From Nitrospirota bacterium (GTDB lineage Bacteria; Nitrospirota; Nitrospiria; JACQBW01): 64,000 bases of DNA. Below, in pieces: positions 1-64,000 of the stretch. Where the stretch lies: positions 85,684 to 149,683 of the forward strand of contig JACQBW010000008.1 in NCBI GenBank assembly GCA_016194305.1. Reading direction: 5' to 3'. A program made the translations under genes and the position numbers. The notes under the pieces were generated by a model that did not search any database, had not been told where the DNA came from, and saw only the letters and a program-made list of their open reading frames with translations. Every line of letters starts with the position of its first letter. The stretch's first letter is position 1.

Positions 1-1
1 A

Positions 2-664
2 GTGATCGCGGATAGGATGGAATGGGAAAAATTTCCACTCGATGATTTCATCCGGCTCCCGATTGTGTATGCAGAGCTTTTCAATCGCATCGCCCTCTCC
101 CTCGAAAGAATGAAACGGGTTTTTGACAACAATCCTCTGACCCGGCTTCCGGGAAATACTTCTATTCAGCGGGCCATTCAGCTGGCTTTGGGTCAGGAGG
201 TGGCTGTCTGCTATCTCGATATCAATGATTTTAAACCGTACAACGATGTTTACGGATTTGCCCGGGGAGACGAAGTTATTAATATGGTCGCGCGGATTAT
301 TTCAAACGCGGTAAAACCGTATGGAGAAAAATGTTTTGCCGGTCATATCGGGGGTGATGATTTTGTTTTTATTACGCCGCTTGATGAGTCCGAAAAGATC
401 TGTCAGAAGATTATCGATCATTTCAATATGATTGTTTCGGATCTCTTTGGTGAAGAGGAGAAATCAAAAAGATTTTACATTGCCAAAAATAGAAAAGGAG
501 AGATTGAAAAGATTCCTCTCCTGGGACTTGCCATTGCTGTCATTCCGATGACCAATCCGGTTATGAATCATTACGGCAAGGTGGCAGAGTCGGCCGCGTC
601 CCTCAAAAAACTCGCAAAGCGATCCAACGGAAGCCGATATGTTGTTGAAAGGCGGTCTAGTTAG
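2..664 (+). CDS. C-terminal part of a GGDEF-domain (diguanylate cyclase-like) protein; active-site variant GGDDF
   Basis: Translation shows GGDEF-family signatures (LTRLPGN..., DINDFKPYND, HIGGDDFVF). The ORF runs off the 5' edge of the window. Confidence 0.6.
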   Translation: MIADRMEWEKFPLDDFIRLPIVYAELFNRIALSLERMKRVFDNNPLTRLPGNTSIQRAIQLALGQEVAVCYLDINDFKPYNDVYGFARGDEVINMVARIISNAVKPYGEKCFAGHIGGDDFVFITPLDESEKICQKIIDHFNMIVSDLFGEEEKSKRFYIAKNRKGEIEKIPLLGLAIAVIPMTNPVMNHYGKVAESAASLKKLAKRSNGSRYVVERRSS

Positions 665-792
665 GCAACTTTCTTTTTGCCCACCGGCAATTTTTACCCA
701 GTTACACCCGCAGGCATCCATCCTGATAGCAGATTTCTCTAAATTTAGTCCCTCATTTCGACCAATTTCACATCCTGTATAATATAACTCCC

Positions 793-810
793 TTGGCACA
801 TCAATTGCAT
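793..810 (+). promoter_or_regulatory. Sigma-54 (RpoN) -24/-12 promoter upstream of flgF
   Basis: cTTGGCACatcaaTTGCAT: GG and GC have the canonical spacing (TGGCAC-N5-TTGCA), about 175 nt upstream of the flgF ATG. Confidence 0.7.
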
Positions 811-985
811 TATCTGGGATCGTATTGCCTTATATTGTATTTTTTTAATTTAGGTTGTTCAAATAGTTCAGGGGGAAGGCCCAGGAACGAGGCAACTGGA
901 GTGTACTTAACACGTACATGAGGATTGCCGAGAGACGAGAACGCATCAGCTGGATAATTTCAACAAACTACTAAGGAATAAAATA

Positions 986-1717
986 ATGGATGCACTATAC
1001 CCCGTCCTATCAGGAGCCCTGACGCAAGAGAAGAATCTCGAGGTAATCACCAATAACCTTGCGAATCTGAATAGTAGCGGGTTTAAAAAAGACTTTCCAA
1101 TTCTTTCCGCCCTGGATCCTCTTGGATTTGATCAGCCGAATTTAAATGGCGGGAAAGATCCTCTTCCGACCTATGGATTTTTAGACGGAATCAGTACCGA
1201 TTTCTCGCCAGGCGTCATAAAACAGACAGGCGAACCGCTCGACGTGGCCATCGACGGAGAGAACTTTTTATCAGTTCAGACGCCTGCGGGGGTTCGTTAT
1301 ACCCGAAATGGGAGCCTTAGCCTTAATTCTGAAGGCCAGATCGTGACACAAAGTGGCTACCCGGTTTTAGGATCTTCCGGTCCGATTACTCTCCCCCCTG
1401 GGAGAGTGAATATCGATGACGAAGGGAGAGTCTCGGTGGAAGGGATAGAAATCGATTCCTTTCAATTGGTCCAGTTTGGCGATTTGAAAAGTCTGAAAAA
1501 GATGGAGGGCACCTTGTTTGAGGCCTTCGGCGTGACAGCGACCCCTGCGATAGAAAAGAGAGTGCAACAAGGGTTCCTGGAAGGTTCGAATGTCAATCCG
1601 GTAGAAGAGATGGTGGCGATGATTCGAATCATGAGACTCTACGAAGCCTCACAGAAGGTGATTCAAAGCACGGATGAAATGGCTTCAAAAGCATCAAACG
1701 ATCTGGGAAAAGTATAA
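986..1717 (+). CDS. flgF: Flagellar basal-body rod protein FlgF
   Basis: N-terminal rod-protein motif (ITNNLANLNSSGFKKD) and conserved C-terminal rod segment; sits directly upstream of flgG. Confidence 0.85.
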   Translation: MDALYPVLSGALTQEKNLEVITNNLANLNSSGFKKDFPILSALDPLGFDQPNLNGGKDPLPTYGFLDGISTDFSPGVIKQTGEPLDVAIDGENFLSVQTPAGVRYTRNGSLSLNSEGQIVTQSGYPVLGSSGPITLPPGRVNIDDEGRVSVEGIEIDSFQLVQFGDLKSLKKMEGTLFEAFGVTATPAIEKRVQQGFLEGSNVNPVEEMVAMIRIMRLYEASQKVIQSTDEMASKASNDLGKV

Positions 1718-1871
1718 ATAAAGGAGTTAAACAATTCTGGACGTTGAGAAAAGGCCATAGGCAAGACCGCAGAATCGAGGCGAGGGAAGCGTATGTGGTT
1801 ATACGTTGACGAGGCCGAGATTCGAGAACGATGCATAGGGTCTTTTATCAACGGACAACATAGGAGAAAAG

Positions 1872-2654
1872 ATGAATGCATTGAGTATTGCCAGCACCGG
1901 CATGTCCGCCCAACAGCTCGCTGTAGAAACGATCGCCAATAATTTGGCGAACATGTCAACAATCGGGTTTAAAAAGAGTGTTAATGAATTTCAAGATCTC
2001 ATGTACCAGACGGTCAGGGCGGCTGGCACTTCAACCGGCACAGGGACGCTTCCCGTTGGTTTGCAGATTGGAACCGGGGTGAAACCGGTATCCATTCATA
2101 AGATTTTTGCCCAGGGAGATTTCCAACATACCCAGAGTCCTCTGGATATTGCAATTCAGGGAGACGGATTCTTGCAGGTGACCCTGCCGGACGGAACAAC
2201 GGCCTATACCAGAGATGGAGCCCTCAAGACCGACTCAAACGGCAATCTGGTCACCGCGGATGGGTATCAGATTCTTCCCGCCATGACCGTTCCCAATGAT
2301 GCTCAGACTATTTCCATTTCGCCTCAGGGTGTTCTTTCTGTCGTTCGTGCAGGAAGTTCCACTCCGGTCCAGATCGGCACAATCGATCTGGCCCGATTTG
2401 CCAATCCTGCAGGATTGAATAGCCTCGGACAAAATTTGTTTAAACCGACGTTAGGCTCAGGTGATGCTCTGACCGGTGCTCCCGGTGCGACCGGATTTGG
2501 AACGCTTCTGCAAGGTTCACTCGAAAATTCCAACGTCAACATTGCGGAAGAGATGGTGAATATGATCGTGGCTCAGAGAGCTTACGAAGTGAATTCAAAA
2601 GCGATTCAGACGTCGGATGATATGTTAGGCGTAGTCAATAATCTGAAGAGATAA
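1872..2654 (+). CDS. flgG: Flagellar distal rod protein FlgG
   Basis: N-terminal ANNLANMSTIGFKKS and C-terminal AQRAYEVNSKAIQTSDDML, both typical of FlgG. Confidence 0.9.
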   Translation: MNALSIASTGMSAQQLAVETIANNLANMSTIGFKKSVNEFQDLMYQTVRAAGTSTGTGTLPVGLQIGTGVKPVSIHKIFAQGDFQHTQSPLDIAIQGDGFLQVTLPDGTTAYTRDGALKTDSNGNLVTADGYQILPAMTVPNDAQTISISPQGVLSVVRAGSSTPVQIGTIDLARFANPAGLNSLGQNLFKPTLGSGDALTGAPGATGFGTLLQGSLENSNVNIAEEMVNMIVAQRAYEVNSKAIQTSDDMLGVVNNLKR

Positions 2655-2714
2655 GAGCATTCTGTTAAGAGGTCGCATGGTTGTTTCATTAATCTGGAAA
2701 GGAAAAATGGAATA

Positions 2715-3446
2715 ATGAGGAAAGGAATAAGACTCCTGATATCACTGTTCTGCCTCGTTTCATTAGGCTATCTGGTCGGCAATGCCGCCGAAAGCTCAGA
2801 AATGGCTAATGCAAAGGAAATCAAAGAGTTGATTCAGCACTATATCGGAACTCGGCTTGCAATCTCTCCGCTTGAGATTGAGGTCCATCTGCTGGGAGAG
2901 TTGGGCGATACTCGAAAAGGAATTGCCGCGTCTCCTCATTTGGCCGTGCGGGAATCTAACGGGACCTCGCTATTAGGAAACGGAATGTTCTTACTCGTAT
3001 CGGAAGAATCTACCGAGAAGGTTCCGCCCCTCTGGGTAAACGTGAGAAGCGAATGGGTCCATCCGGCAGTTGTCGCGGCCAGATTTCTAAAGAAAAATCA
3101 GATCGTTAGCCTGGAGGACCTTACAATTCAAACAGTTCACTCTGATCAACCAGGTGATTACCTTTCACAAATAAGCGACCTGATCGGAAAAAGGGTTGTC
3201 CTGCAGGAACGGGCCGGAACCGTCATGACCCGCGATATGGTTCAGAATCCCCCTCTTTTTTATCAGGGTGAAAGGGTAACCCTTCTGGTTGAGACCGGCC
3301 ATCTAAAGATCATGGCTTCGGGAAAAGCACTGGAAGACGGGTATAAGGGAAAATCGGTTTCTGTATTAAATCTCGATTCGCACAGAACGGTTTTCGGAGA
3401 ACCGTTGGATGGAGCGACCGTTAAAGTGAGCCTCGGCCGGGACTAA
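2715..3446 (+). CDS. flgA: Flagellar P-ring assembly chaperone FlgA
   Basis: Signal peptide, SAF-like C-terminal region (GERVTLLVETGHLKIMASGKALEDGYKGKSVSVLN); position after flgG. Confidence 0.75.
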   Translation: MRKGIRLLISLFCLVSLGYLVGNAAESSEMANAKEIKELIQHYIGTRLAISPLEIEVHLLGELGDTRKGIAASPHLAVRESNGTSLLGNGMFLLVSEESTEKVPPLWVNVRSEWVHPAVVAARFLKKNQIVSLEDLTIQTVHSDQPGDYLSQISDLIGKRVVLQERAGTVMTRDMVQNPPLFYQGERVTLLVETGHLKIMASGKALEDGYKGKSVSVLNLDSHRTVFGEPLDGATVKVSLGRD

Positions 3447-3478
3447 AAAAGTTTTAAAATATTAAAAGGATTACATCG

Positions 3479-4222
3479 ATGTTACACAATAGATTTTCGT
3501 CCCTCTTACATCTTGCCCCTATCCGAATAGTCCTCTTTCTGTTGGTTCTATACGTTGCCGGATGTGCTCCATATCCCTGGTCCAATTTAAGAGGGCAAAG
3601 CCCAAGGCCCCTTCATCCGGTCGTCGAAAAAACGGCGCAAACGTCCGGAGAAAAAACAGTCCTGATCCCACAAGAGAAGACAGAGGGGTCGTTATGGAAA
3701 GCAAGCCAGTCGAAAGCCTATCTTTTTCAGGATCCTAAAGCACGTCAGATTGGCGATATTGTAAGAGTTCAAATCATTGAAAATGCAACTGGATCAAAGA
3801 ACGCGGTCACCAAGACCTTGAAAACGTCTACAGCAACGGGAAGTACCGGAGCGACTCTGGGACTCCCTGGAAATACGACAAGCAATCTCGGAGTCACCGG
3901 CTCCTATGCCGATAACTTTGATGGCGAAGGTTCGACGACACGAAATCAGGCTTTAACGGCTGTGGTACCGGCAGAGGTGACCGATGTTTTGCCGAACGGA
4001 AATTTGGTGTTATACGGCCGAAGAGAAGTCGTTATTAATAGTGAAAAAACTTTAATCTCACTGACCGGGATGATTCGTCCGGAAGATATCGGTTCCCAAA
4101 ATACCATCTTATCGACCTCCATGTCAGACGCCAAAATTGAATATACCGGACGCGGTGTCATTTCCGACAAAAACCAGCCGGGGTGGTTGGTCCGCCTGAT
4201 GAACTGGTTCTGGCCGTTTTAA
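3479..4222 (+). CDS. flgH: Flagellar L-ring lipoprotein FlgH
   Basis: Lipobox (VAGC), FlgH-like middle region and C-terminal GWLVRLMNWFWPF. Confidence 0.85.
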   Translation: MLHNRFSSLLHLAPIRIVLFLLVLYVAGCAPYPWSNLRGQSPRPLHPVVEKTAQTSGEKTVLIPQEKTEGSLWKASQSKAYLFQDPKARQIGDIVRVQIIENATGSKNAVTKTLKTSTATGSTGATLGLPGNTTSNLGVTGSYADNFDGEGSTTRNQALTAVVPAEVTDVLPNGNLVLYGRREVVINSEKTLISLTGMIRPEDIGSQNTILSTSMSDAKIEYTGRGVISDKNQPGWLVRLMNWFWPF

Positions 4223-4246
4223 TTGTTTGTAATAGGAGAATGTTGC

Positions 4247-5500
4247 ATGAAGGCATGTATCATAGTACCCCCCTCTGAATTTTTAGATGATGATAAAGTA
4301 TTTCCGGCTTTGGGGCCCTGGTATATCAAGCGATATGTCGAAGAGAACTCCATTCACCAGGTCGATGTTTTGACAAATCCTCCGTTCGCCTATTTAGAAA
4401 GATATGATGTGGTTGGATTCAGCGTGACAACGCCTCAATATAATTATGTCGACAGGATTTTGAAGGATCTTCCAACAGGGATGACCACCGTATTGGGAGG
4501 TCCACATTGTCGTACTTATACGGTTGAACCGGGGACTTTCACACATGTCATTAGAGAAGATGGATGCAAACCTTTTCTGAATATCTTAAACGGGAATGAA
4601 CCTGGTAAAGAATCGGACGACAATGACCAGCTTCCCCACAGAGACATGACCTACCATGAATATAAATATGTTTTAGATGGCCGAAAATCGACTAATGTAA
4701 TTACCAGCAGAGGGTGTCCTCTATTGTGTTCTTTTTGCGAACATGCGAGGACGCCGGGTAGATTTAAAAGCAAAAAAGCGGTTGCGAAGGAAATTCAGGA
4801 ATGCAAGGATCTGGGGTTTGAAGGAGTGATGTTTTTTGATGACCTGTTCTGTTTGAATACCCAGCGGGTACGGGATATGTGCGAGGTCATCAAGCCACTC
4901 GATATCAAATTTAGATGTTTTGCACATGCTTTAAGTTTCAACAGGAAAATGGCAGAGCTCCTGGCAGGTGCGGGATGTGTTGAAATCGGTTTTGGCGCTG
5001 AGCATGCGTCGCAAAAAATATTGGATAACGTCAATAAAAAGACCAAAGCGATCCAGAACTATCAGTTGATCGAAAGAGCACATGAGTTTGGTCTCCGAGT
5101 CAAAGCATTCCTGATGATCGGACTCCCAGGAGAAGACCATGAGACCGTTAAAGAGTTGGAACAATTTGTCTTGAACTCCAATGTTGATGACTTCGACCTC
5201 TGTGTTTACTATCCTTTTGTCGGTACCGAGATTGCTGACTATCCTGAGAAGTTTGACATACAGATCAAAGATGATCAGAGTGGGGCCTATTATAAAGGAA
5301 AGCTGGGGTCCTCTTCGGTAATCGTTCGGACAGAAGCACTATCTTCTGAAGAGATCAAATATTGGCAAAAGAGGATCTATTCTCATAATAAGAGATGGAA
5401 AGGGGGAATGAAGTCCACGCTTGGAATTAAAATTGTGGATGAACCCTCTGCCGCAGATGTTTGCAGTTCCAGTAATGTGAATGGGTTCCCAGCAATTTAG
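4247..5500 (+). CDS. Radical SAM enzyme with an N-terminal B12-binding-like domain, inserted between flgH and flgI
   Basis: CPLLCSFCEH matches the CxxxCxxC radical-SAM cluster motif. The likely start is the ATG at 4247, preceded by an AGGAG ribosome-binding site; the ORF track begins at a TTG at 4223. The ORF directly abuts the flgH stop. Confidence 0.7.
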   Translation: MKACIIVPPSEFLDDDKVFPALGPWYIKRYVEENSIHQVDVLTNPPFAYLERYDVVGFSVTTPQYNYVDRILKDLPTGMTTVLGGPHCRTYTVEPGTFTHVIREDGCKPFLNILNGNEPGKESDDNDQLPHRDMTYHEYKYVLDGRKSTNVITSRGCPLLCSFCEHARTPGRFKSKKAVAKEIQECKDLGFEGVMFFDDLFCLNTQRVRDMCEVIKPLDIKFRCFAHALSFNRKMAELLAGAGCVEIGFGAEHASQKILDNVNKKTKAIQNYQLIERAHEFGLRVKAFLMIGLPGEDHETVKELEQFVLNSNVDDFDLCVYYPFVGTEIADYPEKFDIQIKDDQSGAYYKGKLGSSSVIVRTEALSSEEIKYWQKRIYSHNKRWKGGMKSTLGIKIVDEPSAADVCSSSNVNGFPAI

Positions 5501-5509
5501 AGGAGAAAA

Positions 5510-6643
5510 ATGGAAGAATGGTTAAATAAAATTGCAATGACAGGTAACGCGGTAATGGTGGTTTGTTTGTTAATTATTTCTATGTTTGCCTTTCCATCCG
5601 AGGCGGCCCGAATCAAGGACATTACGTCTATTGAGGGGGTACGCGAGAACTCCCTAATCGGATATGGTCTGGTCATCGGCCTGAATGGAACGGGAGATAA
5701 AGCGGGAACGGTATTTACCCTTCAGTCTCTTACCAATATGTTAAATAAAATGGGGCTTCTGGTCGACCCCTCCGCAGTGAAAGTTAAGAATGTCGCTGCG
5801 GTGGTCGTTACGGCCAAACTCCCGCCGTTTAATCGCCCGGGAAGCCATATCGATGTTTCGGTTTCATCGCTGGGCGATGCGAGTTCCCTTCAGGGCGGAA
5901 CGCTTCTAATGACGCCTTTGAAGGGGCCTGATCAGGAGACCTATGCTGTAGCTCAAGGACCAGTTTCAATCGGCGGATTTATCGGAGGCAAAGATGGCGA
6001 TACGGTTCAAAAAAATCATCCGACTGCGGGACGTGTTCCGGGAGGTGCCACCGTTGAAAAGGAGGTTAAACTGGAGTTGGGTGAAAAGGATTTTCTGATG
6101 CTGATGTTGAATCAGCAAGATTTTACAACCGCGATGAAGGTATCCCAAGTGATCAACGCCGGTTTACAGGACACTTTTGCTTCGGCTGTCGATTCCGACA
6201 CGATCCAGGTCAAAGTACCCGATTCCTATAAAGGGAAGGTGGTTGAACTCCTGGCCGCGATCGAAAGTCTGGATGTTCAGGTTGATGTGACAGCTAAAGT
6301 GGTTGTGAACGAAAGAACGGGGACCATTGTCATGGGAGATCAGGTTCGTATTTCGGATATTGGCATTTCCCATGGAAACCTGATCATTCGGGTTAAAACG
6401 GAGCTTCAAGTCTCGCAACCCTCACCTCTTGGTCCATCCAGTTCAAAGACGGTTGTGGTTCCAAAACAGAAGACCACTGTTACTGAAGAAGAAGCGAGAA
6501 TAACCGTGGTGAAAGGGGGAGCAACCATCGGCGAAGTGGTCAATGCGCTGAATGCAATCGGCGTGACTCCGAGGGATCTGATCGCCATTTTACAGGCCAT
6601 GAAGGCAGCAGGAGCCCTGCAGGCTGAATTGGAGATCTTGTAA
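5510..6643 (+). CDS. flgI: Flagellar P-ring protein FlgI
   Basis: Signal peptide plus conserved FlgI blocks (GYGLVIGLNGTGD, TPLKGPD, VVNALNAIGVTPRDLIAILQA). Confidence 0.9.
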   Translation: MEEWLNKIAMTGNAVMVVCLLIISMFAFPSEAARIKDITSIEGVRENSLIGYGLVIGLNGTGDKAGTVFTLQSLTNMLNKMGLLVDPSAVKVKNVAAVVVTAKLPPFNRPGSHIDVSVSSLGDASSLQGGTLLMTPLKGPDQETYAVAQGPVSIGGFIGGKDGDTVQKNHPTAGRVPGGATVEKEVKLELGEKDFLMLMLNQQDFTTAMKVSQVINAGLQDTFASAVDSDTIQVKVPDSYKGKVVELLAAIESLDVQVDVTAKVVVNERTGTIVMGDQVRISDIGISHGNLIIRVKTELQVSQPSPLGPSSSKTVVVPKQKTTVTEEEARITVVKGGATIGEVVNALNAIGVTPRDLIAILQAMKAAGALQAELEIL

Positions 6644-6936
6644 TGGATTTCATTGACGCTGTCTCCCATTCAACCGCTCAACCCGTTAGTCCTTCAACGA
6701 GTTCCAGAGAAGACAAAAAGGTTACCGAAGCTTCTCAAGGTTTCGAGGCCTATTTTATACAGCAGATGTTACAGGAGATGAGAAAAACGATACCGAAAAC
6801 AGAAAGACCGGGTTTTGGGAGTGCCATTTATGAGTCCATGATGGACCAGGCGCTGGCTCAAAATATGTCAGAGCATTCCGGAATAGGTTTAGCGAAGCAA
6901 ATTCGTGAGACGTTAGAAGCGAGAAACAAGAAGTAA
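6643..6936 (+). CDS. flgJ: FlgJ-like rod-binding protein (N-terminal rod-binding domain only; no muramidase domain)
   Basis: QGFEAYFIQQMLQEMRKT matches the FlgJ rod-binding domain. The product is 97 aa and overlaps the flgI stop (ATGA). Confidence 0.7.
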   Translation: MDFIDAVSHSTAQPVSPSTSSREDKKVTEASQGFEAYFIQQMLQEMRKTIPKTERPGFGSAIYESMMDQALAQNMSEHSGIGLAKQIRETLEARNKK

Positions 6937-6952
6937 GGGATAGATCTCCCCC

Positions 6953-6980
6953 TAAAGTTTTTTGTCAGATCGGCCGATAA
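6953..6980 (+). promoter_or_regulatory. Sigma-28 (FliA) promoter upstream of flgM
   Basis: TAAAgttt, then GCCGATAA after a 16-nt gap, about 75 nt upstream of flgM. This is a near-perfect class-III consensus. Confidence 0.7.
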
Positions 6981-7056
6981 GTTATTGAATAGGATATCCG
7001 AAGGTTCTGAATAACAGAACTTATTGATTTTAAATGAATTTAGGAGAATTTGACCA

Positions 7057-7389
7057 ATGAGAATCTCTGATAATCACCCCAACTCCATGCTGGAAAAATA
7101 TCTCCTGGGTGCCGAATCTCCCAAAAAACCGAAAGGGGTCCAAGAGAGTTCATCTGAACTTGGGAGCTTTTCTGTGGCAGATTCGGTTGTATCAGATTCG
7201 GTTCAGATTTCGCCTGAGGGCCAGGAGATTGTAAGACTTCATCAGAATGTTGCTTTAGCCCCCGATCTTTCTGCGGTCAAAGCGTCTGAAATTCAGAAGC
7301 AGATATCCGACGGTACTTATTCCATTGACCCCAAACAAGTGGCAAAAAGCCTGGTTAAAGAGACGATTCTCAATCATCTATTATCGTAA
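7057..7389 (+). CDS. flgM: Anti-sigma-28 factor FlgM
   Basis: 110 aa with a C-terminal FlgM signature (IQKQISDGTYSIDPKQVAKSLV). Confidence 0.8.
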   Translation: MRISDNHPNSMLEKYLLGAESPKKPKGVQESSSELGSFSVADSVVSDSVQISPEGQEIVRLHQNVALAPDLSAVKASEIQKQISDGTYSIDPKQVAKSLVKETILNHLLS

Positions 7390-7413
7390 TTTGAATTCAT
7401 AAAGGAAAAACAG

Positions 7414-7926
7414 ATGTCTCCTTCTTCGCTCGACGTTCTTCTCATCAAATTTTATTCCACCCTCGGTGAGATGACGAAAGGTTACCAGCAATTCATGTCC
7501 ATTTTGCAAAAAGAAAAAAGCCTGATTATCGAAGGCAACAGCGAGGAGCTGATTACCTGCCTCCTACAGAAAGAAGGGGTAATCTCTTACTTAAATGGAT
7601 TGGAATCGAAACGGGAAGCAGAGATTGAAGAGATCGGGCGTGCGCTGGGATTGACTTCTCGTCCGCTGACTTTTGTCATGCTGATCGATGCGGTGAAGGA
7701 ACCCTTCAAAAGCAAATTTATTTCTTGTAAGGCAGGCCTGGAAGCATTGACTGCAAGTATGATTGAAGTCAATCAGATCAACGGACTTCTGGTTGAACGG
7801 ACACTTCGAAAGATTACTGATCTGATCGGCTTAATAAATCAGATTTCGGCGGTTCCGATCACTTATTCCTCAAATGGCGTCGCCAATGCTTTTCCTGCGA
7901 AAGGGAGAAGTCTCGCGAGAACGTAG
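7414..7926 (+). CDS. flgN: Flagellar export chaperone FlgN-like
   Basis: 170-aa helical protein lying between flgM and flgK. Confidence 0.55.
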   Translation: MSPSSLDVLLIKFYSTLGEMTKGYQQFMSILQKEKSLIIEGNSEELITCLLQKEGVISYLNGLESKREAEIEEIGRALGLTSRPLTFVMLIDAVKEPFKSKFISCKAGLEALTASMIEVNQINGLLVERTLRKITDLIGLINQISAVPITYSSNGVANAFPAKGRSLART

Positions 7927-8013
7927 TTTAGAAAAGGGTAAAAACCTGTTAAATCGTGGAATGGTTAAGTTGTTGAATTAGAAAAAAGAGTGGGCACTTC
8001 GATTTAACATTTC

Positions 8014-8028
8014 AACTGTTTAACAGTT
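8014..8028 (+). promoter_or_regulatory. Perfect palindrome AACTGTT-t-AACAGTT followed by a TTCAACAA motif, upstream of flgK
   Basis: 15-bp odd palindrome 33-47 nt upstream of the flgK ATG. A related inverted repeat occurs at 19053-19075. Confidence 0.4.
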
Positions 8029-8060
8029 CAACAAAGCAACACAGGTATTGGAAAGGAACA

Positions 8061-9710
8061 ATGTCCAGCATTTCGAATATTTTCAACATAGGCGTCTCGG
8101 CACTGCTGGCGAATCAGAATGCGTTGGCGATTACCTCCAATAATATTGCTAACGTCAATACGCCGGGATATTCCAAAGAAACCGCATTTTTTAATGAGAC
8201 GACCCCAGTCAACGGTAATCCTGGTCAAATAGGAACGGGCGTTCAAATTGCCCAGATACAGAGAATGGTTAATCAGTTTCTCAATAATCAGGTGACGCAG
8301 GAGCAATCGAGTCTAGGTCAATACGACATTATGCAGAGCACTCTTTCGAACGTTCAGAGTTTTTTCAGCGACAGTCAGGGAACGGGTATTAATCAAGCCC
8401 TATCCGATTTCTTCAATGCTTTTCAGGATGTATCAAACAATCCCCAATCCCTCCCGGCGCGTCAGGCACTGATTCAAAAGGGAAATATACTTTCACAGAT
8501 TTTCAGTAACACCAGTGCCAACTTGACGCAGATTGAGAATAATCTGAATAGCCAGATCAGCGGAGCGATCAACGATGCAAATGCTTTGGCGGGAGAAATC
8601 GCCGGATTAAATGGTCAAATTGCCCGTGCTCAACTTTCAGGGCAATCTCCCAATGCACTGCTTGACCAGAGAGATCAGTATCTCAATCAGTTGGCTTCCA
8701 AGTTAAATATTAGTACCTTTGTTGATGCCTCTGGCCAGGTCACGGTCATGGTGGGAGGAGGGAATCCGCTTGTAGAAGGAAATACTGCCCACTCTTTAAC
8801 GGGAGTAGCCAATCCGGACAATTCCGGATATTTCGATGTGGCCTATGCGCCGGCGAATGGGACTCCGATTACATTGAACGGATCGATTACCGGCGGCAAT
8901 ATCAAAGGACTTCTTGATTTAAGAGACACGACGGTGTCGGGAGACCTTACCCAGTTAGATATTCTAGCGGCTGGAATTATTAATGAAGTCAATCAACAGC
9001 ACCAGGCGGGCTACGGGCTGGACGGAACCACCGGAAATCTCTTCTTTTCTCCCCTTTTGCCCAATGCGACCGCTTTGAGTACGAATGCCGGAACAGCAGT
9101 TGTGACTGCATCGGTTGTGACCCCGGCATCGTTGACTTTTAATCCCTATCAGCTCACTTTCTCCGGCGGGAATTATACTTTGACCAATACGGTGAGTGGA
9201 GCCTCCACATCGGCCGCTTACGGAGGCGCGACAACCGTCACTTTCGAGGGATTTCAGATCGCCATCGGTGCGGGAGCGGCAAATGGAGATATTTTCAATC
9301 TCAGTGAAACCCAGGGGGTCTCGGTGAGCATGACGGTTTCACTGACCGATCCCAATAAGGTTGCCGCGGCATCCGCTCTGGCTGGACTTCCCGGAGATAA
9401 CGGGAATGCGCTTTTTCTCTCCGGAATATCCGGAAAGGCGATTACGGCGTTTGCCGGCGAGACGGTTCAAGGATATTATAGTAATCTAACGGGAACCATC
9501 GGATTGCAGGCACAATCCGCGCAGAGGAATTTTTCTGCGGAAAAGATTTTGAAAGGCCAATTGTTTAGCCAACAGCAAGAGGTTTCGGGCGTTTCACTCG
9601 ACGAAGAGATGTCGAATCTGATCAATTTTCAAAATGCCTATGCAGCCTCTGCCAAACTGATTACGATGGCCGACGAAATTTTTCAAACCTTGATTGCTAT
9701 GAAACATTAA
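8061..9710 (+). CDS. flgK: Flagellar hook-associated protein 1 FlgK
   Basis: N-terminal rod/hook family motif (ITSNNIANVNTPGYS) and C-terminal FlgK block. Confidence 0.9.
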   Translation: MSSISNIFNIGVSALLANQNALAITSNNIANVNTPGYSKETAFFNETTPVNGNPGQIGTGVQIAQIQRMVNQFLNNQVTQEQSSLGQYDIMQSTLSNVQSFFSDSQGTGINQALSDFFNAFQDVSNNPQSLPARQALIQKGNILSQIFSNTSANLTQIENNLNSQISGAINDANALAGEIAGLNGQIARAQLSGQSPNALLDQRDQYLNQLASKLNISTFVDASGQVTVMVGGGNPLVEGNTAHSLTGVANPDNSGYFDVAYAPANGTPITLNGSITGGNIKGLLDLRDTTVSGDLTQLDILAAGIINEVNQQHQAGYGLDGTTGNLFFSPLLPNATALSTNAGTAVVTASVVTPASLTFNPYQLTFSGGNYTLTNTVSGASTSAAYGGATTVTFEGFQIAIGAGAANGDIFNLSETQGVSVSMTVSLTDPNKVAAASALAGLPGDNGNALFLSGISGKAITAFAGETVQGYYSNLTGTIGLQAQSAQRNFSAEKILKGQLFSQQQEVSGVSLDEEMSNLINFQNAYAASAKLITMADEIFQTLIAMKH

Positions 9711-9719
9711 CGAGGGACC

Positions 9720-10601
9720 ATGCGGGTTACCAATCAGATTATTTACGACAACTTAATCGAGTATCTTCAGAGAAATAACGATGCACTTTTCCGGCCTCAG
9801 CAGGAGATTGCCACAGGGAAAAAGATAATTCTGCCATCGGATGATCCTCAGGGTAATTCTCAGGTGGTTAATCTTGATGCGATGGGAGGAAAACTCAATC
9901 AATATTTGACGAACCAGAATGTGGCACAGAGTTTTATGGAAGCAACGAATACCGTATTGGATGAAGCTTCTAAAATCCTGGCAGATATCAAGAATGTTGC
10001 ACTGAACGCCGCTTCAGGCTTAAGTTCTCAAAATCAACAATACGATTCAACACTCCTTGCCGCGGATTTACAATCTCTTCTTGATGTGGCCAACACCCAG
10101 TATCAAGGAGAGTATCTTTTTGCCGGATTTAAAAATGATACTTCTGCATATAATAATGCCGGGGTCTACCAAGGGGATGGAGGGCAGATAGGGGTGCAGA
10201 TTGCACCGGGAGCTACGATTCAAAGAAATCTTGCGGGACAGGATGTTTTTGGCACCTCGGCGGGAGGGGTCGATATTTTCGCTACAATCCAGGCGCTTCA
10301 AACGGCAATTACAGGGAATAATTTGGCTGGAGTTCAGGCGACGATATCTGCTCTTGATTCGGCGCGGAAGCAGATTCTAAATAGCCAGGGAATCTTAGCG
10401 ACCCGTGTGACAAATCTCCAAACGACCCGAGATTATGTCAAGAGACTTTCGGAGACAACCACAAACCTTCTATCCCAAACTCAAAGTGTCGATATGAACG
10501 CCGTCATTACGGAGCTTAATCAGCAGATGACCTCACTGCAGGCGGTTCAGGCGATGGCTTCAAAAGTCATGAATCTTAGCCTCGTCAATTTTCTGAAATA
10601 A
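9720..10601 (+). CDS. flgL: Flagellar hook-associated protein 3 FlgL
   Basis: Flagellin-like N and C termini; follows flgK. Confidence 0.8.
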   Translation: MRVTNQIIYDNLIEYLQRNNDALFRPQQEIATGKKIILPSDDPQGNSQVVNLDAMGGKLNQYLTNQNVAQSFMEATNTVLDEASKILADIKNVALNAASGLSSQNQQYDSTLLAADLQSLLDVANTQYQGEYLFAGFKNDTSAYNNAGVYQGDGGQIGVQIAPGATIQRNLAGQDVFGTSAGGVDIFATIQALQTAITGNNLAGVQATISALDSARKQILNSQGILATRVTNLQTTRDYVKRLSETTTNLLSQTQSVDMNAVITELNQQMTSLQAVQAMASKVMNLSLVNFLK

Positions 10602-10717
10602 AATAGGTTCTCCTTTTCTATCGTCATATTTCCTTCATGCTGTGACAACTTCATGACGCTTTAAAGCTCAATTCTCTTTTTCCCCCTCATTATTGATTAG
10701 GATTAACTTAAAAGTAC

Positions 10718-10735
10718 TTGGCAAGGTATTTGCAT
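10718..10735 (+). promoter_or_regulatory. Sigma-54 promoter upstream of the glycosyltransferase genes
   Basis: cTTGGCAAggtatTTGCAT with exact -24/-12 spacing, about 70 nt upstream of the 10805 start. Confidence 0.65.
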
Positions 10736-10804
10736 AACTACTATACGAGTTCAAGAAATAATGGAGTGTTGAATGCCAATACGAATAGAGGGTGAACCGT
10801 ACTT

Positions 10805-13408
10805 ATGAAAATTAAATCCAGAAACACACTTTCTTGCACGTGCGGAAGTGGTAAGAAATTTAAAAAATGTTGCGGAGCAATCCAAAAGAATGTGACAGAA
10901 ACCGGGACTGACTTAGAGATATCTGAAAAATTCAAAAATGCAATCGTCTATCATCAAGCAGGAGAATTGGATAAAGCGGAAGCGTTTTACAGGGAAATAC
11001 TGGAGGCAGATCCGCGACAACCGGATGTCCTTTTTAATCTCGGAGGCATTTGTGAAGGAAAGGGCGAACTGGGTAAAGCAAAGTCCTTTTATGAAAAAGT
11101 CCTTGAGAATAGACCTGACTACTATACCGTATATAACAATTTGGGGGCTGTTTATTACAAGGAAGAAAGTTATTTAGAAGCGCGGAGTTATTACGAAAAG
11201 GCCCTGTCGTTTAAACCTGATTTTGCCGAAGCTTGGAACAATCTCGGTATGGTATTTAAATCAGAGGGAAAGTTCAAGGAGGCCGAAGAATTCATTAAGA
11301 AGGCGATCTTTCTCAAGCCTGACTATGCCGATGCGTATAACAATTTGGGTGCAACCTATTTAGGACACGGAGATAGGAGCAAGAAGGAAACAGCGATAGC
11401 CTGTTTAGAAAAGGCAATAAAGATAAATCCCCGTCACGCCGGAGCGTACAATAATATTGGAAATATTTTAAGATTTGATGAAAGGCTCGAAGAGGCAGAA
11501 TCTTATTATTTAAAGGCAATCACAATTGACCCTAAGTTTCCCGATGCCTACTCCAATTTGGGAAATATTTACGAGCTTCAGGGAAGGGCTGAGGAGGCGG
11601 TTGAGAAATATAGAAAGACACTTGAACTGGCACCGAAACATGTCATTGCTCAGAGCAATCTTCTTCTTGCTCTAAACTATTCAGAAACTAGCGTTCCCAG
11701 TGCAGTCTACTCTGAACACCTTCTTTTCGAAAAGAATTTCGGGGAACAATTTAAGTCGGAAACGAAGCCTTATCTGAACGATCTTTCTCCGGATCGGAAA
11801 TTAAAAATCGGTTATATTTCTCCCGATTTCAGGACTCATTCGGTGGCGTACTTCATCGAGCCGGTCCTGGCCAATCACGACAGTCAGAAATTTGAGATTA
11901 TCGGTTATTCCAACAGTCAGGCATGGGATCAAATGACCAGGCAACTTCATTCTTATGTTGACAAATGGCGCAATATTTCGGGCATTCCGGTCCATATCGT
12001 AGACGAAATGATCAGAATGGATCAGATTGATATCTTAATTGACTTGAGCGGACATACGGCAGGAAACCGACTGCTTGTTTTTGCCCGGAAACCCGCCCCC
12101 GTTCAGGTAACATGGCTTGGCTATCCCAATACCACTGGTTTAAGGACGATGGATTATCGAATTACCGATCGTTTTGCAGATCCAGTCGGCGTGGCGGAAC
12201 AATTTCATACAGAACAACTCATCAGGCTCCCTAAATCATTTTCATGTTATCGACCGCCAGACGAAGGGCTAGAAGTGGAAGATACTCCGGCCATAGAAAA
12301 TGGATTTATTACATTTGGTTCATTTAATAATTTTTCCAAAGTTACACTGAGAGTTATTCAGTTGTGGGCTAAGGTTTTAAGATCTGTTCCTGATTCTCGC
12401 CTGATTTTGAAAACCGGTGGATTAAATGAAAAAAGTCTAAGAGACAGGGTCTACGATCAATTTGCATCTATGGGAGTCTCAGCCAATAGACTTGAGTTAT
12501 TGGGAAGAGACGCCTCACGGGAGGAACATTTTAGACAATATCGCCGTCTGGATATCGGATTGGATCCTTTTCCCTATAACGGGACGACGACAATTTGCGA
12601 GTCACTTTGGATGGGAGTGCCGGTGGTGACTCTTGAAGGACAAACGCATGCCGGCCGTGTGGGGGTGAGTCTTATGAATACCCTGGAGCTGACCGAATTA
12701 ATCGCCCGATCGGAAAACGAATATGTGGATATTTGTGTGCGTCTTGCAAATGACCTGGTGCAATTAAGTCAGTTACGGGCGGGGATGCGCTCGAGGATGA
12801 AGGCTTCTCCTTTAATGAATGAGAAGGAGTTTACTCAATACCTGGAAGACGCATACAGAAATATCTGGAAAGATTATGTGCGAAGACAGGGCCTGATGTC
12901 TGAGCGTTCTGAAATGAAAAATGTGGCTGATCCTGAAGTCAATGTCAGGATAGACGAGGCTCAAAATCTCCTGAAAGAAGGACGTTTAGACCAGGCAGAA
13001 ATTCTTTATCGGGAAATCTTGACGAACCACTCAAAGAATCCAACCGTGCTCCATGACCTGGGAATTGTTGCGTTCCATAAAGGACAATTGGCCCGGGCCG
13101 CGGATTTCTTTATCAAAGCATTGGCATTTAAGCCCGATTATGCCACCGCTTATAATAATCTTGGTGCGGTCTGTGATGAAATGGGGCGCCAGGAAGATGC
13201 CAAGGCGTGTTATGAGATGTCGCTGGTCTTGGTGCCGAATTATGCCGAAGCCCACCACAATCTGGGAGTACTGTACAAGAAACAGGGAATCATCAATATG
13301 GCGATGGACTTTTTCCAGAAGGCTCTGGATTTAAATCCCGAATATCTTGAAGCACGCAAGAATATAGAAGAGTTAAAGAGGATGACATCGGAGCCCTCAT
13401 CCGTTTGA
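10805..13408 (+). CDS. TPR-repeat protein with an N-terminal SEC-C metal-binding motif and an O-GlcNAc-transferase-like (GT41-type) C-terminal domain; candidate flagellin O-glycosyltransferase
   Basis: CTCGSGKKFKKCCG matches the SEC-C motif. There are at least 8 TPR units, and the C-terminal half resembles a GT41 catalytic region (GYISPDFRTHSVAYF..., GSFNNFSKVT...). Confidence 0.7.
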   Translation: MKIKSRNTLSCTCGSGKKFKKCCGAIQKNVTETGTDLEISEKFKNAIVYHQAGELDKAEAFYREILEADPRQPDVLFNLGGICEGKGELGKAKSFYEKVLENRPDYYTVYNNLGAVYYKEESYLEARSYYEKALSFKPDFAEAWNNLGMVFKSEGKFKEAEEFIKKAIFLKPDYADAYNNLGATYLGHGDRSKKETAIACLEKAIKINPRHAGAYNNIGNILRFDERLEEAESYYLKAITIDPKFPDAYSNLGNIYELQGRAEEAVEKYRKTLELAPKHVIAQSNLLLALNYSETSVPSAVYSEHLLFEKNFGEQFKSETKPYLNDLSPDRKLKIGYISPDFRTHSVAYFIEPVLANHDSQKFEIIGYSNSQAWDQMTRQLHSYVDKWRNISGIPVHIVDEMIRMDQIDILIDLSGHTAGNRLLVFARKPAPVQVTWLGYPNTTGLRTMDYRITDRFADPVGVAEQFHTEQLIRLPKSFSCYRPPDEGLEVEDTPAIENGFITFGSFNNFSKVTLRVIQLWAKVLRSVPDSRLILKTGGLNEKSLRDRVYDQFASMGVSANRLELLGRDASREEHFRQYRRLDIGLDPFPYNGTTTICESLWMGVPVVTLEGQTHAGRVGVSLMNTLELTELIARSENEYVDICVRLANDLVQLSQLRAGMRSRMKASPLMNEKEFTQYLEDAYRNIWKDYVRRQGLMSERSEMKNVADPEVNVRIDEAQNLLKEGRLDQAEILYREILTNHSKNPTVLHDLGIVAFHKGQLARAADFFIKALAFKPDYATAYNNLGAVCDEMGRQEDAKACYEMSLVLVPNYAEAHHNLGVLYKKQGIINMAMDFFQKALDLNPEYLEARKNIEELKRMTSEPSSV

Positions 13409-13426
13409 AATAATAAGGAGTTTAGG

Positions 13427-16400
13427 ATGGAAAGATGGCAATTAAGGACCCCAGTCGCTTTTATGATATTCAATCGACCTGATACGACCCAATTCGTGTT
13501 CGAGGAGATTCGTAAATCAAAACCACCCAAGCTGTTAGTCATTGCTGACGGTCCACGTCCCGGGAAACCAGACGAAGCAGAGAAATGTCGTGCGGCAAGA
13601 GCAATTATTCAGCGCATCGACTGGAAATGCGAAGTATTAACAAACTACTCTGATATCAATTTAGGTTGCAAGAGACGCGTCTCAACCGGTTTGGATTGGG
13701 TTTTTGAATTGGTAGAGGAGGCGATAGTACTGGAAGATGATTGTCTCCCTGAACCCAGCTTCTTTCGATTTTGTGAAGATCTGCTCAAAAAATATCGTCA
13801 TGATGAACGGATTGCCCAAATCAGCGGGGATAATTTTCAATTTGGAGAGAACGGGACCGAATACAGTTATTATTTCTCGAGAATTAATCATTTGTGGGGA
13901 TGGGCCTCTTGGCGAAGAGCCTGGAAAAAGCATGATGTATCGATGTCGAAATGGCCTGAAGTAAAGAGCAAGACAGGTTTAATTGACTGGCTTGGAAATC
14001 GGGAACTGGCCAATTTCTGGGAAGGGGCATTTGATAGCGCTTTCCTGGGAAAGATCGATACCTGGGATTTTCAATGGGTTTTCTCTTCCTGGTTGCATAA
14101 CATGTTAACGATTCTCCCCAATCAGAATTTAATTTCAAATATCGGTTTCAGGGAGGACGCCACCCACACCAAAGGTCAGAGCCTGTTTGCGAACATGAAG
14201 ACAGCTCCAGTTCTTTTTCCTCTCAAGCACCCTCCGGAGATTATTCGAAATGTTGCAGCGGATTCTTTTACCGAAAGGATGATGTTTCTCCCGAAAGCAC
14301 CGGTTCAAATGGAGTCGAATCCAAAATCGGATTCTCCTGTGGTCTGTAAAGTCTGTTCATCTAGATCAAGATTCCTAAAAAATGCATCCATGTTAAAGGT
14401 TCACTTGGTAGATTATTTTAAATGTGAAAACTGCGGATTTATTCAGACAGAAGAGCCATTTTGGTTAAATGAGGCTTATTCCAGTGCAATTACGAGCAGT
14501 GATACGGGTCTGGTGAGAAGAAATATTGAGCTTTCGAAAATGTCGAAATTGATTTTATCTAATTGTTTTGAGAAAAACGCCCAATTTGTCGATTATGGCG
14601 GAGGATACGGTCTTTTTGTCCGTTTGATGAGGGACTATGGTTTTGATTTCTACTGGATTGACCAACATTGTCCAAATCTTTTTGCCAAGAACTTTGAAGC
14701 AGATTGCCAAAACGGGAAGCGGTACGAGGTATTGACGGCATTTGAAGTTTTTGAACATCTGGTTAATCCCATGGATGAGATAGAAAAAATGCTGAAACTT
14801 TCAAATACCATTTTCTTTAGCACAGAACTGATTCCCTCTCATCATCCGAAACCGGGAGAATGGTGGTATTTTGGGCTTGAGCATGGCCAGCATATCTCTT
14901 TCTATACTCTGAGAACTTTGGATGCGATTGCCAGAAAATTTAATCTGAACCTCTATTCTAATGGGACTTCGCTACACATCTTAACGGACAAAAATCTTAA
15001 AGGTCCCTTGGAGTTTTCCGAGGGGATCTGGAAATCATTGCAAAGTCATGATATTGAGTGGTATGGACCTCACCGGATGGACAAGATTGTATTGGGCGTA
15101 TCCGGAGGAAACGAAACTCTCCAAAGTGTTCAAGCCATAATTCATTCCGCACGAACCTTTCTTCAGAATGGACACCTCGATGAGGCAGAAAAAATCTACA
15201 GAGACATTCTGAATGTGCATTCTCAAAACAGCGAAGTTTTGCATGATCTTGGAATTATTGCATTTCAAAAAGGCAAACTTGTTTCGGCATCCGATTACTT
15301 TCTTAAGGCCTTAAATATAAAACCCGATTTTGCAATAGCCCATAATAATCTGGGGGTTGTCTTGAATGAAATGGGGAAGAAGGAAGAGGCTAAAATCTGT
15401 TATGAAGTGGCTATTTCTTTAAAACCGGATTACGCAGAAGCTTATTTTAACCGAGGCATGATTTCCAGAGATCAGGGCCGTCATGACGAAGCGATGATCT
15501 CATTTCAAAAGGCAGTCGGGTTTAAGTCGGACTATGTTGAAGCACTCAAAGAACTGGAAGAATTAAAAAAGAAAGTTCAAAGTCCGAGATTGCTAAAACC
15601 AGTGCCGGCGATAAGTCCGGGCATGGATCCGGGTTTGAAAAAAAGAATGGCTTTTGTGGATTTGGCCTTTCATCAAAGAACAAAAAGCACGCTGGAATTG
15701 ATTGAGGTTTTCCAACGCCATTTCCAGGTCGACATATACTGGGACAGCGGAAATCTTGATTTTCAGCAGATTGCCAGACAAAGCTATGATACGGTCGTTT
15801 TTTTTCAAAAGATCTATGGGATGAGGAAATTAGATTCGCTTAACGCTAAAAATATTATTTTTATCCCGATGTATGATGATGTGATGGGAATCACAGATGC
15901 ATACTGGAGGCAGTTTGGTCATGTTCAGTTCCTTAGTTTCTCAAGAACGCTTCATGAGAAACTTCTTCACCTGGGGTTAAGATCTCGGCATATTCAATAT
16001 CATGTTCCATCCCCAAAGCTTCCAAGTCCAGAGCCGTCCTGTAAGGGCCTCTCCGGGTTTTTCTGGCAAAGGACCAACTATATCCGGTGGAGTACGATCA
16101 AGATCCTGATTCAGAATGTTTCGATTGAAAAATTTCACCTCCACTCCGCGGTCGATCCCCCGAACCATGTTTTTGAAAAACCTTCAGATGAAGATATCAA
16201 AAAATACAGCATCACCATCAGTGATTGGTTTCCCGGAAAGGAGGAGTATTTGACTCTCGTTGCCTCCGCCAAACTTTTCTTTGCCCCAAGGCCCTTCGAG
16301 GGAATAGGGATGTCTTTCCTGGAGGCTATGGCCATGGGAAAATGTGTGATTGCCCCGGATCTACCCACGATGAATGAATACATTCAGGATGGCGAAAATG

Positions 16401-16549
16401 GTCTTTTGTATGACCCGAAAAATCCCGTTCCCCTTGATTTTAGGCAGGCTGATAATATAGGAATGAAGGCGAGAGTTTCGGCTGAAGAAGGGTATCGTAC
16501 CTGGAAAGAGGCCGAAAAAGGTTTAATTCAATTTATAACGGATCCGTAA
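13427..16549 (+). CDS. 1040-aa multidomain protein: GnT-I-like GT-A domain, zinc-ribbon plus class-I SAM C-methyltransferase, TPR repeats, and a GT-B (GT4-like) domain; candidate flagellin glycan assembly enzyme
   Basis: GT-A DxD-like motif LEDDCLP and WGWASWRRAW; zinc ribbon CKVCSS...CENCGF followed by VDYGGGYGLF (SAM binding); TPR block; C-terminal GT4 motif EGIGMSFLEAMAMGKCVIAPD...ENGLLYD. Confidence 0.7.
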   Translation: MERWQLRTPVAFMIFNRPDTTQFVFEEIRKSKPPKLLVIADGPRPGKPDEAEKCRAARAIIQRIDWKCEVLTNYSDINLGCKRRVSTGLDWVFELVEEAIVLEDDCLPEPSFFRFCEDLLKKYRHDERIAQISGDNFQFGENGTEYSYYFSRINHLWGWASWRRAWKKHDVSMSKWPEVKSKTGLIDWLGNRELANFWEGAFDSAFLGKIDTWDFQWVFSSWLHNMLTILPNQNLISNIGFREDATHTKGQSLFANMKTAPVLFPLKHPPEIIRNVAADSFTERMMFLPKAPVQMESNPKSDSPVVCKVCSSRSRFLKNASMLKVHLVDYFKCENCGFIQTEEPFWLNEAYSSAITSSDTGLVRRNIELSKMSKLILSNCFEKNAQFVDYGGGYGLFVRLMRDYGFDFYWIDQHCPNLFAKNFEADCQNGKRYEVLTAFEVFEHLVNPMDEIEKMLKLSNTIFFSTELIPSHHPKPGEWWYFGLEHGQHISFYTLRTLDAIARKFNLNLYSNGTSLHILTDKNLKGPLEFSEGIWKSLQSHDIEWYGPHRMDKIVLGVSGGNETLQSVQAIIHSARTFLQNGHLDEAEKIYRDILNVHSQNSEVLHDLGIIAFQKGKLVSASDYFLKALNIKPDFAIAHNNLGVVLNEMGKKEEAKICYEVAISLKPDYAEAYFNRGMISRDQGRHDEAMISFQKAVGFKSDYVEALKELEELKKKVQSPRLLKPVPAISPGMDPGLKKRMAFVDLAFHQRTKSTLELIEVFQRHFQVDIYWDSGNLDFQQIARQSYDTVVFFQKIYGMRKLDSLNAKNIIFIPMYDDVMGITDAYWRQFGHVQFLSFSRTLHEKLLHLGLRSRHIQYHVPSPKLPSPEPSCKGLSGFFWQRTNYIRWSTIKILIQNVSIEKFHLHSAVDPPNHVFEKPSDEDIKKYSITISDWFPGKEEYLTLVASAKLFFAPRPFEGIGMSFLEAMAMGKCVIAPDLPTMNEYIQDGENGLLYDPKNPVPLDFRQADNIGMKARVSAEEGYRTWKEAEKGLIQFITDP

Positions 16550-16618
16550 AAGAAGATTAAGAAAGAAAGTAGATCATAACTTATTGAAATTATTATGTTT
16601 AGTATTTTAAAATTCGGC

Positions 16619-16646
16619 TAAAGTTTCTCAGGGGTTTCTCCGATAA
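16619..16646 (+). promoter_or_regulatory. Sigma-28 promoter upstream of flagellin
   Basis: TAAAgttt, then tCCGATAA after a 16-nt gap; the spacer length matches the flgM promoter. Confidence 0.65.
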
Positions 16647-16792
16647 GTATTGTTGAGGCAGAAGATCAAGATCGGAAATGAGGTGAAAGCTAGAAAAAGA
16701 GATAGATCGAATGCCTTGTTTTTGAACAAAAATACTTAATGAACCCAAATTGGCGAGAATTGCCAATTCAATCCTAGAAAAGGAGAAACACC

Positions 16793-17740
16793 ATGGCAGA
16801 TATTTCATTAACCGCTGGTATGCGGGCGTCGGTTCTTTCGTTAGAGACAACGTCTTCGTTATTTGATACGACCCAATTACGGTTATCTACCGGACGAGCA
16901 GTCAACTCGGCATTGGACGATCCGATCAAATATTTTTCGGCTCAGAATAATAATTTTACGGCAAGTGGTTTAAACAATCTTAAATCAAGCATGAACGAAG
17001 CGTTACAGGTGGTGTCGGCTGCCAACAATGGTATCACCGCTGTGACCTCCTTAATCAAAAACGCAATCGCCATTGCTCAACAGGCTCAAGCGGCGTCTGC
17101 GACGGATTATACAACTCAGGCCACGCTCCTGACCCAATATATCGGGATTTTGAGCCAGATCAACTTCGCCGGTGCGGATTCGAAATACGGCGGGAAAGAT
17201 TTGATCAATAATGGAACGGCATATAGTTCCTCTACCGCGACAGCTTCAGACAGTGTGACGGTGACTTTCAGCACAACCAACACCAACTCCGCCATTACCA
17301 TTTCAGGTGTCGATTCCACGATTGTAGGTCTTGGCCTATCAGTTGGAGGTTTTACGCTTGCAACGGGGAATGAAACGACCGGAACGGGTGCGGTGACCAC
17401 AGGGGCAACCCTATCCTGGACCACAACCGCCAGCTCAAACAATAGCTGGGCGACTGCGGCGAATATATCGACAGATATTACGAAATTGAACAGCGCGTTA
17501 ACCACCCTTCAGACAACCGCAAAGACCCTATCGACCAGCAACGCGGTGATTCAGGCCAGAATCGATTTTACCGCCAATATGGTCAGTACCTTACAGCAAG
17601 GGTCTGATAAGCTGACACTGGCGGATATGAATCAGGAAGGAGCCAACATGTTGTCCCTGCAGACACAGCAGGCATTGGCTACAAACTCGATGAGATTGGC
17701 CTCTCAAGCCTCCCAGAGCGTCTTGAGATTATTCTCATAA
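16793..17740 (+). CDS. fliC: Flagellin (alpha-proteobacterial-type, with a Ser/Thr-rich central region)
   Basis: RLSTGRAVNSALDDP in the N-terminal D0/D1 segment and a conserved C-terminal LSLQTQQALATNSMRLASQASQSVL. The central region is S/T-rich. Confidence 0.85.
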   Translation: MADISLTAGMRASVLSLETTSSLFDTTQLRLSTGRAVNSALDDPIKYFSAQNNNFTASGLNNLKSSMNEALQVVSAANNGITAVTSLIKNAIAIAQQAQAASATDYTTQATLLTQYIGILSQINFAGADSKYGGKDLINNGTAYSSSTATASDSVTVTFSTTNTNSAITISGVDSTIVGLGLSVGGFTLATGNETTGTGAVTTGATLSWTTTASSNNSWATAANISTDITKLNSALTTLQTTAKTLSTSNAVIQARIDFTANMVSTLQQGSDKLTLADMNQEGANMLSLQTQQALATNSMRLASQASQSVLRLFS

Positions 17741-17752
17741 AACTAACTCTTG

Positions 17753-17791
17753 AATCAGGCGGGGGATTTTGTCCTCCGCCTGATTTATTTG
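17753..17791 (+). terminator. Rho-independent terminator after flagellin
   Basis: AATCAGGCGGGGGA ttttg TCCTCCGCCTGATT followed by TATTT. Confidence 0.7.
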
Positions 17792-17801
17792 GAGTTCTAA
17801 G

Positions 17802-18182
17802 ATGACATCGATTAAAAATATCGAACTCGGAATTCTGAACATCAATCCATTGGGAAAGGTTATTATCCCCAATCCTGTTCAAGCCAGGGATCAGAAAGCC
17901 GGTGAAAATCTGAGCGATAATAAAATTTTTGCTCCTGATATGATTAACGATACGGTTGACCTCGTTTCAAAAAGCCGACTGATCTTCCCCATTAAAGATA
18001 CGACGGGCGCAATACTTGAAAAGATGAAGGCTCAACTTGAGGCTGGAATAAGAGGAACAGAACCATTGGATCCTGCCGCCGCAAACGCCAAAAGTTTTCA
18101 GATCGGGACGGAACTGACACGCCAGCCTGATAAGAATCTGGTACAGACCCGTTTTGATTTTCTACGTTTCCTGATTGGATAG
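17802..18182 (+). CDS. Hypothetical protein co-transcribed with flbT and flaF
   Basis: 126-aa ORF directly abutting flbT; no family recognised. Confidence 0.4.
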   Translation: MTSIKNIELGILNINPLGKVIIPNPVQARDQKAGENLSDNKIFAPDMINDTVDLVSKSRLIFPIKDTTGAILEKMKAQLEAGIRGTEPLDPAAANAKSFQIGTELTRQPDKNLVQTRFDFLRFLIG

Positions 18183-18575
18183 ATGCCACTTAAGGTTACC
18201 TTAAAGCCGAAGGAACGTCTTTTCATCAATGGCGCGGTTATTTTCAATAATGAAGCGAACCGGATTAGCCTGATTGTCGTTAACGACATACCGATTTTAA
18301 GAGAAAAAGATATTTTAACCGAAGAGAGTGCGAATTCCCCCTGCAAACGGATCTATCTTTCCGTTCAGTTGATGTATATGGATAAGGAACGGCTGGCCGA
18401 ATATCAGAAGAAATATTGGAGGCTGGTCGGGGAGGTCATCAAGGCGGCACCAAGCACCACAAAAATGATTCATAAAATTAGCGAGCAGATTTTAATAGGG
18501 CAATTTTATAAAGCTTTAAAACTTTCTCATAAATTAGTTCATTACGAAATGGAGTTAATCAATGCCGGTAAATAA
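18183..18575 (+). CDS. flbT: Flagellin synthesis regulator FlbT
   Basis: N-terminal MPLKVTLKPKERLFINGAVIFNN...NDIPILREKDIL resembles Caulobacter FlbT. Confidence 0.7.
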   Translation: MPLKVTLKPKERLFINGAVIFNNEANRISLIVVNDIPILREKDILTEESANSPCKRIYLSVQLMYMDKERLAEYQKKYWRLVGEVIKAAPSTTKMIHKISEQILIGQFYKALKLSHKLVHYEMELINAGK

Positions 18576-18948
18576 TCCCTTCAGTGCCTATCAAGAGGTG
18601 GCGAAAAAGACCCTAGATGGTCCCGCTCTTGAAGCCTATGTATTGAATAGAGCCGCTCAGCTCCTGATTGAGTGTAAAAATCAGTGGAATGAGTCCGGAC
18701 ATCAAGAACGGCTTGATAAGGCGCTCGGATATAACCAGAAGTTATGGACCTTTTTTCAGGTGGAGCTCGCCAATCCGGAACATTCTCTTCCGAAAAAGAT
18801 ACGTGAAGATATCTTAAGCCTCTCCATTTTTATTGATAAAAGAATTTATGAAGTCATAACAGAACCGGATCCTGGCAAACTGGAGGTGATGATCAATATT
18901 AACCGAAATATTGCCAACGGCCTTCAGGGGAACGCGATCGGGTCCTGA
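18562..18948 (+). CDS. flaF: Flagellin synthesis regulator FlaF
   Basis: About 128 aa; pattern like FlaF (…KLWTFFQVELANPEHSLPKKIREDILSLSIFIDKRI); overlaps flbT. Confidence 0.65.
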   Translation: MPVNNPFSAYQEVAKKTLDGPALEAYVLNRAAQLLIECKNQWNESGHQERLDKALGYNQKLWTFFQVELANPEHSLPKKIREDILSLSIFIDKRIYEVITEPDPGKLEVMININRNIANGLQGNAIGS

Positions 18949-18973
18949 ATTTAATCGATCGAGTTCCACGGCT

Positions 18974-19023
18974 AGCTCTTCTATCGGAGTAATCATTATC
19001 TCCATAGTCAAGAGCTTTTTTTA
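18974..19023 (+). terminator. Rho-independent terminator after flaF
   Basis: Imperfect hairpin AGCTCTTCTATCGGAG...CTCCATAGTCAAGAGCT followed by TTTTTTT. Confidence 0.6.
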
Positions 19024-19052
19024 TGCTAAAATTAAAGATAGAAATCCTGTTG

Positions 19053-19075
19053 AACTGTTTAATTGTTAAACAGTT
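19053..19075 (+). promoter_or_regulatory. Inverted repeat AACTGTTTAA-ttg-TTAAACAGTT upstream of the response-regulator/PilZ operon
   Basis: 10-bp perfect arms; shares the AACTGTT/AACAGTT half-sites with the flgK upstream palindrome. Confidence 0.4.
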
Positions 19076-19157
19076 AATTTGGGAAAAATAACAATGTTCC
19101 AACTCCACAATTCAACAAACTAACGATACAACATTCCAAAGTTAGGCCCTTAAAAAA

Positions 19158-19724
19158 ATGACTAACTATCCTAAAGACAAATTCAGAGTTCTTATCGTGG
19201 ATGATGAAGAGGGCCCCCGGAGGGCGATTGAAGCGGCATTGTACCGTGAAAAAGATCTTGAAATTAGAACGGCCCGAAGCGGGGAGGAGGCACTCCACAG
19301 TTTTGATGAGGGTGCATTCGATCTTGTTCTGACTGATATCCGGATGCCGCAAATGGATGGGATAGATCTGCTTCGAAGGATCCACGAACGTTCTCCCGAT
19401 ACCCTGGTAATCTTGATTACCGGATATGGAACACTTAATTCCGCCATTGATGCGATTCGGGCGGGAGCGTATGATTACCTGACCAAACCGTTTAAAGTGG
19501 AGGAGCTCTGTATCGTTGTCGACAGAGCCATTGAAAAAATCAAACTTCTGCGGGAGAACGGTAGATTGCTCGGAGAGCTCACCGCGCTTTTTGAAAAAAT
19601 AAAAAAGAATATCGTGGAGACGGAATCCGCCGAAAAGGGGGTCCGAAACCTGGAGTTGTTACAGGATGTCAGGCGTCAGCTTTCACAAATTTATGTAAGG
19701 AACGGTGGAAATGGAAAAGGATAA
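19158..19724 (+). CDS. CheY-like single-domain response regulator with a C-terminal coiled-coil tail
   Basis: LIVDDEEGPRR...LVLTDIRMPQMDG...YLTKPF: the receiver-domain Asp and Lys residues are present. Confidence 0.8.
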   Translation: MTNYPKDKFRVLIVDDEEGPRRAIEAALYREKDLEIRTARSGEEALHSFDEGAFDLVLTDIRMPQMDGIDLLRRIHERSPDTLVILITGYGTLNSAIDAIRAGAYDYLTKPFKVEELCIVVDRAIEKIKLLRENGRLLGELTALFEKIKKNIVETESAEKGVRNLELLQDVRRQLSQIYVRNGGNGKG

Positions 19725-20283
19725 CCGCAGCTATCATCGTATTCCAACGGAATGTCCCGCACTTTACCGGATCGTCGACCCTGCCAAGAAAGAAGACGCC
19801 AAAGGGAAATGGGAGAGACTGGCCCATCTTTCACCGATCTCTGCCTTTGAAGGAATGGAGAGCAGCCACCGTCAGACAGAACATGTGGACCCCTTTGTTC
19901 TGGAGCTTTTTCTCCGTCTCGACTGGCGAATGAATTACATGATTAAGATGATGACCCAGAAAGAAGATCTGGAACTCTTTCCCTGCCGGGCGGTCATTGT
20001 CGATATCTCCGCGTCAGGAATGAAACTTTACGGTACTGAAAGTCCTCCGAATGGAGCGCGTATGGAATTTCAATTTGTCTTGCCAATTATCCCTTTCAGG
20101 GAACTATTTTTGGTCGGTAAAGTGATCAGATCGGTCCCGAAGGAGCTTGCAAGCAATCCCGATTTCAAGTATGAAATTGGAATTGAATTTGAGGGGTTAA
20201 AAGAGATGGACCGGGAACATCTGATTCATTATGTCGTCAAAAGAGAACTTCAGTTGCGGCAAGGACGTGAAAAAATCCGCTAG
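19705..20283 (+). CDS. PilZ-domain c-di-GMP-binding protein
   Basis: RLDWR (RxxxR) 30 aa before DISASGMKL (DxSxxG); overlaps the response-regulator gene by 20 nt. Confidence 0.6.
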   Translation: MEMEKDNRSYHRIPTECPALYRIVDPAKKEDAKGKWERLAHLSPISAFEGMESSHRQTEHVDPFVLELFLRLDWRMNYMIKMMTQKEDLELFPCRAVIVDISASGMKLYGTESPPNGARMEFQFVLPIIPFRELFLVGKVIRSVPKELASNPDFKYEIGIEFEGLKEMDREHLIHYVVKRELQLRQGREKIR

Positions 20284-20476
20284 AAAATACTGAAAATGAA
20301 GGCCCTGATCGCTTCCTTTTTGAGTGGCAGGATTTTGAGAAATCATTTGAATCGAAGGTTGTTCAAAAAGTGCCAGATGCAAGGCCGCAGGTGCAAGGCA
20401 TACGGAACGTACACGAGCAGTACGTGAGTAATGCCGCGCAACGAGAACGTAGCAGATGGACTTTTTCAACAATCTT

Positions 20477-21019
20477 TTAGGGAGCGGCAGTTTGTTGCGG
20501 TGCCGCCGTCTTCGCCAGCTTCTCTGTGAGATAGGCTGCCCTGACCGGTTTAATTTCATTCAGAATCTTGGCAGCGACTTTCGGTTTGATGCTCGAAAGA
20601 AGTTTTAAAGCGAGAGGTTCCTTAAGTCGTTCGATTCGACGTGCAGCATCTTTTGGAGGCATCGCTTCATACATCTTGCTCAAATGTTCCAATTGTCTTT
20701 CATCGATGGCATCGGTTTTTATTGCGGTCTCCCTAATTTGGGTATACCTACTCAATAGAAGATTGAGCTCCGTTTTAAGCGCCTGAAGCCTCTGATTCTC
20801 CTGTTCAATCTCTTCCGCTCTTTTGTCCAGATCGGTTTTTCGCTTTTCAATCGCATTAATGAGTAATCCGGGATCAGGCGAAGGATTCGGCGCGGCAGAT
20901 TTGTCCTGAAGTTCTCCGTTGGGAGTCAACTCAACTGTTTCGGCCGGATTAGAGGAGGTGTTGAATGAAATCACCAGGAAAACCAAAATAATCACTTGGA
21001 GGAAGTATTTTTGATTCAT
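20477..21019 (-). CDS. YlxF/FlbB-like flagellar operon protein (MgtE_N-like) with an N-terminal signal/TM segment
   Basis: Follows fliJ, as in fliE-J-ylxF operons; C-terminal helical repeats (LKLLSSIKPKVAAKILNEI). Confidence 0.5.
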   Translation of the reverse strand: MNQKYFLQVIILVFLVISFNTSSNPAETVELTPNGELQDKSAAPNPSPDPGLLINAIEKRKTDLDKRAEEIEQENQRLQALKTELNLLLSRYTQIRETAIKTDAIDERQLEHLSKMYEAMPPKDAARRIERLKEPLALKLLSSIKPKVAAKILNEIKPVRAAYLTEKLAKTAAPQQTAAP

Positions 21020-21459
21020 CGACGGGTCCTTTTGGTCTGTCCAGCGATTTCATCCATGGTTTGCTGGTCCTTTTTCTCAATTCGTGTCAGATAAGTTTGG
21101 AGTCTGTTTTTTTCCAGTTTTTGGACCACTTTCTTCTCTTTGACCGCCAGGGCCAGTTTTTCGCGGAAAAGTTCATATTCTTCCAGTAGTTTTTGCACAG
21201 CCAGTTCCTGTTGCTCCACCTTATCTTTTTGCTGCTGAATAAACCGCTGATAGAGTTCCAACTCGAAAGGGAGAATTCCCTCACCTTTTTTTGCCAGCAA
21301 ATTCCGGTTCGTTTGATCCATCAAATCCCGCAGGACACTCAGTTTTTCTTCTTCAACGGCCAATTGGCGGTTTTTTTCAGCAAGGGCTGTTTCAGCCAAC
21401 TCTTCCTGAAACTTCAGGTGAAGAAGAATTCCATTCAGTTTGGATTGATATCTCGCCAT
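21016..21459 (-). CDS. fliJ: Flagellar export protein FliJ
   Basis: 147-aa coiled-coil protein downstream of fliI. Confidence 0.65.
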   Translation of the reverse strand: MARYQSKLNGILLHLKFQEELAETALAEKNRQLAVEEEKLSVLRDLMDQTNRNLLAKKGEGILPFELELYQRFIQQQKDKVEQQELAVQKLLEEYELFREKLALAVKEKKVVQKLEKNRLQTYLTRIEKKDQQTMDEIAGQTKRTRR

Positions 21460-21622
21460 ATCCTTCTCTAAATATGGTACATGTTGAGTTATTGAAATGT
21501 TGAATGGCTAATTTGGGAATCAATAGACTTTTCCCAATTCAACAAATCAGCAGTTCCACGATTCAACGATCGTTTCCTATCCCATCAGACGAGAACAACG
21601 CGAATGAGGCCTTTTCAACAGA

Positions 21623-22936
21623 CTATGGGAGGATTCTGGCAAGTGCATCAATGCTTTCTTTGATCGTGACCCTTTCATGGATATCCTGTCTAATATAAGC
21701 CTGAAGTTCTTCCCACTTTTCAATTGCCTGGTCAATTTTCAAGTTGCTCCCGGCCTTATAGGCCCCGATATTAATCAAATCTTCAGCCTTTTGATAAGTA
21801 GAGAGCAATTCGGAAAATCGTCTTGCCCGATCGATCTGTTTGGAATCGACAATATCAATCATGACCCTGCTGACACTGTTTAAAATATCGATGGCAGGAT
21901 AGAGTGCCCTTGCGGCGATTTCCCGGGAGAGTATGACATGTCCATCCAGAATGGCCCGTACCGCATCCGGAATCGGGTCGTTGATATCATCTCCTTCAGT
22001 CAAGACGGTAAAAAGTCCGGTCATTGTTCCTCCGTTTGTTCCAGTTCCAGAACGTTCCAGAAAGCCGGGGAGAAGAGAAAAAACGGAGGGAGTGTATCCT
22101 TTGGTTGCCGGCGGTTCGCCAATTGAGAGTCCGATTTCTCGCTGGGCATGGGCAAGCCGGGTGAGTGAATCCATCATAAATAAGACCTGCCGGTTGCGAT
22201 CTCTGAAGTATTCTGCGATCGACATGGCAAGAAATGCGGCTCTTTTCCTAACCAGCGGAGGCTGATCCGACGTCGCGACGACGACCACCGACCGTTTAAG
22301 TCCCTCTTCGTTTAGATCTTTCTCGATGAACTCTTTTACTTCTCTTCCACGTTCACCGATCAGGGCGATCACATTGACGTCGGCGGAAGTATACCTGGCA
22401 ATCATGCCAAGCAGGATGCTCTTACCAACGCCGCTCCCTGCAAAAATACCGATTCGCTGCCCGCGTCCGGCGGTCAAAAGGCCATTCAGAGCACGTACAC
22501 CCAGATCAAGTGGCGCCGTGATCCGATTTCTTTGAAGCGGTCCCGGAGGGACGTTGTATAAAGGATGAACTTCATGGACCTGGAGAGGTCCTTTCCCATC
22601 GATCGGTTGTCCCAGGCCGTTTAAGACCCGACCTAAAATTCTTTCTCCCACAGCCACCTTGGCCTGAACGGATTTATTGACAATGGCGCTCCCCGGTCCG
22701 ATCCCTTCAAGATCACCCAGCGGCATAAGAAGGACCTTATCGTCTCGGAAACCGACCACTTCGGCGAGAATTCTCCTGTTCCCTAATACCGAGATGACTT
22801 CGCATATTTCTCCAATGGCGGAAACCGGAGCGCATCCTTCCAAGACTATACCGATCGCCTGGGTGATCCGGCCATGAATGGGGCGTGGATCAATCTGATC
22901 AACCAATCCGAGAGCATCCATGATGAAACGGCTCAT
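21623..22936 (-). CDS. fliI: Flagellum-specific ATPase FliI
   Basis: Walker A GSGVGKS; F1/T3SS ATPase family blocks. Confidence 0.95.
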   Translation of the reverse strand: MSRFIMDALGLVDQIDPRPIHGRITQAIGIVLEGCAPVSAIGEICEVISVLGNRRILAEVVGFRDDKVLLMPLGDLEGIGPGSAIVNKSVQAKVAVGERILGRVLNGLGQPIDGKGPLQVHEVHPLYNVPPGPLQRNRITAPLDLGVRALNGLLTAGRGQRIGIFAGSGVGKSILLGMIARYTSADVNVIALIGERGREVKEFIEKDLNEEGLKRSVVVVATSDQPPLVRKRAAFLAMSIAEYFRDRNRQVLFMMDSLTRLAHAQREIGLSIGEPPATKGYTPSVFSLLPGFLERSGTGTNGGTMTGLFTVLTEGDDINDPIPDAVRAILDGHVILSREIAARALYPAIDILNSVSRVMIDIVDSKQIDRARRFSELLSTYQKAEDLINIGAYKAGSNLKIDQAIEKWEELQAYIRQDIHERVTIKESIDALARILP

Positions 22937-23631
22937 GTTTTCTCCAAAGATTTTAAAAAAGCCTCTCCAAAGAGGGCAAGCTGGCTGTCAACACGCCCAT
23001 CGATCATTTTTGCATGCGACTCAATGATGCATTCTCCCGGCTGAAGATTAGAATCCGCTTCGAACCGGATTGATTTTAGTTTTTGGACCTCCTGCACAAT
23101 TGAAGCGCCATTCTGGGAAAGAGTGGCCTTATCTGCCGGATGAAGCCGGATGACAAATTTATCAGACTGGTCCATTTTATTCATCGCTTCCCGAATGGTT
23201 GCCTGGAGACGATCGGGAGTTTGCGCGATTTCTTTTTGGATAATCTGTTTTGCAACGGCAAGCGAAAGCTGAATCACGTCGTTTTGGCTGCTCTTAACCA
23301 GTTCCTGTTCGACTGATTTTAATTTTTCGACTAGTTCGGTCAGAAAATGGAATTGCGCTTCAACCTCTTTTAATCCCTGTTCCTTTCCGGCCTGTTCTCC
23401 GGCTGAGAAACCTCTCAAATAGCCATCTCTCTCCGTTTCATACCCGTTACCTCCAATACCATCGTTATACGCAAATGGCGTTGCGTTGCGGCTCGCGGTG
23501 ACTTTTTGCAAGTCGTAGGTATTCAGTCCCTGAGATTCGGTATTCCGTTTCAGGACCCTGGATTTAGACAAAGACTTCTCCTCCTGATTTGGCAATGACG
23601 ATTTTACCTTCCTGTGAAAGCCGCTGAACAA
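22933..23631 (-). CDS. fliH: Flagellar assembly protein FliH
   Basis: Position between fliG and fliI and an FliH-like C-terminal region. The start is uncertain: the ATG at 23631 overlaps fliG by 68 nt, and a TTG at 23571 is an alternative. Confidence 0.7.
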   Translation of the reverse strand: MFSGFHRKVKSSLPNQEEKSLSKSRVLKRNTESQGLNTYDLQKVTASRNATPFAYNDGIGGNGYETERDGYLRGFSAGEQAGKEQGLKEVEAQFHFLTELVEKLKSVEQELVKSSQNDVIQLSLAVAKQIIQKEIAQTPDRLQATIREAMNKMDQSDKFVIRLHPADKATLSQNGASIVQEVQKLKSIRFEADSNLQPGECIIESHAKMIDGRVDSQLALFGEAFLKSLEKT

Positions 23632-24562
23632 TTTTCAAGATGGCCTGTTGATTCTTCTCCACTTCGCTTAATTTCACCGGTCCGAGGGCTTCCAGATCTT
23701 CTTTTAATAAATCCACTGCCCTCTGCGACATATTTTTATAGAATTTATCTTTAATTTCCTCTTTTGCCGCCTTGAGTGCGATAGTCAGTTGTTCCTTACT
23801 GACCTCTTTGAGCACTTCCTGCAGGTTTCGGTCATCGAGATTGATAAGATCTTCAAATACAAACATCAGTTTCCGGATCTGTTCGGCCAGTTCCGGATTG
23901 GCTTTTCCGATCGATCCCAAAATGACCTGTTCCTGGCTCGGGCCCATCTGGTTCAAAAGGTCGGCGACGAGTTTGATCCCTCCGACCTTTCGTCCGGCGG
24001 CTGTTCCGACCCGGGCCATCTCTTCATTAATCACATCACCCAGCTCTTTCATGACTCCGGGGGGAATCTCTTCCAGCGTCGCCATTCGGTGCAACACGTC
24101 GCTTCGAAGGGTTTCGGGCAGATAGTTTAAAACCTGGCTGTTTAAATCAGGATCAAGATGAATCAGGATCAGCGCAATCGTCTGAGGATGATCTGAACGA
24201 AGCATTTGAGCGATGGCACGGGGGTCCATCCATTTAATGGTGTCGAGCCACCCTTCTTCTGCAGTTGCGAGATTTTCCATCACCCGGGTTGTTTTCTCCG
24301 ATCCGATGGCCTTCGTCAAAACTTTTTGAATATAGTCTCTCCCGCCGACGCTCATCCCCATTCCGCTGGTCGTCCGGTCATTAAACTCCATCAGGATGGC
24401 TCCCAGCTCTTCCGGACTAATGTCCTGCGGGCGGGAGATGACTCTTCCAATTTTCTGCACATCCTTGGCATCCAAATTTTTCATGACATCGGCTGCAAGA
24501 TCTTCTCCTAACAGGGTCAAAAAGACCGCGGCTTTTTCTTCTCCAGACAATTTTCTTGCCAT
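23564..24562 (-). CDS. fliG: Flagellar motor switch protein FliG
   Basis: FliG N-terminal, middle and C-terminal blocks (EKAAVFLTLLGEDLAA..., MFVFEDL...). Confidence 0.95.
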   Translation of the reverse strand: MARKLSGEEKAAVFLTLLGEDLAADVMKNLDAKDVQKIGRVISRPQDISPEELGAILMEFNDRTTSGMGMSVGGRDYIQKVLTKAIGSEKTTRVMENLATAEEGWLDTIKWMDPRAIAQMLRSDHPQTIALILIHLDPDLNSQVLNYLPETLRSDVLHRMATLEEIPPGVMKELGDVINEEMARVGTAAGRKVGGIKLVADLLNQMGPSQEQVILGSIGKANPELAEQIRKLMFVFEDLINLDDRNLQEVLKEVSKEQLTIALKAAKEEIKDKFYKNMSQRAVDLLKEDLEALGPVKLSEVEKNQQAILKIVQRLSQEGKIVIAKSGGEVFV

Positions 24563-24612
24563 AACCAGAATCCTTTACGTTGATCAAATTAATAAGTCAT
24601 TCTTATCTGTTT

Positions 24613-26223
24613 CTATTTCTCTTTCAGCCATCCCTTAACCACCTGGGCGACAAGTTGTGGATTTTGTTTGGCCATCTGAGAGACCTGTTCACGCGTAGGT
24701 AGTCCGGGGATTCCCTGCTGTTGTTGCTGTTGATAGGCTTCACCTACGGCAGCCATCTGTCCCTGGCTCATTTGAACCCCGGAAATCTCTCCCGGAGAGG
24801 TGGATGCCAGACCTTTGAGAACGGGACGAATGACCAGGAAAAAGACGATCAGCGAAACAATTCCGCCCAAAGCATATTTAATGTATGGGGCATATTGAAC
24901 CATTTTATTGATCGATTCAGGTGCGGCAGGTTCTTCACTGGGAACTTCGGCATTGGCTTCAAAAGGAATATTGACGACTTCAATCTGATCTTTTCTTTCA
25001 TCTGAATAGCCCATAGCTTTTTTGACCAGATCGCTCAGCTTTTTCATCTCATCGTCTGATCGGGGAATATATTTTCGGGTCGACTGGCCTTTGTCCCCTT
25101 TGGTGACTTCATAAGCGCCATCCACCATGACAGCTACCGAGAGCCTTTTAATCGTACCAACCGGTTCGATAATTCTGCTGGTGGTTTTGCTAATTTCATA
25201 ATTGGTGACATCATTCTTTTTCTGGGTGGAATTATTGCTTTTGGCACCTTCTCCCGGTGTGGCAGGGGCCTTGGGCGGCGTATTGGATAGGGCTCCTGGA
25301 ACGCCGCCATTTCCGGGAGCGGTGGAGGACCCAGAAAGATTTTCGTCGGACTTTTGTTCACTTCTGACCACTTGGCCGTCCGGATCGTACTTCTCTTCTG
25401 TTTTCTCGACCTGACGCAGATCGAGAAGGCTGGAGACTCTGACGATGGCCTTGTTCGGTCCGACCACCTTTTCGAGCAGGGTCTGGATATTGTCTTCAAT
25501 CTTTTTTTCAAGTGTATGTTGATAATCAAGCTGGGATGCGCTCATTTGAAATTTGGACGATTCGTCCGCGTTTTTGGAAAGGATATGGCCATGATTGTCA
25601 ACCACCGTAACGGCCTGGGGCGCAAGGCTTTCGACACTGCTGGAAACCAGGTGAACAATCCCCTGAACCTGTCCTTCGCTTAAATTACGTCCGGTGCGAA
25701 GAGAGACGACGACCGAAGCGCGAGGTTGCTCCTGTCGTTCCGTAAAAAGCGTTTTCTCCGGAACGGCAAGATGGACTCTTGCCCGGCTGACTTCTGCCAG
25801 TTGGCCAATGGTCCGATCCAGCTCTCCTTCCAGAGCTCTGCGATAATTAATTTTTTGAACAAATTCTGTTGTGCCAATAGTCGTTCTGTCAAATATTTCA
25901 AAACCGACAACCCCTCCCTGGGGGATCCCCTGGGTGGCCATTTGAATCCGAAGTTCATGAACCTTATCGGAGGGGACTAACACGGCAGAACCGTCTGCGG
26001 AAAACGAGTAGGGGATATGCGCCTCTTTTAATTTTCCGATAATGGTTCCGCTATCTTCGGACGAGAGATTGGAATAAAGCACTTCCAGTTCCGGTTTTTG
26101 CGCCCAGAGCCAGACCACCACCAGTCCTGAAACAGAGGCGATCAGGAAGACAATCAGTCCGAGCTTTTTTAGAACTGCGTTCGAAGTGAGACCTTGTGTA
26201 ATCTGCTGAAAGTTATCCGCCAT
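24613..26223 (-). CDS. fliF: Flagellar M-ring protein FliF
   Basis: N-terminal TM segment and FliF/YscJ family blocks (LYSNLS..D...I...L...IPY). Confidence 0.9.
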   Translation of the reverse strand: MADNFQQITQGLTSNAVLKKLGLIVFLIASVSGLVVVWLWAQKPELEVLYSNLSSEDSGTIIGKLKEAHIPYSFSADGSAVLVPSDKVHELRIQMATQGIPQGGVVGFEIFDRTTIGTTEFVQKINYRRALEGELDRTIGQLAEVSRARVHLAVPEKTLFTERQEQPRASVVVSLRTGRNLSEGQVQGIVHLVSSSVESLAPQAVTVVDNHGHILSKNADESSKFQMSASQLDYQHTLEKKIEDNIQTLLEKVVGPNKAIVRVSSLLDLRQVEKTEEKYDPDGQVVRSEQKSDENLSGSSTAPGNGGVPGALSNTPPKAPATPGEGAKSNNSTQKKNDVTNYEISKTTSRIIEPVGTIKRLSVAVMVDGAYEVTKGDKGQSTRKYIPRSDDEMKKLSDLVKKAMGYSDERKDQIEVVNIPFEANAEVPSEEPAAPESINKMVQYAPYIKYALGGIVSLIVFFLVIRPVLKGLASTSPGEISGVQMSQGQMAAVGEAYQQQQQQGIPGLPTREQVSQMAKQNPQLVAQVVKGWLKEK

Positions 26224-26289
26224 TTTTTATCCTTTTTATTTCAATAGAATTACGCCTAACCCCTTACTCTTTGCTTCATTCTTTCGTTG

Positions 26290-26595
26290 CTAGATCTGCA
26301 TCTTCGAGATTTCCTGATAAGCGTTGACGATTTTGTTCCGGACCTGCATCATCAATTCAAAGCTGATGTCCGCCTTTTGCAAGGCAATCATGGTTTGGTG
26401 AAGATTCTGTTCCTTCCCTGTTTCGAAATTGGTGACGGCCTGATCGGCATTCAGTTGAGCTTCATTGACCATCTGAATCGATTCTTTCAAGGTTTCCAGA
26501 AAACCCGGTTCCCCCTTTGCGGCACCCGGAGAAACAGGGGACGGCAAGGCCGGATTCGATGCGACGGATGGGAGCCCGATGTTTTGAATATCCAT
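26290..26595 (-). CDS. fliE: Flagellar hook-basal body protein FliE
   Basis: 101 aa with a C-terminal FliE signature (ALQKADISFELMMQVRNKIV.AYQEI). Confidence 0.85.
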   Translation of the reverse strand: MDIQNIGLPSVASNPALPSPVSPGAAKGEPGFLETLKESIQMVNEAQLNADQAVTNFETGKEQNLHQTMIALQKADISFELMMQVRNKIVNAYQEISKMQI

Positions 26596-26606
26596 AGATC
26601 TCCTCT

Positions 26607-27044
26607 CTATTTCCCGATTTCTAAAGCTTTAAGCGCCATATTTTTCGTGGCATTGAAGGCCGTGACATTGGCTTCGTATGAGCGGGATGCCGAAATCATG
26701 TTGACCATTTCTTCCATCGGATTAACATTCGGAAATAGCACATACCCTGAAGCGTCCGCATCGGGATGCTGGGGATTATAGACCTGTTTAAACGGCCGGG
26801 TGTCGCTGATCACATCGCTCACTTCGACTCCCTGTTCCGATTTGGAAGTGATGGAAGAAAGGGCACTTTCAAATGAATTGCCTGTGTCAACGGTGGAAAA
26901 GACAACATCTTTTCTCCGATAGGGGCCCCCTTCAGGCGTTCGGGTCGAGTCGACGTTCGCCAGATTGCTTGAGATCACATTGAGCCGTTCCTTCTGAGCA
27001 TCTAACCCGGAAGCTGAAATCATAAAAGCTGCATCTAAATCCAT
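26607..27044 (-). CDS. flgC: Flagellar proximal rod protein FlgC
   Basis: SASGLDAQKERLNVISSNLANVDSTRTPEGGPYRRKDV. Confidence 0.9.
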   Translation of the reverse strand: MDLDAAFMISASGLDAQKERLNVISSNLANVDSTRTPEGGPYRRKDVVFSTVDTGNSFESALSSITSKSEQGVEVSDVISDTRPFKQVYNPQHPDADASGYVLFPNVNPMEEMVNMISASRSYEANVTAFNATKNMALKALEIGK

Positions 27045-27119
27045 TTTTCTGTCCCCTTATATATTTATCTTTCTTTGAGTGAAATGGGTCTCGCTTCTCA
27101 CTTAACCTCTTAGGTTATT

Positions 27120-27521
27120 TTATTTACTTTCGCTGATGACATAATGGAGCATTTTAAACTTCTCGGAAATCATCTGAACGGCGGCGCTGTAATTGACCTG
27201 ATTTTCCGCCAGTTTGGCCATCTCCATTTCACTATCCACCGTATTTCCATCCAGTCGTTTGGAGGGGCCCGGTATTTCCGTGGGCAAAATGGCTGTCGAT
27301 CCGGAAGAGAGGCCTCCCAGATGAGATCCGCTTGTCCGGGAAAGTTGAATAGACGAGGAGTCGCTGGTCGCCGATTTCAAGATCTCTTTAAAATTAACAT
27401 CGTTTGCCCGAAACCCGGGGGTCTCCTGATTGGCGATATTTGCTGAAATGACCCGATTCTTCTCGCTTCGGATGTCGAGTGATTTTTCAAGTATTCCGAT
27501 GGTCTTATTGAATATTTCCAT
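27120..27521 (-). CDS. flgB: Flagellar proximal rod protein FlgB
   Basis: RSEKNRVISANIANQETPGFRANDV. Confidence 0.9.
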   Translation of the reverse strand: MEIFNKTIGILEKSLDIRSEKNRVISANIANQETPGFRANDVNFKEILKSATSDSSSIQLSRTSGSHLGGLSSGSTAILPTEIPGPSKRLDGNTVDSEMEMAKLAENQVNYSAAVQMISEKFKMLHYVISESK

Positions 27522-27559
27522 GGTGAATCCTTCTTTATTTAAGTTTCCACATGTTGATT

Positions 27560-27577
27560 ATGCAAATAGCACGCCAG
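27560..27577 (-). promoter_or_regulatory. Sigma-54 promoter upstream of flgB (flgBC-fliEFGHIJ operon)
   Basis: Minus strand reads cTGGCGTgctatTTGCAt with exact GG-N10-GC spacing, about 40 nt upstream of flgB. Confidence 0.75.
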
Positions 27578-27601
27578 GAAAAATAAAGTGCCCCTGACCC
27601 A

Positions 27602-29062
27602 TCACACTTCACCCTTCACCAGGTTTTCTCGATTGTCCTGGGAAGATTCTGCCTCCTCCAGAGGGCAACTTTTACCTACCCCTGGATCATTCGGTTGAAT
27701 AAATCGTCCCGTTTCACGATAATCTCTTAACTTGTTTCGCACCGTTCTGATGCTAATCCCCAGTATTTTTGCGGTTTGGGTTCTATTTCCCCCTGATTTT
27801 TCAAGGGTTTTCAAAATCAATTCTCTTTCCGCCTCCCAGACGGTTTGAGGCATGACATGCGATTCAACTTTTTTAGAAGGATCCGATTGATCTTCCTCAA
27901 ACATCAAATGCTCCGGGAAAATAATGCCGTTTTCAGCAAGAAGAAACGCACGCTCCATGACATTTTCAAATTCTCTGACGTTTCCCTGCCATTTTTTTGA
28001 CATCAGGTGATTCAGAGCTTCCGGAGAAAGGGACATGGAAGGGCTCTCTTTTTTGCAGAAAAGTTTTTGTTGAAAGTATTCAAAGAGAATAGGGATATCG
28101 TTCAGCCGGTTCCGGAGTGGGGGCAACCTAAGCGGAAAGACATTGAGACGGTAATAAAGGTCTTCTCGAAACCGTCCTGATTTCACCTCTTCCCAGATCG
28201 GGCGATTCGTTGTGGCAATGACCCGGATATCTAATGGAATCGGCTCTTTCCCTCCCAGGAGTTCCACTTCGCGTTCTTGTAGAATTCGGAGAAGTTTCGC
28301 CTGGAGGTGAAGCGGCATTTCACTCACTTCGTCGAGCAGAATCGTACCGGTATGGGCCAGTTCAAATTTTCCGGGTTTTTTGGAGACGGCGCCTGTGAAA
28401 GCCCCCTTTTCATACCCGAAGAGTTCGCTCTCCAGGAGTGTTTCAGGGACCGCGGCGCAGTTGATCGCGATGAAAGGACGGTGTGCTCTGGGGCTGAATT
28501 CATGAATATGGCGAGCCAGGAGTTCTTTTCCGGTGCCGCTCTCTCCCTCGATCAAAATCGTTGCCTGGCTTGCCGCGACGACTTCAGCCAGTTTCAGGAT
28601 TTTGAGCATGGCCGTATCCTGGCTGATCATCCGTTTTTTTCCTTTGGGAAGGCTCTTGATTCGGGAGATCGGATGCACCGCGTCTCCTTCCTGGAATGCT
28701 CTGCGAATCGCCGATTCCAGTGTCTCCTGCGTGAAAGGTTTAACCAGAAAATCAAAAATGCCCGACTTCATCGCATCAACCGCCTTGTCGATTGTCCCAT
28801 AAGCAGACATCATAATCACCGGGATCTTGATTTGAGATTTCTGGATCTCCTGAAAGACTTCCAGACCATTCATCTGAGGCAGTTTAAAATCGGTCAGGAT
28901 CGCCCCGATCGGTCTATCTTTGAAAAGTTGAATCCCTTCCTCTCCCCGTGAAGCGGTGAAGACGGAGTATCCCATCTGCTGGATAGATGCGGCCAGTGCG
29001 GACCGCATTTCGGGTTCATCGTCGATGACCAGAATTGATCGAGACTTCGTCTCCGTACTCAT
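27602..29062 (-). CDS. Sigma-54-dependent response regulator (NtrC family; FlrC/FleR-like)
   Basis: Receiver domain (VIDDE...[11 protein letters not shown]), AAA+ sigma-54 activator core ([28 protein letters not shown]) and a C-terminal Fis-type helix-turn-helix. Confidence 0.9.
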
Positions 29063-29227
29063 GATTTGTCTCCTTTTTTGTTCTCTTTTTTAATCTCGGC
29101 CAAAATCTGCAGTATGGTCAACCGGGAATCTTCTTCGCGGGAATGGTGAATGAATTCAGTCGAAATCTTTTTTTTCATCTGATTTAAGTGGTTCTCCCGG
29201 TACGATTCGAGAGGTCTCTGTTTACGA

Positions 29228-30136
29228 CTACTCTTCATCCACAACTCTAAGACAGGGTTGATCCAGGCGACGGCCTCTTGTTCCGGGATTAAGCGGAAGC
29301 GTGAGAATAAAGGTCGTGCCGCATTGAGGAGACGAGGCCACCTCAATACTCCCTTCGTGAGCCTGGACTGCATTATGAACGATAGAGAGCCCCAGACCTG
29401 TTCCTTTATTCTTGGTCGTGAAAAAGGGGTCAAAAATCCGTGGCTGAACCACCTCGGAGATCCCGGAGCCGGTATCGCAGATACGGACGCGGACTTCGCC
29501 TTCTGAAGAGTCTGAAGTCATATCGCCAAAAATGGTCAACCGGCCGCCATCCGGCATCGCCTCCACGGCGTTTAAGATTAGGTTGAGAAAGACTTGCTTT
29601 AATAGAGATTCGTCACAAAGAAGCGGTTCAGTTACCTTTTCCAGCTGGATCTCAAGTTGAATCTGATTTTGAATCAGGAGCGGGAGAGAAAAGATCCTGG
29701 CCTCCTCGATGATTCGGCTTAACTCCTGTTTATTAAATGAGGGACTGGGTTTCCCTGTAAACAAGAGCAGATTGGTCAAGGCATAATCCATCGCCGAGAC
29801 CGCTGACGAAATGTGGACGGCCCATTGCTCCTTTTCAGGATCATCTTTCAGATTATTCTTCAATAGCCCTGCAAAGAGCTCGATACTCCCGAGCGGATTT
29901 CTTAATTCATGAGCCATTCGGGCTGCCATTTCACCTGCCGCGGCCAGACGGACATTTCTTTCCGCCTTCTCCCGAAGAATCTGATTTTCATTTGAACTTT
30001 TCTCCAGCGCCATTTTTAACTGCTGGACCTGGGCCTCCATCGATTTATAGGAGCGCTCCAGTTCGAGCGATGCGGAACTGAAACGATGGAAGGCTTCATG
30101 AAGAAGTTCTATTTTTTCATTTTCGGTCGGCATCAT
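29228..30136 (-). CDS. Soluble sensor histidine kinase (FlrB/FleS-like)
   Basis: HisKA H-box HELRNPL and HATPase_c blocks (DTGSGI..., GTGLGLSIV). No TM segments; the gene lies directly upstream of the EBP gene. Confidence 0.85.
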   Translation of the reverse strand: MMPTENEKIELLHEAFHRFSSASLELERSYKSMEAQVQQLKMALEKSSNENQILREKAERNVRLAAAGEMAARMAHELRNPLGSIELFAGLLKNNLKDDPEKEQWAVHISSAVSAMDYALTNLLLFTGKPSPSFNKQELSRIIEEARIFSLPLLIQNQIQLEIQLEKVTEPLLCDESLLKQVFLNLILNAVEAMPDGGRLTIFGDMTSDSSEGEVRVRICDTGSGISEVVQPRIFDPFFTTKNKGTGLGLSIVHNAVQAHEGSIEVASSPQCGTTFILTLPLNPGTRGRRLDQPCLRVVDEE

Positions 30137-32136
30137 TTTTTGGCCTCGATTTTGGAAGATGTTTTTTCAATGGATAATGTCTTGATTATCGGATCTGCCG
30201 CGGTTTTTCCGAGTTCGGCCAGGAGCTCTTTTTCTTTGTTCGTTTGACCCATAGCGGCATAGGACTTGGCAATGCGATATCGGATCCAATCAGACAATCG
30301 GGAATCTCCCTTTTCCCGGAGTCCGTTTTCATAAGCGGTAATCGCTTTCTTGTACTGTTTTAACTGAAAATAATTGTCGCCCAGTTTTTGATAAAGAACC
30401 GGCTTGAGATGAGGCTCTTTCTGAAGAAGCTGTTGATAAATTGGGATCGCTTCGCGGAACTGCTGATTTTTGTCATACGTGGAGGCCAGCTTCAGACTCA
30501 TATTTCTCGCGTTCGGTGCGGCGGCATAAAGAGAAAGCCACAGTTTGAATTTCTCAATCGCCAGATCGTATTTCTTGGCTTTCAGCAAGATATTTCCGAG
30601 CGCTTCGATGACATCCGGCTTGCGCCGGCTCTCCGGATATTTTTTCAGAAAAAACTCCAGCTTTTTCCGGGCGGTCACGTATTCGCCGGTTTCAGTCAGG
30701 GTATTGGCGTAAAGGTAAAGTGCTTCATCCATTTGAGGAAGCGTAGTACTGTTCATCGAGGTTTCAAGGATGGGGAGAGCTTGGCTGTAAAATCCGTTTC
30801 GAATCAGACTGGAGGCGATTTTAAATCCGGTAGGGCCGAAAATTAGTTTTCCGGAGAAGATGTCCGCGGAACCGAAATAAATCTCGACGACCCCCAAATC
30901 ATTTCCGGCCTGATACTCTTTGTCGACCGCTTCGACCGCAGATTTGTTCAGCGCAATGAGGACATCTCTCTGAAGCGGGGAGCCTTCGAGATACGGATAG
31001 AGCTTCTTATTAATTTCGAATGTCATGAGCGGTTTGCCGAGACGCAAGAACTGTTCCCCTTCCTGAAAGACAAATTGCTGTACCGTAATGGAGGGAGGGG
31101 GTTCCTGAAGAAGGCTGTCAATCATATCGCCGATGACTTTGGCTCCGTCGCGAGGCACTTTAACCTGTTTCGGATCGCCTTCGGTACACTTTTGAATGAT
31201 AAAGGACTCCAGCCCATGTTTTCTCGATTTTTTCAGACACTCCTGGGTTTTGATTTCTTCGATTTCATTAATGAGATCGGTGATTTTCGTACCCAGAGGT
31301 CCGGGATAAAGACTTTGAATGATATCGACCATGTTGGTCGATGCTTTTCCATCTTCTTCGAGATAAAAGATATTGACCAGTCTCGATAAGACCATCAACG
31401 TCAGCGGATCCCTCGGAAAGATGTTATAGAATTTCAGGAAGATCTCTTTGGCCTCTTTCCTCCGGCCGGTTTGATAGGCCGAATCGCCGAAATGATAGAG
31501 GGTGAGAGGCTGTTGAGATAAATACGTTTCGTACGATTTCAAACCGGTACTGTAAATCATGTAGGCATGTGCAAAATCATTGGAGTAATAAAGCGTTTCC
31601 GCAAGTCCCAGGACCGCCAGCGGCCGATCCTCGGGTGCAAGAGAGGACGGGGAGATCTTGCTGTAGGCATCCAGGGCCTCTTTCCATCTTTCCCACACCT
31701 GGTAAGTATGAGCGATACCGAGAAGCGCTTTGGAAGCATATGGAGAGTCCGGAAACTTCAAGAGAATTCTTTTATAGCTTGCGATCGATTCATATTGAAG
31801 TCCGAGCCGAGAGGAGATGGCACCGATCTTCCAGAGTCCCCGCGCACTGTTTACAGACTCAGGAAAAGCGATGTTGGCCTCCCGAAACGAATCAATTGCC
31901 ATCTGAAGAAAATCCGTATCTCCATCACCGGCAAGTTTTAAATAAATATCCCCCTTCAAAAAAAGGGCGACCTCTCTTTCAGTCTCTTTGGAAGCCGTTT
32001 CTAGAAGCTTTTTGGTTTCCTGAAGCGCGCTTTCGTATTCTCCCTTTTCATAAGGGTCCAGAGCGGGTTTCAACCATCGTTTCAACTGCTCTTTCCCTTT
32101 TTCCGGGATGAGCGGGAGATCATCCTCTTTCGCCAT
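30133..32136 (-). CDS. TPR-repeat protein, possibly secreted (first gene of the TPR-HK-EBP operon)
   Basis: Multiple TPR units. The frame stays open upstream and encodes a signal-peptide-like segment; see the finding on the missing canonical start. Confidence 0.6.
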   Translation of the reverse strand: MAKEDDLPLIPEKGKEQLKRWLKPALDPYEKGEYESALQETKKLLETASKETEREVALFLKGDIYLKLAGDGDTDFLQMAIDSFREANIAFPESVNSARGLWKIGAISSRLGLQYESIASYKRILLKFPDSPYASKALLGIAHTYQVWERWKEALDAYSKISPSSLAPEDRPLAVLGLAETLYYSNDFAHAYMIYSTGLKSYETYLSQQPLTLYHFGDSAYQTGRRKEAKEIFLKFYNIFPRDPLTLMVLSRLVNIFYLEEDGKASTNMVDIIQSLYPGPLGTKITDLINEIEEIKTQECLKKSRKHGLESFIIQKCTEGDPKQVKVPRDGAKVIGDMIDSLLQEPPPSITVQQFVFQEGEQFLRLGKPLMTFEINKKLYPYLEGSPLQRDVLIALNKSAVEAVDKEYQAGNDLGVVEIYFGSADIFSGKLIFGPTGFKIASSLIRNGFYSQALPILETSMNSTTLPQMDEALYLYANTLTETGEYVTARKKLEFFLKKYPESRRKPDVIEALGNILLKAKKYDLAIEKFKLWLSLYAAAPNARNMSLKLASTYDKNQQFREAIPIYQQLLQKEPHLKPVLYQKLGDNYFQLKQYKKAITAYENGLREKGDSRLSDWIRYRIAKSYAAMGQTNKEKELLAELGKTAADPIIKTLSIEKTSSKIEAKK

Positions 32137-32484
32137 GATTTTAGCAGGAAGTGTGTTGTTCGATTCAGAAGCCGATGCATTAACGGCAGCGGGAGCCGAT
32201 TCGACCGGGGGAAGCGTGCTGGCCAGAGCGATAGAGAAGATAAAAGCAGGAACGAATAAAATAGCGACACCTCGAACAAGAAAATGGATAAGGAGATTTC
32301 ACAAACGATCTCAATCGGGGTATAAGCAATTAGTATGCCAGCGACTGTTTATGCGGCTTTAAGGGGAAAAACGGGGCGAAAGGCAGCTATTTTCGCAAAA
32401 AGAGGGGATTATTCTCTAAAATTTTTTTTTAATCAAGATCGACAGTCAAATGTTTGACGATCCCATTTTAGACTCTTGAAGAAG

Positions 32485-33924
32485 TTAAGGCGTGATCTCT
32501 TCCGTCTGTTTCGAATGTTTGTCGAGCCGTTTCAAACGTTCAACCAGGGTGGTCCGATTCAGCTGAAGGAGTTGTGCGGCCCTGTTTTTCACCCCTTTTG
32601 ATTTGACAAGGGCCTGATTCAGCAGATGGACTTCAAACTCGGTGACCACCTTGGTGAAATTAATCCCTTCATCCGGAAACTGAAAAAGTGAAGAGCCGGA
32701 TGCAGGCTCAATTCTTTTGTATTTATCGGGAATATCTTCCGGTGAAATGGCACCTTCGTGCCGTAAGGTAATCATTCTTTCCATCAGATTTTCCAGTTCG
32801 CGGATATTGCCGGGCCAGCTGTAAGCCATCAGAATCTTGAGCGCCTCAGGCGTCAAGCCTTGAATGGTTCTCCCTTTTTTCGAGTTGAATTTGGAGAGAA
32901 AGTGATCGATTAAAAGAGGAATATCTTCTTTATGTTCTCGCAGGGCGGGGACATAGATCGGAATGACGTTTAACCGGTAGAAAAGATCTTTACGGAATTT
33001 TTTTTCAACCACCGCTTCTTCAAGATCCTGATTGGTTGCGGCAATAATCCGGACATCGACGTGGATCGAACGGTTCCCTCCTACCCGTTCAAACTCCCGT
33101 TCTTGCAATACCCGGAGGAGCTTTACCTGCAAGGGAAGCGGGAGTTCGCTAATCTCATCGAGAAAAAGCGTTCCGCCATGGGCAAGCTCAAACCGGCCGA
33201 GTCTCGAAGAGACCGCGCCGGTAAAGGCCCCCTTTTCATGTCCAAAAAGTTCGCTTTCCAGAAGCGCTTCCGGAATCGCGCCGCAATTGATCGGAATCAG
33301 CGGCTTGTCCTTCCGGGGGGAGTTAAAATGAATGGTCTTGGCGATGACCTCCTTCCCTGTACCGCTCTCTCCCTGAAGGAGGACGGTGCTGTCGCTGTCC
33401 GATACCTTTTCAATCATTTCAAATACTTTTTGCATCGGGGGAGAGTTTCCGATGATATTTTCAAATCGGTATTTTTCCTGGACGCTCTTCTGGAGAATCA
33501 GGTTTTCATGTTTGAGGCGATAATATTCCAGCGCCTTCTTGACGAGCGCCAGAACGAGATCAATTTGGAAGGGCTTGGGGAGATAATCGTAAGCTCCCGC
33601 TTTTAACGCATCCACCGCTGATTCAATCGTTCCAAAAGCCGTCATCATGATGACCACCGCTTCAGAATCGATCTTTCGAATCTCCTTTAACAGGTCAATT
33701 CCGGTCATTCCGGGGAGATGGTGGTCGATCAGGTATAGATGGAAGGGGGTCCGTTTCGCCATTTTTAGCGCTTCTTCGCCTTCGGCTAGCGAGACGGTTT
33801 GAAATCCGGAAGTATTGAGAAGCATCTCGAGCATCTTGCGAACCGATGCGTCATCTTCGACAATCATGATTTGAGAAGTCGGCATGGGCGTCTCCTTCCA
33901 AGAGGTAAAACGGTTATTAGTCAA
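32485..33924 (-). CDS. Second sigma-54-dependent response regulator (NtrC family; FleQ/FlrA-position)
   Basis: Receiver domain with conserved Asp, AAA+ sigma-54 core ([14 protein letters not shown]) and a Fis helix-turn-helix. Confidence 0.9.
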   Translation of the reverse strand: MTNNRFTSWKETPMPTSQIMIVEDDASVRKMLEMLLNTSGFQTVSLAEGEEALKMAKRTPFHLYLIDHHLPGMTGIDLLKEIRKIDSEAVVIMMTAFGTIESAVDALKAGAYDYLPKPFQIDLVLALVKKALEYYRLKHENLILQKSVQEKYRFENIIGNSPPMQKVFEMIEKVSDSDSTVLLQGESGTGKEVIAKTIHFNSPRKDKPLIPINCGAIPEALLESELFGHEKGAFTGAVSSRLGRFELAHGGTLFLDEISELPLPLQVKLLRVLQEREFERVGGNRSIHVDVRIIAATNQDLEEAVVEKKFRKDLFYRLNVIPIYVPALREHKEDIPLLIDHFLSKFNSKKGRTIQGLTPEALKILMAYSWPGNIRELENLMERMITLRHEGAISPEDIPDKYKRIEPASGSSLFQFPDEGINFTKVVTEFEVHLLNQALVKSKGVKNRAAQLLQLNRTTLVERLKRLDKHSKQTEEITP

Positions 33925-34172
33925 GAATTTGACAAAATAATTCTTTATCTTTCAATAACAAGCCGGAATAATAGACGAAGTGTCAATTCATTGCAGAATA
34001 GTTTATAAATAACACCTTTTCCGGGATTAGTCAAATTAAAGCGTCAATATCATGGCGTTCTTTTGCCTGATTTCGGGCCAAATTTCTTCGCTTGTTCAAC
34101 GAAACCGATTCTACTACAATCGGGAATAAGAGATCTGGTCGGCCCGTACCACTCACAGGAAGTTTGACATCC

Positions 34173-34961
34173 ATGAAAAAATATTTGACTCTTTTTAGAA
34201 TCAACTGGCAGAACTCGCTTCAGTACAGGGCCTCGACGGTGATTTATATCGTCGGATACGGCCTCTATATCTCGGTCATTCTTTATCTCTGGATGTCCGT
34301 ATACCAGGCGGGGAACAAAATGGGGGACTACACCCTGACCGATCTTTTAACCTATTATCTCCTGCAGTTGATTGTGAATATCCTGATCCTTTCTTATATC
34401 AGCTGGGAACTGATCGACCAGATCCGGGAAGGTTTCTTTTCAAATTTCCTGATCAAACCGCTGAATCTTCTCGTCTATTGGTTTACTGTCAATCTCTCCG
34501 GAAAACTCCTGGAGACGATCTATCTCAGCATGATTGGCGCGGTGCTCTATTTTTTCATGAGGGATTATTTCTGGCTTCCGCATCATTTCTCAACCTTTAT
34601 ATATTTTGGGGGTTCTTTATTTCTGGCCATGACGCTCGCCTTTCTGATGGATTTTTGCATCGCGCTGATCGCTTTCTGGTTGATTCAGGTGAGGGTGTTC
34701 AAGTTCATGCTCCTCTACCTGGTCTTCTTCTTTTCCGGAGCGATTCTTCCGCTCGACCTTTTCCCGCAATGGCTCCAGAAAGGGGTTCACCTCCTTCCCT
34801 TTCAGTATCTCGCCTATGTGCCGATCCGGATTTTTCTGGAGAAACAAGAGAACCTCTCCTCGGTCTTTACGATTGAATTGTTCTGGCTCCTCTTCTTTTT
34901 TGCGTTGGCGAGCTGGATGGTCTCACGCGGGGTGAAGAGATATGAAGCGGTGGGGGGCTGA
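34173..34961 (+). CDS. ABC-2 family transporter permease
   Basis: Six predicted TM helices. The start is probably MKKYL at 34173; the ORF track begins at 34092. Confidence 0.6.
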   Translation: MKKYLTLFRINWQNSLQYRASTVIYIVGYGLYISVILYLWMSVYQAGNKMGDYTLTDLLTYYLLQLIVNILILSYISWELIDQIREGFFSNFLIKPLNLLVYWFTVNLSGKLLETIYLSMIGAVLYFFMRDYFWLPHHFSTFIYFGGSLFLAMTLAFLMDFCIALIAFWLIQVRVFKFMLLYLVFFFSGAILPLDLFPQWLQKGVHLLPFQYLAYVPIRIFLEKQENLSSVFTIELFWLLFFFALASWMVSRGVKRYEAVGG

Positions 34962-34963
34962 CA

Positions 34964-35764
34964 ATGATTGAAGCGATTCGACGCCACTTGAAACTTTACA
35001 TCGCCTTTCTTGGCCACAATTTGAAAAATGAAATGATGTATCGTGCAAACTTTATCATTCTTTCCGCGATGGATATCTTTTTCATGGGGGTTAATGTCGT
35101 TTTTTTTACGATTATCTTTAACAATGTCCAGACCGTTGCCGGGTGGAGTTACTATCAGATGCTGATCCTGATCGGAAGTGTGGGAATCGTACGCGAAATG
35201 GCCTACCTGACATTCCGACAGGGGTTTTTAAATATCGGCGACTATATCCGAACCGGAGAATTCGACCTCCTATTGGTAAAACCGCTCTCCCCCCAGCTGC
35301 ATCTCGGATTCCGCCATATTTCCATGACCGAGAGCCTGGGTGAAGGGATCATGGGGATCATCCTGGCTGCGATCGGCTATTATCATCTTCCTCCGGGAAG
35401 TGTCATGGCGGTTCCGCTTTATATTATTTTTCTTTTTGTCTCGCTGATCATCTATTATTCCTTTTGTCTGATCGTCAACAGTGCCGTTTTCTGGATTATT
35501 AAATCACAGGAGTTAAATACGATTGTTTACTATTTTATGGAGACCGCGCGCTATCCGAGAGACATTTACCGGGGAATCGGAAAGGCGCTGTTTACTTTTG
35601 TCATTCCGATTTCGCTGATTGCGACGACGCCGGCCTCGATTCTGGCAGGGCGCGTCAGTTATTCCTTACTTTTTTTGTCGCTTTCCGTCGCCGGAGGATT
35701 GTTGTTGATCGGATCTTTAATCTGGCAGGTGAGTATTCGGCATTACTCGTCAGCAAGCAGTTAG
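34964..35764 (+). CDS. ABC-2 family transporter permease (second subunit)
   Basis: Polytopic membrane protein directly following the first permease. Confidence 0.6.
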   Translation: MIEAIRRHLKLYIAFLGHNLKNEMMYRANFIILSAMDIFFMGVNVVFFTIIFNNVQTVAGWSYYQMLILIGSVGIVREMAYLTFRQGFLNIGDYIRTGEFDLLLVKPLSPQLHLGFRHISMTESLGEGIMGIILAAIGYYHLPPGSVMAVPLYIIFLFVSLIIYYSFCLIVNSAVFWIIKSQELNTIVYYFMETARYPRDIYRGIGKALFTFVIPISLIATTPASILAGRVSYSLLFLSLSVAGGLLLIGSLIWQVSIRHYSSASS

Positions 35765-36229
35765 TGAAAAGTTGATGAAAATGCTTCCGTTGTTGAAATT
35801 GGACCGAATGTGGCCTTGCTCCCGGTCGCTTCATTCGCTCTCCGCGTCTGCGGAAATAGGCGGGGGTATCCATGCCCCCTCCCCACTTGTCCTTACACGT
35901 CAAAGGCCAGTGGGGTTTCCCCCTGCCCATTTTCTCGTCGTGTTCGTTCGCTCAATTCGCGAATGTTCGCTCGCCCGCATCCGGTCCATTTTCAGCGAGA
36001 GTTTTTTTTACGGTTTTTTACTTGAAATAACCTGTCGTGTTATATCCTTAACGGAGACTCGGCGAAATTTGAAAATGCTTCATCCAATTGTTTAATCGAG
36101 ATGAGCATGAATTTCGGCGCCGTCGGAGGGAAGAATGTAGCTCAACCGGTCATAAATATTGTTTCGCTAGTAGTTATTTCATTTTTTCCCAATTTAACAA
36201 CTTAACAATTCAACAGGTTTCTTAATACT

Positions 36230-37216
36230 ATGTCCATAATAGAAGTAAAGAATCTCACCAAGAGTTTTGACTATTTTAATAAAGAGCCCGGTCTTATCGG
36301 CTCGATCAAATCCCTTTTTTGGCGAGAGACCCTTTACAAGTACGCCGTCAAGGATGTCTCCTTTCAGATTGAAGAGGGAGAACTCGTCGGATTTCTCGGT
36401 CCGAACGGGGCGGGCAAAACCACGACGCTCAAAATCCTTGCCGGAATTCTGCTTCCGACCGGAGGGAGCGCCAAGGTGTTGGGTTTCGACCCCTGGAAAA
36501 GAGATAAAAAATACCAGCGGCAATTTTCCATCGTGATGGGACAAAAACATCAGCTCTGGTGGGATCTTCCGGCAATGGAATCCTTTGCCTTGAATCGCGA
36601 TATTTATGAATTGGATGCGACGGAATATAAAAAGAACCTGAACTTGTTGGTGGAACTCATGGGATTGGAAGAACTCCTCAATGTCCAGGTCCGAAAACTT
36701 TCGCTAGGCGAGCGGATGAAATGCGAGCTGGTGGCCGCGCTATTGCATCAGCCCAAAGTCCTCTTTCTCGACGAACCGACAATTGGTCTCGATGTCGTCT
36801 CCCAGGAAAAGATCCGCCAATTTGTCGAAGAGTTCAATCAGAAGAATAAGACGACGATTATCCTGACCAGCCATTACATGCGGGATGTCGAGCGATTGTG
36901 TAAAAGAGTCCTGGTGATCAATAGCGGCGGGATTATCTACGACGGGTCGCTCGAAGAGCTGATGAACAAATATATCGACCATAAAATCATCACCGTACAG
37001 TTTCTCAAGGCGGTTCCCGAACGTGATCTGAATCGGTTCGGACAGGTCGTTGAAAAAGAAGGACTCCGTGTGGTATTAAAAACCGGAAAGAAAGAGGTCC
37101 CTCATGCAGTACAGCAGATGTTGACGGAGTTTCCGGTTGAAGATCTGACGATTGAAGAGGTGAAAGTCGAAGAGGTCATTCGGACCATTTTTGAAAAGAC
37201 TAATGAAGCCCCTTAG
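36230..37216 (+). CDS. ABC transporter ATP-binding protein
   Basis: Walker A GPNGAGKTT, signature LSLGERMK, Walker B LFLDEPT. Confidence 0.9.
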   Translation: MSIIEVKNLTKSFDYFNKEPGLIGSIKSLFWRETLYKYAVKDVSFQIEEGELVGFLGPNGAGKTTTLKILAGILLPTGGSAKVLGFDPWKRDKKYQRQFSIVMGQKHQLWWDLPAMESFALNRDIYELDATEYKKNLNLLVELMGLEELLNVQVRKLSLGERMKCELVAALLHQPKVLFLDEPTIGLDVVSQEKIRQFVEEFNQKNKTTIILTSHYMRDVERLCKRVLVINSGGIIYDGSLEELMNKYIDHKIITVQFLKAVPERDLNRFGQVVEKEGLRVVLKTGKKEVPHAVQQMLTEFPVEDLTIEEVKVEEVIRTIFEKTNEAP

Positions 37217-38744
37217 GTTTTTTCATCATCAGCAAAACAGGTAGAATCAAAAGACAAATCCACCCCACCGTCCAGAACGTATCGACAAACGCCTTCATAT
37301 TCGCCTGCTTGAGGAGTTGACCGTAAAGCGAAGCGGTCGCCATCCCCTTAGCGGTAATCCGGTCGATCCCTTGCGCAATCAGATTTTCAAAAATCGACTG
37401 GGTTCTCTCCCGCGTGACGGGATCATAAACGTCAATATGGGATCCCAGCGTCATTTGATGAAATTGTGCGCGCCGGGCCAAAATCGTCGTCACGAGTGCA
37501 ATGCCCAAACTCCCCCCTAGATTTCGGGCTAAATTCATAATCCCGGTCCCGTTTCCGATCTGATCTTTAGGAAGATAGGAGAGCGAAACCACATTGATCG
37601 GGATAAAAAGAAAAGCGAGGCCAAATCCCTGGATAATCCTCGGCCAGGTAATCGACCAGAACCCAAGGTCGAGATTGAAATGGGACATCTGAAAGAGCGA
37701 AATCGCAGAGATGATCAGACCGGTCCCGACCATCAGTCTGGCATCGACGACTCCGACAAATCTTCCCACAAAAGGCATCATAATCAGAACGGAGATCCCG
37801 CCCGGTGTCAGGACCAACCCGCTTTCCATCGCCGTGTAGCCCATCAAAGTCTGAACATATATCGGTAGAAGGGCCAGCGAACTGTAAAGCACAAATCCGA
37901 GTGAAAACATAAGCAGGACTCCGGCGGTGAGGTTCAGGTCTTTAAAAAGCCTCAACTGCAATACCGGATTCTTGTTTTTGAGTTCCCAGACCAAAAAGAC
38001 AATCAGTGCAATCATCATTAAAATAAAGAGATTGACGATAAAAGCGGATTCAAACCAATCCTCCCGCTGTCCTTTATCGAGAACAATCTGCAGGGAACCC
38101 AGACCCACGACGAGGAGCCCAAGTCCGATATAGTCGATATTCTTAAAACTACTTTTTTCAAAATCGGGGGGATCTTTGACAAAAGTCTGAACGAGGAAAA
38201 ATGAGAGCAGACCGATTGGAATATTGATAAAAAAGATCCATCGCCAGGTAAAATTGTCGGTAATCCATCCTCCAAGAGTCGGACCGATAATCGGGGCAAA
38301 GACCACCCCCATACCGTATATCGCCATTCCGATTCCCTGTTTCTCCCTGGGGAAGGCGTCAAACAAAATGGCCTGAGAGACCGGCTGTAAAGCACCGCCC
38401 CCTAATCCCTGAAGAATTCTGAAAAACACCAAGAACGTCAGGCTCGGCGCTAGGCCGCAGAGTGCCGAACTGAACGCAAAGAGAAAAATGCAGATCAGAA
38501 AGAATTTTTTCCTCCCGATCAGCCTCGAAAGCCACCCGGAGACGGGTAAGATGATGGCATTCGAGACCAGATACGAGGTCAAAATCCAGGTGCTTTCGTC
38601 GATACCGGCCGATAAATTCCCCGCGATATGGGGGAGAGAGACGTTCGCCACTGTCGTGTCGAGAACTTCCATGAAGGTTCCCAGCATGACGGAGAGGGCA
38701 ATGATAAAAGGATTGGTCTTATTCTGCTCCAGAGCCGGATTCAT
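37200..38744 (-). CDS. MFS drug-efflux transporter, DHA2 (EmrB/QacA) family
   Basis: 14-TM MFS protein with DHA2 N-terminal motifs (LDTTVANVSLPHI); downstream of HlyD and TolC-like genes. Confidence 0.85.
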   Translation of the reverse strand: MNPALEQNKTNPFIIALSVMLGTFMEVLDTTVANVSLPHIAGNLSAGIDESTWILTSYLVSNAIILPVSGWLSRLIGRKKFFLICIFLFAFSSALCGLAPSLTFLVFFRILQGLGGGALQPVSQAILFDAFPREKQGIGMAIYGMGVVFAPIIGPTLGGWITDNFTWRWIFFINIPIGLLSFFLVQTFVKDPPDFEKSSFKNIDYIGLGLLVVGLGSLQIVLDKGQREDWFESAFIVNLFILMMIALIVFLVWELKNKNPVLQLRLFKDLNLTAGVLLMFSLGFVLYSSLALLPIYVQTLMGYTAMESGLVLTPGGISVLIMMPFVGRFVGVVDARLMVGTGLIISAISLFQMSHFNLDLGFWSITWPRIIQGFGLAFLFIPINVVSLSYLPKDQIGNGTGIMNLARNLGGSLGIALVTTILARRAQFHQMTLGSHIDVYDPVTRERTQSIFENLIAQGIDRITAKGMATASLYGQLLKQANMKAFVDTFWTVGWICLLILPVLLMMKKPKGLH

Positions 38745-38749
38745 GGTGA

Positions 38750-39742
38750 TCAGGAACCGCTGAGGGCAACTGTTGCGACGACATTCAAACCGGATCGGAG
38801 AATGACCTCCGGATGCGATTTGAGTTCGGATTCATCCAAGACGATTTTGACCGGAACCCGTTGGACGACTTTGACATAATTTCCGGTGGCGTTTTCCGGA
38901 GGGAGAAGAGAGAAGCGTGCACCTGTCCCTGCGGCAATGCTATCGATTCGTCCATGAAATAGAAGACCAGGGTAAGAATCGACCCGAACCTCCGCTTTCT
39001 GGCCCGGCCTCATGCGGCCGGTCTGCGTCTCCTTGAAATTGGCGACGACCCAGAGGTCTGTGAGTGGGACAATTGCCATCAAAGACTGACCCATTTGAAC
39101 CCATTGGCCAGGCTGAACCGATTTCTTGGAGACCTTCCCGGATGCAGGGGAGGTGATATGGGTGTAAGATAATTCCAGTTCGGCGTTATTTAGAGCCGCT
39201 TCGGCTTCGACCACTTTGGCTTCACCCAGTTTAACCTGCGCCCGGGTGACGGCGATCTGCTGTTCCAGCGCCCGGAACTTTGACGCATTGGAAGAGGCCG
39301 CCCGTTCGGCCTCTTCCAGCTGTTGGTGCGATATTTCATCGTTTGCCGCCAGAAGTTTATATCGCCTGAGATCACTCAGCGATTTCTGATAATCGGCATT
39401 GGCGGCTTCACTCTGCGAAATAATCTGGCCGACCTGTGCCTGGGTCGAAAGGAGCGTTTCCCGAGCCGCCTGCCGCAAAGCAACCGCCTGTTCAACATGG
39501 ATTTGGTAATCCTTGCTCTCGATATTCATCAGCGGATCGCCTTTACGTACTTCCTGATTATCCCGGACGAACACTTCGGACACATATCCCGAGACCTTGG
39601 GAATAATCGGGAAGAGATCTCCCTCAATCTGGGCATCGTCGGTCGAAATAAAATTCTGGGATCGCTGGTAGTAATAGAGCCCCCAAAAGAGGCCTCCGAG
39701 AAGCAATAGAACAATAAGAGTCAGTTTGATTTTTTTATTCAA
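38750..39742 (-). CDS. HlyD/EmrA-family membrane-fusion protein
   Basis: N-terminal TM anchor, coiled-coil region and beta-barrel region. Confidence 0.85.
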   Translation of the reverse strand: MNKKIKLTLIVLLLLGGLFWGLYYYQRSQNFISTDDAQIEGDLFPIIPKVSGYVSEVFVRDNQEVRKGDPLMNIESKDYQIHVEQAVALRQAARETLLSTQAQVGQIISQSEAANADYQKSLSDLRRYKLLAANDEISHQQLEEAERAASSNASKFRALEQQIAVTRAQVKLGEAKVVEAEAALNNAELELSYTHITSPASGKVSKKSVQPGQWVQMGQSLMAIVPLTDLWVVANFKETQTGRMRPGQKAEVRVDSYPGLLFHGRIDSIAAGTGARFSLLPPENATGNYVKVVQRVPVKIVLDESELKSHPEVILRSGLNVVATVALSGS

Positions 39743-39758
39743 GAGGATTCCTTCCTGT

Positions 39759-41075
39759 TTAAGGTAAACGAGAAAAAAACTCGTCCATCTGGCCTGTCAC
39801 ATAAAAATATCTTAAAATTCCGGCTTGGAGCTCAAATTGCGCCTCCACCAGCGCTTCTCGCGCTTCAGTCAAGGTCGTCTGCGATTTAATTAATTCGATA
39901 TGGGTCCCCACGCCGCTCTTGAACCGGTGTTCTGAAAGACTCAGCTCTTTTTCGGCGAGGGCAAGTCTTTCATTAGCCAGATCGAGCTCTTTCTTGACGG
40001 CGTTAAAATCATTGTAAATCTGCCTGACCTCCAGTTCAACTTGCAGGGCGGCATCGGTGCTCCGCACTTTTTCCTGCTGGAGCTGGCTCATGAGGCTCTG
40101 TTCATGGGAATGTCGGACCTCTCCGTCATAAAGCGGCCAGTTGAGCATGATGCCGACAGTTTGAGTGGGGAAACTGTCAGAAATGCCATTCCCGGTTTCC
40201 CCATAATCTGCAAAAAGATTGATGGAAGGATATTTCTCTTTGGATGCCGCCTTCAGCTGAATCTCTTTGACCTTTTCCTTTTGGGATTGAAAGGCCAGCT
40301 CCTTCCGCCGGCTTAATGCGATCTGAAGACTCTCCTGGATATTTGGAAAAGAGGTCTCCGGTAGAGGCCGGTTGTCGAGCGTCAACATTTCACCCAGCGG
40401 AATACCCAACTGATTCTGCAGGGTCAGAAAAGCGTCCTCTTTCTGAGTGACCGCTGAGACCAGTTTTTGACGGTCTTCCGACAGTTTCACCATGGCCCGG
40501 GTGACGTCCAGAATGGTACTGACGCCGCTCTCTTTTTCATGTTCGGCGAACTTAAGGAGCTCCTCCGAGAGCTGGACATTGGCCTGATCCGCACTGAGGG
40601 AGGACTCGGCTTTTTTGGAATTCAGATAAAGAATGGCGGTTTGATAAAGAAGTTCTGACTCGGTCTGACTCAGTTCTATTTCAGATGCACGGCTCTCTTC
40701 GTCCGCGGCATAAAGCTGATTGAGAGAATTCAGATTCAGCAACGTTTCGTTAAAAGACAATCGTGCGTCAAACGTGCTGAATGGCCCGATCTTGTCGGGC
40801 GCCCCCGGAAAAGTGATCCCCTGTGCCTTGAGATTGGTCTCGCCCCGACGTTCCAAAAGATTGAAAGAGAGTTTCGGGAGAAAGGCAGATCGCTTTTCCA
40901 GACGAAGAGCCTGTTTTTCGATAATCTTCTGCTTTCCGATCGCCCTTTTGGAGCTGTTTTTCAAATTAAGCTCCAGAGCGGCTCTGAGCGTGAGCGTATC
41001 GCTGGCAAAAAGAATCTCGGTTTGAAACAAAGAGACCCAGACTAAAAGAGATATGAAAAATAAACGGAGACTCAT
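39759..41075 (-). CDS. TolC-family outer-membrane efflux protein
   Basis: Signal peptide and two OEP repeats. Confidence 0.8.
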   Translation of the reverse strand: MSLRLFFISLLVWVSLFQTEILFASDTLTLRAALELNLKNSSKRAIGKQKIIEKQALRLEKRSAFLPKLSFNLLERRGETNLKAQGITFPGAPDKIGPFSTFDARLSFNETLLNLNSLNQLYAADEESRASEIELSQTESELLYQTAILYLNSKKAESSLSADQANVQLSEELLKFAEHEKESGVSTILDVTRAMVKLSEDRQKLVSAVTQKEDAFLTLQNQLGIPLGEMLTLDNRPLPETSFPNIQESLQIALSRRKELAFQSQKEKVKEIQLKAASKEKYPSINLFADYGETGNGISDSFPTQTVGIMLNWPLYDGEVRHSHEQSLMSQLQQEKVRSTDAALQVELEVRQIYNDFNAVKKELDLANERLALAEKELSLSEHRFKSGVGTHIELIKSQTTLTEAREALVEAQFELQAGILRYFYVTGQMDEFFSRLP

Positions 41076-41602
41076 CTTTTAGGGCGATCTCCTTGAACAA
41101 GGTGTTCCCACTCAGCGCTTTCAAATAGGAGTCTGACCTTTCGAAGCATAGAAGCGCTCAGGTTCAGCTCTTTTGCCGGAAGAGAAATCTTGAGACGGGA
41201 AAGAAGTTCATCTTCCTGACGACTCATTGCTTTAAGCAGATCCTGTCCTTTCTGGTTCAATTTGACAAGAGGAGAGCGTTTGTGGGCCGGATTGTCAATA
41301 TAGGTGACATAACCCCCTTCATGGAGCTGACTGACGATCGTCTGAATGTATTGCCGGGAAACCGGCCGGATTCGGGCCATTTGCGGGACGGTCTGCGGTC
41401 CTAACCGTTCCAGATTTTTTAAAAGGCCCCGTTTGGGTCCGGAAGTTTCGCCCTGCTGATGAATCTGTTCGGCAACCACCCTCAATCGGTAAAATAGGGC
41501 TACCGTTTCATTGATTAACGATTCCAGAGGAGACTCCTTTGGAGGAGCTACTGGACCGGGACTTTTTCTTATGGGCGTTCTTACCATACGAGAAGTTTCC
41601 AA
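41072..41602 (-). CDS. MarR-family transcriptional regulator (first gene of the efflux operon)
   Basis: Winged helix-turn-helix (VPQMARIRPVSRQYIQTIVSQLHEGGYVTYIDNPAHKRSPLVKLNQKGQ). Confidence 0.8.
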   Translation of the reverse strand: METSRMVRTPIRKSPGPVAPPKESPLESLINETVALFYRLRVVAEQIHQQGETSGPKRGLLKNLERLGPQTVPQMARIRPVSRQYIQTIVSQLHEGGYVTYIDNPAHKRSPLVKLNQKGQDLLKAMSRQEDELLSRLKISLPAKELNLSASMLRKVRLLFESAEWEHLVQGDRPKR

Positions 41603-41628
41603 CAGGAAACATCATCATGTCAAGAAAA

Positions 41629-41643
41629 TTGTCATTATGACAA
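41629..41643. promoter_or_regulatory. Palindrome TTGTCAT-t-ATGACAA: candidate MarR operator
   Basis: 15-bp perfect palindrome 27-41 nt upstream of the marR start (minus strand). Confidence 0.45.
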
Positions 41644-41894
41644 CTTTATTGCCTTACAGGCACTTTTAAAGGAAACTGTTTCAATCTGTCGGCATTTATA
41701 TTAAAATACTTTTCTTTTTCTGGAGCTTCGTGCCCAGCTATTTTTATTTGTCATTCCCGAATGATTTAATCTGGGATCTAGTAAGAACGAACGCCGCCGA
41801 GACGGAGAGGCGGCAGGGAGAACAGCACTTTTTTTTAAATTATCTCGGTTTAGGTTCGAGCAGTTTATATTTCTTCTTGCGAAGTGTTTTTGAA

Positions 41895-41981
41895 GCCGAA
41901 GTGGTGGAATTGGTAGACACGCTAGGTTCAGGGTCTAGTGGGGGTGACCCCGTGGGGGTTCGAGTCCCCCCTTCGGCACCA
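41895..41981 (+). tRNA. tRNA-Leu (anticodon CAG)
   Basis: Acceptor stem GCCGAAG/CTTCGGC; anticodon loop TTCAGGG; long variable arm; T-arm GGGGGTTCGAGTCCCCC; 3' ACCA. Confidence 0.85.
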
Positions 41982-42366
41982 TCTTCTTTTCAATAAAATC
42001 AATAAGTTATTCTAAATCTGGTTTCCTATAAATAATTCTTCTCTTTAATTTTTCCAAAACTTGAACACTAGCACAGGAGACGATTTAATTCGCAATCAGA
42101 AGGTCAGGGGTTTGTTCCCGCTCATTTCCTTTAATAATTTGAAATCCAGAAATCCAAAACCCATGGATATCATACTTATTTAGTTAGTTTTGTTTTGAAC
42201 TTGGCCAGTATTTCTGGTGACAAAATCCGGGGAGAGGAAAAATTGAAGAACGTAAATTAAGTATGGTTTGGACGACATACCAATAATAGCAGCACTTCAT
42301 GTTTTTATAATTCTTTTGATTTATTAATTGAGTTTAGATGTCCCCCGTAGCTACTGCTATCCGGTT

Positions 42367-42813
42367 CTAGTTCCAGTCGTCGATCTTGATGTCGTGAGGT
42401 TCGGGGGAGCCTTTCCCGGTTTCGAGAAGTGATTTCAGGCTCAACATAAAAACTCCCCACTTGGTACTGCAGTGGTACATCATTTCGCTCTGCTCCTTCC
42501 AGCCTTGGTGTTTGAAGAAGACGATAGTGTAGTCGCCCTCCTGTCTAAGTTGAAAGCTTATTTTCGTATCGATCCATTCTTTGGGTCCGTCGACTACTTG
42601 CCACACCACGCTCTTGGCGGGATGAAGCTCAATAACCTTCATGTCAAAACCGCCGACCTCAAAACGGAATTGGAGGACTCCACCGACTTTGCCACTTTCC
42701 CCCTTGGTGTTTTTCGTCCACCACGCTGCAAGACCTTCGTGCGTGGTCAACGCTTTATAAACGGCGTCCAGAGACGACGACTTGATTCCTACTTTATGTA
42801 AGATATCTCCCAT
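42367..42813 (-). CDS. SRPBCC-superfamily protein (AHSA1/polyketide-cyclase-like)
   Basis: 148-aa protein with an AHSA1-like fold pattern; paired with a second copy and ArsR. Confidence 0.55.
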   Translation of the reverse strand: MGDILHKVGIKSSSLDAVYKALTTHEGLAAWWTKNTKGESGKVGGVLQFRFEVGGFDMKVIELHPAKSVVWQVVDGPKEWIDTKISFQLRQEGDYTIVFFKHQGWKEQSEMMYHCSTKWGVFMLSLKSLLETGKGSPEPHDIKIDDWN

Positions 42814-42877
42814 AGGTAATGTCTCCTCTTAGTTGTTGACTCTTGTACATGTTTCTAATTCGACCAACTTTTTCTCG

Positions 42878-43321
42878 TTATTTCGTTTTGGCCCATTTTT
42901 CTAACATACTCATACAACCCTCCCAACCCTCTGTATGGCCCTTTTTGTCCTCTTCGTTTCGTAACCCCTCATGAGTGAGTGTTAAGTCGGTCACATTTTC
43001 TGAAACTTTTTTGAAAATCAAGGTCACGGTTGTTTCGTAATCGGCCTCCTGTTTAGGATGCCAGGTAAATACCAGCTTATTCGGACGATCGATGACTTTA
43101 TATTGACCGTTAGTAGGACAGGATATCTCTGTACCCATCTTCATTTCCACCCGCCAGGCACCACCCACCCGCAAATCCGCCTCAGCGGCCGAGGTCGTCA
43201 TTTTCTCACTGGCTCGAAACCACTGTTTCATCAGTTCCGGCTTGGTCCAGGCGTCAAAAAGCCGCTCTGCCGAAGCGTTGATTGTTCGTCGAACCATTAA
43301 CACCATATTGTCTTGCTTCAT
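42878..43321 (-). CDS. SRPBCC-superfamily protein (AHSA1-like), second copy
   Basis: ERLFDAWTKPELMKQWF matches AHSA1-family N-terminal motifs. Confidence 0.6.
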   Translation of the reverse strand: MKQDNMVLMVRRTINASAERLFDAWTKPELMKQWFRASEKMTTSAAEADLRVGGAWRVEMKMGTEISCPTNGQYKVIDRPNKLVFTWHPKQEADYETTVTLIFKKVSENVTDLTLTHEGLRNEEDKKGHTEGWEGCMSMLEKWAKTK

Positions 43322-43683
43322 TTTTTCTCCTCCTGTTTTTGATCTCTATTTGAAGCCATAAATTGCTCCAACTCATCCAATTGGTTGTTCCAGAACTGCC
43401 GGTATTTTTCCAACCAATCCACCGCCTTTCCCATCGTCTTCGGCCTCAAGGTTAGACGAAAAACTCGTCCATCCGCTTCATCTGTTTTACGTTCAATTAA
43501 ATGACCCTTTTCCAACACTTTCAGGTGTTTGGAGATGGCCGGAAGCGTCAATTGGGATTTGCCCGCCAAGTCACCTACCTTGGCTTCCCCTTTGGAAAGG
43601 GTCATCAAAATCTCCCGCCGGGTTGGGTCCGAAAGGGCGTAAAAGACGTGGTCCAAAAGGGCTGTTGCGTTTTTTGATCTCAT
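43318..43683 (-). CDS. ArsR/SmtB-family transcriptional regulator
   Basis: LSDPTRREILMTL...VGDLAGKSQLTLPAISKHLKVLEKGHLI. Confidence 0.85.
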   Translation of the reverse strand: MRSKNATALLDHVFYALSDPTRREILMTLSKGEAKVGDLAGKSQLTLPAISKHLKVLEKGHLIERKTDEADGRVFRLTLRPKTMGKAVDWLEKYRQFWNNQLDELEQFMASNRDQKQEEKK

Positions 43684-43693
43684 GTATCCTCCA

Positions 43694-43709
43694 ATATAGT
43701 TAACTATAT
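43694..43709. promoter_or_regulatory. Perfect 16-bp palindrome ATATAGTTAACTATAT: candidate ArsR operator
   Basis: Located 11 nt upstream of the arsR start codon. Confidence 0.5.
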
Positions 43710-43925
43710 AGCAAACTAAATTGCCAATTGCAAGTTAATTTTTAAGATATAGAAAACTGAACTACTTTTGGTGGCATAAGCTTTTAAAGGCCTTTTTAAA
43801 GAATAAAATAATGATCCAAGAGTAAAAGAGGTTCGGATTGGGAATTACAACTTGTTACAACTTTGTACATAGACGAAAAGACTTTGAAAACAACTCCAGC
43901 TATAACTGAACTCGTAAGATTATAA

Positions 43926-44129
43926 ATGGATAGGGAGGAGATCATGAGCTGTATGAAATGTGGGGGATTGATGGTTCATGAACATTTCCGGGACTACCTC
44001 GGAACTCAAACTCACTGCGAAGTGATCGGATGGCGCTGTGTGATCTGTGGGTTAAGGCATGATCGTCTCATTCAGATCCGGCAGACGGAAAGAAAGGAGG
44101 CCTTCGAGATTAAAAACCAAAGTATCTGA
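43926..44129 (+). CDS. Small zinc-ribbon protein (hypothetical)
   Basis: CMKCGG...CVICG, two CxxC pairs; preceded by a GGGAGGAG ribosome-binding site. Confidence 0.4.
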   Translation: MDREEIMSCMKCGGLMVHEHFRDYLGTQTHCEVIGWRCVICGLRHDRLIQIRQTERKEAFEIKNQSI

Positions 44130-44205
44130 TCGGGGTAACCGACCCATACTGTAAAAGCCTTTTAAGAAAACTTATCAATTATTACTTTATTAAGGAGAGT
44201 ATTCA

Positions 44206-44742
44206 ATGAAAATCATTTTCAAGAGTCTATTGTTTATGTTCACTACAATATTGTCCGCATCCCCTCTAGCCATGGCTGAACCGATGGATTATGCCGGAAC
44301 GCATGAAGAGATGGGAAGCCATTCGATGATGCACCACGGGATGGAACATCATTCGATACACGGTGAAGATTGCAAAATAAATGGTCACTGGATGAAGCCT
44401 CATAATGCCGCGAACCATTTTCTGGCGATGAAAGAGGCTTTAAAATTAAACGAGAAGCAGGTCAGCGAATTGAAGGTTTTGAGAGATAATTATCGAGCTG
44501 AAAATACCGTCAATGAAGCGAAGCTGAAAGTTGCTGAAGAAGAACTTAAAGATCTTCTCGTCGAAGATTCGGTCAACGTTGAAAAAACGGAGGCCAAAGT
44601 TAAGGAGATCGAGGCCTTAAAGGGAGGCCTTTGGAACAGCTATATTAGACAAATTGCCAAAATCAAGACCCTTATTCCAAAGGAGCAGATGAAATCCCTG
44701 CATGAATCAGGTCCCAAGCATCACGGGATGGAAAGGGACTGA
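44206..44742 (+). CDS. Periplasmic Spy/CpxP/ZraP-like protein with a His/Met-rich N-terminal region
   Basis: Signal peptide, HSMMHHGMEHHSIHGED stretch and LxxxQ helical repeats. Confidence 0.55.
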   Translation: MKIIFKSLLFMFTTILSASPLAMAEPMDYAGTHEEMGSHSMMHHGMEHHSIHGEDCKINGHWMKPHNAANHFLAMKEALKLNEKQVSELKVLRDNYRAENTVNEAKLKVAEEELKDLLVEDSVNVEKTEAKVKEIEALKGGLWNSYIRQIAKIKTLIPKEQMKSLHESGPKHHGMERD

Positions 44743-44940
44743 CGCTGAACGTCGGAGGGATGATCGAATCCTGCCGAATTGGCAGGATTCACTCCGAACT
44801 TTGATGGAAGATCTCTTTGAAGTAGAGAAGTCAGAACGATCAGTTTATGGTAACATATCTGAAAATGTGGTTAAATTGGGCGTTTTTTGTTTGAATGCGA
44901 TCCACGAATGGCGTAGAACCCGGGTATATAACAGGACGGA

Positions 44941-45642
44941 ATGATGAAAACTTCTATTCTTATTATAGACGATGACCAGAAATTAAATAAACTGGTGGTC
45001 GAATTGCTTCATGATTTTGGATTCGAAACTGAAACGGCCATTCATCCCGAAGATGGGTTAAAAAAGCTGAGGGAAAAATCACCGGATTTGATTATTCTCG
45101 ATGTGATGCTTCCGGGGATGAACGGATTTGAGGTCTGCAAGAAGATTCGGCAGACCAGCCCGGTCCCGATTATCATGTTGACCGCCCGGGGGGAGGTCAC
45201 GGATAAAATCGTAGGCCTGGAGCTTGGTGCGGATGATTACTTGCCCAAACCGTTTGAGCCGAGGGAACTCATTGCCCGCATTCACACGATTCTCCGCAGA
45301 ACCAACGGGAACGTTCAAACGAAGATCCGGCAGTTCGGCCGGTTGAAGGTTGATTTTGCCAAACGGGAGGCGAAGCTGGAAGATGAAGTTTTGGAATTAA
45401 CCACCGTCGAATTTGCGACGCTGGTCTTTCTCATTAAAAATAAGGGGAAAGTGCTGAATCGCGATGAGATCCTGGAAGAGTTGAGAGGGATCGAATGTGA
45501 AGCGTTCAACCGATCCGTAGACATTACCATCAGCCGTCTTCGTCATAAACTTCGCGATGATCCGAAAAAACCTACTTTTATTAAAACAGTCTTTGGCACC
45601 GGATATCTGTTCATCGGGGGCGAGAACGAAATTGAAAAATAG
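44941..45642 (+). CDS. OmpR-family response regulator
   Basis: Receiver domain (ILIIDDD...LDVMLPGMNG) plus a winged-helix Trans_reg_C output domain. Confidence 0.9.
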   Translation: MMKTSILIIDDDQKLNKLVVELLHDFGFETETAIHPEDGLKKLREKSPDLIILDVMLPGMNGFEVCKKIRQTSPVPIIMLTARGEVTDKIVGLELGADDYLPKPFEPRELIARIHTILRRTNGNVQTKIRQFGRLKVDFAKREAKLEDEVLELTTVEFATLVFLIKNKGKVLNRDEILEELRGIECEAFNRSVDITISRLRHKLRDDPKKPTFIKTVFGTGYLFIGGENEIEK

Positions 45643-46951
45643 CCCGATTCATCCCTTTTTTAATTCTATTTTCACCAAGCTCATTCTGATTTTTATTTTG
45701 TCAGGCCTCTGCGTATTTCTCCTCTTGAAGAGTTTTAACCGGTACATGTTCAGGAGTACGGAAGACACCGCCTTGCGAAAGAGTGTGGTTCATTACCTGA
45801 CCTATCTGGTTCAGGATCTGGGGAGCCCCCCGGATCTGGATCGTGCAAAGGAGATTGCCGGGCAATCTTCCCTCAAGATTCGATATGAAAGTCCGGAATT
45901 GACCTGGTCCACGCCGGATTTTCCCGTTTTAGTTTCTCAACCCGAGTTTCATGTCTGGAAGGAGTATACGAATATTCGGGCGGGAAAGGGGCCCGGTTGT
46001 GTCCTTGTCGAATTGACCCAGGGAAATGGCAGATATCTCTTTGAGTTTACGCCAGCTTTTACCCGAGAAATCGGAAATATGGAGCCTCTGGTGGTCCTGA
46101 CCATTCTTTTGATGCTGGTCCTTCTTGCGACCTATTTTACGATTCGCGGGATCCTGAATCCGGTCAAAGGACTCACAATCGGTGTCGAGGAAGTGACCCG
46201 GGGTAATCTGGACTATCGGGTTCCCATCAAACGGTCTGACGAGCTGGGTCAACTGGCCAAGGCGTTTAACGCCATGACCGGCCGGATTCGAACAATGCTT
46301 CGCGCGAAGGAACAATTAATGCTGGATGTCAGCCATGAACTTCGATCTCCGCTGACCCGGATCAAGCTTTCTCTTCGATTGATACCTGAAAGCCGTATGA
46401 AGGAAAATATCCAGGAGGATGTCCTGGAAATGGAGAAAATGGTGACACAGTCTTTGGATGCCGCGAAAGAGAGCTTTATGCCGGGACAACTCAATCTTCA
46501 GCCGGTCGATCTCGCAGAGCTGATTGATCAGGTCATACCGCTATTCAAGAACCGGCATCCCGGAATTCAATGGGTTGAACGGCGCGACAAAATAGTGCTT
46601 CGGATTGACCCGGACAGGATCAAAAGCGTGATCAAAAATCTATTGGATAATGCGATCAAATATTCCGTGGAAGGGGGATCACCGATCAAGGTGTCGATTG
46701 AAAAAAGGGACTCTCGGGTGATCGTTCGTATTCAGGATCACGGGATCGGAATTCCCGCAGATGAGATTCCGCTGATTTTTGAGCCTTTTTACCGGGTGGA
46801 CAAATCCAGGTCCAAGGATACAGGTGGATTCGGATTGGGTCTGAGTCTTTGCAAATCGGTCATGGAAGCGCATCAGGGAGAAATCAAGATCGAAAGCGCT
46901 CACGAAATGGGGACCACCGTCTCCCTCCATTTTCCGGATATGAACGTCTGA
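45557..46951 (+). CDS. Sensor histidine kinase (two TM segments, HAMP, HisKA, HATPase_c)
   Basis: HELRSPLT H-box and GGFGLGLSL G2 box. The annotated start overlaps the response regulator by 85 nt, so the true start is uncertain. Confidence 0.85.
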   Translation: MIRKNLLLLKQSLAPDICSSGARTKLKNSPIHPFFNSIFTKLILIFILSGLCVFLLLKSFNRYMFRSTEDTALRKSVVHYLTYLVQDLGSPPDLDRAKEIAGQSSLKIRYESPELTWSTPDFPVLVSQPEFHVWKEYTNIRAGKGPGCVLVELTQGNGRYLFEFTPAFTREIGNMEPLVVLTILLMLVLLATYFTIRGILNPVKGLTIGVEEVTRGNLDYRVPIKRSDELGQLAKAFNAMTGRIRTMLRAKEQLMLDVSHELRSPLTRIKLSLRLIPESRMKENIQEDVLEMEKMVTQSLDAAKESFMPGQLNLQPVDLAELIDQVIPLFKNRHPGIQWVERRDKIVLRIDPDRIKSVIKNLLDNAIKYSVEGGSPIKVSIEKRDSRVIVRIQDHGIGIPADEIPLIFEPFYRVDKSRSKDTGGFGLGLSLCKSVMEAHQGEIKIESAHEMGTTVSLHFPDMNV

Positions 46952-46969
46952 CAAGAGGGTCAGGAATTT

Positions 46970-47305
46970 TTATTGCGAGTTGGATTCTTTCGTAATGCGG
47001 CGGAGCCTGGCAATCATTTTTTCTGTGGGTATCCGGTCCCCTTGCTGGTTTCCAACGTCAATCCCTTTTTTAAGAATAGCAATCAACTCGTCTCTTTTCC
47101 CCAGTTTATTTAAAACCTGAGTCAGAAGATAATAAGAGGCGGTATGATCCGGATTCAACTTCAAACCTTTTTTCAGGGTTTGCTCCGCTTCAATATCAAA
47201 CCCTTCCGTAAAATAAGCCTGTCCCAAACCAAAACAGGTTGTAGAATCCGTTGGATCGATGGCAAGAATGTTTTCAAATTTTATGATCCGGTCTGACTTT
47301 TCCAT
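46970..47305 (-). CDS. Small TPR-like protein
   Basis: 111-aa helical repeat protein. Confidence 0.4.
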   Translation of the reverse strand: MEKSDRIIKFENILAIDPTDSTTCFGLGQAYFTEGFDIEAEQTLKKGLKLNPDHTASYYLLTQVLNKLGKRDELIAILKKGIDVGNQQGDRIPTEKMIARLRRITKESNSQ

Positions 47306-47399
47306 GAATTTGTTTTACAACTATTCTAAATGGGTCTGGACCCCAAAAGCCGTTACCTATAACATCCTCCTGAAATGGCATATCATGTATATCGTTGGA

Positions 47400-47615
47400 T
47401 TACGATCTGAAGAACCAGGGCAACCCGGATAAAATGATACCAATAATCACCATCTCATAAATATTGGATACTAAAAAAGGAAAAACGTTCAGGGCGACGC
47501 CTACCCACAATGGTGTCATTTTTCCTTGTCTCTTGCCATAGATAAAATATCCGACCCCGATCGTTCCAAATATCATTGAAAAGATTAACGTGGTTCCAAA
47601 ATCCATTTGGCTCAC
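47400..47615 (-). CDS. Small membrane protein (two TM segments), hypothetical
   Basis: 71-aa hydrophobic ORF. Confidence 0.3.
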   Translation of the reverse strand: MSQMDFGTTLIFSMIFGTIGVGYFIYGKRQGKMTPLWVGVALNVFPFLVSNIYEMVIIGIILSGLPWFFRS

Positions 47616-47797
47616 TATCTGATTTCGTTTGATGACAACTATTGGAAGTTAAATCAATGACTGTTTGAGTGGATTCTAAGTAAGTTTTGAGAAAAAGACA
47701 AGAATTGCCATTCTTTTTTTTTGACATTGCCTGAGCGATCAGTTCAAACTGAGAGAACCGCTCAGATCAATTTCAATCGGATAAGGAGAATCGGGTT

Positions 47798-50218
47798 TTG
47801 GAAAACTTGTTTCTGGGGAAGGAAGCGTTTGGTTATCCTGGTATTGCTCCCAAGTGGACCCGGAGTGAAAAAGAAGGGGTAGGAACCGCATATAACACCT
47901 CCAGCCGCATCTGGTTTACGCTCTCTCATGGCATTGTCAATGAAGTCTATTTTCCCACGCTGGATTCTCCTCAAATCCGGGACATGGAGTTTTTGATTAC
48001 GGATGGAGAGACTTTTTTTCATGAAGAAAAAAGGGATTTGATTTCCCAATTGGAATATCTGGATCAGGAATCGTTAGGCTATCGGATTATCAATTCAGAT
48101 CCGCACGGACGATACCAGATCGTCAAAGAAATCATTGCAGATCCCCATCTTCCTTCTCTTTTAATTCATACTCGCCTGGAAGGATCCGAACCGTTTTTAA
48201 AGAAGCTCCAACTATTTGTCTTAATGGCCCCCCATTTGGGTAAAGGGGGATGGGGAAACAACGCCGGAAAAATGGATGTCGCCGGGCAATCCCTTCTGGT
48301 CAGTTTTAGAATTCCTTATTTCCTTGCCCTCGGAACGACCCTTTCTTTCAAACGTTCATCCTGCGGATTTGTCGGGACCAGCGATGGATGGACGGATCTC
48401 CATGACAACTTTCAAATGGATTGGGAATTTGACTACGCCCGGGATGGCAATGTTGCGGTGATGGGAGAGGTCGATCTTTCCAAAGGGAGGGAGTTTACCG
48501 TGGGGCTCAGTTTCGGATTCGGCCTGCATGATGTGACAACCACTCTGTTGCAATCGTTAGGAATCCCTTTCCATGAACAGAAACAGCGTTTTCAGGAACA
48601 ATGGGAGCGTATTTGCTGCAATATTCTCCCTCTGGGAAAGGTTTCAGGCGATGGCGGCCGGCTTTACAATATCAGTCATAGCCTGCTGTTGGCGCATGAA
48701 GATAAAACCTTTCCGGGGGCCATGATTGCGTCGATGAGTATTCCCTGGGGAGAGATTCATGGAGATGCCGAAGGATTGGGTGGCTACCACCTCGTCTGGA
48801 CCCGGGATTTATGTCAAAGCGCCACAAGCCTTCTTGCAGCCGGCAATAAAGACACCCCTTTCAGAGCGCTGGTATACCTTGCTGCGTCACAGCTCCCCGA
48901 TGGGGGATTTTATCAGAATTTCTGGATCAATGGAGAGCCTTACTGGCAGGGAATTCAGCTGGATGAGGTCGCTTTTCCCGTTATTCTTGCCTGGCGGCTA
49001 AAAGAATTTAAAGCATTGAAGGATTTTGATCCTTACCCCATGGTTCTTAAAGCGGTGCGTTATTTGATCTGTCAGGGACCGGTAACGCCTCAAGAGCGCT
49101 GGGAAGAGAGCAGTGGGTATTCCCCTTCGACACTTGCGGCGAATATTTCCGCGTTGATCTGTGCAGCCGATTTTTCGCGTCAGCGAAAAGACGAAACAAC
49201 CGCACGCTTTCTGGAAGAATATGCGGACTTTCTGGAGTCGCATATCGAAGCCTGGACCGTGACAAACCAGGGAACGATTGTTCCGGGAATTGCCCGGCAT
49301 TATATTCGGATTCACCCGGTGGAAACCGATCAATCGGAACCGGATGAAGACCCGAATGGAGGAATCCTTTTTATTCCTAATCATGCCGCCGGCCACCGGG
49401 CTTATTATCCTGCCCGGGAGATTGTCGATGCGGGGTTTTTGGAATTGGTTCGTTACGGCATTCGGAAGGCGGACGATCCCTTGATCGAAGACTCTTTAAA
49501 GGTGATCGATACCGTGCTCAAGGTGGATACGCCGGCGGGACCCTGCTGGAGAAGATACAACCACGATGGTTACGGACAACGGCCTGATGGAGGTCCCTTT
49601 GATGGATGGGGAAAGGGGCGCGCCTGGCCTATTTTGACCGGAGAAAGAGGACATTATGAATTGGCCGCCGGCCGGGAAGTTCGCGATTTTGTCAAAGCAA
49701 TGGAGGGCTTTTCATCCAGAGGTGGCATGCTGCCGGAACAGATCTGGGACGAGCCAGACCTTTCTCAGGTGGGCCTTTTTCTGGGGCGTCCGACAGGATC
49801 CGCCATGCCCCTCATGTGGTCCCATGCGGAATACATCAAGTTGCTTCGGTCGGTCTATGATGGTGCTGTTTTTGAATTGATTGCGCCCGTTGCCGGTCGA
49901 TATCTGAGTGGAAAAGGGCGAAAAGATCTCGAGGTGTGGAAATTGAACCGGAGAGTGCGGTCAATCGCGCCTGGCCGCACCTTGCGGATTCAGGCTTCAT
50001 TTCCGTTTCGGCTTCACTACACGCTGAATGATTGGGTGACGAAGGGGGAATCCATAGCCCATTCCACATCAATCGATATCTTCTTTGCCGATCTCCCTGT
50101 TCCGGAGAGACAGAAAAAGTCGATTCACTTCACCTTCTATCGGACAGAAGAGGACCGATGGGAAGGAAAGGATTTTGTGGTCGAGATTCAACAGAATTCC
50201 ATAGGGGATTTGAAATGA
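47798..50218 (+). CDS. Glycoside hydrolase family 15 (glucoamylase/glucodextranase-like)
   Basis: TTG start preceded by an AAGGAG ribosome-binding site. GH15 catalytic blocks LVWTRDL and ERWEESSGYSPSTLAA; N-terminal beta-sandwich domain. Confidence 0.8.
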   Translation: MENLFLGKEAFGYPGIAPKWTRSEKEGVGTAYNTSSRIWFTLSHGIVNEVYFPTLDSPQIRDMEFLITDGETFFHEEKRDLISQLEYLDQESLGYRIINSDPHGRYQIVKEIIADPHLPSLLIHTRLEGSEPFLKKLQLFVLMAPHLGKGGWGNNAGKMDVAGQSLLVSFRIPYFLALGTTLSFKRSSCGFVGTSDGWTDLHDNFQMDWEFDYARDGNVAVMGEVDLSKGREFTVGLSFGFGLHDVTTTLLQSLGIPFHEQKQRFQEQWERICCNILPLGKVSGDGGRLYNISHSLLLAHEDKTFPGAMIASMSIPWGEIHGDAEGLGGYHLVWTRDLCQSATSLLAAGNKDTPFRALVYLAASQLPDGGFYQNFWINGEPYWQGIQLDEVAFPVILAWRLKEFKALKDFDPYPMVLKAVRYLICQGPVTPQERWEESSGYSPSTLAANISALICAADFSRQRKDETTARFLEEYADFLESHIEAWTVTNQGTIVPGIARHYIRIHPVETDQSEPDEDPNGGILFIPNHAAGHRAYYPAREIVDAGFLELVRYGIRKADDPLIEDSLKVIDTVLKVDTPAGPCWRRYNHDGYGQRPDGGPFDGWGKGRAWPILTGERGHYELAAGREVRDFVKAMEGFSSRGGMLPEQIWDEPDLSQVGLFLGRPTGSAMPLMWSHAEYIKLLRSVYDGAVFELIAPVAGRYLSGKGRKDLEVWKLNRRVRSIAPGRTLRIQASFPFRLHYTLNDWVTKGESIAHSTSIDIFFADLPVPERQKKSIHFTFYRTEEDRWEGKDFVVEIQQNSIGDLK

Positions 50219-50808
50219 TCCATAAAAAAGCCGAAACGAAGTATGCCATTCATCCCATCCTTGCCGAACGATGGAGCCCCAGGGTCTTTGATCCCGATCG
50301 CCCGGTGGAGGACGATAAGATCCAGGCTTTGATGGAGGCGGTCCGCTGGGCCCCTTCTTCGAATAATGAACAGCCCTGGTCGTTTATACTTTTCAGTGAG
50401 AAAACAGCCTCTCTTCTTGTCCAGGCCAGGGAATGCCTTGCGAGAGGAAATAGCTGGGCCAAACAAGCACCCCTGCTGATTCTTTCCGTGGCAAGCACCC
50501 ATTTCTCGGAAAATGGAAAGGAGAATCGGCATGCTTTCCATGATGTCGGTCTTGCCACCGAAAATTTGTTGCTTCAATCGGTCGATCTGGGCCTGATTGC
50601 CCATCCCATGGCGGGATTTGACCTTCAAAAGGCGGTCAAGTTTTTTTCCATTCCGGAAAAGCATATTCCAGTCGCGATGATCGCCGTCGGTTACCCCGGC
50701 AACCTCGATAGCGTCCCGATCGAGTTGAGGGCAAGGGAACTCGCTCCCCGGAACAGGAAGGGTCCGGGCGAGTTTGTGTATAATGGCGCGTGGGGGAAAT
50801 CAGAATGA
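50215..50808 (+). CDS. Nitroreductase-family protein
   Basis: N-terminal RWSPRVFD and nitroreductase-fold blocks; the ATG overlaps the GH15 stop. Confidence 0.7.
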   Translation: MIHKKAETKYAIHPILAERWSPRVFDPDRPVEDDKIQALMEAVRWAPSSNNEQPWSFILFSEKTASLLVQARECLARGNSWAKQAPLLILSVASTHFSENGKENRHAFHDVGLATENLLLQSVDLGLIAHPMAGFDLQKAVKFFSIPEKHIPVAMIAVGYPGNLDSVPIELRARELAPRNRKGPGEFVYNGAWGKSE

Positions 50809-50844
50809 AGCGTTTGATCTCATTTAACAGGAAAGGAAGGTGGC

Positions 50845-51264
50845 ATGTCTAAACCGCTCGAAACTTACAGGGGAACGGTTCACCCGTCAGAAATTGACCA
50901 TATGGGGCATATGAATATGAAATATTATGCCGAGAAATTTGACCGGGCCACCTGGAATATTTTGATCGCCATCGGTGTGAACAATGATTATATTCAAAAA
51001 ACCGGGAAGGGATGTGCCATTCTCGAAACGATTACGAAGTATCTTCAGGAGTTGTTTGCGGACACTTCAATCTATATTGAAACGGTCATTCTGGAGGTGA
51101 CACCTAAAAAACTTCGTGTTCTTCACAAGATGAAAAAAAGCGAAACAGGAGAAATTGTCGCCACAAGTGAAATACTCGGCATTCATTTTGATCTCAAACT
51201 TCGAAAAAGCTGTGAGATGCCTAAACAGATCTATGAGAGCGCCTTGTCCTATAAAGCGGCCTGA
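50845..51264 (+). CDS. Hotdog-fold acyl-CoA thioesterase (4HBT family)
   Basis: VHPSEIDHMGHMNMKYY. Confidence 0.7.
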   Translation: MSKPLETYRGTVHPSEIDHMGHMNMKYYAEKFDRATWNILIAIGVNNDYIQKTGKGCAILETITKYLQELFADTSIYIETVILEVTPKKLRVLHKMKKSETGEIVATSEILGIHFDLKLRKSCEMPKQIYESALSYKAA

Positions 51265-51387
51265 AATCTTGGACGGTCTCGGCCGGTCATTAGAAATTGC
51301 CTTGTAAAAATGACTTAACTTCGATATGAATAATCGATCGTGGCAAGAAGGATGAAGACCTAGATCAGTCGGTTCATGGGATTATAG

Positions 51388-52197
51388 ATGGTCGGACAGT
51401 TTCGTGAGGTCAAACGGCATGCATTGTGGGTGAGGGTCTCTCACTGGTTCAATGTCGTCGCTCTTATTGTTCTGGTCATGAGCGGTTTCCAGATCTTTAA
51501 TGCCCATCCTCATCTTTATTGGGGAGATCGATCCGACCGCGACAAGTCCTTTTTTTCAATCCAATCCAAAATAACCGATGAAAATAAGGTGACAGGGGAA
51601 TTGGTCTTCCTGGGACATTCTTTTGATACGACGGGTTTTTTAGGTGTATCGGCGGGGAGGGATGGCGAGGTCATCCGGATCGCCTTTCCAGGCTGGGCCA
51701 CGATTCCGGGTGTTCAGTGGCTGGCAATGGCTCGCCGATGGCACTTCTTTTTTGCCTGGTTTTTTGCCGTGAACGGATTATTATTTTTTGTTTATAGTCT
51801 TTTTTTCGGACATTTCTTAAGAGATCTCTTTCCCCGGTTCAAGGAACTGGGTCAAATCAAGAGAAGCCTGATTGACCATCTCCTGTTCCGACATCCAAAG
51901 GGAGAAGAGGCCGCCCGGTACAATATTCTGCAGAAAGCGGCCTACCTGGGTGTTCTGTTTATTCTGGCCCCCCTGATCCTCCTAACCGGAATGGCGATGT
52001 CACCCCGAATCGATGCGATCTTTCCCTGGTTGCCCGACTTTTTTGGGGGACGACAGTCCGCCCGCTCGTTTCATTTTATGAGCTGTTTTCTTTTTGTCGG
52101 CTTCTTTTTGATTCATATTTTTATGGTATTGACCACCGGAGTTTTAAATAACCTAAGATCCATGATTACGGGCCGGTATCGGATTCAGGTCAAATAG
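51388..52197 (+). CDS. Cytochrome b561-family membrane heme protein (MsrQ/YedZ-like partner)
   Basis: Four or five TM helices with conserved His residues; sits upstream of a molybdopterin oxidoreductase. Confidence 0.6.
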   Translation: MVGQFREVKRHALWVRVSHWFNVVALIVLVMSGFQIFNAHPHLYWGDRSDRDKSFFSIQSKITDENKVTGELVFLGHSFDTTGFLGVSAGRDGEVIRIAFPGWATIPGVQWLAMARRWHFFFAWFFAVNGLLFFVYSLFFGHFLRDLFPRFKELGQIKRSLIDHLLFRHPKGEEAARYNILQKAAYLGVLFILAPLILLTGMAMSPRIDAIFPWLPDFFGGRQSARSFHFMSCFLFVGFFLIHIFMVLTTGVLNNLRSMITGRYRIQVK

Positions 52198-52233
52198 AAT
52201 CCTTTTCGCCCCACGTCAAAAAGGAATGGAAAT

Positions 52234-53004
52234 ATGGCAGACCAAAATAACTGGAACCGTCGTCATTTCATCCGGGGCGCCCTTCTGGGAATCGCAGCGC
52301 TTACACTGTCCGGATGCGATTATTTGAGCAGGAATAAGACCTTTAAAAAAATGTTAGGGCAGGCCGAAATACTCAACCGCAAACTGCAAAAAGCAATCAG
52401 ACCGAGAGCCGCGATGGCGAAAGAATTTTCTGAGGCGGACCTTACTCCGATTTTTCCCGTCAACGGGAACAGTAATCCTGAAAATGCGACCTATCAACAA
52501 CATTTGAGGGAGGGATTTAAAAACTGGAAATTACCGGTGACCGGGTTGGTCGAAAATCCCCTGATGTTTTCGCTGAACGAAATAAAGGAAATGCCCTCCC
52601 GGGTTCAAATCACCCGGCATGATTGCGTGGAAGGATGGAGCGCTATCGGAAAATGGAAAGGGGTGAAATTGGGAGATTTATTGGAGAAAGTGAGTCTGAA
52701 ACCTAATGCGCACTATGTCATTTTCCGTTGTGCCGATGCAGACGAGGACAACGTGGATTATTACGAAAGTATTGATCTCGAAGATGCTTTTCATCCTCAA
52801 ACAATTCTTGCCTATGAATTGAATGATAAATCTCTCCCGGTTGCCAATGGCGCACCGATTCGTTTGAGGGTGGAGAGACAACTGGGTTATAAAATGGCTA
52901 AATTTATCATGGCCATTGAGGTGTCAGATCGTCTCGATTTGATCGGAGAGGGTCGTGGGGGTTACTGGGAAGATCAGGGATATGAATGGTACGCTGGAAT
53001 CTAG
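52234..53004 (+). CDS. Sulfite-oxidase-family molybdopterin oxidoreductase (MsrP/YedY-like), Tat-exported
   Basis: Twin-arginine motif RRHFIRG; Oxidored_molyb blocks (HDCVEGWS..., NGAPIRLRVE). Confidence 0.8.
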   Translation: MADQNNWNRRHFIRGALLGIAALTLSGCDYLSRNKTFKKMLGQAEILNRKLQKAIRPRAAMAKEFSEADLTPIFPVNGNSNPENATYQQHLREGFKNWKLPVTGLVENPLMFSLNEIKEMPSRVQITRHDCVEGWSAIGKWKGVKLGDLLEKVSLKPNAHYVIFRCADADEDNVDYYESIDLEDAFHPQTILAYELNDKSLPVANGAPIRLRVERQLGYKMAKFIMAIEVSDRLDLIGEGRGGYWEDQGYEWYAGI

Positions 53005-53065
53005 TCCGGTTTGTGTCAGTGAATTCGTGACTTTCAACTAAACTATTTTACGGGGAGGAATACCC

Positions 53066-53731
53066 ATGGCAAAAAGAATCGGATTAGTGTTGTCCGGGTG
53101 TGGTGCTAAAGACGGATCAGAAATTCATGAATCGGTCATTGCGCTGCTGGCCATTGACCGAGGTGGCGCCACCCCAATGTTCATGGCTCCAAATATTAAC
53201 CAAACCAGTGTAATCAATCACCTGAACGGGGAGCTCTCTGAAGGAGAACAACGGAATATCCTTGTCGAATCCGCCCGGATCGCCCGGGGAAATATCGTTG
53301 ATTTGAAAAATGTGCATGCGACAGATTTCGAGGCACTAATTCTGCCCGGAGGGTTTGGCGCCGCATCCAATCTTAGCGATTTTGGAATAAAAGGTGAAAA
53401 TTGTCATGTTCAGCCGGAGGTTGCACGAATCATGAGGGAAACGCTTAAAGCTAAAAAACCGATTGGTGTCATTTGTATTGCTCCTTCGATCATGGCCAAG
53501 ATGGCTCAGGAGGCGGGTATCAAAATTAAGTTAACCATCGGCAATGATCCCGGAACCGCTACGAAACTCAAGTTAATGGGGATTGAACACGTTGAATGCC
53601 CTGTGACGGAGATTGTGATTGATAGGGAGCATAAAATCGTTTCGACCCCGGCCTACATGTTGGCCAACCGGATTTCAGAAACTGCTGAGGGAATTGAAAA
53701 ACTTGTTTCCGCGGTTATCGGCATGGCCTAA
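53066..53731 (+). CDS. elbB: DJ-1/PfpI-superfamily protein ElbB (glyoxalase/isoprenoid biosynthesis protein)
   Basis: MAKRIGLVLSGCGAKDGSEIHESVIALLAI closely matches the E. coli ElbB N-terminus. Confidence 0.8.
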   Translation: MAKRIGLVLSGCGAKDGSEIHESVIALLAIDRGGATPMFMAPNINQTSVINHLNGELSEGEQRNILVESARIARGNIVDLKNVHATDFEALILPGGFGAASNLSDFGIKGENCHVQPEVARIMRETLKAKKPIGVICIAPSIMAKMAQEAGIKIKLTIGNDPGTATKLKLMGIEHVECPVTEIVIDREHKIVSTPAYMLANRISETAEGIEKLVSAVIGMA

Positions 53732-53963
53732 CTTGCGACAAAAGGCTATAAATTTTCCTCATAGCGTATTTGACTTAGAGATTGGAGCTCAATTCTCGTT
53801 TTGGCTTTAAAAGCGGGCATCAAATCCAGCTTGCGTACCCATCTAGGTCCTCAAATCCCTTATTTTTCAATCCTCCAATCCTTAATTTAAATTAGAGAAA
53901 TGCGCTTCGATCTTGAACTGGTGTATTTCGAAATCGGGGTTATACTTAAAGTGAAAAGGTCTC

Positions 53964-56783
53964 GTGTTATGGTCATCTGAGCTCATCTCAAAAATGATAT
54001 TTCCTTTGATAGACCCGGCAAGCTATTTTTTTAACCCATATGCCCTTCCTCCGTTGTGTCTGGCGATCGTGATTCTCTCGTTAGGCCAGCTTTTTATTCT
54101 TTTTGAGTCCAGGAATCCCGTCAACATTTCGTTTTCTCTTTTTACCGCAAATATAGGGGTCTGGTTCTTTTGCTATGCGATGGTCTATTTCTCCGCCGTG
54201 GAATCGGCTGCCATCGGATGGGCGCGTATTGCAGCTCTTAGCGTCGCCTTCTTGCCGGTTACTGTTTATGGCTTTACTTTGCGGTTTCTTCACATCAAGG
54301 AAATGGGAAAGAAAACGGTCTTGTTGAGCTGGATCTTCTCTTCCATCTTCGGCTTCTCTGCGTTAAAAGGTCATTATCTCGTCGAAGGGGTCCATCGCTA
54401 TTTCTGGGGATTTTACGCCATTTATGGCTGGATGGGAATTTTATTGATGTTCTATTTAACAGCTTACTTTATGCTCGGATTTTGGCATTTACAATCGGAA
54501 TACAAAAGATCCGAATTCGGCATTCAAAAAACGCGAATCAAACTTGTGATCATGGCTGTTTCTGTAACTTCCCTTGGAATGGTCGACTTCATTGCAAAAT
54601 TCAAAATCTCGTTCTATCCGTTTGGATATCTTCCTATATCGATTTCCCTTTTTATTTTCTATTGGCTCATTCGCCGCTATAATCTTGTCGATCTGTCACC
54701 TGAATTTGCAGCAAAGGAGATCCTGAAGACCATGCAGGGTGCCGTTCTCGTTCTGGATATGAAAGGGAATATCCGGGTTGTGAATCAGGCTGCGTGTGAA
54801 ATGCTCGGTTATGACATTGATGAAGCAAGAGAATTGTCGATCTTATCAGTGGTGAATGCCCGTCAGATTGATCCTCTCTCCAATCAATTTACGGGAACCA
54901 AGAATCTGCGAATGGTCTGGATGAAAAAGGATGGTCAAAAAGTCGAAGTCAGCGTGTCGACATCCCTCATTGACGATCAGAAAGGATTTCCGCTCGGAAT
55001 CGTCTGTGTCGCTCTGGAAATTACCGAATTGGTCTGCATCCAGGAGGCACTCCGGGTACTCGTTGAAGTCACGACCAAAGTCGCTGATTCTGAAAACAGG
55101 GACCTCCTCATTACCCGGTGTCTGGAAACCATATGCCGGCTCAAGAACCTGGACCTGGGACAGGCATGGATTCCTGACGAAACGTCTGAATTCCTTTCCT
55201 GCTCTCCGAAATCCTATTGTTCGACCTATGATATGACTTCATTCAGGAAAGAGAGTTTAGAAGTGAAGTTCAGAAGAGGGGAGGGAATCCCAGGTCTGAT
55301 CTGGCATTCAAATTATCCCCGCGGTTTTAGCGACCTTGCAAAGAGCGAAAATAGCCCGCGTGGTATTCACAGTTTTGACGTTCAGTTCCGGTCTGCTTTT
55401 GGCTTCCCAATTGTGATACAAGATAGACTTCTGGCGGTTTTTGAATTTTTTTCAACCGATCTGTGGTGCCCGGATCATCATTTTGTGGAGGCCGTACAGA
55501 AATTAAGTACCCATCTGGCAGTGGTATTGGAACGGATTCAGATGCAGGATACCATTGAACAGCAGGCTATCCGGGACAGTCTGACGGATCTGTATAATCG
55601 AAGGTATTTCGATCTTCAATTTGAACACGAACTGGAAAGGTCTCGCCGTAGCGGTAATTCTTTCGCCTTGATCATCTGCGATGTCGATAATTTTAAAGTC
55701 GTGAATGATATTTGCGGCCATCAGGTCGGGGACGTTTTGTTAAAAGCGATTGGCAATTCTGTTCTTTTGGCGGCGCGCGGTTCCGACTTGAGTTTCCGCT
55801 GGAGAGGAGATGAGTTTGCTGTCATTGTTACCGGAGTCTCAAGGGAAGGGGCTAGAATAGTCGGAGAGCGAATCAGAACAAACCTCCTGGCCTTGAATGA
55901 AAGGGCAGAATTCGGGAACAATATTGATCTTAGCGTCGGAATCGCACTGTTTCCTGAACATGGCAATACCTGCGAATCATTGATTCAATCGGCCGATCGC
56001 GCACTTTATATCGCTAAAAAGAGCGAAGAGAAGATTCAGATCGGGCAGGATAAATACCGTCTCGATTCGGGAACCATCAAGATCGTCTTCCAGCGGATCA
56101 TCTCCATTCCGGATGGAGGAATTATCGGTTATGAGGCGCTCAGTCGCGACCCTAACGAACAGTATAGTGTTCATAGCCTTTTTAAAAAATATCAGGCCAT
56201 TGGAAAACTGATGGAACTCAAACGGATCTGTTTTATGGAACAGATCAAAAAGAGTGAGAAAATTGGACTTTCAAGAGTTTTTGTCAATATCGATTTTATC
56301 CTCCTCGATCAGATGGAACCATTTGCAGTTCCTCCTCATACCGAAGTCATTTTAGAAATTTCCGAGTTAGACGCGCTTCATGATATAGCACGACATCTTT
56401 TGATTGCAGAAAAATGGCGTGGACGTGGTTTCAAATTTGCGATTGACGATTTTGGGGCCGGATTCATCTCTTTGCCTTTTATGGCCAAATTGATGCCAGA
56501 TTACATTAAACTGGATCGTTCGACGATGCTCCAGGCGGTCTCTAATCCCGCCTTTAGAATCTTTGCGACAGATCTTGTAAGAACCCTGAAACATTTTGTG
56601 GTGTCCGGCATTGTTGTGGAAGGGGTGGAAACACCAGAGGAACTCCAGGTGGTCAAAGAGATGGGAATCGATATTGTCCAAGGATTTCTTTTTGGAGAGC
56701 CTGCGGAATTGGAAGAGACCCATACCGAAAACCTCAATCGTCCAATTTCCATTACCCATCATTTCTTTCAATCCCCAAAATGA
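53964..56783 (+). CDS. Membrane-anchored PAS-GAF-GGDEF-EAL c-di-GMP signalling protein
   Basis: N-terminal TM helices; GGDEF domain with an RGDEF active-site variant; EAL domain with EALSR, DDFGAGF and QGFLFGEP. Confidence 0.85.
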   Translation: MLWSSELISKMIFPLIDPASYFFNPYALPPLCLAIVILSLGQLFILFESRNPVNISFSLFTANIGVWFFCYAMVYFSAVESAAIGWARIAALSVAFLPVTVYGFTLRFLHIKEMGKKTVLLSWIFSSIFGFSALKGHYLVEGVHRYFWGFYAIYGWMGILLMFYLTAYFMLGFWHLQSEYKRSEFGIQKTRIKLVIMAVSVTSLGMVDFIAKFKISFYPFGYLPISISLFIFYWLIRRYNLVDLSPEFAAKEILKTMQGAVLVLDMKGNIRVVNQAACEMLGYDIDEARELSILSVVNARQIDPLSNQFTGTKNLRMVWMKKDGQKVEVSVSTSLIDDQKGFPLGIVCVALEITELVCIQEALRVLVEVTTKVADSENRDLLITRCLETICRLKNLDLGQAWIPDETSEFLSCSPKSYCSTYDMTSFRKESLEVKFRRGEGIPGLIWHSNYPRGFSDLAKSENSPRGIHSFDVQFRSAFGFPIVIQDRLLAVFEFFSTDLWCPDHHFVEAVQKLSTHLAVVLERIQMQDTIEQQAIRDSLTDLYNRRYFDLQFEHELERSRRSGNSFALIICDVDNFKVVNDICGHQVGDVLLKAIGNSVLLAARGSDLSFRWRGDEFAVIVTGVSREGARIVGERIRTNLLALNERAEFGNNIDLSVGIALFPEHGNTCESLIQSADRALYIAKKSEEKIQIGQDKYRLDSGTIKIVFQRIISIPDGGIIGYEALSRDPNEQYSVHSLFKKYQAIGKLMELKRICFMEQIKKSEKIGLSRVFVNIDFILLDQMEPFAVPPHTEVILEISELDALHDIARHLLIAEKWRGRGFKFAIDDFGAGFISLPFMAKLMPDYIKLDRSTMLQAVSNPAFRIFATDLVRTLKHFVVSGIVVEGVETPEELQVVKEMGIDIVQGFLFGEPAELEETHTENLNRPISITHHFFQSPK

Positions 56784-56927
56784 CAGCGCCAGCACCTGCC
56801 ATGATGAAAGAAAGTCGCTTATTATCCCATTGCCATTTTTGTTGAGTCAAGATAGGCTGGGTCTTAAGGGATCCCATCTAGGGCATCCATTTCACATATC
56901 ACACAGGGATGATACGGGGAGGGGTAA

Positions 56928-57320
56928 ATGACTTCGAACAACAAAAGAGATAAGATGGTTTGGGCGGGCCGGGTCGTCACGGTACTGGTCGCGCTTCCGT
57001 TCTTTCTGAGCGCGTTTATGAAGTTTTCGGGCAATCCCAAAATGGTTCAAGGCTGGAACCACCTCGGCTGGCCCGAGTCGATGGTGACGGTGATCGCTAT
57101 TCTCGAGATTACTTCCGTTCTGCTTTACCTTGTCCCGCAAACCTCTACCCTGGGAGCCATCCTCATGACGGGCTATCTCGGCGGTGCGATCGCCACCCAC
57201 TTGCGAATTGGCGAGCCGGTTTTCATGCAGGTGCTCTTTGGCGTCCTGATCTGGGGAGGTCTTTACCTTCGCGAATCCTCACTGCGTCAGATCTTACCGA
57301 TCCGAAAACTTTCAGATTAG
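56928..57320 (+). CDS. DoxX-family membrane protein
   Basis: 130-aa protein with four TM helices and a DoxX-like pattern. Confidence 0.55.
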   Translation: MTSNNKRDKMVWAGRVVTVLVALPFFLSAFMKFSGNPKMVQGWNHLGWPESMVTVIAILEITSVLLYLVPQTSTLGAILMTGYLGGAIATHLRIGEPVFMQVLFGVLIWGGLYLRESSLRQILPIRKLSD

Positions 57321-57373
57321 ATAAACAAAAGGTTGTCTGGGTCAGGACAATTTGTGCTTGACATTTCCCATAA

Positions 57374-57392
57374 ACATGTATATACATATAAT
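57374..57392. promoter_or_regulatory. Operator/promoter repeat ACATGTATATACATATAAT (copy 1), containing the palindrome ATGTATATACAT and a TATAAT -10 element
   Basis: An identical 19-mer recurs at 57858-57876; this copy is upstream of marR. Confidence 0.55.
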
Positions 57393-57395
57393 GAC

Positions 57396-57833
57396 ATGCC
57401 AAAAGTATTCAAAAGCACCCAAAATCCGCGTTTTGTCTTACCCTGCGCTTGCGCCAATTTAAGAAGGGCGGCAAGAATTGTCACGAAGCTTTATGACAGA
57501 GCGTTTTCGGATACCGGGATTGAGGTGACACAATTTTCCATTTTGATGGCGCTTTCAAAATCCGGAGAGATTACCCAGGGGAGGTTAGGAGAACTTTTGT
57601 CTCTCGATTCGACCACTTTGACACGGACGCTGAAGCCGCTGATGAAGAGCGGATGGCTCCAGGTCCGGTCTGGAACGGACCGTCGGGAACGTTGGGTGGG
57701 TCTCACCCCGGCCGGTCAGAAAAAATATGATTCGGCAATACCCCGGTGGGAGGAGGCTCAACAGGCATTAAAAGGGAAGCTCTCGCCTCACAAATATGAC
57801 GTCCTCATGGGCTTGCTGGTGGAACTGGCCTGA
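57396..57833 (+). CDS. MarR-family transcriptional regulator
   Basis: Winged helix-turn-helix (TQFSILMALSKSGEITQGRLGELLSLDSTTLTRTLKPL). The start was moved to the ATG at 57396 because the track start (57333) would place the operator inside the coding region. Confidence 0.7.
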   Translation: MPKVFKSTQNPRFVLPCACANLRRAARIVTKLYDRAFSDTGIEVTQFSILMALSKSGEITQGRLGELLSLDSTTLTRTLKPLMKSGWLQVRSGTDRRERWVGLTPAGQKKYDSAIPRWEEAQQALKGKLSPHKYDVLMGLLVELA

Positions 57834-57857
57834 AAGAGACCATTTTTTTATCCATTT

Positions 57858-57876
57858 ACATGTATATACATATAAT
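57858..57876. promoter_or_regulatory. Operator/promoter repeat ACATGTATATACATATAAT (copy 2), upstream of the Fe-S/SCP2 gene
   Basis: Exact duplicate of 57374-57392, followed by a GAAGGAG ribosome-binding site and the ATG at 57903. Confidence 0.55.
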
Positions 57877-57902
57877 ATCAACGGCGAAAGAAGGAGTCAT
57901 TT

Positions 57903-59249
57903 ATGGCGCTGAGCGAACATCCCACCGTCAAGAAGTTCTATCATGGAAATGGAACCACGCCTGCGGAAACGGGATCCATTAAACTGAAAGCGGAAGCGTT
58001 GCGCCAGCTCTGTCTGGATGCAGGTGCGGGAGATATCGGATTTGTAGAAATAGGCCGCCCGGAGATTTCAAACCAGAAGGCTGAAATTCTCGCTGTTTTC
58101 CCTTCCACCCGATTCCTGATCAGTATCGTATGTAAAATGAATCGAGAGAACATTCGTACACCCGCCAGATCTGTGGCCAATCTCGAGTTTCACCATACCA
58201 CGGACGAGGTGAACGAAGTGGCACGTCGAATCGTACAGAAACTGGAATCGGCCTGCATCCGGGCGATGAATGGAGGCGCCGCTGGATTTCCGATGGAAGC
58301 GGACCGTTGGGGCGCTAAAATGTGGCTCATTTCGCATAAACCGGTTGCCGTGGCGGCAGGTATGGGACAGATGGGGATTCATCGCAATGTGATTCATCCC
58401 CGGTTTGGCAATTTTATTCTCCTCGGTACGGTATTGGTCGATGCCGAACTCGATACCTTCTCCCAACCCCTTGATTACAATCCGTGCCTGAGCTGTAAAT
58501 TATGTGTGGCGGCATGCCCAACGGGAGCGATTGGGGCGGACGGTCATTTTAATTTTTCCGCCTGCTACACACACAACTACCGGGAATTTATGGGTGGTTT
58601 CAACGATTGGGTAGGAAAGGTGGTCGAAAGCAAAACCACCCAGGATTATCGTCAAAAGGTCTCTGATGCCGAGACGGTTTCCATGTGGCAAAGTCTTTCA
58701 TTTGGAGCAAATTACAAAGCCGCCTACTGTTTAGCGGTCTGTCCTGCGGGTGAGGATGTGATTGCACCTTTTCTCACAAGCCGGAAAGAGTTTGTGGAGT
58801 CTGTTTTGAAACCGCTTCAGGAAAAACCTGAAATCATTTACGTGGTTCCCGGGTCCGATGCGGAAGAGTATACCGGCAAACATTTTCCCAATAAGAAAGT
58901 GAAAAGAGTGGGAAATGGACTTTCGGGTCAAACATCGGTTGAGGAATTTTTACGCGGACTGCCGCTGGTATTTCAGCGGGGCCGGGCCCAAGGGATCGAT
59001 GCGACTTACCACTGGACGTTCACCGGGAAAGAGGAGAGAAAAGCGACGGTAATTATCCGGCATCAGGAGTTTCAGGCCAAGGATGGCCATCAGGGTTTGG
59101 CCGATGTTCATGTGACTGTGGATAGTGCCACCTGGCTGAGGCTTCTTCGAAAAGAGAGTTCGATCATCTGGGCCGTGGTTCGAAGAAAAATCAGGATCCG
59201 GGGAAGGCTCAAGCTCCTTCTGGCATTCGGCCGTTGTTTTCCGTCTTAG
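57903..59249 (+). CDS. QueG-like (epoxyqueuosine-reductase/reductive-dehalogenase-like) double 4Fe-4S protein fused to a C-terminal SCP2 domain
   Basis: GIHRN...FGNFILLGTVLVDAELD...CLSCKLCVAACPTGAI and CLAVCPAGED; C-terminal SCP2-like segment. Confidence 0.6.
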   Translation: MALSEHPTVKKFYHGNGTTPAETGSIKLKAEALRQLCLDAGAGDIGFVEIGRPEISNQKAEILAVFPSTRFLISIVCKMNRENIRTPARSVANLEFHHTTDEVNEVARRIVQKLESACIRAMNGGAAGFPMEADRWGAKMWLISHKPVAVAAGMGQMGIHRNVIHPRFGNFILLGTVLVDAELDTFSQPLDYNPCLSCKLCVAACPTGAIGADGHFNFSACYTHNYREFMGGFNDWVGKVVESKTTQDYRQKVSDAETVSMWQSLSFGANYKAAYCLAVCPAGEDVIAPFLTSRKEFVESVLKPLQEKPEIIYVVPGSDAEEYTGKHFPNKKVKRVGNGLSGQTSVEEFLRGLPLVFQRGRAQGIDATYHWTFTGKEERKATVIIRHQEFQAKDGHQGLADVHVTVDSATWLRLLRKESSIIWAVVRRKIRIRGRLKLLLAFGRCFPS

Positions 59250-59332
59250 TAAATTGGTCAATTCGACCACGATCCGGAGGAATCCATTATTTTGTTGACA
59301 AGAACAAAAAATAGAACTATTGTAGTTACAGT

Positions 59333-59761
59333 ATGGCAGCCAATAGCAAATTTGCAGTCGCAACCCATATCCTTACAAGCCTGGCCTTGATATCTGAAGA
59401 GCCTGACGAGGCAGGCTTGATCAACAGCGCGTATATTGCGAGTAGTGTCAATACCAACGCAGTCGTTGTTCGAAGGATTGTATCGGAGCTGGTGAAGGCG
59501 GGACTGGTCATCAGCCATCAGGGAAAAGGAGGAGGGCTTGAACTCGGAAAATCCCCAGAAAAAATTACCCTTCTGGATGTCTATGAAGCGATGGGTGAGA
59601 TGCCGTTATTTGCCTATAATCCGAATAAACCGAATCCAAAGTGCCCGGTGAGTGTAAAAATGGCTCAAATCTTGAAACCGGTCTTTTCGGAGGTTCAGAA
59701 TGGGGTCAAAGAACGGCTTGAAGAGATCAAATTATCGGATCTGGTCCATAAAATAGCGTAG
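59333..59761 (+). CDS. Rrf2-family transcriptional regulator
   Basis: N-terminal Rrf2 helix-turn-helix (KFAVATHILTSLAL...SAYIASSVNTNAVVVRRIVSELVKAGLV). Confidence 0.8.
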   Translation: MAANSKFAVATHILTSLALISEEPDEAGLINSAYIASSVNTNAVVVRRIVSELVKAGLVISHQGKGGGLELGKSPEKITLLDVYEAMGEMPLFAYNPNKPNPKCPVSVKMAQILKPVFSEVQNGVKERLEEIKLSDLVHKIA

Positions 59762-59879
59762 ACATTTTTTTTGGCCAATACTGTAACTAAAAAGGTTACT
59801 AAAATCGGATTTAAATGATGTTTTTTCGGTCGTTTAAGGTGATGGAACAGGTTAATCTGGTCAGAAAGGAGAGTTTGCA

Positions 59880-60704
59880 ATGAAAACGTTTAAAATGCCA
59901 GTTGCATTCATGAGCGATTTTGGACCGATGCCGGCAATTGAGAATGACGACTACACGATGGCCCTGGAAAGAGTCGGGAGGGATCTTCCGCGCCCCAGGG
60001 CGGTAGTGGTCATGTCAGGCCATTGGGCGGCGGGTGAGACGCTTTCGGTTACATCGGCCTTAAAGCCGGAGATGATCTATGATTTTTATGGTTTCCCGGA
60101 GAAGTTTTACCAGGTCCGGTATCGCTGCCAGGGAGATCCCGAAACCGCGGCCGAAGTGGTTCGCCTCCTGACGGCGGCAGGGTTCAGTGCCAACACGGAT
60201 CCCGACCGGGGAATTGATCACGGAGCATGGGTACCACTTTCAAGGGTCTATCCAAGAGCCGATATTCCGATTGTTCAATTGACCGTACCAGCAGGTGAAG
60301 ATCCGCGTAAGATTATGGCGATCGGCAGGGCGCTTAAACCCCTACGGGAGAAAAGGATACTCCTTGTCGGATCAGGAACGCTTGTTCACAATTTAAGGCT
60401 TGTGAGGTTTGGGAGCCTGAAAGCGGATGAATGGGCAGAGGCCTTCGATCGCTGGGTGGGCACACGGCTCGATAACGGATCAATAGATGAAATTGTCCAT
60501 TACAAGACGCTGGCGCCATCGGCCAATCTGGCTGTGCCGACTTCGGAACATTTCGATCCGCTCTTCTTTGTACTGGGTGCCGCTGGACGGGAAGAGCCGG
60601 TCCATTTCTTTCGAGCCATCCGCCATGGGAGCGGATCACTTCGAATTATTGGCTTCGGAATGCGGAACGAGAACGACGAACCTGAATCGAATATCAATCA
60701 TTAA
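59880..60704 (+). CDS. Class III extradiol ring-cleavage dioxygenase, 4,5-DOPA-dioxygenase (YgiD)-like
   Basis: MPVAFMSDFGPMPA...LPRPRAVVVMSGHW matches the YgiD/LigB N-terminus. Confidence 0.75.
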   Translation: MKTFKMPVAFMSDFGPMPAIENDDYTMALERVGRDLPRPRAVVVMSGHWAAGETLSVTSALKPEMIYDFYGFPEKFYQVRYRCQGDPETAAEVVRLLTAAGFSANTDPDRGIDHGAWVPLSRVYPRADIPIVQLTVPAGEDPRKIMAIGRALKPLREKRILLVGSGTLVHNLRLVRFGSLKADEWAEAFDRWVGTRLDNGSIDEIVHYKTLAPSANLAVPTSEHFDPLFFVLGAAGREEPVHFFRAIRHGSGSLRIIGFGMRNENDEPESNINH

Positions 60705-60716
60705 GAGGAGGATATC

Positions 60717-61166
60717 ATGAAGTTTCTTTTTCAGACAGAAGATCGCATTGCCAGTCTCATTATACGTGTGACACTCGGAATGGTCTTTTTTTTCCATGGG
60801 GCTCAGAAATTTCTGGGGTGGTACGGCGGCTTCGGGTTCACGGGAACCGTTGGATTTTTCACCTCGCAACTCCAGATTCCCTATCTGCTTGCGGTGTTGA
60901 TTGTCTTCACGGAATTTTTCGGGAGTCTGGGTCTCATTGCAGGACTGCTCAGTCGAATTGCCGCGTTTGGAATCGCTTGTGTCATGGCGGGCGGGATCTG
61001 GATGATTCATTGGCAAAACGGTTTTTCCATGAATTGGTATGGAAAACAGGCGGGAGAAGGGATAGAGTTCAGTCTTCTCGTTCTTGGGATGAGTCTGGCC
61101 TTAATAATCTCCGGTTCAGGGAAATGGTCGCTCGATCGGATCATTTCGAATAAAATGGCGAAATAA
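60717..61166 (+). CDS. DoxX-family membrane protein
   Basis: Four TM helices with a DoxX pattern (LGMVFFFHGAQKF). Confidence 0.6.
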   Translation: MKFLFQTEDRIASLIIRVTLGMVFFFHGAQKFLGWYGGFGFTGTVGFFTSQLQIPYLLAVLIVFTEFFGSLGLIAGLLSRIAAFGIACVMAGGIWMIHWQNGFSMNWYGKQAGEGIEFSLLVLGMSLALIISGSGKWSLDRIISNKMAK

Positions 61167-61232
61167 AGAGAGGGCGTGGGGAATTTTATTCCGCGTTAAT
61201 CATTTACAAATAACAAAAATGGAGGAAATACA

Positions 61233-61472
61233 ATGGGAAAACCGGTGATTGCTCAAAAAAGTCCTTATGTCAAAGAGATGGGACCTGGAACTTATTACTG
61301 GTGTGCATGTGGGAAATCCGCGAATCAGCCTTTTTGTGACGGTTCCCACAAGGGGTCAGAATTTAGTCCGCTGGAAGTCAAGATTACCGAAAAGAAAACG
61401 GTCGCCTGGTGCGGGTGCAAAATGTCGGGAAATAAGCCATTCTGTGATGGCTCTCATAAGAAACTTCCGTAA
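61233..61472 (+). CDS. CDGSH iron-sulfur domain protein (two CDGSH motifs)
   Basis: CACGKSANQPFCDGSHK and CGCKMSGNKPFCDGSHK. Confidence 0.85.
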   Translation: MGKPVIAQKSPYVKEMGPGTYYWCACGKSANQPFCDGSHKGSEFSPLEVKITEKKTVAWCGCKMSGNKPFCDGSHKKLP

Positions 61473-61509
61473 GCTTTTCTAAATTAGAGTTCAAAACAAG
61501 GAGACTCCG

Positions 61510-62253
61510 ATGAATCTCAAGGAAAAAAGATCCATAGACATCCGGAAAGGAGGAGAGCGATTCCGGACCCGGACCGACTGGCTGGATTCCCGGCACAGCT
61601 TTAGTTTCGGGAATCAATACGATCCGGATAACGTAGGCCATGGACTCCTCATCGTCAATAACGATGATATCGTTCTCCCTGGCACCGGTTTTATGACCCA
61701 TCCCCACCGGAATATGGAGATTCTGACATGGGTTCTGGAAGGGGAACTGGAGCATCAGGATTCTGAAGGAAACCGGGGAGTCATTTATCCCGGACTTGCT
61801 CAGCGCATGAGCGCGGGGAGAGGCATCTGGCACTCCGAAATCAATCCCAGCAAAATAAAACCGGTCCGTTTTATTCAGATGTGGGTTCTTCCCGATACTG
61901 AGCGGATCGATCCCGGGTATGAGCAACTGGATGTGACGCCTCAGCTTGAAAAGGGGGGAATGGTTCTCATTGCTTCCGGGAAAGGAGATCAGGCCGCCAT
62001 CTTTATTCGCCAGAAAGGGGCGGCACTATGGGGAGGAAAGCTGAAGCCGGGAGAGATATCTCGGATTCCAGACACGCCATTTGTACATCTCTATGTCACA
62101 AATGGCATGCTTGAACTTGAAAATTCCGGCGTGCTTCAGGCCGGGGATGCTGTCAGATTGACTTCCGCCGGATCGTTACGGATCACAGCCGATTCTAAAA
62201 TGGGCGCCAATATCTTGATTTGGGAGACAATCCAGAATGTTACTTCATCTTAA
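61510..62253 (+). CDS. Pirin-family protein
   Basis: HPHRNMEILTWVLEGELEHQDSEGN matches the cupin metal-binding block of pirin. Confidence 0.85.
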   Translation: MNLKEKRSIDIRKGGERFRTRTDWLDSRHSFSFGNQYDPDNVGHGLLIVNNDDIVLPGTGFMTHPHRNMEILTWVLEGELEHQDSEGNRGVIYPGLAQRMSAGRGIWHSEINPSKIKPVRFIQMWVLPDTERIDPGYEQLDVTPQLEKGGMVLIASGKGDQAAIFIRQKGAALWGGKLKPGEISRIPDTPFVHLYVTNGMLELENSGVLQAGDAVRLTSAGSLRITADSKMGANILIWETIQNVTSS

Positions 62254-62341
62254 TCAAAGGAAATAACCGATGCGTCTATCTGGTCAAATGCCGGATGTCA
62301 CTGCCGGTGGCATTGCGGGATAGAATCCCCGTGGAACCAGA

Positions 62342-63895
62342 TTAAAAATCATCGTCCCAGAGGATCTTTCCCTCTTCACTGACTAACGCAACGCATACAC
62401 GGTCTTTTTGTCGATCAAATCTGAAGTTCAGTAATTCCTTTTCTGTTGCATTATACATTGCATTGAAAGCCCGGGCAGCTTCCTTGCTTTTCCAGAATTC
62501 ATACGTGTCAATCGTCTTTTTTACGAAAATCTTTTGAGGACAAATGGCAAATACATTGATCTTCTCATGGGTTCGTTGTAAGGCACGGGCAAGCGGACTT
62601 TCCCCCGGCAAGGAAGCCGGTAGTCCGAGCTGACGGCGGCTTTCCTGGGCATCTTTACGCAATTCGGCAAGTTCGTCATAGAGATAAATCATCTTAAACC
62701 CATTTCGCTCCAGAATGCCCTGGCGAACATCCATGACCCGGAAAATACGGGCAAGCACCGAGGTTAGATTGGGTTCCTCTTCAAAGTCAGAATTGAGCGG
62801 CAAGACAAACAGGAGGTCGCAATGATGTACCGCGGCAATCACACTCGGAAGATTATCAATCACTCCGCCATCTTCAAAATATTGACCCTTTCTTTTGAAA
62901 TACGGAAAGAGCGGGGGCAGATCCATAGAGGTAAATACCGCCGCTTTTAATTCTTCCATAAATTTTGTGCTTTCTCCGGCAGGGTCGAGAATATCGTATT
63001 TTATTCCGGAAATAGGCACAGGCGCGGCTTCATTGGTGGCACACTCCAATTCTCCGGTCCTTACATTTGAACGGGTGAAAAAGAATTTGATCTCGGATGC
63101 TCGAATCGTATCGGATATTTTCTGATCCTTGCAAAACAGGGATTCAAAAACATTTTGCCAGGGTATTGAAGAGAGAAAGGCATTTCGGAAAAAGGGAATG
63201 TACCAGGAGGGTGCTGTAAGCGATTTTGCGTTGATCAATCCCCACCAACGTTCGTGAATACTCTTGCCCTGCCATTCCGGATAGGGCTGGATGAACCGGG
63301 CAAGCCAGAACAGGGCATTCCATGAACCAATCGAAGTTGCGGCAATTACCTTGACTTTTTCAAGTGCGCCCCTTTTTTCCAGGAAGCGATAGATGGCTTT
63401 CATTGATCCGGCCTGGAACGCCCCTTTCGCTCCTCCTCCCGCCAAAACGATACCGATCCGCTTTACATGATCAAATTCCTTTGAAGTGGTTACCGGCACG
63501 TTCATCGTACTTGGTATGCCGGAGGGATAATGTTGAGGTTTCCATTTTAGCCAGATGAGGATCCCATTGAGCAGGACAGACAGATTGTAGGCCACAATGA
63601 ATCCTAGAACCAGGATAAGCATCAGAAAATTCGCCAAAAGGAATTCATTGAAATTATTGAGAAGGGGATTGGTCGAACCCGTGGGGAAGAACAGTGCCAA
63701 TAAATCCCTGGTCCACCGGAATCCATAAAAAATCCAAAAAAGTGTCATGAAGAAAAAGGATATGGAGAAAGCCCACGGCAAACGAAATAGGATCCAGACC
63801 GGCAGGAAAGAGACCTGTTTCAGGATATTCATCATGGTATTATTCACAATCCCTCTATTTTTGTGCCGAGCTGATCTTAAATCAATCCAGAGCAT
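62342..63895 (-). CDS. Patatin-like phospholipase with N-terminal TM segments
   Basis: GGGAKG oxyanion motif, ATSIGS nucleophile elbow (GxSxG variant) and DGGVIDNLP catalytic Asp motif. Confidence 0.75.
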   Translation of the reverse strand: MLWIDLRSARHKNRGIVNNTMMNILKQVSFLPVWILFRLPWAFSISFFFMTLFWIFYGFRWTRDLLALFFPTGSTNPLLNNFNEFLLANFLMLILVLGFIVAYNLSVLLNGILIWLKWKPQHYPSGIPSTMNVPVTTSKEFDHVKRIGIVLAGGGAKGAFQAGSMKAIYRFLEKRGALEKVKVIAATSIGSWNALFWLARFIQPYPEWQGKSIHERWWGLINAKSLTAPSWYIPFFRNAFLSSIPWQNVFESLFCKDQKISDTIRASEIKFFFTRSNVRTGELECATNEAAPVPISGIKYDILDPAGESTKFMEELKAAVFTSMDLPPLFPYFKRKGQYFEDGGVIDNLPSVIAAVHHCDLLFVLPLNSDFEEEPNLTSVLARIFRVMDVRQGILERNGFKMIYLYDELAELRKDAQESRRQLGLPASLPGESPLARALQRTHEKINVFAICPQKIFVKKTIDTYEFWKSKEAARAFNAMYNATEKELLNFRFDRQKDRVCVALVSEEGKILWDDDF

Positions 63896-64000
63896 ACAGG
63901 CCAGATTTTGAATGGGTGACCTTTGGACGCTATGTCGAATTAGAGATTAGTCATCTCGCCACCACATTTCAAGACATTCCGACTTCTTAAGGGAATAGAG

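Follow-up and report, generated by a model that had tools for sequence, protein, structure and literature searches.

The 8-mer TTCAACAA recurs just upstream of several flagellar start codons in this Nitrospirota bacterium, which raises the question of whether it is a regulatory site in its own right or part of something larger. A preliminary description had suggested that it could be a binding site, either for a post-transcriptional regulator (the FlbT/FlaF pair or a CsrA-like factor) or for a regulator that binds DNA. We analysed the window, that is, the whole 64-kb stretch of DNA, and compared its flagellar loci with orthologous ones.

Distribution of the 8-mer and its inverted partners

Searching both strands of the window, we found nine exact copies of the 8-mer. 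These copies, together with the promoters and genes that bear on the earlier proposal, are:

642(-), 959(+), 7970(-), 8027(+), 19111(+), 20465(+), 21538(+), 28067(-), 35790(-): exact copies of TTCAACAA
794..808, plus strand: sigma-54 promoter of the flgF operon (TGGCACATCAATTGC), exact consensus match
16619-16646: sigma-28 promoter of flagellin
18183-18948: FlbT and FlaF genes

Whole-window shuffles gave 3.8 copies versus the 9 observed, and at least nine were reached in 2 of 100 shuffles. Within the non-coding DNA (~6270 nt, ~6.3 kb), however, seven copies stand against 0.49 expected under a first-order Markov model of the window's intergenic DNA, and none of 2,000 simulations attained seven. 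The 7-mer TTCAACA was likewise found 12 times in intergenic DNA versus 1.3 expected. Thus, the recurrence is non-random and mostly intergenic (7/9 copies), as previously described. All seven intergenic copies fall into the flagellar half of the window, which holds 3383 of the 6270 intergenic nt (chance about 0.013 under uniform placement), and this leaves room for a flagella-linked role. The copies at 642, within a GGDEF gene, and at 28067, within a sigma-54 activator gene, look like chance occurrences.

Every site named in the preliminary description was present, some as variants. This applies to flgF (959-970), flgK (8025-8035), the cheY-like operon (19108-19122), the inverted copy at 7969-7979 and the flagellin variant CAATTCAATCC (16764-16774). 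The two 12-mers shared between sites were confirmed (TTCAACAAACTA at 959 and 19111, CAATTCAACAAA at 19108 and 21535). At fliJ, the minus-strand site exists as the variant TTCAACAT (21498-21505), and an exact copy, at 21538, is on the plus strand. The ABC ATPase site (36206-36216) is the variant AATTCAACAGG and not the exact 8-mer, and the copy near 20461-20470, placed on the opposite strand before, is on the plus strand (20465-20472). Depending on the site, the motif is 13-39 nt away from the start codon.

We found that TTCAACAA nearly always has an inverted partner upstream (TTGTTGAA or GTTGTTCAA). At three sites an exact TGTTGAA lies 40-63 nt upstream (7971/8027, 19048/19111, 21498/21538), and at two further sites the near-exact GGTTGTTCAAA lies about 105 nt upstream (853/958, 20357/20464). 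The preliminary description had missed these partners.

Anatomy of A-type and B-type elements

The paired motifs belong to elements of two types. A-type elements are long imperfect hairpins of about 125-135 nt with three copies in the window, and the shorter B-type elements (60-100 nt) are inverted arrays of TTYAACAN octamers:

846..979, plus strand: A-type copy 1, flgF 5' UTR, between sigma-54 promoter and ribosome-binding site
1732..1867, plus strand: A-type copy 2, flgF-flgG intercistronic gap
20350..20485, plus strand: A-type copy 3, convergent gap between PilZ and MgtE_N-like genes
21588..21625, plus strand: possible A-type 3'-half remnant (GACGAGAAC...CCTTTTCAACAGACTA), abutting the fliI stop codon
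7952..8048, plus strand: B-type, flgN-flgK gap, with the exact inverted pair 7971/8027
19036..19136, minus strand: B-type, CheY-like/PilZ operon leader, in opposite orientation to the gene
21478..21560, minus strand: B-type, fliI-fliJ gap, sense to fliJ
35789..36216, no strand assigned: ABC gap segment, in the 465-nt gap from ABC-2 permease to ABC ATPase

A-type copies align over their full length with 75% mean column identity. Pairwise identity among the copies of this genome is only 58-66%, and they are no closer mutually than to copies in other genomes. The internal loops on the 5' side (GCAAGGC) and the 3' side (GA.AACG.AGCAG..GG) are conserved, as is the apical stem GYGTAC/GTACRY, and the basal helix in this lineage reads GGTTGTTCAAA / TTTCAACAA. 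In copy 1 these arms pair at 853-863 and 958-966, and the motif described before flgF is the 3' arm of this helix. Its reported location inside the 5' UTR was confirmed: the canonical sigma-54 promoter at 794-808 places copy 1 inside the transcript. This promoter is kept in all Nitrospirota relatives, and L109 shows the same order of promoter, element and flgB. Further upstream lies a conserved palindrome, TTTTGCC-N-GGCAA (675-690), which is distinct from the octamers and is likely an activator site for the flgF sigma-54 promoter.

Copy 2 does not contain TTCAACAA because the sequence of its basal helix has changed (CGTTGAGAAAAGGCC at 1742-1756, paired with GGGTCTTTTATCAACG at 1838-1853). The predicted pairing is nevertheless kept although the word is swapped (CGTTGAGAAAAGG / CTTTTATCAACG). 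Copy 2 is most closely related to its positional counterpart in L087/L088 (69% identity), and L003 carries a weak A-type copy at this position as well.

Copy 3 lies between the end of the PilZ gene (20283) and the stop codon of the MgtE_N-like gene (20477-20479, minus strand), with GGTTGTTCAAA at 20357 and TTTCAACAA at 20464. Its order of A run, hairpin and T run is the layout of a two-way terminator. The predicted fold reaches -43.7 kcal/mol (z = -4.8). Copy 3 is the sole strong structure at a convergent junction, and no plausible ORF was found downstream of it. By eye and through a three-way alignment we recognised the putative remnant at 21588..21625, which contains the variant TTCAACAG. 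Its assignment to the A-type is tentative, and it was not significant by covariance model even with filters off.

B-type elements follow a plan of three reverse octamers, a spacer and four forward octamers. They are found between flgN and flgK, in the cheY leader, between fliI and fliJ and at the ends of the ABC gap, and their copies align over full length with 69% mean column identity. Their consensus fold is weak (only -8 kcal/mol). The flgK copy comprises three reverse octamers, including TTGTTGAA (7970-7977), a spacer and the tandem octamers TTTAACAT TTCAACTG TTTAACAG TTCAACAA (8003-8034). With a fold z of about -0.3, it is alignable to the flgF-flgG elements of L085 and L086 and to the fliJ and cheY copies. 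The cheY element combines the pair TGTTGAA (19048) / TTCAACA (19111) with the palindrome AACTGTTTAA-TTG-TTAAACAGTT (19053-19075) and has a minus-strand fold of -21.9 kcal/mol (z = -2.9). A putative sigma-70-like promoter at 19005-19032, recognised by consensus match only, would put this element in a 5' UTR. At fliJ, the pair TGTTGAA (21498) / TTCAACA (21538) surrounds an inner helix TTGGGAA/TTCCCAA (fold z = -2.1 and -3.3), and the fliJ strand presents the octamers ATTCAACA TTTCAATA ACTCAACA ahead of the ribosome-binding site. The ABC gap segment is bounded by the inverted repeats GTTGTTGAAATTGG (35789-35802) and CCAATTTAACAAC (36189-36201), its left end matching the reverse complement of its right end at 13 of 14 positions. 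The right-end octamers ATTTAACA ACTTAACA ATTCAACA (36192-36215) are the site noted before the ABC ATPase, and this end aligns with the 3' block of other B-type copies. A 107-aa ORF inside the segment has no Pfam match.

Conservation and related elements

Orthologous flagellar loci did not conserve the motif. Most close relatives have short flagellar spacers without these elements, so the 8-mer is not a conserved motif of the flagellar regulon. The flgN-flgK gap measures 134 nt here versus 31-34 nt in L081 and L084, where the motif is absent. Among relatives, fliI-fliJ gaps span 20-60 nt and contain neither a B-type element nor the 8-mer; that of L090 is unrelated sequence. L085 shares the copy 1 insert in the flgF leader, while in L081, L083 and L086 the leader is only about 55 nt long. 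Upstream of flgF, L013 has a full and L016 an internally deleted copy, and no copy was found in L012 and L014. In a relative with 81% identity, the 18-kb flagellar locus contains a single 8-mer copy, in a decayed hairpin before flgF, and basal-helix stubs remain in L081, L083, L084 and L089. The flgF-flgG A-type copy, in turn, appears to be orthologous among lineages with only 53-61% identity between their FlgF proteins, which implies long retention.

An A-type covariance model scored the three window copies at 110-132 bits (copy 1, 115-124; copy 2, 111-125; copy 3, 126-132). It also matched L085, L087/L088, L003 and 12 copies in Desulfobacterota or unassigned loci; no Rfam family matched the A-type. 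Covariation was measured on 11 copies: 89% of cells were paired, 34 of 40 pairs showed double changes, and the score was 0.54 versus 0.18 for shuffled alignments and about 0.09 for slid partners. Base pairing is thus constrained. The strand is biased as well (G.U:A.C = 32:1), and the model strand was the more stable one in 14 of 17 copies, notwithstanding that some copies are antisense to both neighbouring genes. With copies in flagellar loci of other Nitrospirota and of Desulfobacterota, the A-type is a conserved, uncatalogued structured family of both phyla.

The closest known counterparts are the multicopy 'predicted short RNA elements' of Geobacter metallireducens, described in 2009 as adjoining many kinds of genes, with many copies between cistrons of multi-subunit operons (PMC2700814). 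Using the reverse complement of their published orientation, we found that families Gmet_R1001-1024 and R4001-4006 align strand-specifically with the A-type (z up to 11 and 7.7). Like the A-type, they are intergenic, 110-135 nt long and built around a central palindrome (GRCGTAGC-GCT-GCTACGCC in Geobacter, GGCGTAGC-AAC-GCTACG in L028, GYGTAC...GTACRY here). They share the folding asymmetry of the strands (17/19 copies), one copy ends in TTTCAACAGCC, and their locations include intercistronic gaps and convergent junctions, some of them beside flhB and fliK. Pairwise alignment and shared architecture thus argue for homology. In contrast to about 24 Geobacter copies near varied genes over 4 Mb, three copies lie here within 20 kb of the flagellar cluster. 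The B-type resembles the paired tandem-octanucleotide 'global regulator binding sites' of G. metallireducens (class 1 GTTGCTYN, family g TWGTTGAY), for which binding of IHF/HU was conjectured (PMC2700814). Both consist of tandem octamers on each strand in inverted pairing at variable distance, and family g, compared by published consensus only, is close to TTGTTGAA/T.

ERIC, Correia and RUP MITEs are intergenic imperfect palindromes of ~100-160 bp that can alter the stability of flanking mRNA (PMC3184786). ERIC (~127 bp) is of similar size to the A-type, and the likeness extends to terminal inverted repeats, a long stem-loop at the RNA level, occurrence in either orientation and frequent co-transcription, which is predicted for the elements here. 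Like the elements here, the REPINs of REP-RAYT systems are extragenic, vertically persistent hairpins of ~100 nt with inverted arms (PMC3116915, PMC3337134), and recognition as single-stranded DNA would explain a strand-specific structure. However, the arms here are not two 20-40-nt REP copies with a GTAG or CGTC tag, and the A-type internal loops are asymmetric and conserved.

Interpretation and possible role of the elements

What, then, is the 8-mer? We consider it probable that TTCAACAA is the 3' basal-helix arm, i.e. the terminal inverted repeat, of two related hairpin-repeat families and not an independent operator. Since the ends are palindromic and the elements take up the greater part of each gap, an arm always comes to lie 13-39 nt from a start codon, which yields the pattern first noticed.

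The recurrence itself was partly understood correctly, but a linear site is unsupported. FlbT/FlaF, in Caulobacter, and CsrA-FliW control flagellin post-transcriptionally via its 5' UTR; flagellin leaders are their known targets, the classical one in the case of FlbT, and CsrA sites require GGA. A cis-regulatory RNA reading, in essence that of the preliminary description, would have the octamers in 5' UTRs bound by FlbT/FlaF, by Hfq (A/C-rich ARN-like tracts) or by ribosomal protein S1 as a translational enhancer, coordinating translation of flagellar genes. It draws on the G-poor octamer tracts ahead of five start codons, a strict 8-nt period suited to an oligomeric RNA binder, the flbT and flaF genes in the window, the confinement of intergenic copies to its flagellar part, and cheY-like and ABC genes without an obvious Shine-Dalgarno sequence. 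We nevertheless regard it as unlikely. Orthologous leaders do not conserve the motif, and orientation relative to the downstream gene varies, so that the RNAs of cheY and ABC carry a different stretch of the element from those of flgK and fliJ. The sigma-28-driven flagellin leader has only a 2-mismatch variant, the 8-mer has no GGA, the gene downstream of one site encodes a non-flagellar ABC ATPase and no gene follows one of the A-type copies. In the flgF-flgG copy, pairing and not the word is retained. Our sequence analysis gave no support for FlbT/FlaF or CsrA binding. Quite improbable, too, are DNA sites for an IHF/HU-like architectural protein or a flagellar transcription factor binding paired opposite-strand arrays, as proposed in Geobacter. 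Inverted 3 + 4 arrays with variable spacing, indifference to orientation and weak B-type RNA folds fit such sites, but an 8-bp period sets successive sites on different helix faces and inter-array spacing ranges from about 25 to about 400 nt. In addition, the likely flgF activator site is the palindrome at 675-690, A-type compensatory changes and G.U bias indicate a single-stranded form and speak against recognition of a duplex, and no candidate protein was identified.

It seems rather unlikely that the elements are chiefly selfish DNA, either miniature transposons or REPIN-like sequences, which a transposase encoded elsewhere moves in the form of single-stranded hairpins, with the motif as terminal inverted repeat and no host function. 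Their inverted ends, long hairpins, purely intergenic location, two orientations, patchy presence among close relatives and deletion derivatives agree with it. So do shared ends around variable cores of 40 to about 400 nt and a TGTTGAAT...ATTCAACA mini-hairpin nested within an A-type copy of L030, and strand-specific structure without a promoter would suit single-strand transposition. Yet we found neither TA nor other target-site duplications and no transposase gene in the window, the copies are old and diverged, the flgF-flgG copy seems long retained, and loop sequences and compensatory changes are conserved across two phyla. Chance, with the 8-mer merely mirroring A/C/T-rich, G-poor leaders, could appeal to the modest whole-window excess and to an 11-mer that is not enriched with one mismatch allowed. 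It is effectively refuted by the intergenic enrichment and by full-length alignments of the 60-135-nt stretches in which the sites sit.

With the 8-mer understood as a hairpin arm, the elements fill leaders, intercistronic gaps and operon ends of the flagellar cluster, and they would be co-transcribed with its operons, the hairpin itself exerting one or more of three effects. As a barrier or a site of processing, it may determine how stable neighbouring cistrons are relative to one another; operon-end copies with A- and T-tracts may serve as terminators; and the structure may influence how accessible the nearby ribosome-binding site is. A hairpin that merely confers stability accounts neither for the loop sequences conserved across two phyla nor for the strand preference of doubly antisense copies. 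B-type arrays, given their weak hairpins, could alternatively be bound by proteins. An effect of co-transcribed palindromic repeats on mRNA stability is established (PMC3184786), and the most likely role predicted for the elements is that of a co-transcribed hairpin affecting mRNA stability, processing or termination.

The recurrent word and its genomic setting

The preliminary description had drawn attention to an 8-mer, TTCAACAA (7-mer core TTCAACA), just upstream of several flagellar start codons, and had judged chance an unlikely cause. This recurrence is real. The word occurs 9 times in the window versus 3.8 expected from whole-window shuffles, and 7 copies fall in the ~6.3 kb of intergenic DNA, where 0.49 are expected and 0 of 2000 simulations reached 7. 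All sites originally listed exist, as do both shared 12-mers. The copies at 642 and 28067 are intragenic and look like chance occurrences.

The source is a Nitrospirota (class Nitrospiria) MAG whose FlgF is 100% identical to an NCBI 'Nitrospirae bacterium' protein; the closest genome representatives by FlgF are Nitrospirota / Candidatus Manganitrophaceae, with ≤56% identity. The window is organized as follows.

1-34 kb: flagellar cluster
Cluster, first block: flgFGAH, a radical-SAM gene, flgI, flgJ-like, flgM, flgN, flgK, flgL
Cluster, middle: two large TPR/glycosyltransferase genes, then flagellin, FlbT, FlaF and the CheY-like/PilZ operon
Cluster, minus strand: fliJ, fliI, fliH, fliG, fliF, fliE, flgC, flgB and two sigma-54 activators with kinases
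Remainder of the window: transporters and unrelated metabolism genes
794-808: canonical sigma-54 promoter before flgF
6953-6980: canonical sigma-28 promoter before flgM
10719-10733: sigma-54 promoter-like site before the TPR gene
16619-16646: canonical sigma-28 promoter before flagellin
27562-27576, minus strand: canonical sigma-54 promoter before flgB
32326-32340, minus strand: canonical sigma-54 promoter before the kinase operon

Several genes and repeats of the cluster deserve separate mention. A radical-SAM / B12-binding-domain gene (4223-5500, plus strand) lies between flgH and flgI in the rod/ring operon; among comparison flagellar loci from other genomes (L numbers below; L081-L089 are Nitrospirota, L013 and L028 Desulfobacterota) it is present in L081 and L170 and absent from L084 and L086. 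Between flgL and flagellin, behind the 10719-10733 site, lie two genes of very large size (867 and 1040 aa; 10805-16549, plus strand). Their products join TPR repeats to GT41-type glycosyltransferase, methyltransferase and GT1 domains and may act in flagellin modification. The FlbT and FlaF genes follow 3' of the flagellin gene (18183-18948, plus strand). This pair is best known from Alphaproteobacteria, and the Desulfobacterota loci L013 and L028 carry csrA-fliW instead. At 675-690, ~100 nt ahead of the sigma-54 promoter of flgF, we found a palindrome, TTTTGCC-N(4-8)-GGCAAAA, that is kept at the same position in all Nitrospirota relatives (L001-L011, L079, L081-L089) and also occurs in Desulfobacterota loci (GGCAAAAAGG...); it is a likely candidate for an activator (enhancer-binding protein) site. 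A 264-nt direct repeat of 71% identity (28204-28467 versus 33030-33293) is no mobile repeat: it corresponds to the AAA+ domains encoded by both sigma-54 activator genes, which are paralogues.

The word has inverted partners. At three sites (flgK, cheY and the fliI-fliJ gap), TTCAACA is preceded at a distance of 40-63 nt by an exact TGTTGAA, and a partner GGTTGTTCAAA lies ~105 nt upstream of the word at flgF and at 20465. The resulting arm pair, GGTTGTTCAAA / TTTCAACAA at 853/958 and 20357/20464, belongs to a ~125-135-nt imperfect hairpin that we term A-type, with GTTGTTCAA and TTCAACAA as the arms of its basal helix. Another inverted pair, GTTGTTGAAATTGG and CCAATTTAACAAC, encloses the 465-nt ABC gap, which separates the ABC-2 permease gene from that of the ABC ATPase. 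It is thus well supported that the TTCAACAA pattern arises from hairpin-forming intergenic repeat elements that carry the word at their ends. A promoter element was rejected, because the canonical sigma-54 and sigma-28 promoters lie elsewhere and the motif is downstream of them; resemblance to an IHF site or a CtrA box is loose only, with the wrong spacing.

The A-type hairpin and the B-type octamer arrays

Three A-type copies were found in the window: 846-979 (copy 1, flgF 5' UTR), 1732-1867 (copy 2, flgF-flgG gap) and 20350-20485 (copy 3, convergent gap after the PilZ gene). They align with each other, with the flgF leader of L085 and with the flgF-flgG gap of L087/L088, at a mean column identity of 75%. 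The element folds as one long imperfect hairpin (-43.7 kcal/mol and z = -4.8 for copy 3). In the flgF-flgG copy the basal helix is altered to CGTTGAGAAAAGGCC / GGGTCTTTTATCAACG; thus, pairing is conserved and the 8-mer is not. Across 11 copies 89% of cells were paired, and double changes occurred in 34 of the 40 pairs, a count that uses an alignment fitted to the model. The covariation score was 0.54 versus 0.18 for shuffled and ~0.09 for slid partners, and an independent MAFFT alignment of five copies gave compensatory support for 14 of 40 pairs. That is, the A-type has a secondary structure backed by compensatory changes, as expected of a structured cis-regulatory RNA. In addition, the unpaired blocks GCAAGGC (5' side) and GA.AACG.AGCAG..GG (3' side) are kept in at least 80% of 17 copies.

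The window copies scored 110-132 bits under a covariance model (R1, then R2); with filters off, the model detected no others in the window. Among Nitrospirota it added one copy in L003, again in the flgF-flgG gap. Among flagellar loci of Desulfobacterota or unassigned origin it added L013 (three copies), L016, L017, L021, L028, L030, L044, L109 (two copies), L112 and L116. Since all comparison loci were picked around flgF or fliI, the association with flagellar loci is partly a sampling effect. A pattern scan of viral contigs returned 42 matches, 0 of which were confirmed by the covariance model. At gathering thresholds, Rfam 15 found only tRNA in the whole window (a single gene, 41895-41978, plus strand), and scans of 780-1900 and 18900-21700 that allowed E values up to 10 gave nothing on the elements. 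SRP, 6S or another known RNA was therefore rejected, with no match even at E = 10. A small ORF 3' of copy 3 was also dismissed, as only antisense ORFs overlapping a real gene exist there.

Two comparison loci show particular arrangements. In L109, a flgB-like operon has its sigma-54 promoter, TGGCACTGAGGTTGC, between two divergent copies, 4699-4833 (minus strand) and 5068-5203 (plus strand); one of them is located within the leader, the other ~135 nt upstream. In L030 (a Proteobacteria MAG), a small hairpin with the arms CCCTGTTGAAT...ATTCAACAGGG (7679-7720) is nested in the A-type copy at 7623-7809, so that a distant genome has this arm sequence as an insert of its own.

The second type, B-type, comprises 60-100-nt inverted arrays of TTYAACAN octamers in intergenic gaps.

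7952-8048: B-type, flgN-flgK gap
19036-19136: B-type, cheY leader, inverted
21478-21560, minus strand: B-type, fliI-fliJ gap
flgF-flgG gaps of L085 and L086: B-type

These five stretches align at 69% identity. In each, a spacer separates about three reverse octamers from four tandem TTYAACAN copies, which repeat strictly every 8 nt. Their predicted folds are weak, with several possible pairing registers, and under the A-type covariance model they score only E ~1-9 with filters off. Their ends resemble the A-type basal helix, and the two types are therefore probably related. Perfect palindromes lie inside the cheY-leader element (AACTGTTTAA-TTG-TTAAACAGTT, 19053-19075) and the flgK-gap element (AACTGTT-T-AACAGTT, 8014-8028). 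The same octamer block is found at the right end of the ABC gap, whose inverted-repeat-bounded segment has a high GC content and is possibly inserted DNA; the gap also contains a 107-aa ORF with a TTG start (35772-36095, plus strand) and no Pfam match.

Occurrence in related loci and in Geobacter

If the word were a flagellar control site, it might be kept in orthologous leaders, and it is not. The flgF leader measures ~55 nt in L081, L083 and L086 (FlgF 80-84% identical), where only a decayed helix stub, AGGTTTTAAA...TTTTTTCAACAACCT, is left, whereas the window and L085 hold the full element. The flgF-flgG gap contains an A-type in the window, L087/88 and L003, a B-type in L085 and L086, a short stub hairpin in L083, L084 and L089, and nothing in L081. 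The flgN-flgK gap spans 134 nt in the window versus 31-34 nt in L081 and L084, and the fliI-fliJ gap 163 nt versus 20-60 nt in relatives. Outside such hairpins in the closest relatives, the intergenic DNA of 25 Nitrospirota loci is virtually devoid of the 7-mer. Upstream of flgF in Desulfobacterota, L013 has a full copy, L016 an internally deleted one, and L012 and L014 are empty. For the cheY-like/PilZ and ABC genes, no close orthologues were found among the comparison loci. Given these short or element-free gaps, the motif is not a conserved feature of flagellar leaders.

Similar elements have been described in Geobacter metallireducens: 24 'predicted short RNA elements' (Gmet_R1001-1024) with the central palindrome GRCGTAGCGCTGCTACGCC, and a second family, Gmet_R4001-4006 (Aklujkar et al. 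2009, PMC2700814). Like the A-type, both are intergenic hairpins that measure ~110-135 nt and have a GCGTA(G/C)... palindrome at their centre. A profile-only nhmmer search of the published Geobacter sequences with the A-type gave no matches, and we then used pairwise alignment with shuffles. In reverse complement, the Geobacter families aligned strand-specifically with the A-type (z up to 11 for L028 versus R1020, up to 7.7 for L013 versus R4002), while opposite-strand alignments gave z ~0. Pairwise alignment and shared architecture together suggest that the A-type is homologous to Gmet_R10xx/R40xx. The neighbours of the Geobacter elements are diverse and often intercistronic in operons for multi-subunit complexes, including nuo, nifD, a transketolase C-terminal gene, ETF alpha and beta, cysT, fliK and flhB (PMC2700814). 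The same genome carries paired tandem-octanucleotide sites on opposite strands, GTTGCTYN and TWGTTGAY (PMC2700814), which resemble the B-type.

Known element classes, strand asymmetry and possible roles

Terminal inverted repeats around a short non-coding core, and insertion polymorphism among related genomes (flgF leader, flgF-flgG gap, upstream of flgF), are features that the elements share with MITEs of the ERIC/Correia kind, which are similar in size, co-transcribed and alter mRNA stability (PMC3184786). However, no consistent direct repeat was found at the ends of the window copies, no target-site duplication emerged when filled L013 was compared with empty L012 and L014, and no transposase domain was detected in the window proteins scanned. 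Unlike MITEs, the three A-type copies in 64 kb are not near-identical: they share 58-66% identity and show no greater similarity among themselves than with copies in other genomes. The nearest match of the flgF-flgG copy (69%) is its positional counterpart in L087. These identities fit long retention of paralogous copies, and the elements appear old rather than products of a recent burst. In REPINs, two inverted 20-40-nt REP units carry a GTAG/CGTC tag, whereas the A-type arms are only partly symmetric and the conserved blocks GCAAGGC and AACG.AGCAG are not mutually complementary. Integron attC sites follow the order 5' RYYYAAC ... GTTRRRY 3', with an integrase nearby. The arms match both core words, yet on either strand the order is reversed (GTTGAAY ... 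RTTCAAC), and no integrase was found in the window, which led us to reject attC.

Binding by FlbT/FlaF, a CsrA-like factor or a DNA-binding regulator, as initially proposed, finds no positive support at the sequence level. CsrA recognizes a GGA core that lies in a hairpin loop, overlaps the Shine-Dalgarno sequence, or both, and FlbT acts on the flagellin 5' UTR. The 8-mer lacks GGA, and the flagellin leader (16647-16792) has only CAATTCAATCC. A CsrA decoy RNA was rejected as well, since GGA motifs are not conserved and are located in stems. Terminator-like features are confined to some copies: CAAAAAG...CTTTTTC flanks the upper helix in copy 3, L013, L109 and L112, and these A/T tracts are degraded in the intra-operon copies (copy 1 and L085/L087). 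The stem is far longer than that of typical terminators, and a terminator consensus scan did not pick it out.

A riboswitch or leader would be expected at a fixed position and in sense orientation 5' of a defined gene set. This is not the case for the A-type: ten copies are sense and nine antisense to flanking genes, with sense copies in Nitrospirota and mostly antisense ones in Desulfobacterota, and one of the window copies precedes no gene. Roughly half of all copies, mostly from Desulfobacterota, are antisense to both neighbours, and their 3' end often abuts a stop codon. The modelled strand contains 32 G.U pairs versus 1 A.C mismatch (19:0 in sense copies, 13:1 in antisense copies). When folded without any alignment, 14 of 17 copies were more stable on this strand than on the complementary one (mean difference -7.5 kcal/mol, p = 0.0003), and the Geobacter elements show the same asymmetry in 17 of 19 copies. 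GC skew is positive on the gene strand at all loci and so gives no information on a link between skew and element orientation. The bias in antisense copies implies that either these are independently transcribed or the selected single-stranded form is DNA; upstream of them, we found no shared sigma-54 or sigma-70 pattern that would indicate a promoter of their own.

We consider a co-transcribed hairpin the simplest explanation. It may set the relative stability or processing of adjacent cistrons, terminate transcription at operon ends where A- and T-tracts exist (copy 3, L013, L109), shape access to a nearby ribosome-binding site, or do several of these. Such a hairpin does not explain the conserved loops and the strand bias, which leaves room for a more specific RNA or single-stranded-DNA function. 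A bolder proposal, which we consider possible but rather doubtful, is that the A-type and the Geobacter 'short RNA elements' form a widespread, uncatalogued class of strand-specific structured nucleic acids in Nitrospirota and Desulfobacterota, marked by a ~130-nt hairpin, conserved loops, tandem G.A mismatches and the 32:1 G.U:A.C bias. Its members might be regulatory RNAs that adjust how much neighbouring cistrons produce relative to one another (flgF versus flgG or nifH versus nifD, for instance), with separate transcription of the antisense copies also conceivable; or they might serve a mobilisation system as its single-stranded DNA substrate. TTCAACAA would then be merely the local spelling of the basal helix.

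A recurrent word before flagellar genes can mimic a regulon operator when it is really the end of repeat elements, and since these are absent from most close relatives, inferring a regulon from TTCAACAA would be wrong. What emerges instead is a structured element with unusually clean covariation that spans two phyla, lacks an Rfam family and received only a passing mention in the 2009 Geobacter paper. If the element acts on RNA, it could explain how operons for multi-subunit machines, among them the flagellar rod, nitrogenase, Nuo and ETF, adjust the ratios of adjacent products, a question that is directly testable in Geobacter metallireducens, which is cultivable and has ~30 copies.

Follow-up and report, generated by a model that had tools for sequence, protein, structure and literature searches.

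A radical-SAM gene inserted between flgH and flgI in uncultivated Nitrospirota may encode a flagellin-glycan tailoring enzyme

Introduction

What is a gene for a radical-SAM enzyme doing among the genes for the rod and rings of a bacterial flagellum? The flagellin glycosylation pathways described so far rely on nucleotide-sugar enzymes and ordinary SAM methyltransferases, together with transferases of the Maf or TPR type, and our literature search found no relevant match for a radical-SAM step in flagellin glycosylation or in flagellar gene clusters. An earlier note on a 64,000-nt stretch of Nitrospirota DNA (hereafter, the window) placed such a gene between the L-ring and P-ring genes and proposed that it provides a dedicated step in flagellum biogenesis, either methylation of the flagellin glycan or modification of a ring protein. 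Here, we describe the gene product, the operon, the history of the insertion and the neighbourhoods of its homologs, and weigh the functions that they suggest.

Results

Domain architecture and predicted fold of the radical-SAM protein

The open reading frame (pos. 4247–5500, + strand) begins with ATG at 4247, ends with TAG at 5498–5500 and encodes 417 amino acids. The Pfam Radical_SAM profile (PF04055; cutoff 29.5 bits) matched residues 151–307 of the protein at 73.4 bits, covering profile positions 1–165 of 166. Its translation contains the CxxxCxxC motif of the [4Fe-4S] cluster (GCPLLCSFCEH; pos. 4715–4738, +), and C157, C161 and C164 were invariant in an alignment of 30 homologs. The ORF therefore encodes a genuine radical-SAM enzyme, predicted to adopt a partial TIM-barrel fold, as the earlier note had proposed from the motif.

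The same note had recognized a Rossmann-like N-terminus of class B type. Residues 1 to about 120 (pos. 4247–4606, +) are predicted to form a Rossmann-type domain, which was beta-alpha-beta in an AlphaFold model of the protein (pLDDT 86.5) and contains S59, T62 and G84–G85, all invariant in the homolog alignment. The B12-binding profile (PF02310) aligned with residues 20–92 (nt 4304–4522) at 22.7 bits, which is below the cutoff of 32.1 bits, although 27 of the 30 family members matched this profile at E≤0.01 (best E, 4e-12). HMM classification was clear for the radical-SAM core, whereas a B12-binding domain is suggested by the family matches more than by the window protein itself. The PDB entry 4q37, which is listed among B12 radical-SAM structures in a review (PMC12931638), matched the N-terminal domain in sequence. 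No signal peptide was detected in the sequence. The C-terminal tail (residues 387–417; pos. 5405–5497, +), which is predicted to be disordered (pLDDT <50), was carried in alignment A1 by the window protein and P0001 only, that is, by the flagellar-operon copies; sliding-window identity between the window and the sister locus L092 was used to look for a hidden DNA-level element at the conserved 3′ end of this gene, and the tail was no outlier.

Comparison of the model with solved radical-SAM structures gave full-length fold matches to AprD4, MgmA, CysS, TsrM, TokK and OxsB, and the solved structures aligned with the predicted fold at a probability of 1.0; the Rossmann-type domain of the model aligned with those of TsrM, TokK, CysS and MgmA, and also with that of the cobalamin-free AprD4. 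The best NCBIfam matches were PhpK, HpnJ and other B12 radical-SAM families, but every family-specific model scored far below its cutoff: PhpK (TIGR04479) reached 110.6 bits against 600 and HpnJ (TIGR03471) 93.5 bits against 577.6, both over the radical-SAM core only, and the AprD4 family model (NF033070) reached 68.4 bits against an equivalog cutoff of 500. The gene belongs to a subfamily without a characterized member. Its architecture appears class-B-like: a Rossmann domain of the B12-binding type comes first, then the [4Fe-4S]/SAM barrel and a small domain at the C-terminus. Cobalamin may be used.

Operon context and promoter

Upstream of the radical-SAM gene, on the same strand (pos. 986–4222), lie flgF (986–1717), flgG (1872–2654), flgA (2715–3446) and flgH (3479–4222), which matched the Pfam profiles Flg_bbr_C/LlgE_F_G_D1, ChapFlgA and FlgH, all above the cutoffs (FlgH, PF02107, 188 bits). 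The P-ring gene flgI follows (pos. 5510–6643, +; FlgI, PF02119, 463.5 bits). The flanking genes confirm that the radical-SAM gene is embedded between flgH and flgI in the rod/ring operon, an unusual placement. It starts 24 nt past the flgH stop (pos. 4222) and ends 9 nt ahead of the flgI ATG (pos. 5510), and an AGGAGA ribosome-binding site (pos. 4234–4239, +), read from the sequence, is located 7 nt before its own ATG; the tight spacing and separate ribosome-binding site reported previously were therefore correct.

About 180 nt upstream of flgF, the sequence TGGCACATCAATTGC (pos. 794–808, +) has zero mismatches to the sigma-54 consensus TGGCAC-N5-TTGC and is the sole perfect match in the 64 kb, which suggests a promoter. 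No convincing terminator was found between flgF and flgJ. Because of this promoter-like site and the lack of a terminator, co-transcription of flgH, the radical-SAM gene and flgI from a sigma-54 flgF promoter is plausible.

Distribution of the gene at flgH–flgI junctions

The radical-SAM gene was present in none of 80 metagenomic flgI loci, in which the flgH–flgI gap ranged from −24 to +219 nt. One of these loci encodes an FlgI 87% identical to that of the window and has a 41-nt flgH–flgI gap without the gene. The sister species (L092, L088), in contrast, contains a radical-SAM gene in the same slot, with a protein 89% identical to that of the window. Comparison of the two copies gave a dN of 0.065 with saturated dS, indicating strong purifying selection, and the radical-SAM protein was better conserved between the window and the sister species than FlgH, FlgI, FlgA, FlgK or FlgL. 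The flagellar-slot arrangement was confined to these two sister species of uncultivated Nitrospirota. A scan of representative genomes yielded a best match of 44% identity and no close relative, and hence no Nitrospirota synteny from that set.

The gene is thus a recent, clean, lineage-specific insertion between flgH and flgI. The possibility raised in the earlier note, a lineage-specific random insertion without flagellar co-occurrence, came close to being borne out: the insertion is lineage-specific and the family does not co-occur with flagella, but retention of the same slot in the sister species, strong purifying selection and the presence of likely partner genes in the same flagellar cluster argue that it is not random junk. 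Absent from the 80 flgI loci, the gene is not a general flagellar component.

Neighbourhoods of the homologs

After the sister species, the next relatives share 49–65% identity and come from phage-like contigs or polysaccharide clusters, where they adjoin genes for glycosyltransferases, SAM methyltransferases and sugar aminotransferases. Among nine inspected non-flagellar homologs in this identity range, all had SAM methyltransferases nearby, and six also had glycosyltransferases or nucleotide-sugar enzymes (DegT aminotransferase, acetyltransferase, epimerase). In a set of 48 homolog loci, the neighbours that recurred were GT1 (20), GT2 (18), SAM methyltransferases (13), SPASM radical-SAM proteins (11), DegT (9) and TPR-GT41 proteins (8). 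An ABC-2 transporter, DegT and epimerases are located near the homolog of L004, and L254 is also a polysaccharide cluster. Homologs were found in phages, candidate-phyla bacteria and archaea without flagellar genes, and also in Magnetococcales. Cultured phages in INPHARED yielded no tblastn match at E≤1e-10, so the link to phages comes from uncultivated contigs only (L001, L003, L089, L091 and L253); relatives in IMG/VR showed 37% identity or less. Weak matches to ApyD and rSAM_ocin raised a reading of the protein as a RiPP maturase, which was rejected since no precursor-like ORF was present and the neighbourhood was dominated by glycan genes.

Flagellar genes were near the homolog in only one of 80 representative-genome loci. 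tblastn of 17 flagellar proteins of the window against all homolog loci matched a single Magnetococcales locus (L042), where fliM/N/O/P and flgE lie on the other strand at a distance of about 1 kb, and queries with the flagellar proteins of L042 revealed no further flagella-linked homolog loci. The proximity in L042 is possibly coincidental. We therefore rejected a family-wide flagellar linkage, and these counts, together with those for the flgI loci, speak against a dedicated or general step in flagellum biogenesis. The neighbourhoods were variable across the family, whose members may therefore act on different substrates; the subfamily travels in variable glycan gene cassettes of phages, candidate-phyla bacteria, Magnetococcales and others.

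Glycosylation genes beside flagellin

Two large glycosyltransferase genes are located between flgL and the flagellin gene of the window. The first (pos. 10,805–13,408, +) encodes an 867-aa putative flagellin glycosyltransferase with many TPR matches and a GT41 domain (Pfam Glyco_transf_41, 211 bits); a sigma-54-like site with one mismatch, TGGCAAGGTATTTGC (pos. 10,719–10,733, +), lies 72 nt upstream and is a consensus match only. The second (pos. 13,427–16,549, +) encodes a 1040-aa fusion in which Pfam matches delimit an unannotated N-terminal domain (residues 1 to about 290), Methyltransf_23 (379–511), TPR (570–700) and GT1/GT4 (930–1000). Searches of Pfam, NCBIfam and PDB sequences gave no match for the N-terminal 300 aa of this fusion, which may perhaps be GT-A-like. 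The flagellin (315 aa; pos. 16,793–17,740, +), identified by Pfam Flagellin_N and NCBIfam flagellin subfamilies, has a Ser/Thr-rich centre whose composition makes it a likely glycan acceptor, and the regulators FlaF and FlbT are encoded downstream of the flagellin region.

The radical-SAM gene is genomically linked to the TPR-GT41, 1040-aa and flagellin genes in one flagellar cluster, an arrangement that is kept in L092, and about 5 kb and six genes separate it from its proposed partners. The three genes of lowest GC content in the flagellar cluster are the radical-SAM gene and both glycosyltransferase genes (0.425–0.437 vs 0.48–0.51 for core flagellar genes). Relatives of the partner genes occur beside radical-SAM homologs elsewhere. 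In a Lentisphaeria locus (L011), a radical-SAM gene, whose product is 37% identical to the window protein, is followed directly by a gene 53% identical to residues 1–282 of the 1040-aa protein, a gene 47% identical to residues 307–525, and a GT1 gene; a methyltransferase of L001 is 46% identical to residues 307–512; and in L009 and L024, both Magnetococcales loci, the radical-SAM gene is flanked by homologs that match the TPR-GT41 protein over its full length. The cassette link between the radical-SAM and 1040-aa genes derives mainly from the one contiguous locus, L011.

Genes for nucleotide-sugar biosynthesis, for pseudaminic or legionaminic acid, or for cobalamin were not found in the 64-kb window. 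The extra Methyltransf_21 gene of the sister locus L092 showed no homology to the radical-SAM-adjacent Methyltransf_21 genes of L089 and L004, and an FkbM-type methyltransferase link between these loci was therefore rejected.

Discussion

Relation to known systems

The class B methyltransferases TsrM, TokK, CysS, MgmA and PhpK share with the window protein a domain order in which a B12-binding-like domain precedes the CxxxCxxC radical-SAM barrel, with a fold probability of 1.0, whereas the window protein is shorter (417 aa vs about 450–680). GenK, a sugar C-methylase, is likewise a cobalamin-dependent class B radical-SAM enzyme. To our knowledge, none of these six enzymes comes from a flagellar operon. 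The best PDB match was AprD4 (6fd2), a radical-SAM 1,2-diol dehydratase of apramycin biosynthesis, which is likewise built in three parts, beginning with a Rossmann-related domain; however, identity is about 17%, and sequence comparison detects no match between the two N-terminal domains. AprD4 acts on a sugar and clusters with B12 radical-SAM enzymes without binding cobalamin (PMC12931638), in contrast to the PF02310 matches in the window family, and it serves an antibiotic pathway, outside any surface-glycan or flagellar locus.

In Caulobacter, the TPR-bearing glycosyltransferase FlmG is established as the flagellin glycosyltransferase, its TPR domain binding flagellin and its glycosyltransferase domain adding the sugar (PMC7591256). 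The window, with two large TPR and glycosyltransferase proteins encoded beside a Ser/Thr-rich flagellin, is consistent with this modular logic; in the literature searched, no flagellin glycosylation system was described with a radical-SAM enzyme. Capsule and surface-glycan loci of Campylobacter resemble those of the window family in having radical-SAM genes without assigned function among methyltransferases and glycosyltransferases (PMC8743553, PMC6321876). However, those genes are outside rod/ring operons, and the C. fetus genes are annotated as MoaA/NifB/PqqE/SkfB type rather than as having a B12-binding domain (PMC6321876), while the annotation of the C. jejuni gene goes no further than radical SAM metalloprotein (PMC8743553).

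Proposed role in flagellin glycosylation

Because the relatives elsewhere are located among glycan genes, the most likely role of the enzyme is to tailor the sugar put on flagellin, rather than to build the flagellum. In our best reading, an ancestor of the two sister Nitrospirota species acquired a class-B-type radical-SAM sugar-tailoring enzyme, whose nearest relatives are on phage-like contigs, horizontally and recruited it to a flagellin glycosylation module; we give this explanation as a whole about an even chance, with substrate and chemistry inferred. More tentatively, and somewhat short of an even chance, the enzyme may be phage-derived and domesticated into the sigma-54 rod/ring operon, to introduce a radical-derived modification of the flagellin glycan such as a C-methyl branch.

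The enzyme would act in the cytoplasm, and the sigma-54 flgF promoter probably drives its gene together with those of the rod and rings. Its [4Fe-4S] cluster would cleave SAM to a 5′-deoxyadenosyl radical, which may abstract hydrogen from an unactivated carbon in either a nucleotide-sugar or a glycan unit. The product would be a modified sugar, most likely C-methylated via methylcobalamin, or else deoxygenated or rearranged as in AprD4, and the two TPR-glycosyltransferases encoded between flgL and flagellin would attach it to the Ser/Thr-rich flagellin, which is presumably glycosylated. For the proposal of flagellin-glycan methylation in the earlier note, the glycosyltransferase, methyltransferase and aminotransferase neighbours and the L011 cassette favour the flagellin-glycan part, but methylation is not secured because AprD4, the closest relative with a solved structure, binds no cobalamin.

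Alternative explanations

The chemistry is where the nearest alternative departs from this proposal: a cobalamin-independent, AprD4-like enzyme would supply the flagellin glycan by vicinal-diol dehydration, epimerisation or rearrangement of a sugar and would not be a methylase. 6fd2 was the best PDB match both by sequence (E 1.9e-26) and by full-length fold (TMq 0.72–0.74, rmsd 4.1–4.9), this sugar-acting enzyme retains a Rossmann-related domain without cobalamin, the PF02310 score of the window protein is sub-threshold, and the SAM-dependent methyltransferases abundant in the cassettes may already cover methylation. We nevertheless consider this reading fairly unlikely, as the AprD4 family model fell far short of its cutoff (68 bits vs 500), the AprD4 sequence match spans core residues 126–331 and leaves the N-terminal domain outside, that domain instead matches PF02310 in most members as well as 4q37, and the best NCBIfam matches include true B12 methylases such as PhpK. 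Alternatively, the enzyme could tailor a surface glycan outside the flagellum, be it LPS, capsule or exopolysaccharide, the flgH–flgI gap providing expression only and no flagellar role. The family is generically tied to polysaccharide clusters such as L004 and L254, the insertion is recent and lineage-specific, and there is no family-wide flagellar co-occurrence; yet the flagellar cluster itself contains homologs of the cassette partners, between flgL and flagellin, the position is fixed in both species despite saturated dS, and sigma-54 flagellar timing would be odd regulation for an LPS or EPS enzyme, which makes this reading unlikely.

It is very unlikely that the enzyme methylates or cross-links an adjacent-encoded flagellar protein (the FlgH lipoprotein, FlgI or a rod protein). 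The sole support is the gene position between flgH and flgI, beside the precedent that some class B radical-SAM enzymes methylate proteins or peptides, with MgmA among the fold matches and ApyD and RiPP methylases among weak NCBIfam matches. Homologs exist in phages, candidate-phyla bacteria and archaea that have no flagellar genes, every other flgH–flgI pair among the 80 metagenomic loci lacks the gene, FlgH and FlgI are Sec-exported to the periplasm or outer membrane whereas the radical-SAM enzyme has no signal peptide, and the neighbourhood signal is overwhelmingly glycan-related; the ring-protein modification suggested earlier thus found no support. The view of the gene as a neutral or decaying passenger without current function is largely refuted and hardly credible: recent acquisition and a GC content below that of its neighbours would fit, but the ORF and catalytic motif are intact and invariant, respectively, the ribosome-binding site is good and the operon spacing tight, and the copy is more conserved between the sister species than the flanking flagellar genes (89% identity, dN 0.065, dS saturated).

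Significance

If tailoring of the flagellin glycan is correct, flagellin glycosylation would gain its first radical-SAM step, adding radical C–H chemistry to protein glycosylation, and the filament could carry an unusual sugar, for example branched or deoxy, with bearing on phage adsorption and surface properties. It would also give a first functional handle on a widespread B12-type radical-SAM subfamily of glycan cassettes in large phages, candidate-phyla bacteria and Magnetococcales. Because the subfamily recurs in glycan cassettes, both of phage-like contigs and of many uncultivated lineages, and has no characterized member, it offers enzyme discovery a concrete target. The locus itself is a cleanly dated accessory-gene insertion at an otherwise invariant flgH–flgI junction.

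A radical-SAM gene inserted into the rod/ring operon

The radical-SAM ORF (4247–5500, + strand; ATG at 4247, 417 aa) begins 24 nt past the stop codon of flgH and ends 9 nt short of the flgI start codon, and carries its own ribosome-binding site, AGGAGA (4234–4239, +), 7 nt before the ATG, which confirms the tight spacing that the earlier note had described. The flagellar genes in the window run flgF, flgG, flgA, flgH, radical-SAM gene, flgI, flgJ, flgM, flgN, flgK and flgL; after flgL come genes for an 867-aa TPR + GT41 protein and a 1040-aa Methyltransf_23/TPR/GT1 protein (together 10805–16549), then flagellin, an unannotated gene, flbT, flaF, a response regulator and a PilZ protein, with fliJ, fliI, fliH, fliG, fliF and two sigma-54 activators on the minus strand beyond the PilZ gene. 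The sole perfect match to the sigma-54 site TGGCAC-N5-TTGC in 64 kb is located upstream of flgF (794–808), and no credible terminator was found between flgF and flgJ; co-transcription of the radical-SAM gene with the rod/ring genes is likely from this arrangement. The identical protein is on record for the Nitrospirae/Nitrospirota MAG GCA_016178565.1, under the name "radical SAM protein".

We retrieved 80 metagenomic loci with FlgI relatives and located flgH, flgI and radical-SAM homologs in each. None of the 80 contained the radical-SAM gene, and flgH adjoined flgI wherever both were on the contig (gaps of −24 to +219 nt), including two loci (L093/L094) whose FlgI is 87% identical to that of the window and whose flgH–flgI gap is 41 nt. 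The only further carriers were L088 and L092, which represent one sister species; they keep the gene in the same slot, and the gene order of L092 equals that of the window from flgF through the big glycosyltransferase. FlgI identities group the loci as ((window, L092), L093/94), L095, for which the simplest history would be a single insertion in the common ancestor of both carriers. The insert is clean, with the stop codon of flgH on one side and the start region of flgI on the other. Between the two species the radical-SAM gene showed dN of 0.065 with saturated dS, and its amino-acid identity (89%) exceeded that of FlgI (87%), FlgH (81%), FlgK (80%), FlgL (77%) and FlgA (72%). These comparisons indicate that the gene is not junk, and also that it is not a flagellar gene in general.

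Enzyme class and predicted fold

HMM classification, proposed in the earlier note, placed the Pfam Radical_SAM match (PF04055, residues 151–307) at 73.4 bits, above the cutoff of 29.5, and the B12-binding match (PF02310, residues 20–92) at 22.7 bits, below the cutoff of 32.1. In the alignment of 30 homologs (A1), the CxxxCxxC cluster motif (C157-x3-C161-x2-C164), identical to the one quoted in the earlier note, and a GxGxE stretch (G248, G250, E252) were invariant. So were S59, T62 and the pair G84-G85 of the N-terminal domain, located where predicted strands 3 and 4 end; cobalamin-binding domains carry their SxL and GG fingerprints at these positions. All family-specific NCBIfam models scored far below their cutoffs, including PhpK (111 bits against 600), HpnJ (93 against 578), AprD4 (68 against 500) and the ladderane B12 radical-SAM, ApyD and BchE models, so the protein belongs to an uncharacterised subfamily.

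An AlphaFold model built with A1 had a pLDDT of 86.5 and a pTM of 0.83, with disorder limited to the last 31 residues. Foldseek against the PDB matched it with probability 1.0 to AprD4 (TMq 0.72–0.74), MgmA, CysS, TsrM, TokK, OxsB and MiaB. The top PDB match by sequence was likewise AprD4, in the core only (residues 126–331), and the sole PDB sequence match of the N-terminal domain was 4q37. Since AprD4, according to a 2026 review, does not bind cobalamin, though it clusters with B12 radical-SAM enzymes (PMC12931638), both methyl transfer and the use of cobalamin are putative here. The class-B architecture suggested earlier held in part: the modelled fold is class-B-like and 27/30 relatives match PF02310 at E ≤ 0.01, but the window protein itself remains below the B12-binding cutoff and its cobalamin use is putative.

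The C-terminal tail of about 30 aa (residues 387–417; 5405–5497) occurred only in the flagellar-operon copies, namely the window protein and P0001, the copy of L092. It is predicted to be disordered (pLDDT below 50), yet includes DVCSSSNVNG, a conserved stretch; at the DNA level, this 3′ region of the gene gave no signal of conservation.

Genomic settings of the relatives

A protein search returned hundreds of radical-SAM homologs, and inspection of the close clade covered nine non-flagellar loci (49–65% identity). Phage-like settings were seen in L001 (intein, TnpB, fn3), with two methyltransferases and GT1, and the same genes on the shorter contig L002; in L003 (terminase, SSB, HNH), with GT1, a methyltransferase and an 829-aa MT/GT1/GT9 protein; in L089 (DNA polymerase B), with MT21 overlapping the start, a 600-aa methyltransferase and a pyruvyl-transferase-like gene; in L091, with MT24, GT2/DUF4214 and MT23; and in L253 (NrdD), with MT24 and MT11. 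L004 is a polysaccharide cluster (ABC-2 transporter, DegT, epimerases, Asn synthase) with MT21 just upstream, L090 lies beside a type I-E CRISPR-Cas locus and has two further radical-SAM genes and glycosyltransferase-like genes, and L254, which is not phage-like, has DegT and an acetyltransferase directly upstream and MT24, MT11, MT23 and GT2/GT9 downstream.

Clustering of all ORFs within 6 kb of a homolog in 48 loci revealed recurrent GT1 (20), GT2 (18), SAM methyltransferases (13), SPASM radical-SAM enzymes (11), DegT aminotransferases (9) and TPR-GT41 proteins (8), as well as ABC transporters, hexapeptide acetyltransferases, GFO/IDH/MocA oxidoreductases, nucleotidyl-transferases and PMT_2 proteins. 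Of these loci, only L042 of Magnetococcales HCHbin5 (L042:569–8938) had flagellar genes near the homolog: some 1 kb separates a 35%-identical homolog from a fliM-fliN-fliO-fliP operon and a 722-aa flgE, both on the other strand. The recurrent glycan neighbours, with flagellar genes near just one of these homologs, thus point to a family that tailors glycans or sugar nucleotides rather than to a flagellar family. Uncharacterised radical-SAM genes likewise lie among the surface-glycan genes of Campylobacter, in capsule and surface-glycan loci (PMC8743553, PMC6321876).

In L042, the stretch between the homolog and the flagellar genes holds a rubrerythrin gene and an unknown ORF that is repeated. 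The 51%-identical homolog of L090 (L090:2202–13397, on a 140-kb contig) is one of three consecutive radical-SAM genes, and a type I-E effector operon (Cse1, Cas7, Cas5, Cas6e) directly adjoins this radical-SAM/glycosyltransferase-like row. The contig of the 65%-identical homolog (L001:1–1669 and 9491–10537) carries a large gene that holds an intein with a LAGLIDADG domain; it also has an IS605 OrfB/TnpB-like gene, the second gene downstream from the radical-SAM gene. In several close-clade loci (L089:8149–8982, L091:3152–3982, L177:8953–9624) the immediate neighbour of the radical-SAM gene encodes an unannotated protein of some 275 aa, with the L089 and L091 versions 48% identical. This protein has neither a Pfam match nor a counterpart in the window, and may be a partner protein in the phage cassettes.

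Link to the putative flagellin glycosyltransferases and candidate function

What ties the radical-SAM gene to the flagellum is the pair of large genes that lie between flgL and flagellin. The 1040-aa protein contains an unannotated N-terminal domain of about 290 aa, with no match in Pfam, NCBIfam or PDB, followed by Methyltransf_23, TPR and GT1/GT4 domains. In a Lentisphaeria locus (L011), the radical-SAM homolog (37% identity) is directly followed by a gene 53% identical to residues 1–282 of this protein, next by one 47% identical to residues 307–525, and then by a GT1 gene, so the 1040-aa protein looks like a fusion of an L011-type cassette. A methyltransferase of L001 is 46% identical to residues 307–512, and full-length TPR-GT41 homologs flank the radical-SAM gene in two Magnetococcales loci (L009, L024). 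The radical-SAM, TPR-GT41 and 1040-aa genes have the lowest GC of the flagellar cluster (0.425–0.437; GC3 0.43–0.44), compared with 0.48–0.51 in core flagellar genes, as would fit a common foreign origin. Enzymes that combine TPRs with a glycosyltransferase are proven flagellin glycosyltransferases, as FlmG shows (PMC7591256). The flagellin itself (315 aa, starting at 16793) has a Ser/Thr-rich central region.

We infer a mechanism that would start with reductive cleavage of SAM by the enzyme and removal of an H atom from an unactivated sugar carbon, after which the TPR-glycosyltransferases would move the tailored sugar onto flagellin. Glycan or sugar tailoring is the probable role of the enzyme, and the flagellin glycan as its target is an evenly balanced proposition. 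Cobalamin-mediated C-methylation, favoured by the PF02310-type N-terminal domain, is a tentative choice of chemistry. An AprD4-like dehydration or rearrangement of the same glycan, favoured by AprD4 being the closest solved relative by both sequence and Foldseek, appears unlikely, and opportunistic placement in the operon of an enzyme acting on a non-flagellar glycan about equally so.

The earlier note was right about the gene and its place, and right in part about what it means. It had read the gene as a dedicated step in flagellum biogenesis, with the flagellin glycan or a ring protein as candidate targets. Glycan neighbours and the cassette link support the flagellin glycan option, but the gene's absence from all 80 FlgI loci and the glycan settings of its relatives speak against a dedicated biogenesis step. 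FlgH, FlgI and rod proteins are very improbable targets, a reading contradicted by the family distribution and the cytoplasmic nature of the enzyme. A decaying passenger, at odds with the low dN under saturated dS and the identity to the sister copy, is more improbable still. Flagellin glycan tailoring by this enzyme would bring together a flagellin glycosylation island and a radical-SAM enzyme of class-B type, each of a known kind, in two sister species only. In the literature searched, neither flagellin glycosylation nor flagellar operons were linked to a radical-SAM enzyme.

Other features of the flagellar cluster

FlgJ (6643–6936) is 97 aa long and consists of the rod-binding domain alone; as it has no muramidase domain, the activity that cuts peptidoglycan during rod insertion must come from a gene elsewhere. 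One-mismatch sigma-54-like sites were located 72 nt upstream of the TPR-GT41 gene (10719–10733, +) and, at 32326–32340 (−), about 190 nt upstream of a 667-aa TPR protein gene that ends at 32136 on the minus strand, though matches with up to two mismatches were only slightly commoner than in shuffled sequence. A 126-aa unannotated ORF separates flagellin from flbT (18183–18575), which is followed by flaF (18562–18948). FlbT and FlaF are flagellin-synthesis regulators best known from Alphaproteobacteria, and both are present in this Nitrospirota MAG. Signalling genes also lie within the cluster: a response regulator and an overlapping PilZ-domain protein (19158–20283) follow flaF, and a GGDEF protein gene (2–664) is just upstream of the sigma-54 flgF promoter, preceded in L092 by HDOD/HD, motA/motB and che genes.

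Follow-up and report, generated by a model that had tools for sequence, protein, structure and literature searches.

The glycosylation islands of Pseudomonas aeruginosa and P. syringae lie between flgL and fliC, as does the Nitrospirota locus described here, and in them a first glycosyltransferase links a deoxyhexose to Ser/Thr while other enzymes lengthen the chain and modify it; they differ from our locus in their glycosyltransferase families and accessory genes and in carrying their own sugar-nucleotide biosynthesis genes. In Enterobacteriaceae, islands have been described whose GT41 enzymes, of the SPINDLY family (COG3914), are in most cases joined to methyltransferase domains (De Maayer & Cowan 2016, PMC4875605). 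The TPR domain of Caulobacter crescentus FlmG binds flagellins, which its GT-B domain glycosylates (PMC7591256), and the cyanobacterial GT41 enzyme Ogt/OgtA glycosylates a type IV pilin encoded nearby (PMC9306852). Here we describe what is likely a flagellin glycosylation island at the classic flgL-flagellin junction of an uncultured Nitrospirota bacterium, known as a MAG: a familiar kind of gene island, made of unusual parts.

We analyzed a stretch of 64,000 nucleotides (hereafter the window), in which flgK (8061-9710, FlgK domains in Pfam) and flgL (9720-10601, Pfam Flagellin_N 69.6 bits), the gene for the hook-filament junction protein, which bounds the island on its upstream side, come before two long ORFs, ORF1 (10805-13408, 867 aa) and ORF2 (13427-16549, 1040 aa), after which lies the flagellin gene (16793-17740, 315 aa); from flgL onward, all features given here are on the plus strand. 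An earlier note on this DNA had placed two large TPR/glycosyltransferase genes between flgL and the flagellin gene, and both are indeed present. Downstream (17802-18948) come a conserved ORF of 126 aa that belongs to no family and the genes of two flagellin translational regulators, FlbT (18183-18575, Pfam FlbT 133 bits) and FlaF (18562-18948, Pfam FlaF 106 bits), in an order that is the same in the related loci L001, L005 and L006. The gap between ORF1 and ORF2 is 18 nt long and includes AAGGAG, and ORF2 is translationally coupled to ORF1. Neither protein has a transmembrane segment, and both are soluble glycosyltransferases with protein-binding TPR modules. Genes for nonulosonic acids are absent from the window.

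The earlier note had also assigned the two genes a sigma-54 promoter of their own. A -24/-12 element of this type, TGGCAAGGTATTTGCA, is found at 10719-10734 with one mismatch to TGGCAC-N5-TTGCW; the motif occurs five times in the window, where 1.4 occurrences are expected, which taken alone is weak evidence. All six syntenic loci (L001-L006) nevertheless keep the element as TGGCA-N6-TTGCATA, with the majority of bases identical; the spacers around it have diverged there to a mean identity of 44%, and it lies 65-75 nt upstream of the GT41 start codon. Two sigma-54 activator genes are present in the flagellar cluster of the window. Upstream of the promoter we found an inverted repeat, CGTCA-N27-TGACG (10622-10658), the single such match in the window, in which CGTCA, GACAA and TGACG are invariant across the six loci in spacers that have otherwise diverged, making it a candidate site for a sigma-54 enhancer-binding protein. 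Together with the place of flgL in the gene order, which is the same across L001-L006, these results support a sigma-54-type operon of ORF1 and ORF2 whose position, just ahead of the flagellin gene, is conserved.

The flagellin gene is preceded by a sigma-28 (FliA) type promoter, TAAAGTTT-N12-TCCGATAA (16619-16646), conserved in L001 and L003; this pattern occurs twice in the window, where 0.15 occurrences are expected, and its other occurrence precedes flgM. The region from ORF2 to the flagellin gene showed no terminator, and the transcriptional separation of the two is thus not established. In the flagellin 5′ leader, just 5′ of the ribosome-binding site, a hairpin (16748-16768) is found in both the MFE and centroid folds and is kept in L001 and L003, where the changes preserve the stem; it is possibly a target of FlbT/FlaF. 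According to our model, ORF1 and ORF2 would be transcribed as one operon from the sigma-54 promoter, with an activator probably bound at the upstream inverted repeat, and would belong to a middle class of flagellar genes, expressed ahead of the sigma-28-driven flagellin gene. C. crescentus likewise combines FlbT/FlaF control of flagellin with glycosylation genes that are expressed before the flagellins.

The flagellin itself is the proposed acceptor. Its Pfam support is weak (Flagellin_N, 33 bits), and its identity is also backed by the downstream FlbT and FlaF genes and by termini that are conserved in relatives. The hypervariable central domain (residues ~120-250) is 38.5% Ser+Thr and its best 130-residue stretch reaches 40%, compared with 25% in the best stretch of the next-best protein of the window and a whole-protein median of 11%, in agreement with the unusually Ser/Thr-rich domain previously noted; the Ser/Thr-rich insertions differ between relatives. 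Both enzymes are soluble and would work in the cytoplasm on flagellin before export: the TPR superhelix of ORF1 would bind flagellin, the first sugar would be transferred to Ser/Thr hydroxyls of the variable domain, and the flagellin, once glycosylated, would be exported and then polymerised. FlmG, by its description, is alike in being soluble, in combining an N-terminal TPR domain with a C-terminal GT-B domain and in acting in the cytoplasm before export, but it transfers pseudaminic acid and needs the Pse pathway, whereas the Nitrospirota locus has two enzymes with four catalytic domains.

ORF1 matches TPR repeats and Glyco_transf_41 in Pfam (211 bits, cut-off 25), and a protein from a Nitrospirae MAG is 100% identical to it. 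It begins with a Cys-rich zinc motif of the SEC-C type (residues 11-24, 10835-10876; Pfam SEC-C 24.1 bits, cut-off 20.4), whose CxCGSGKK..KCC consensus is retained in orthologues, followed by a TPR array (residues ~40-290, 10922-11674) that matches multiple TPR families, aligns with the TPR regions of OGT and SPINDLY (SPY), and is presumed to form a substrate-binding superhelix. The best solved relative of ORF1 is the GT41 protein O-fucosyltransferase SPINDLY of Arabidopsis (PDB 7Y4I, 8DTF; E=1e-162), to which its catalytic domain (residues ~320-700, 11762-12904) is closest, with ~55% identity over that domain by hand count from the printed alignment. SPY residues H495, S496, N661, K665, H728, Y744 and T747-749 correspond to H345, S346, N508, K512, H575, Y591 and T594-596 of ORF1, all invariant in six orthologues, so that the two enzymes have in common the catalytic Lys, the guanine-stacking His, the Ser/Thr contacts to phosphate and acceptor and a Tyr that narrows the sugar pocket. 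SPINDLY differs in being a nucleocytoplasmic regulator of eukaryotes, with 11 TPRs and a large number of substrates, whereas ORF1 has ~8 N-terminal TPRs, the SEC-C motif, an additional C-terminal TPR module and a place in a flagellar operon. The description of ORF1 as OGT-like was thus right as to GT41 but needs amending, in that ORF1 is nearer to SPINDLY than to OGT and, with the small-pocket Tyr, GlcNAc is not the best prediction.

Because the catalytic domain comes nearest to that of an O-fucosyltransferase, with none of the key residues lost, a GDP-sugar or a small sugar is a more likely donor than UDP-GlcNAc, and the first sugar added by ORF1, the proposed initiating flagellin O-glycosyltransferase, is predicted from the active site to be GDP-linked or small (6-deoxyhexose-like). 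This departs from the Enterobacteriaceae survey, in which GlcNAc was assumed (PMC4875605), and from Synechococcus Ogt, whose donor is UDP-GlcNAc. No nucleotide-sugar biosynthesis genes were found within the 64-kb window, and the donor is hence not readable from context. For the SPINDLY-like bacterial enzymes TtOGT and XcOGT, the native substrate of neither has been confirmed to date (PMC9715652).

The kinship with SPINDLY, whose substrates number in the hundreds and are intracellular, also lends itself to a different reading, in which ORF1 and ORF2 carry out general or regulatory cytoplasmic protein O-glycosylation of the SPINDLY/OGT kind, or modify another flagellar component (hook-associated proteins, the rod or a FlaF/FlbT-type regulator), their adjacency to flagellin reflecting co-regulation only. 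Bacterial GT41/SPY-like proteins are very abundant and mostly lie outside flagellar loci (7636 matches at E<=1e-30), and FlgK too has a fairly high Ser/Thr content (best stretch 25%). We nevertheless consider this reading unlikely, given that the placement of GT41 just upstream of the flagellin gene is conserved across diverged loci, that accessory genes vary as they do in islands, that no other segment comes near the flagellin variable domain in Ser/Thr richness, and that GT41 enzymes encoded beside a filament-subunit gene are on record as modifying that subunit. Ogt/OgtA is such a bacterial cytoplasmic GT41 encoded beside the gene of a surface-filament subunit, which it modifies, although its substrate is pilin rather than flagellin and these cyanobacterial GT41 domains share only 29-35% identity with ORF1. 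Flagellin O-glycosylation is well supported by context, not proven.

ORF2, presented earlier as a TPR/glycosyltransferase protein, is both, but it holds two glycosyltransferase domains plus a methyltransferase (Pfam: Methyltransf_23 74.6 bits, TPR repeats and Glycos_transf_1 48 bits). Its first domain (residues 1-290, 13427-14296; EDD motif at 103-105) has no sequence match in Pfam, NCBIfam or PDB; an AF2 model (pLDDT 91.1, pTM 0.90) is confidently folded as a GT-A domain resembling GT13, with the GT13 enzymes POMGNT1 and GnT-I as the best Foldseek matches (E=6e-11 to 3e-9, TM about 0.5), and its family comprises 15,080 cluster representatives. The second domain (residues ~300-530, 14324-15016) combines a Cys4 ribbon with a class I SAM methyltransferase bearing a DYGGGYG motif (Methyltransf_23 match at residues 379-511), and the first two domains together are 55% identical to cyanobacterial proteins. 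A TPR module (residues 568-706, 15128-15544) leads to the third domain, a GT4-type GT-B (residues ~715-1040, 15569-16546; Glycos_transf_1 48-50 bits) with the EX7E motif EGIGMSFLE. The EDD, DxGxGxG and EX7E motifs are all intact. The GT41, GT13 and GT4 families put forward earlier hold at the fold or family level, the GT13 part by structure and with no Pfam match.

Stand-alone homologues of the GT4 domain, 40-47% identical, sit in Wzm/Wzt-type polysaccharide clusters, which fits a sugar-acceptor role and suggests that ORF2 probably extends and methylates a glycan. As these ABC-transporter clusters also hold methyltransferases, and as fusions of the GT-MT-GT kind typify enzymes that extend and cap chains, the two proteins could instead make a free or lipid-linked polysaccharide, such as a flagellar sheath, a capsule or a methyl-capped O-antigen-like chain. 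This seems very improbable to us: an initiating phosphoglycosyl transferase, a flippase, Wzm/Wzt and a polymerase are absent from the island and its relatives, both proteins lack membrane segments and carry protein-binding TPR modules, and GT41 is a family with protein acceptors, the characterised enzymes considered here, cyanobacterial Ogt among them, all acting on proteins. Most likely, ORF1 and ORF2 modify the filament protein with a small, methylated chain of sugars, in which ORF2 would add two more sugars through its GT13-like and GT4 domains, along with O-methylation of the glycan; that ORF1 would act before ORF2 has family precedents as its sole basis.

The C-terminal four-repeat TPR module of ORF1 (residues 712-850, 12938-13354), found in all orthologues, is 52% identical over 139 aa to its paralogue in ORF2, compared with 39% to the N-terminal TPRs of ORF1 itself. 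The shared module is a candidate docking unit, by which ORF2 would reach the same flagellin. It could also be taken, with the SEC-C motif, as a sign that one of the two TPR proteins serves mainly as a regulator or chaperone in flagellin synthesis or export, with glycosyl transfer secondary or lost, in the manner of Listeria GmaR, which unites glycosyltransferase and TPR domains with anti-repression; flagellin at this locus is moreover under post-transcriptional control via FlbT/FlaF. Since every catalytic signature is intact and does not vary among orthologues, and the island has no antirepressor-like domain or DNA-binding partner, we hold this to be the least probable of the readings. GmaR resembles ORF1 as a cytoplasmic TPR enzyme that O-glycosylates flagellin, but was wrongly cited as an example of GT41: an N-terminal glycosyltransferase domain of ~180 residues precedes its TPR, linker and antirepressor domains (PMC9638930), an arrangement other than TPR then GT41, and it doubles as an anti-repressor.

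The order flgL, GT41, variable genes, flagellin, 126-aa ORF, FlbT and FlaF recurs in L001-L003, L005 and L006, and in L004 flgL-GT41 is kept and the contig stops before any flagellin. The accessory content varies: L001 has an additional Methyltransf_21 gene, L005 has a Methyltransf_21 domain fused to GT41, L006 has a shorter ORF2, and in L004 GT41 is followed by nucleotide-sugar genes (NTP transferase, dehydratase, C-methyltransferase). This variability supports a resemblance to flagellin glycosylation islands, and is shared with those of Enterobacteriaceae, which likewise pair GT41 with SAM methyltransferase activity beside the flagellin gene, have strain-variable content and, like ours, are predicted from genomes alone (PMC4875605). 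The Nitrospirota island differs from them in its host, its FlbT/FlaF-type flagellin, its conserved sigma-54 promoter and the location of the methyltransferase on a second protein, with GT13-like and GT4 domains. That such a combination is uncommon, as first proposed, did not hold: GT41 and methyltransferase islands beside flagellin genes were already known from that survey, and GT41 adjoins flagellin in 10 of 52 related flagellin loci. The modules of ORF2 are also common in cyanobacteria, which counts against a flagellar explanation: as these bacteria are without flagella, the modules are not flagellum-specific. In Geminocystis, three GT41 genes and the gene of a GT13-like/MT/GT4 protein resembling ORF2 flank a pilin gene. 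Of 12 more distant flagellin loci that have FlbT and FlaF, 8 carry GT41 genes with catalytic-domain identities of 46-53%, and in one locus (L095) five TPR-glycosyltransferases surround the flagellin gene.

The earlier note had placed two large ORFs between flgL and a flagellin gene, and this gene arrangement is confirmed. On the forward strand, flgK (8061-9710) and flgL (9720-10601) come first, and a spacer of 203 nt leads from flgL to ORF1 (10805-13408, 867 aa). ORF2 (13427-16549, 1040 aa) is separated from ORF1 by 18 nt containing an AAGGAG ribosome-binding site, and the flagellin gene (16793-17740, 315 aa) lies 243 nt past ORF2. Downstream of the flagellin gene lie a conserved 126-aa ORF (17802-18182, forward strand), which has no family match, then FlbT and FlaF. 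ORF1 is 100% identical to a protein of an NCBI 'Nitrospirae bacterium' MAG, which traces the window to an uncultured member of the Nitrospirota. The observation is real, and its reading as flagellin glycosylation is probably right in outline; on this reading, the locus is a flagellin glycosylation island, a system of an already known kind.

ORF1 was suspected to belong to the glycosyltransferase family GT41, and the profile search bears this out: PF13844 scores 211 bits against a cut-off of 25. According to Pfam, ORF1 carries about eight N-terminal TPRs, then the GT41 catalytic domain, a bilobed GT-B domain, and further C-terminal TPRs. Its PDB matches are SPINDLY (SPY), OGT, TtOGT and XcOGT, the closest solved relative being Arabidopsis SPINDLY, a GT41 protein O-fucosyltransferase (E = 1e-162, compared with 1e-123 for human OGT). 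The whole protein scores 546 bits to SPY versus 417 to human OGT, and the preference is also seen in the catalytic domain (378 versus 198 bits), where ORF1 and SPINDLY are about 55% identical. In SPINDLY, H495 and S496 serve active-site structure and acceptor orientation, N661, K665 and T748 contact the phosphates, H728 provides a stacking contact to the guanine, and the residue that narrows the sugar pocket is Y744, a Cys in OGT (PMC9715652). The ORF1 equivalents are H345 and S346, N508, K512 and T595, H575, and Y591, respectively, K512 corresponding to the essential phosphate-binding Lys (K842 in human OGT), and all of these residues are invariant in six orthologues. Given this conservation of the SPY-type active site, we infer that a GDP-linked or small 6-deoxyhexose donor is favored over UDP-GlcNAc. 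In one syntenic locus, L004, genes for an NTP-transferase, a 4,6-dehydratase-type enzyme and a C-methyltransferase come after GT41, a hint that the donor is a deoxyhexose; as these genes are found there instead, and the window contains no gmd/fcl (GDP-fucose) genes, a deoxyhexose donor other than GDP-fucose is possible.

The N terminus of ORF1 also carries a SEC-C zinc motif, CxCGSGKKFKKCC (10835-10876, residues 11-24), recognized by Pfam and kept in the orthologues. This zinc-binding motif is best known from the C terminus of SecA, and it occurs in a few other GT41 proteins as well (P0126, P0232).

ORF2 consists of four parts: a GT13-like GT-A domain, a methyltransferase, a TPR module and a GT4-type GT-B domain. 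The first of these (residues 1-290, 13427-14296) is predicted to fold with high confidence (pLDDT 91, pTM 0.90). The guess that it belongs to GT13 holds at the level of fold and fails at the level of sequence profiles: Foldseek ranks POMGNT1 and GnT-I in all seven top places, with E-values from 6e-11 to 3e-9 (probability 1.0, TM about 0.5 at 13-17% identity), while the N-terminal region (residues 1-290 or 1-300) has no sequence match in Pfam, NCBIfam or PDB, even at E ≤ 10. An EDD metal-binding motif is present as LEDDC at residues 102-106. We therefore describe the predicted fold as GT13-like, rather than the domain as a demonstrated member of GT13. Its family comprises 15,080 cluster representatives (E ≤ 1e-3), both stand-alone and fused to many methyltransferase and glycosyltransferase partners, and the domain is unusually conserved, with 55-63% identity between Nitrospirota and cyanobacteria. 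Residues ~300-530 comprise a Cys4 ribbon and a class I SAM methyltransferase; taken together with the GT13-like domain, this part aligns with cyanobacterial proteins at 55% identity across 521 residues, and in cyanobacteria the pair is joined to many fusion partners, GT41 included. The C-terminal part (residues 715-1040), guessed to be a GT4 enzyme, indeed matches Glycos_transf_1 (PF00534, 48-50 bits, cut-off 26.4) and contains the EX7E motif (EGIGMSFLE). Stand-alone homologues of this domain (40-47% identity) are found in methyltransferase-rich Wzm/Wzt ABC-transporter polysaccharide clusters, a setting which suggests that it works on sugar acceptors. Neither ORF1 nor ORF2 contains a membrane segment.

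The two enzymes have a TPR module in common. The C-terminal module of ORF1 (residues 712-850) is 52% identical to the four-repeat module of ORF2 (residues 568-706) and only 39% identical to the N-terminal repeats of ORF1 itself. Both modules are present in all orthologues, with the common signature LHDLGIIAFQxG. We read this module as a docking unit that would take both enzymes to one partner, for which flagellin is the obvious candidate if FlmG, with its flagellin-binding TPR domain (PMC7591256), is taken as the analogue. We considered concerted evolution of the two modules within each genome, and do not propose it: in the identity matrix, the modules are 40-67% identical across genomes, with no clean split by host protein. 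A scan with generic TPR peptides from the ORF1 alignment (WNNLG[ML]VF, GAYNNIGN) returned unrelated TPR proteins. If the docking reading holds, the common module suggests a way to target several enzymes to one protein, with a possible use in glyco-engineering.

The presumed acceptor has conserved termini and a hypervariable center with 38.5% Ser+Thr. Its best 130-residue stretch reaches 40% Ser+Thr, against 25% for the next best protein of the window and 11% for the median protein. Among the relatives, the longer flagellins (the window, L003 and L005) have extra Ser/Thr-rich insertions that are lacking in the shorter ones (L001 and L006).

Several features of the locus are those expected of a glycosylation island. 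Glycosyltransferase genes lie beside the flagellin gene and do so in relatives as well, the order flgL, GT41, variable genes, flagellin, 126-aa ORF, FlbT and FlaF recurring in close relatives. Moreover, the gene content between these fixed points varies, with five different layouts among the six syntenic loci that we compared with the window (L001-L006): an extra Methyltransf_21 gene in L001 and L002, a Methyltransf_21 domain fused to GT41 in L005, ORF2 without the methyltransferase in L006, nucleotide-sugar genes after GT41 in L004, and ORF2 in two pieces in L003. In the latter locus (8698-11821), which is the closest relative, gene calling gives two overlapping genes (439 and 606 aa) for the ORF2 orthologue, and this indicates a frameshift, whether an assembly error, a pseudogene or a phase variant. 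The Pseudomonas islands, too, are located at the flgL-fliC junction. Dedicated nucleotide-sugar genes, common in flagellin islands and not universal there, are lacking in the island of the window, and only L004 has them among the relatives; across the window, island and remaining 40 kb alike, we found no nucleotide-sugar or nonulosonic-acid pathways, and no NeuB/Pse-type genes were seen.

GT41 proteins of the SPINDLY family, mostly fused to a methyltransferase, have been listed in enterobacterial flagellin islands by genome surveys (PMC4875605), and when we searched the literature for experimental proof of a GT41 enzyme that glycosylates flagellin, we found genome-based predictions only. The closest mechanistic model would be FlmG, whose layout, a soluble protein with N-terminal TPRs and a C-terminal GT-B domain, is shared by ORF1 and by the C-terminal half of ORF2. 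A system of the Maf type is not indicated, as neither ORF1, ORF2 nor their neighbors match the Pfam family MAF_flag10. GmaR of Listeria, cited in the earlier note as a GT41 example, is functionally related yet not of GT41 type: its domain order and sizes differ, a short N-terminal GT domain being followed by TPR and antirepressor domains (PMC9638930), an order not seen in the present enzymes. The novelty of the present locus lies in its phylum, in the conservation of the sigma-54 promoter, in the SPINDLY-type active site, in a trifunctional ORF2 whose GT13-like domain gave no match to Pfam-A or NCBIfam models, and in a TPR module common to both enzymes.

We then considered how the locus may be regulated. 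A sigma-54 element, TGGCAAGGTATTTGCA (10719-10734, forward strand), with one mismatch to the consensus, lies in the spacer before ORF1. The sigma-54 pattern matches five times in the window against 1.4 expected, which by count alone is unremarkable. Nevertheless, TGGCA-N6-TTGCATA is kept in L001-L006, from metagenomes and one Nitrospiria MAG, with most bases identical and at 65-75 nt from the GT41 start codon, in a spacer of 44% mean identity in the six loci. The element thus combines GG at -24, GC at -12, canonical spacing and conservation, and activators are present: two response-regulator-type sigma-54 activators are encoded on the reverse strand in the flagellar cluster (27602-29062 and 32485-33924), one of them adjoining a histidine kinase gene. 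An inverted repeat, CGTCA-N27-TGACG (10622-10658, forward strand), situated some 60-95 nt upstream of this element, is invariant across the six diverged loci, making it a plausible candidate site for the activator (enhancer-binding protein). This repeat is absent from the sigma-54 promoter of flgF, where a perfect consensus, TGGCACATCAATTGCA (794-809, forward strand), is found.

The flagellin gene is preceded by a promoter of the sigma-28 (FliA) type, TAAAGTTT-N12-TCCGATAA (16619-16646, forward strand), which is conserved in relatives. A second such promoter lies before flgM (6953-6980, forward strand), the form common to both sites being TAAAGTTT-N12-(G/T)CCGATAA, and these two are the only matches to the pattern in the window, where 0.15 would be expected by chance. 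Based on these promoter elements, the glycosyltransferase operon seems to be of the sigma-54 class, and the flagellin gene seems to be a late gene of the sigma-28 class; together with the perfect consensus before flgF and the two activators, this would indicate a sigma-54/sigma-28 flagellar hierarchy.

The flagellin 5′ leader contains a 9-bp hairpin, AAUUGGCGA-GAA-UUGCCAAUU (16748-16768, forward strand), 11 nt upstream of the ribosome-binding site, that is retained in L001 and L003 with stem-preserving changes and may be the target of translational control by the FlbT/FlaF encoded downstream. Only this short conserved hairpin stands out, as the whole leader folds no better than shuffled sequences (z = -1.4), and no known RNA was detected with Rfam in 9500-19500. 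A TTGGC-N6-GCCAA sequence before the flagellin ribosome-binding site was considered as a second sigma-54 promoter and rejected, since the spacing from GG to GC is 10 instead of 12 and the sequence makes a hairpin.

In the model that we propose, sigma-54-dependent transcription would yield ORF1 and ORF2 ahead of flagellin synthesis. ORF1 would put the first sugar on Ser/Thr residues of the flagellin variable domain in the cytoplasm, ORF2, docked via the common TPR module, would add two sugars and a methyl group, and the modified flagellin would then be exported.

When metagenomes were scanned with the flagellin alignment, 79 more distant loci were obtained, 52 of them at least 6 kb long. GT41 genes are present at 10 of these 52 and at 8 of the 12 distant loci having both FlbT and FlaF. 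No ORF2 modules occur at these loci. In one locus from a high-GC metagenome (L095, 1987-20793), five TPR-glycosyltransferases surround flagellin-FlbT-FlaF. Two of them contain GT9-like segments, two are GT41 proteins, of which one has a borderline NodZ-like fucosyltransferase segment, and the fifth is a GT2+TPR protein. Three GT41 genes and a gene for an ORF2-like protein (GT13-like/methyltransferase/GT4) flank a type IV pilin gene in a cyanobacterium, Geminocystis sp. (L046, 8001-18286, GCA_026415175.1), so that the enzyme families are those of the window, with a pilin instead of a flagellin. This arrangement fits the finding that a cyanobacterial GT41 Ogt glycosylates a neighboring pilin (PMC9306852).

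In a bolder reading, which we regard as rather unlikely, the sugar that ORF1 puts on flagellin would be O-linked fucose, or another 6-deoxyhexose from a GDP- or CDP-linked donor. The two enzymes would make up a portable cassette, with a GT41 initiator and a GT13-like/methyltransferase/GT4 extender brought to the same substrate by the four-repeat TPR docking module, and this cassette would have been plugged into two surface filaments unrelated to each other, the flagellin of Nitrospirota and the type IV pilin of cyanobacteria (L046). If true, ORF1 would provide the first case of a bacterial SPINDLY-type GT41 whose native substrate can be identified.

Flagellin glycosylation influences how filaments assemble, how cells move and how phages and hosts recognize them, and to our knowledge it has hardly been studied beyond the Proteobacteria and Firmicutes. 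SPINDLY-like GT41 enzymes occur in bacteria in extremely large numbers, and the two examined biochemically, TtOGT and XcOGT, are without a confirmed native substrate (PMC9715652). The main value of the locus is that ORF1, beside a single obvious acceptor, offers a clean candidate enzyme-substrate pair for this poorly understood branch of GT41, which could reveal its donor and site rules. ORF2, for its part, is a compact enzyme with two glycosyltransferase domains and one methyltransferase domain.

Two further features of the window concern the flagellar genes on either side. Between flgH and flgI lies a B12-binding radical SAM gene (4223-5500, forward strand) with weak similarity to PhpK/HpnJ-type radical SAM methyltransferases, absent in L004 and found at the same place in L001 and L003. 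Just past flaF, a stand-alone receiver-domain protein and a PilZ-domain protein (19158-20283, forward strand) are conserved in L001 and L005, which suggests a c-di-GMP input to the flagellar locus.
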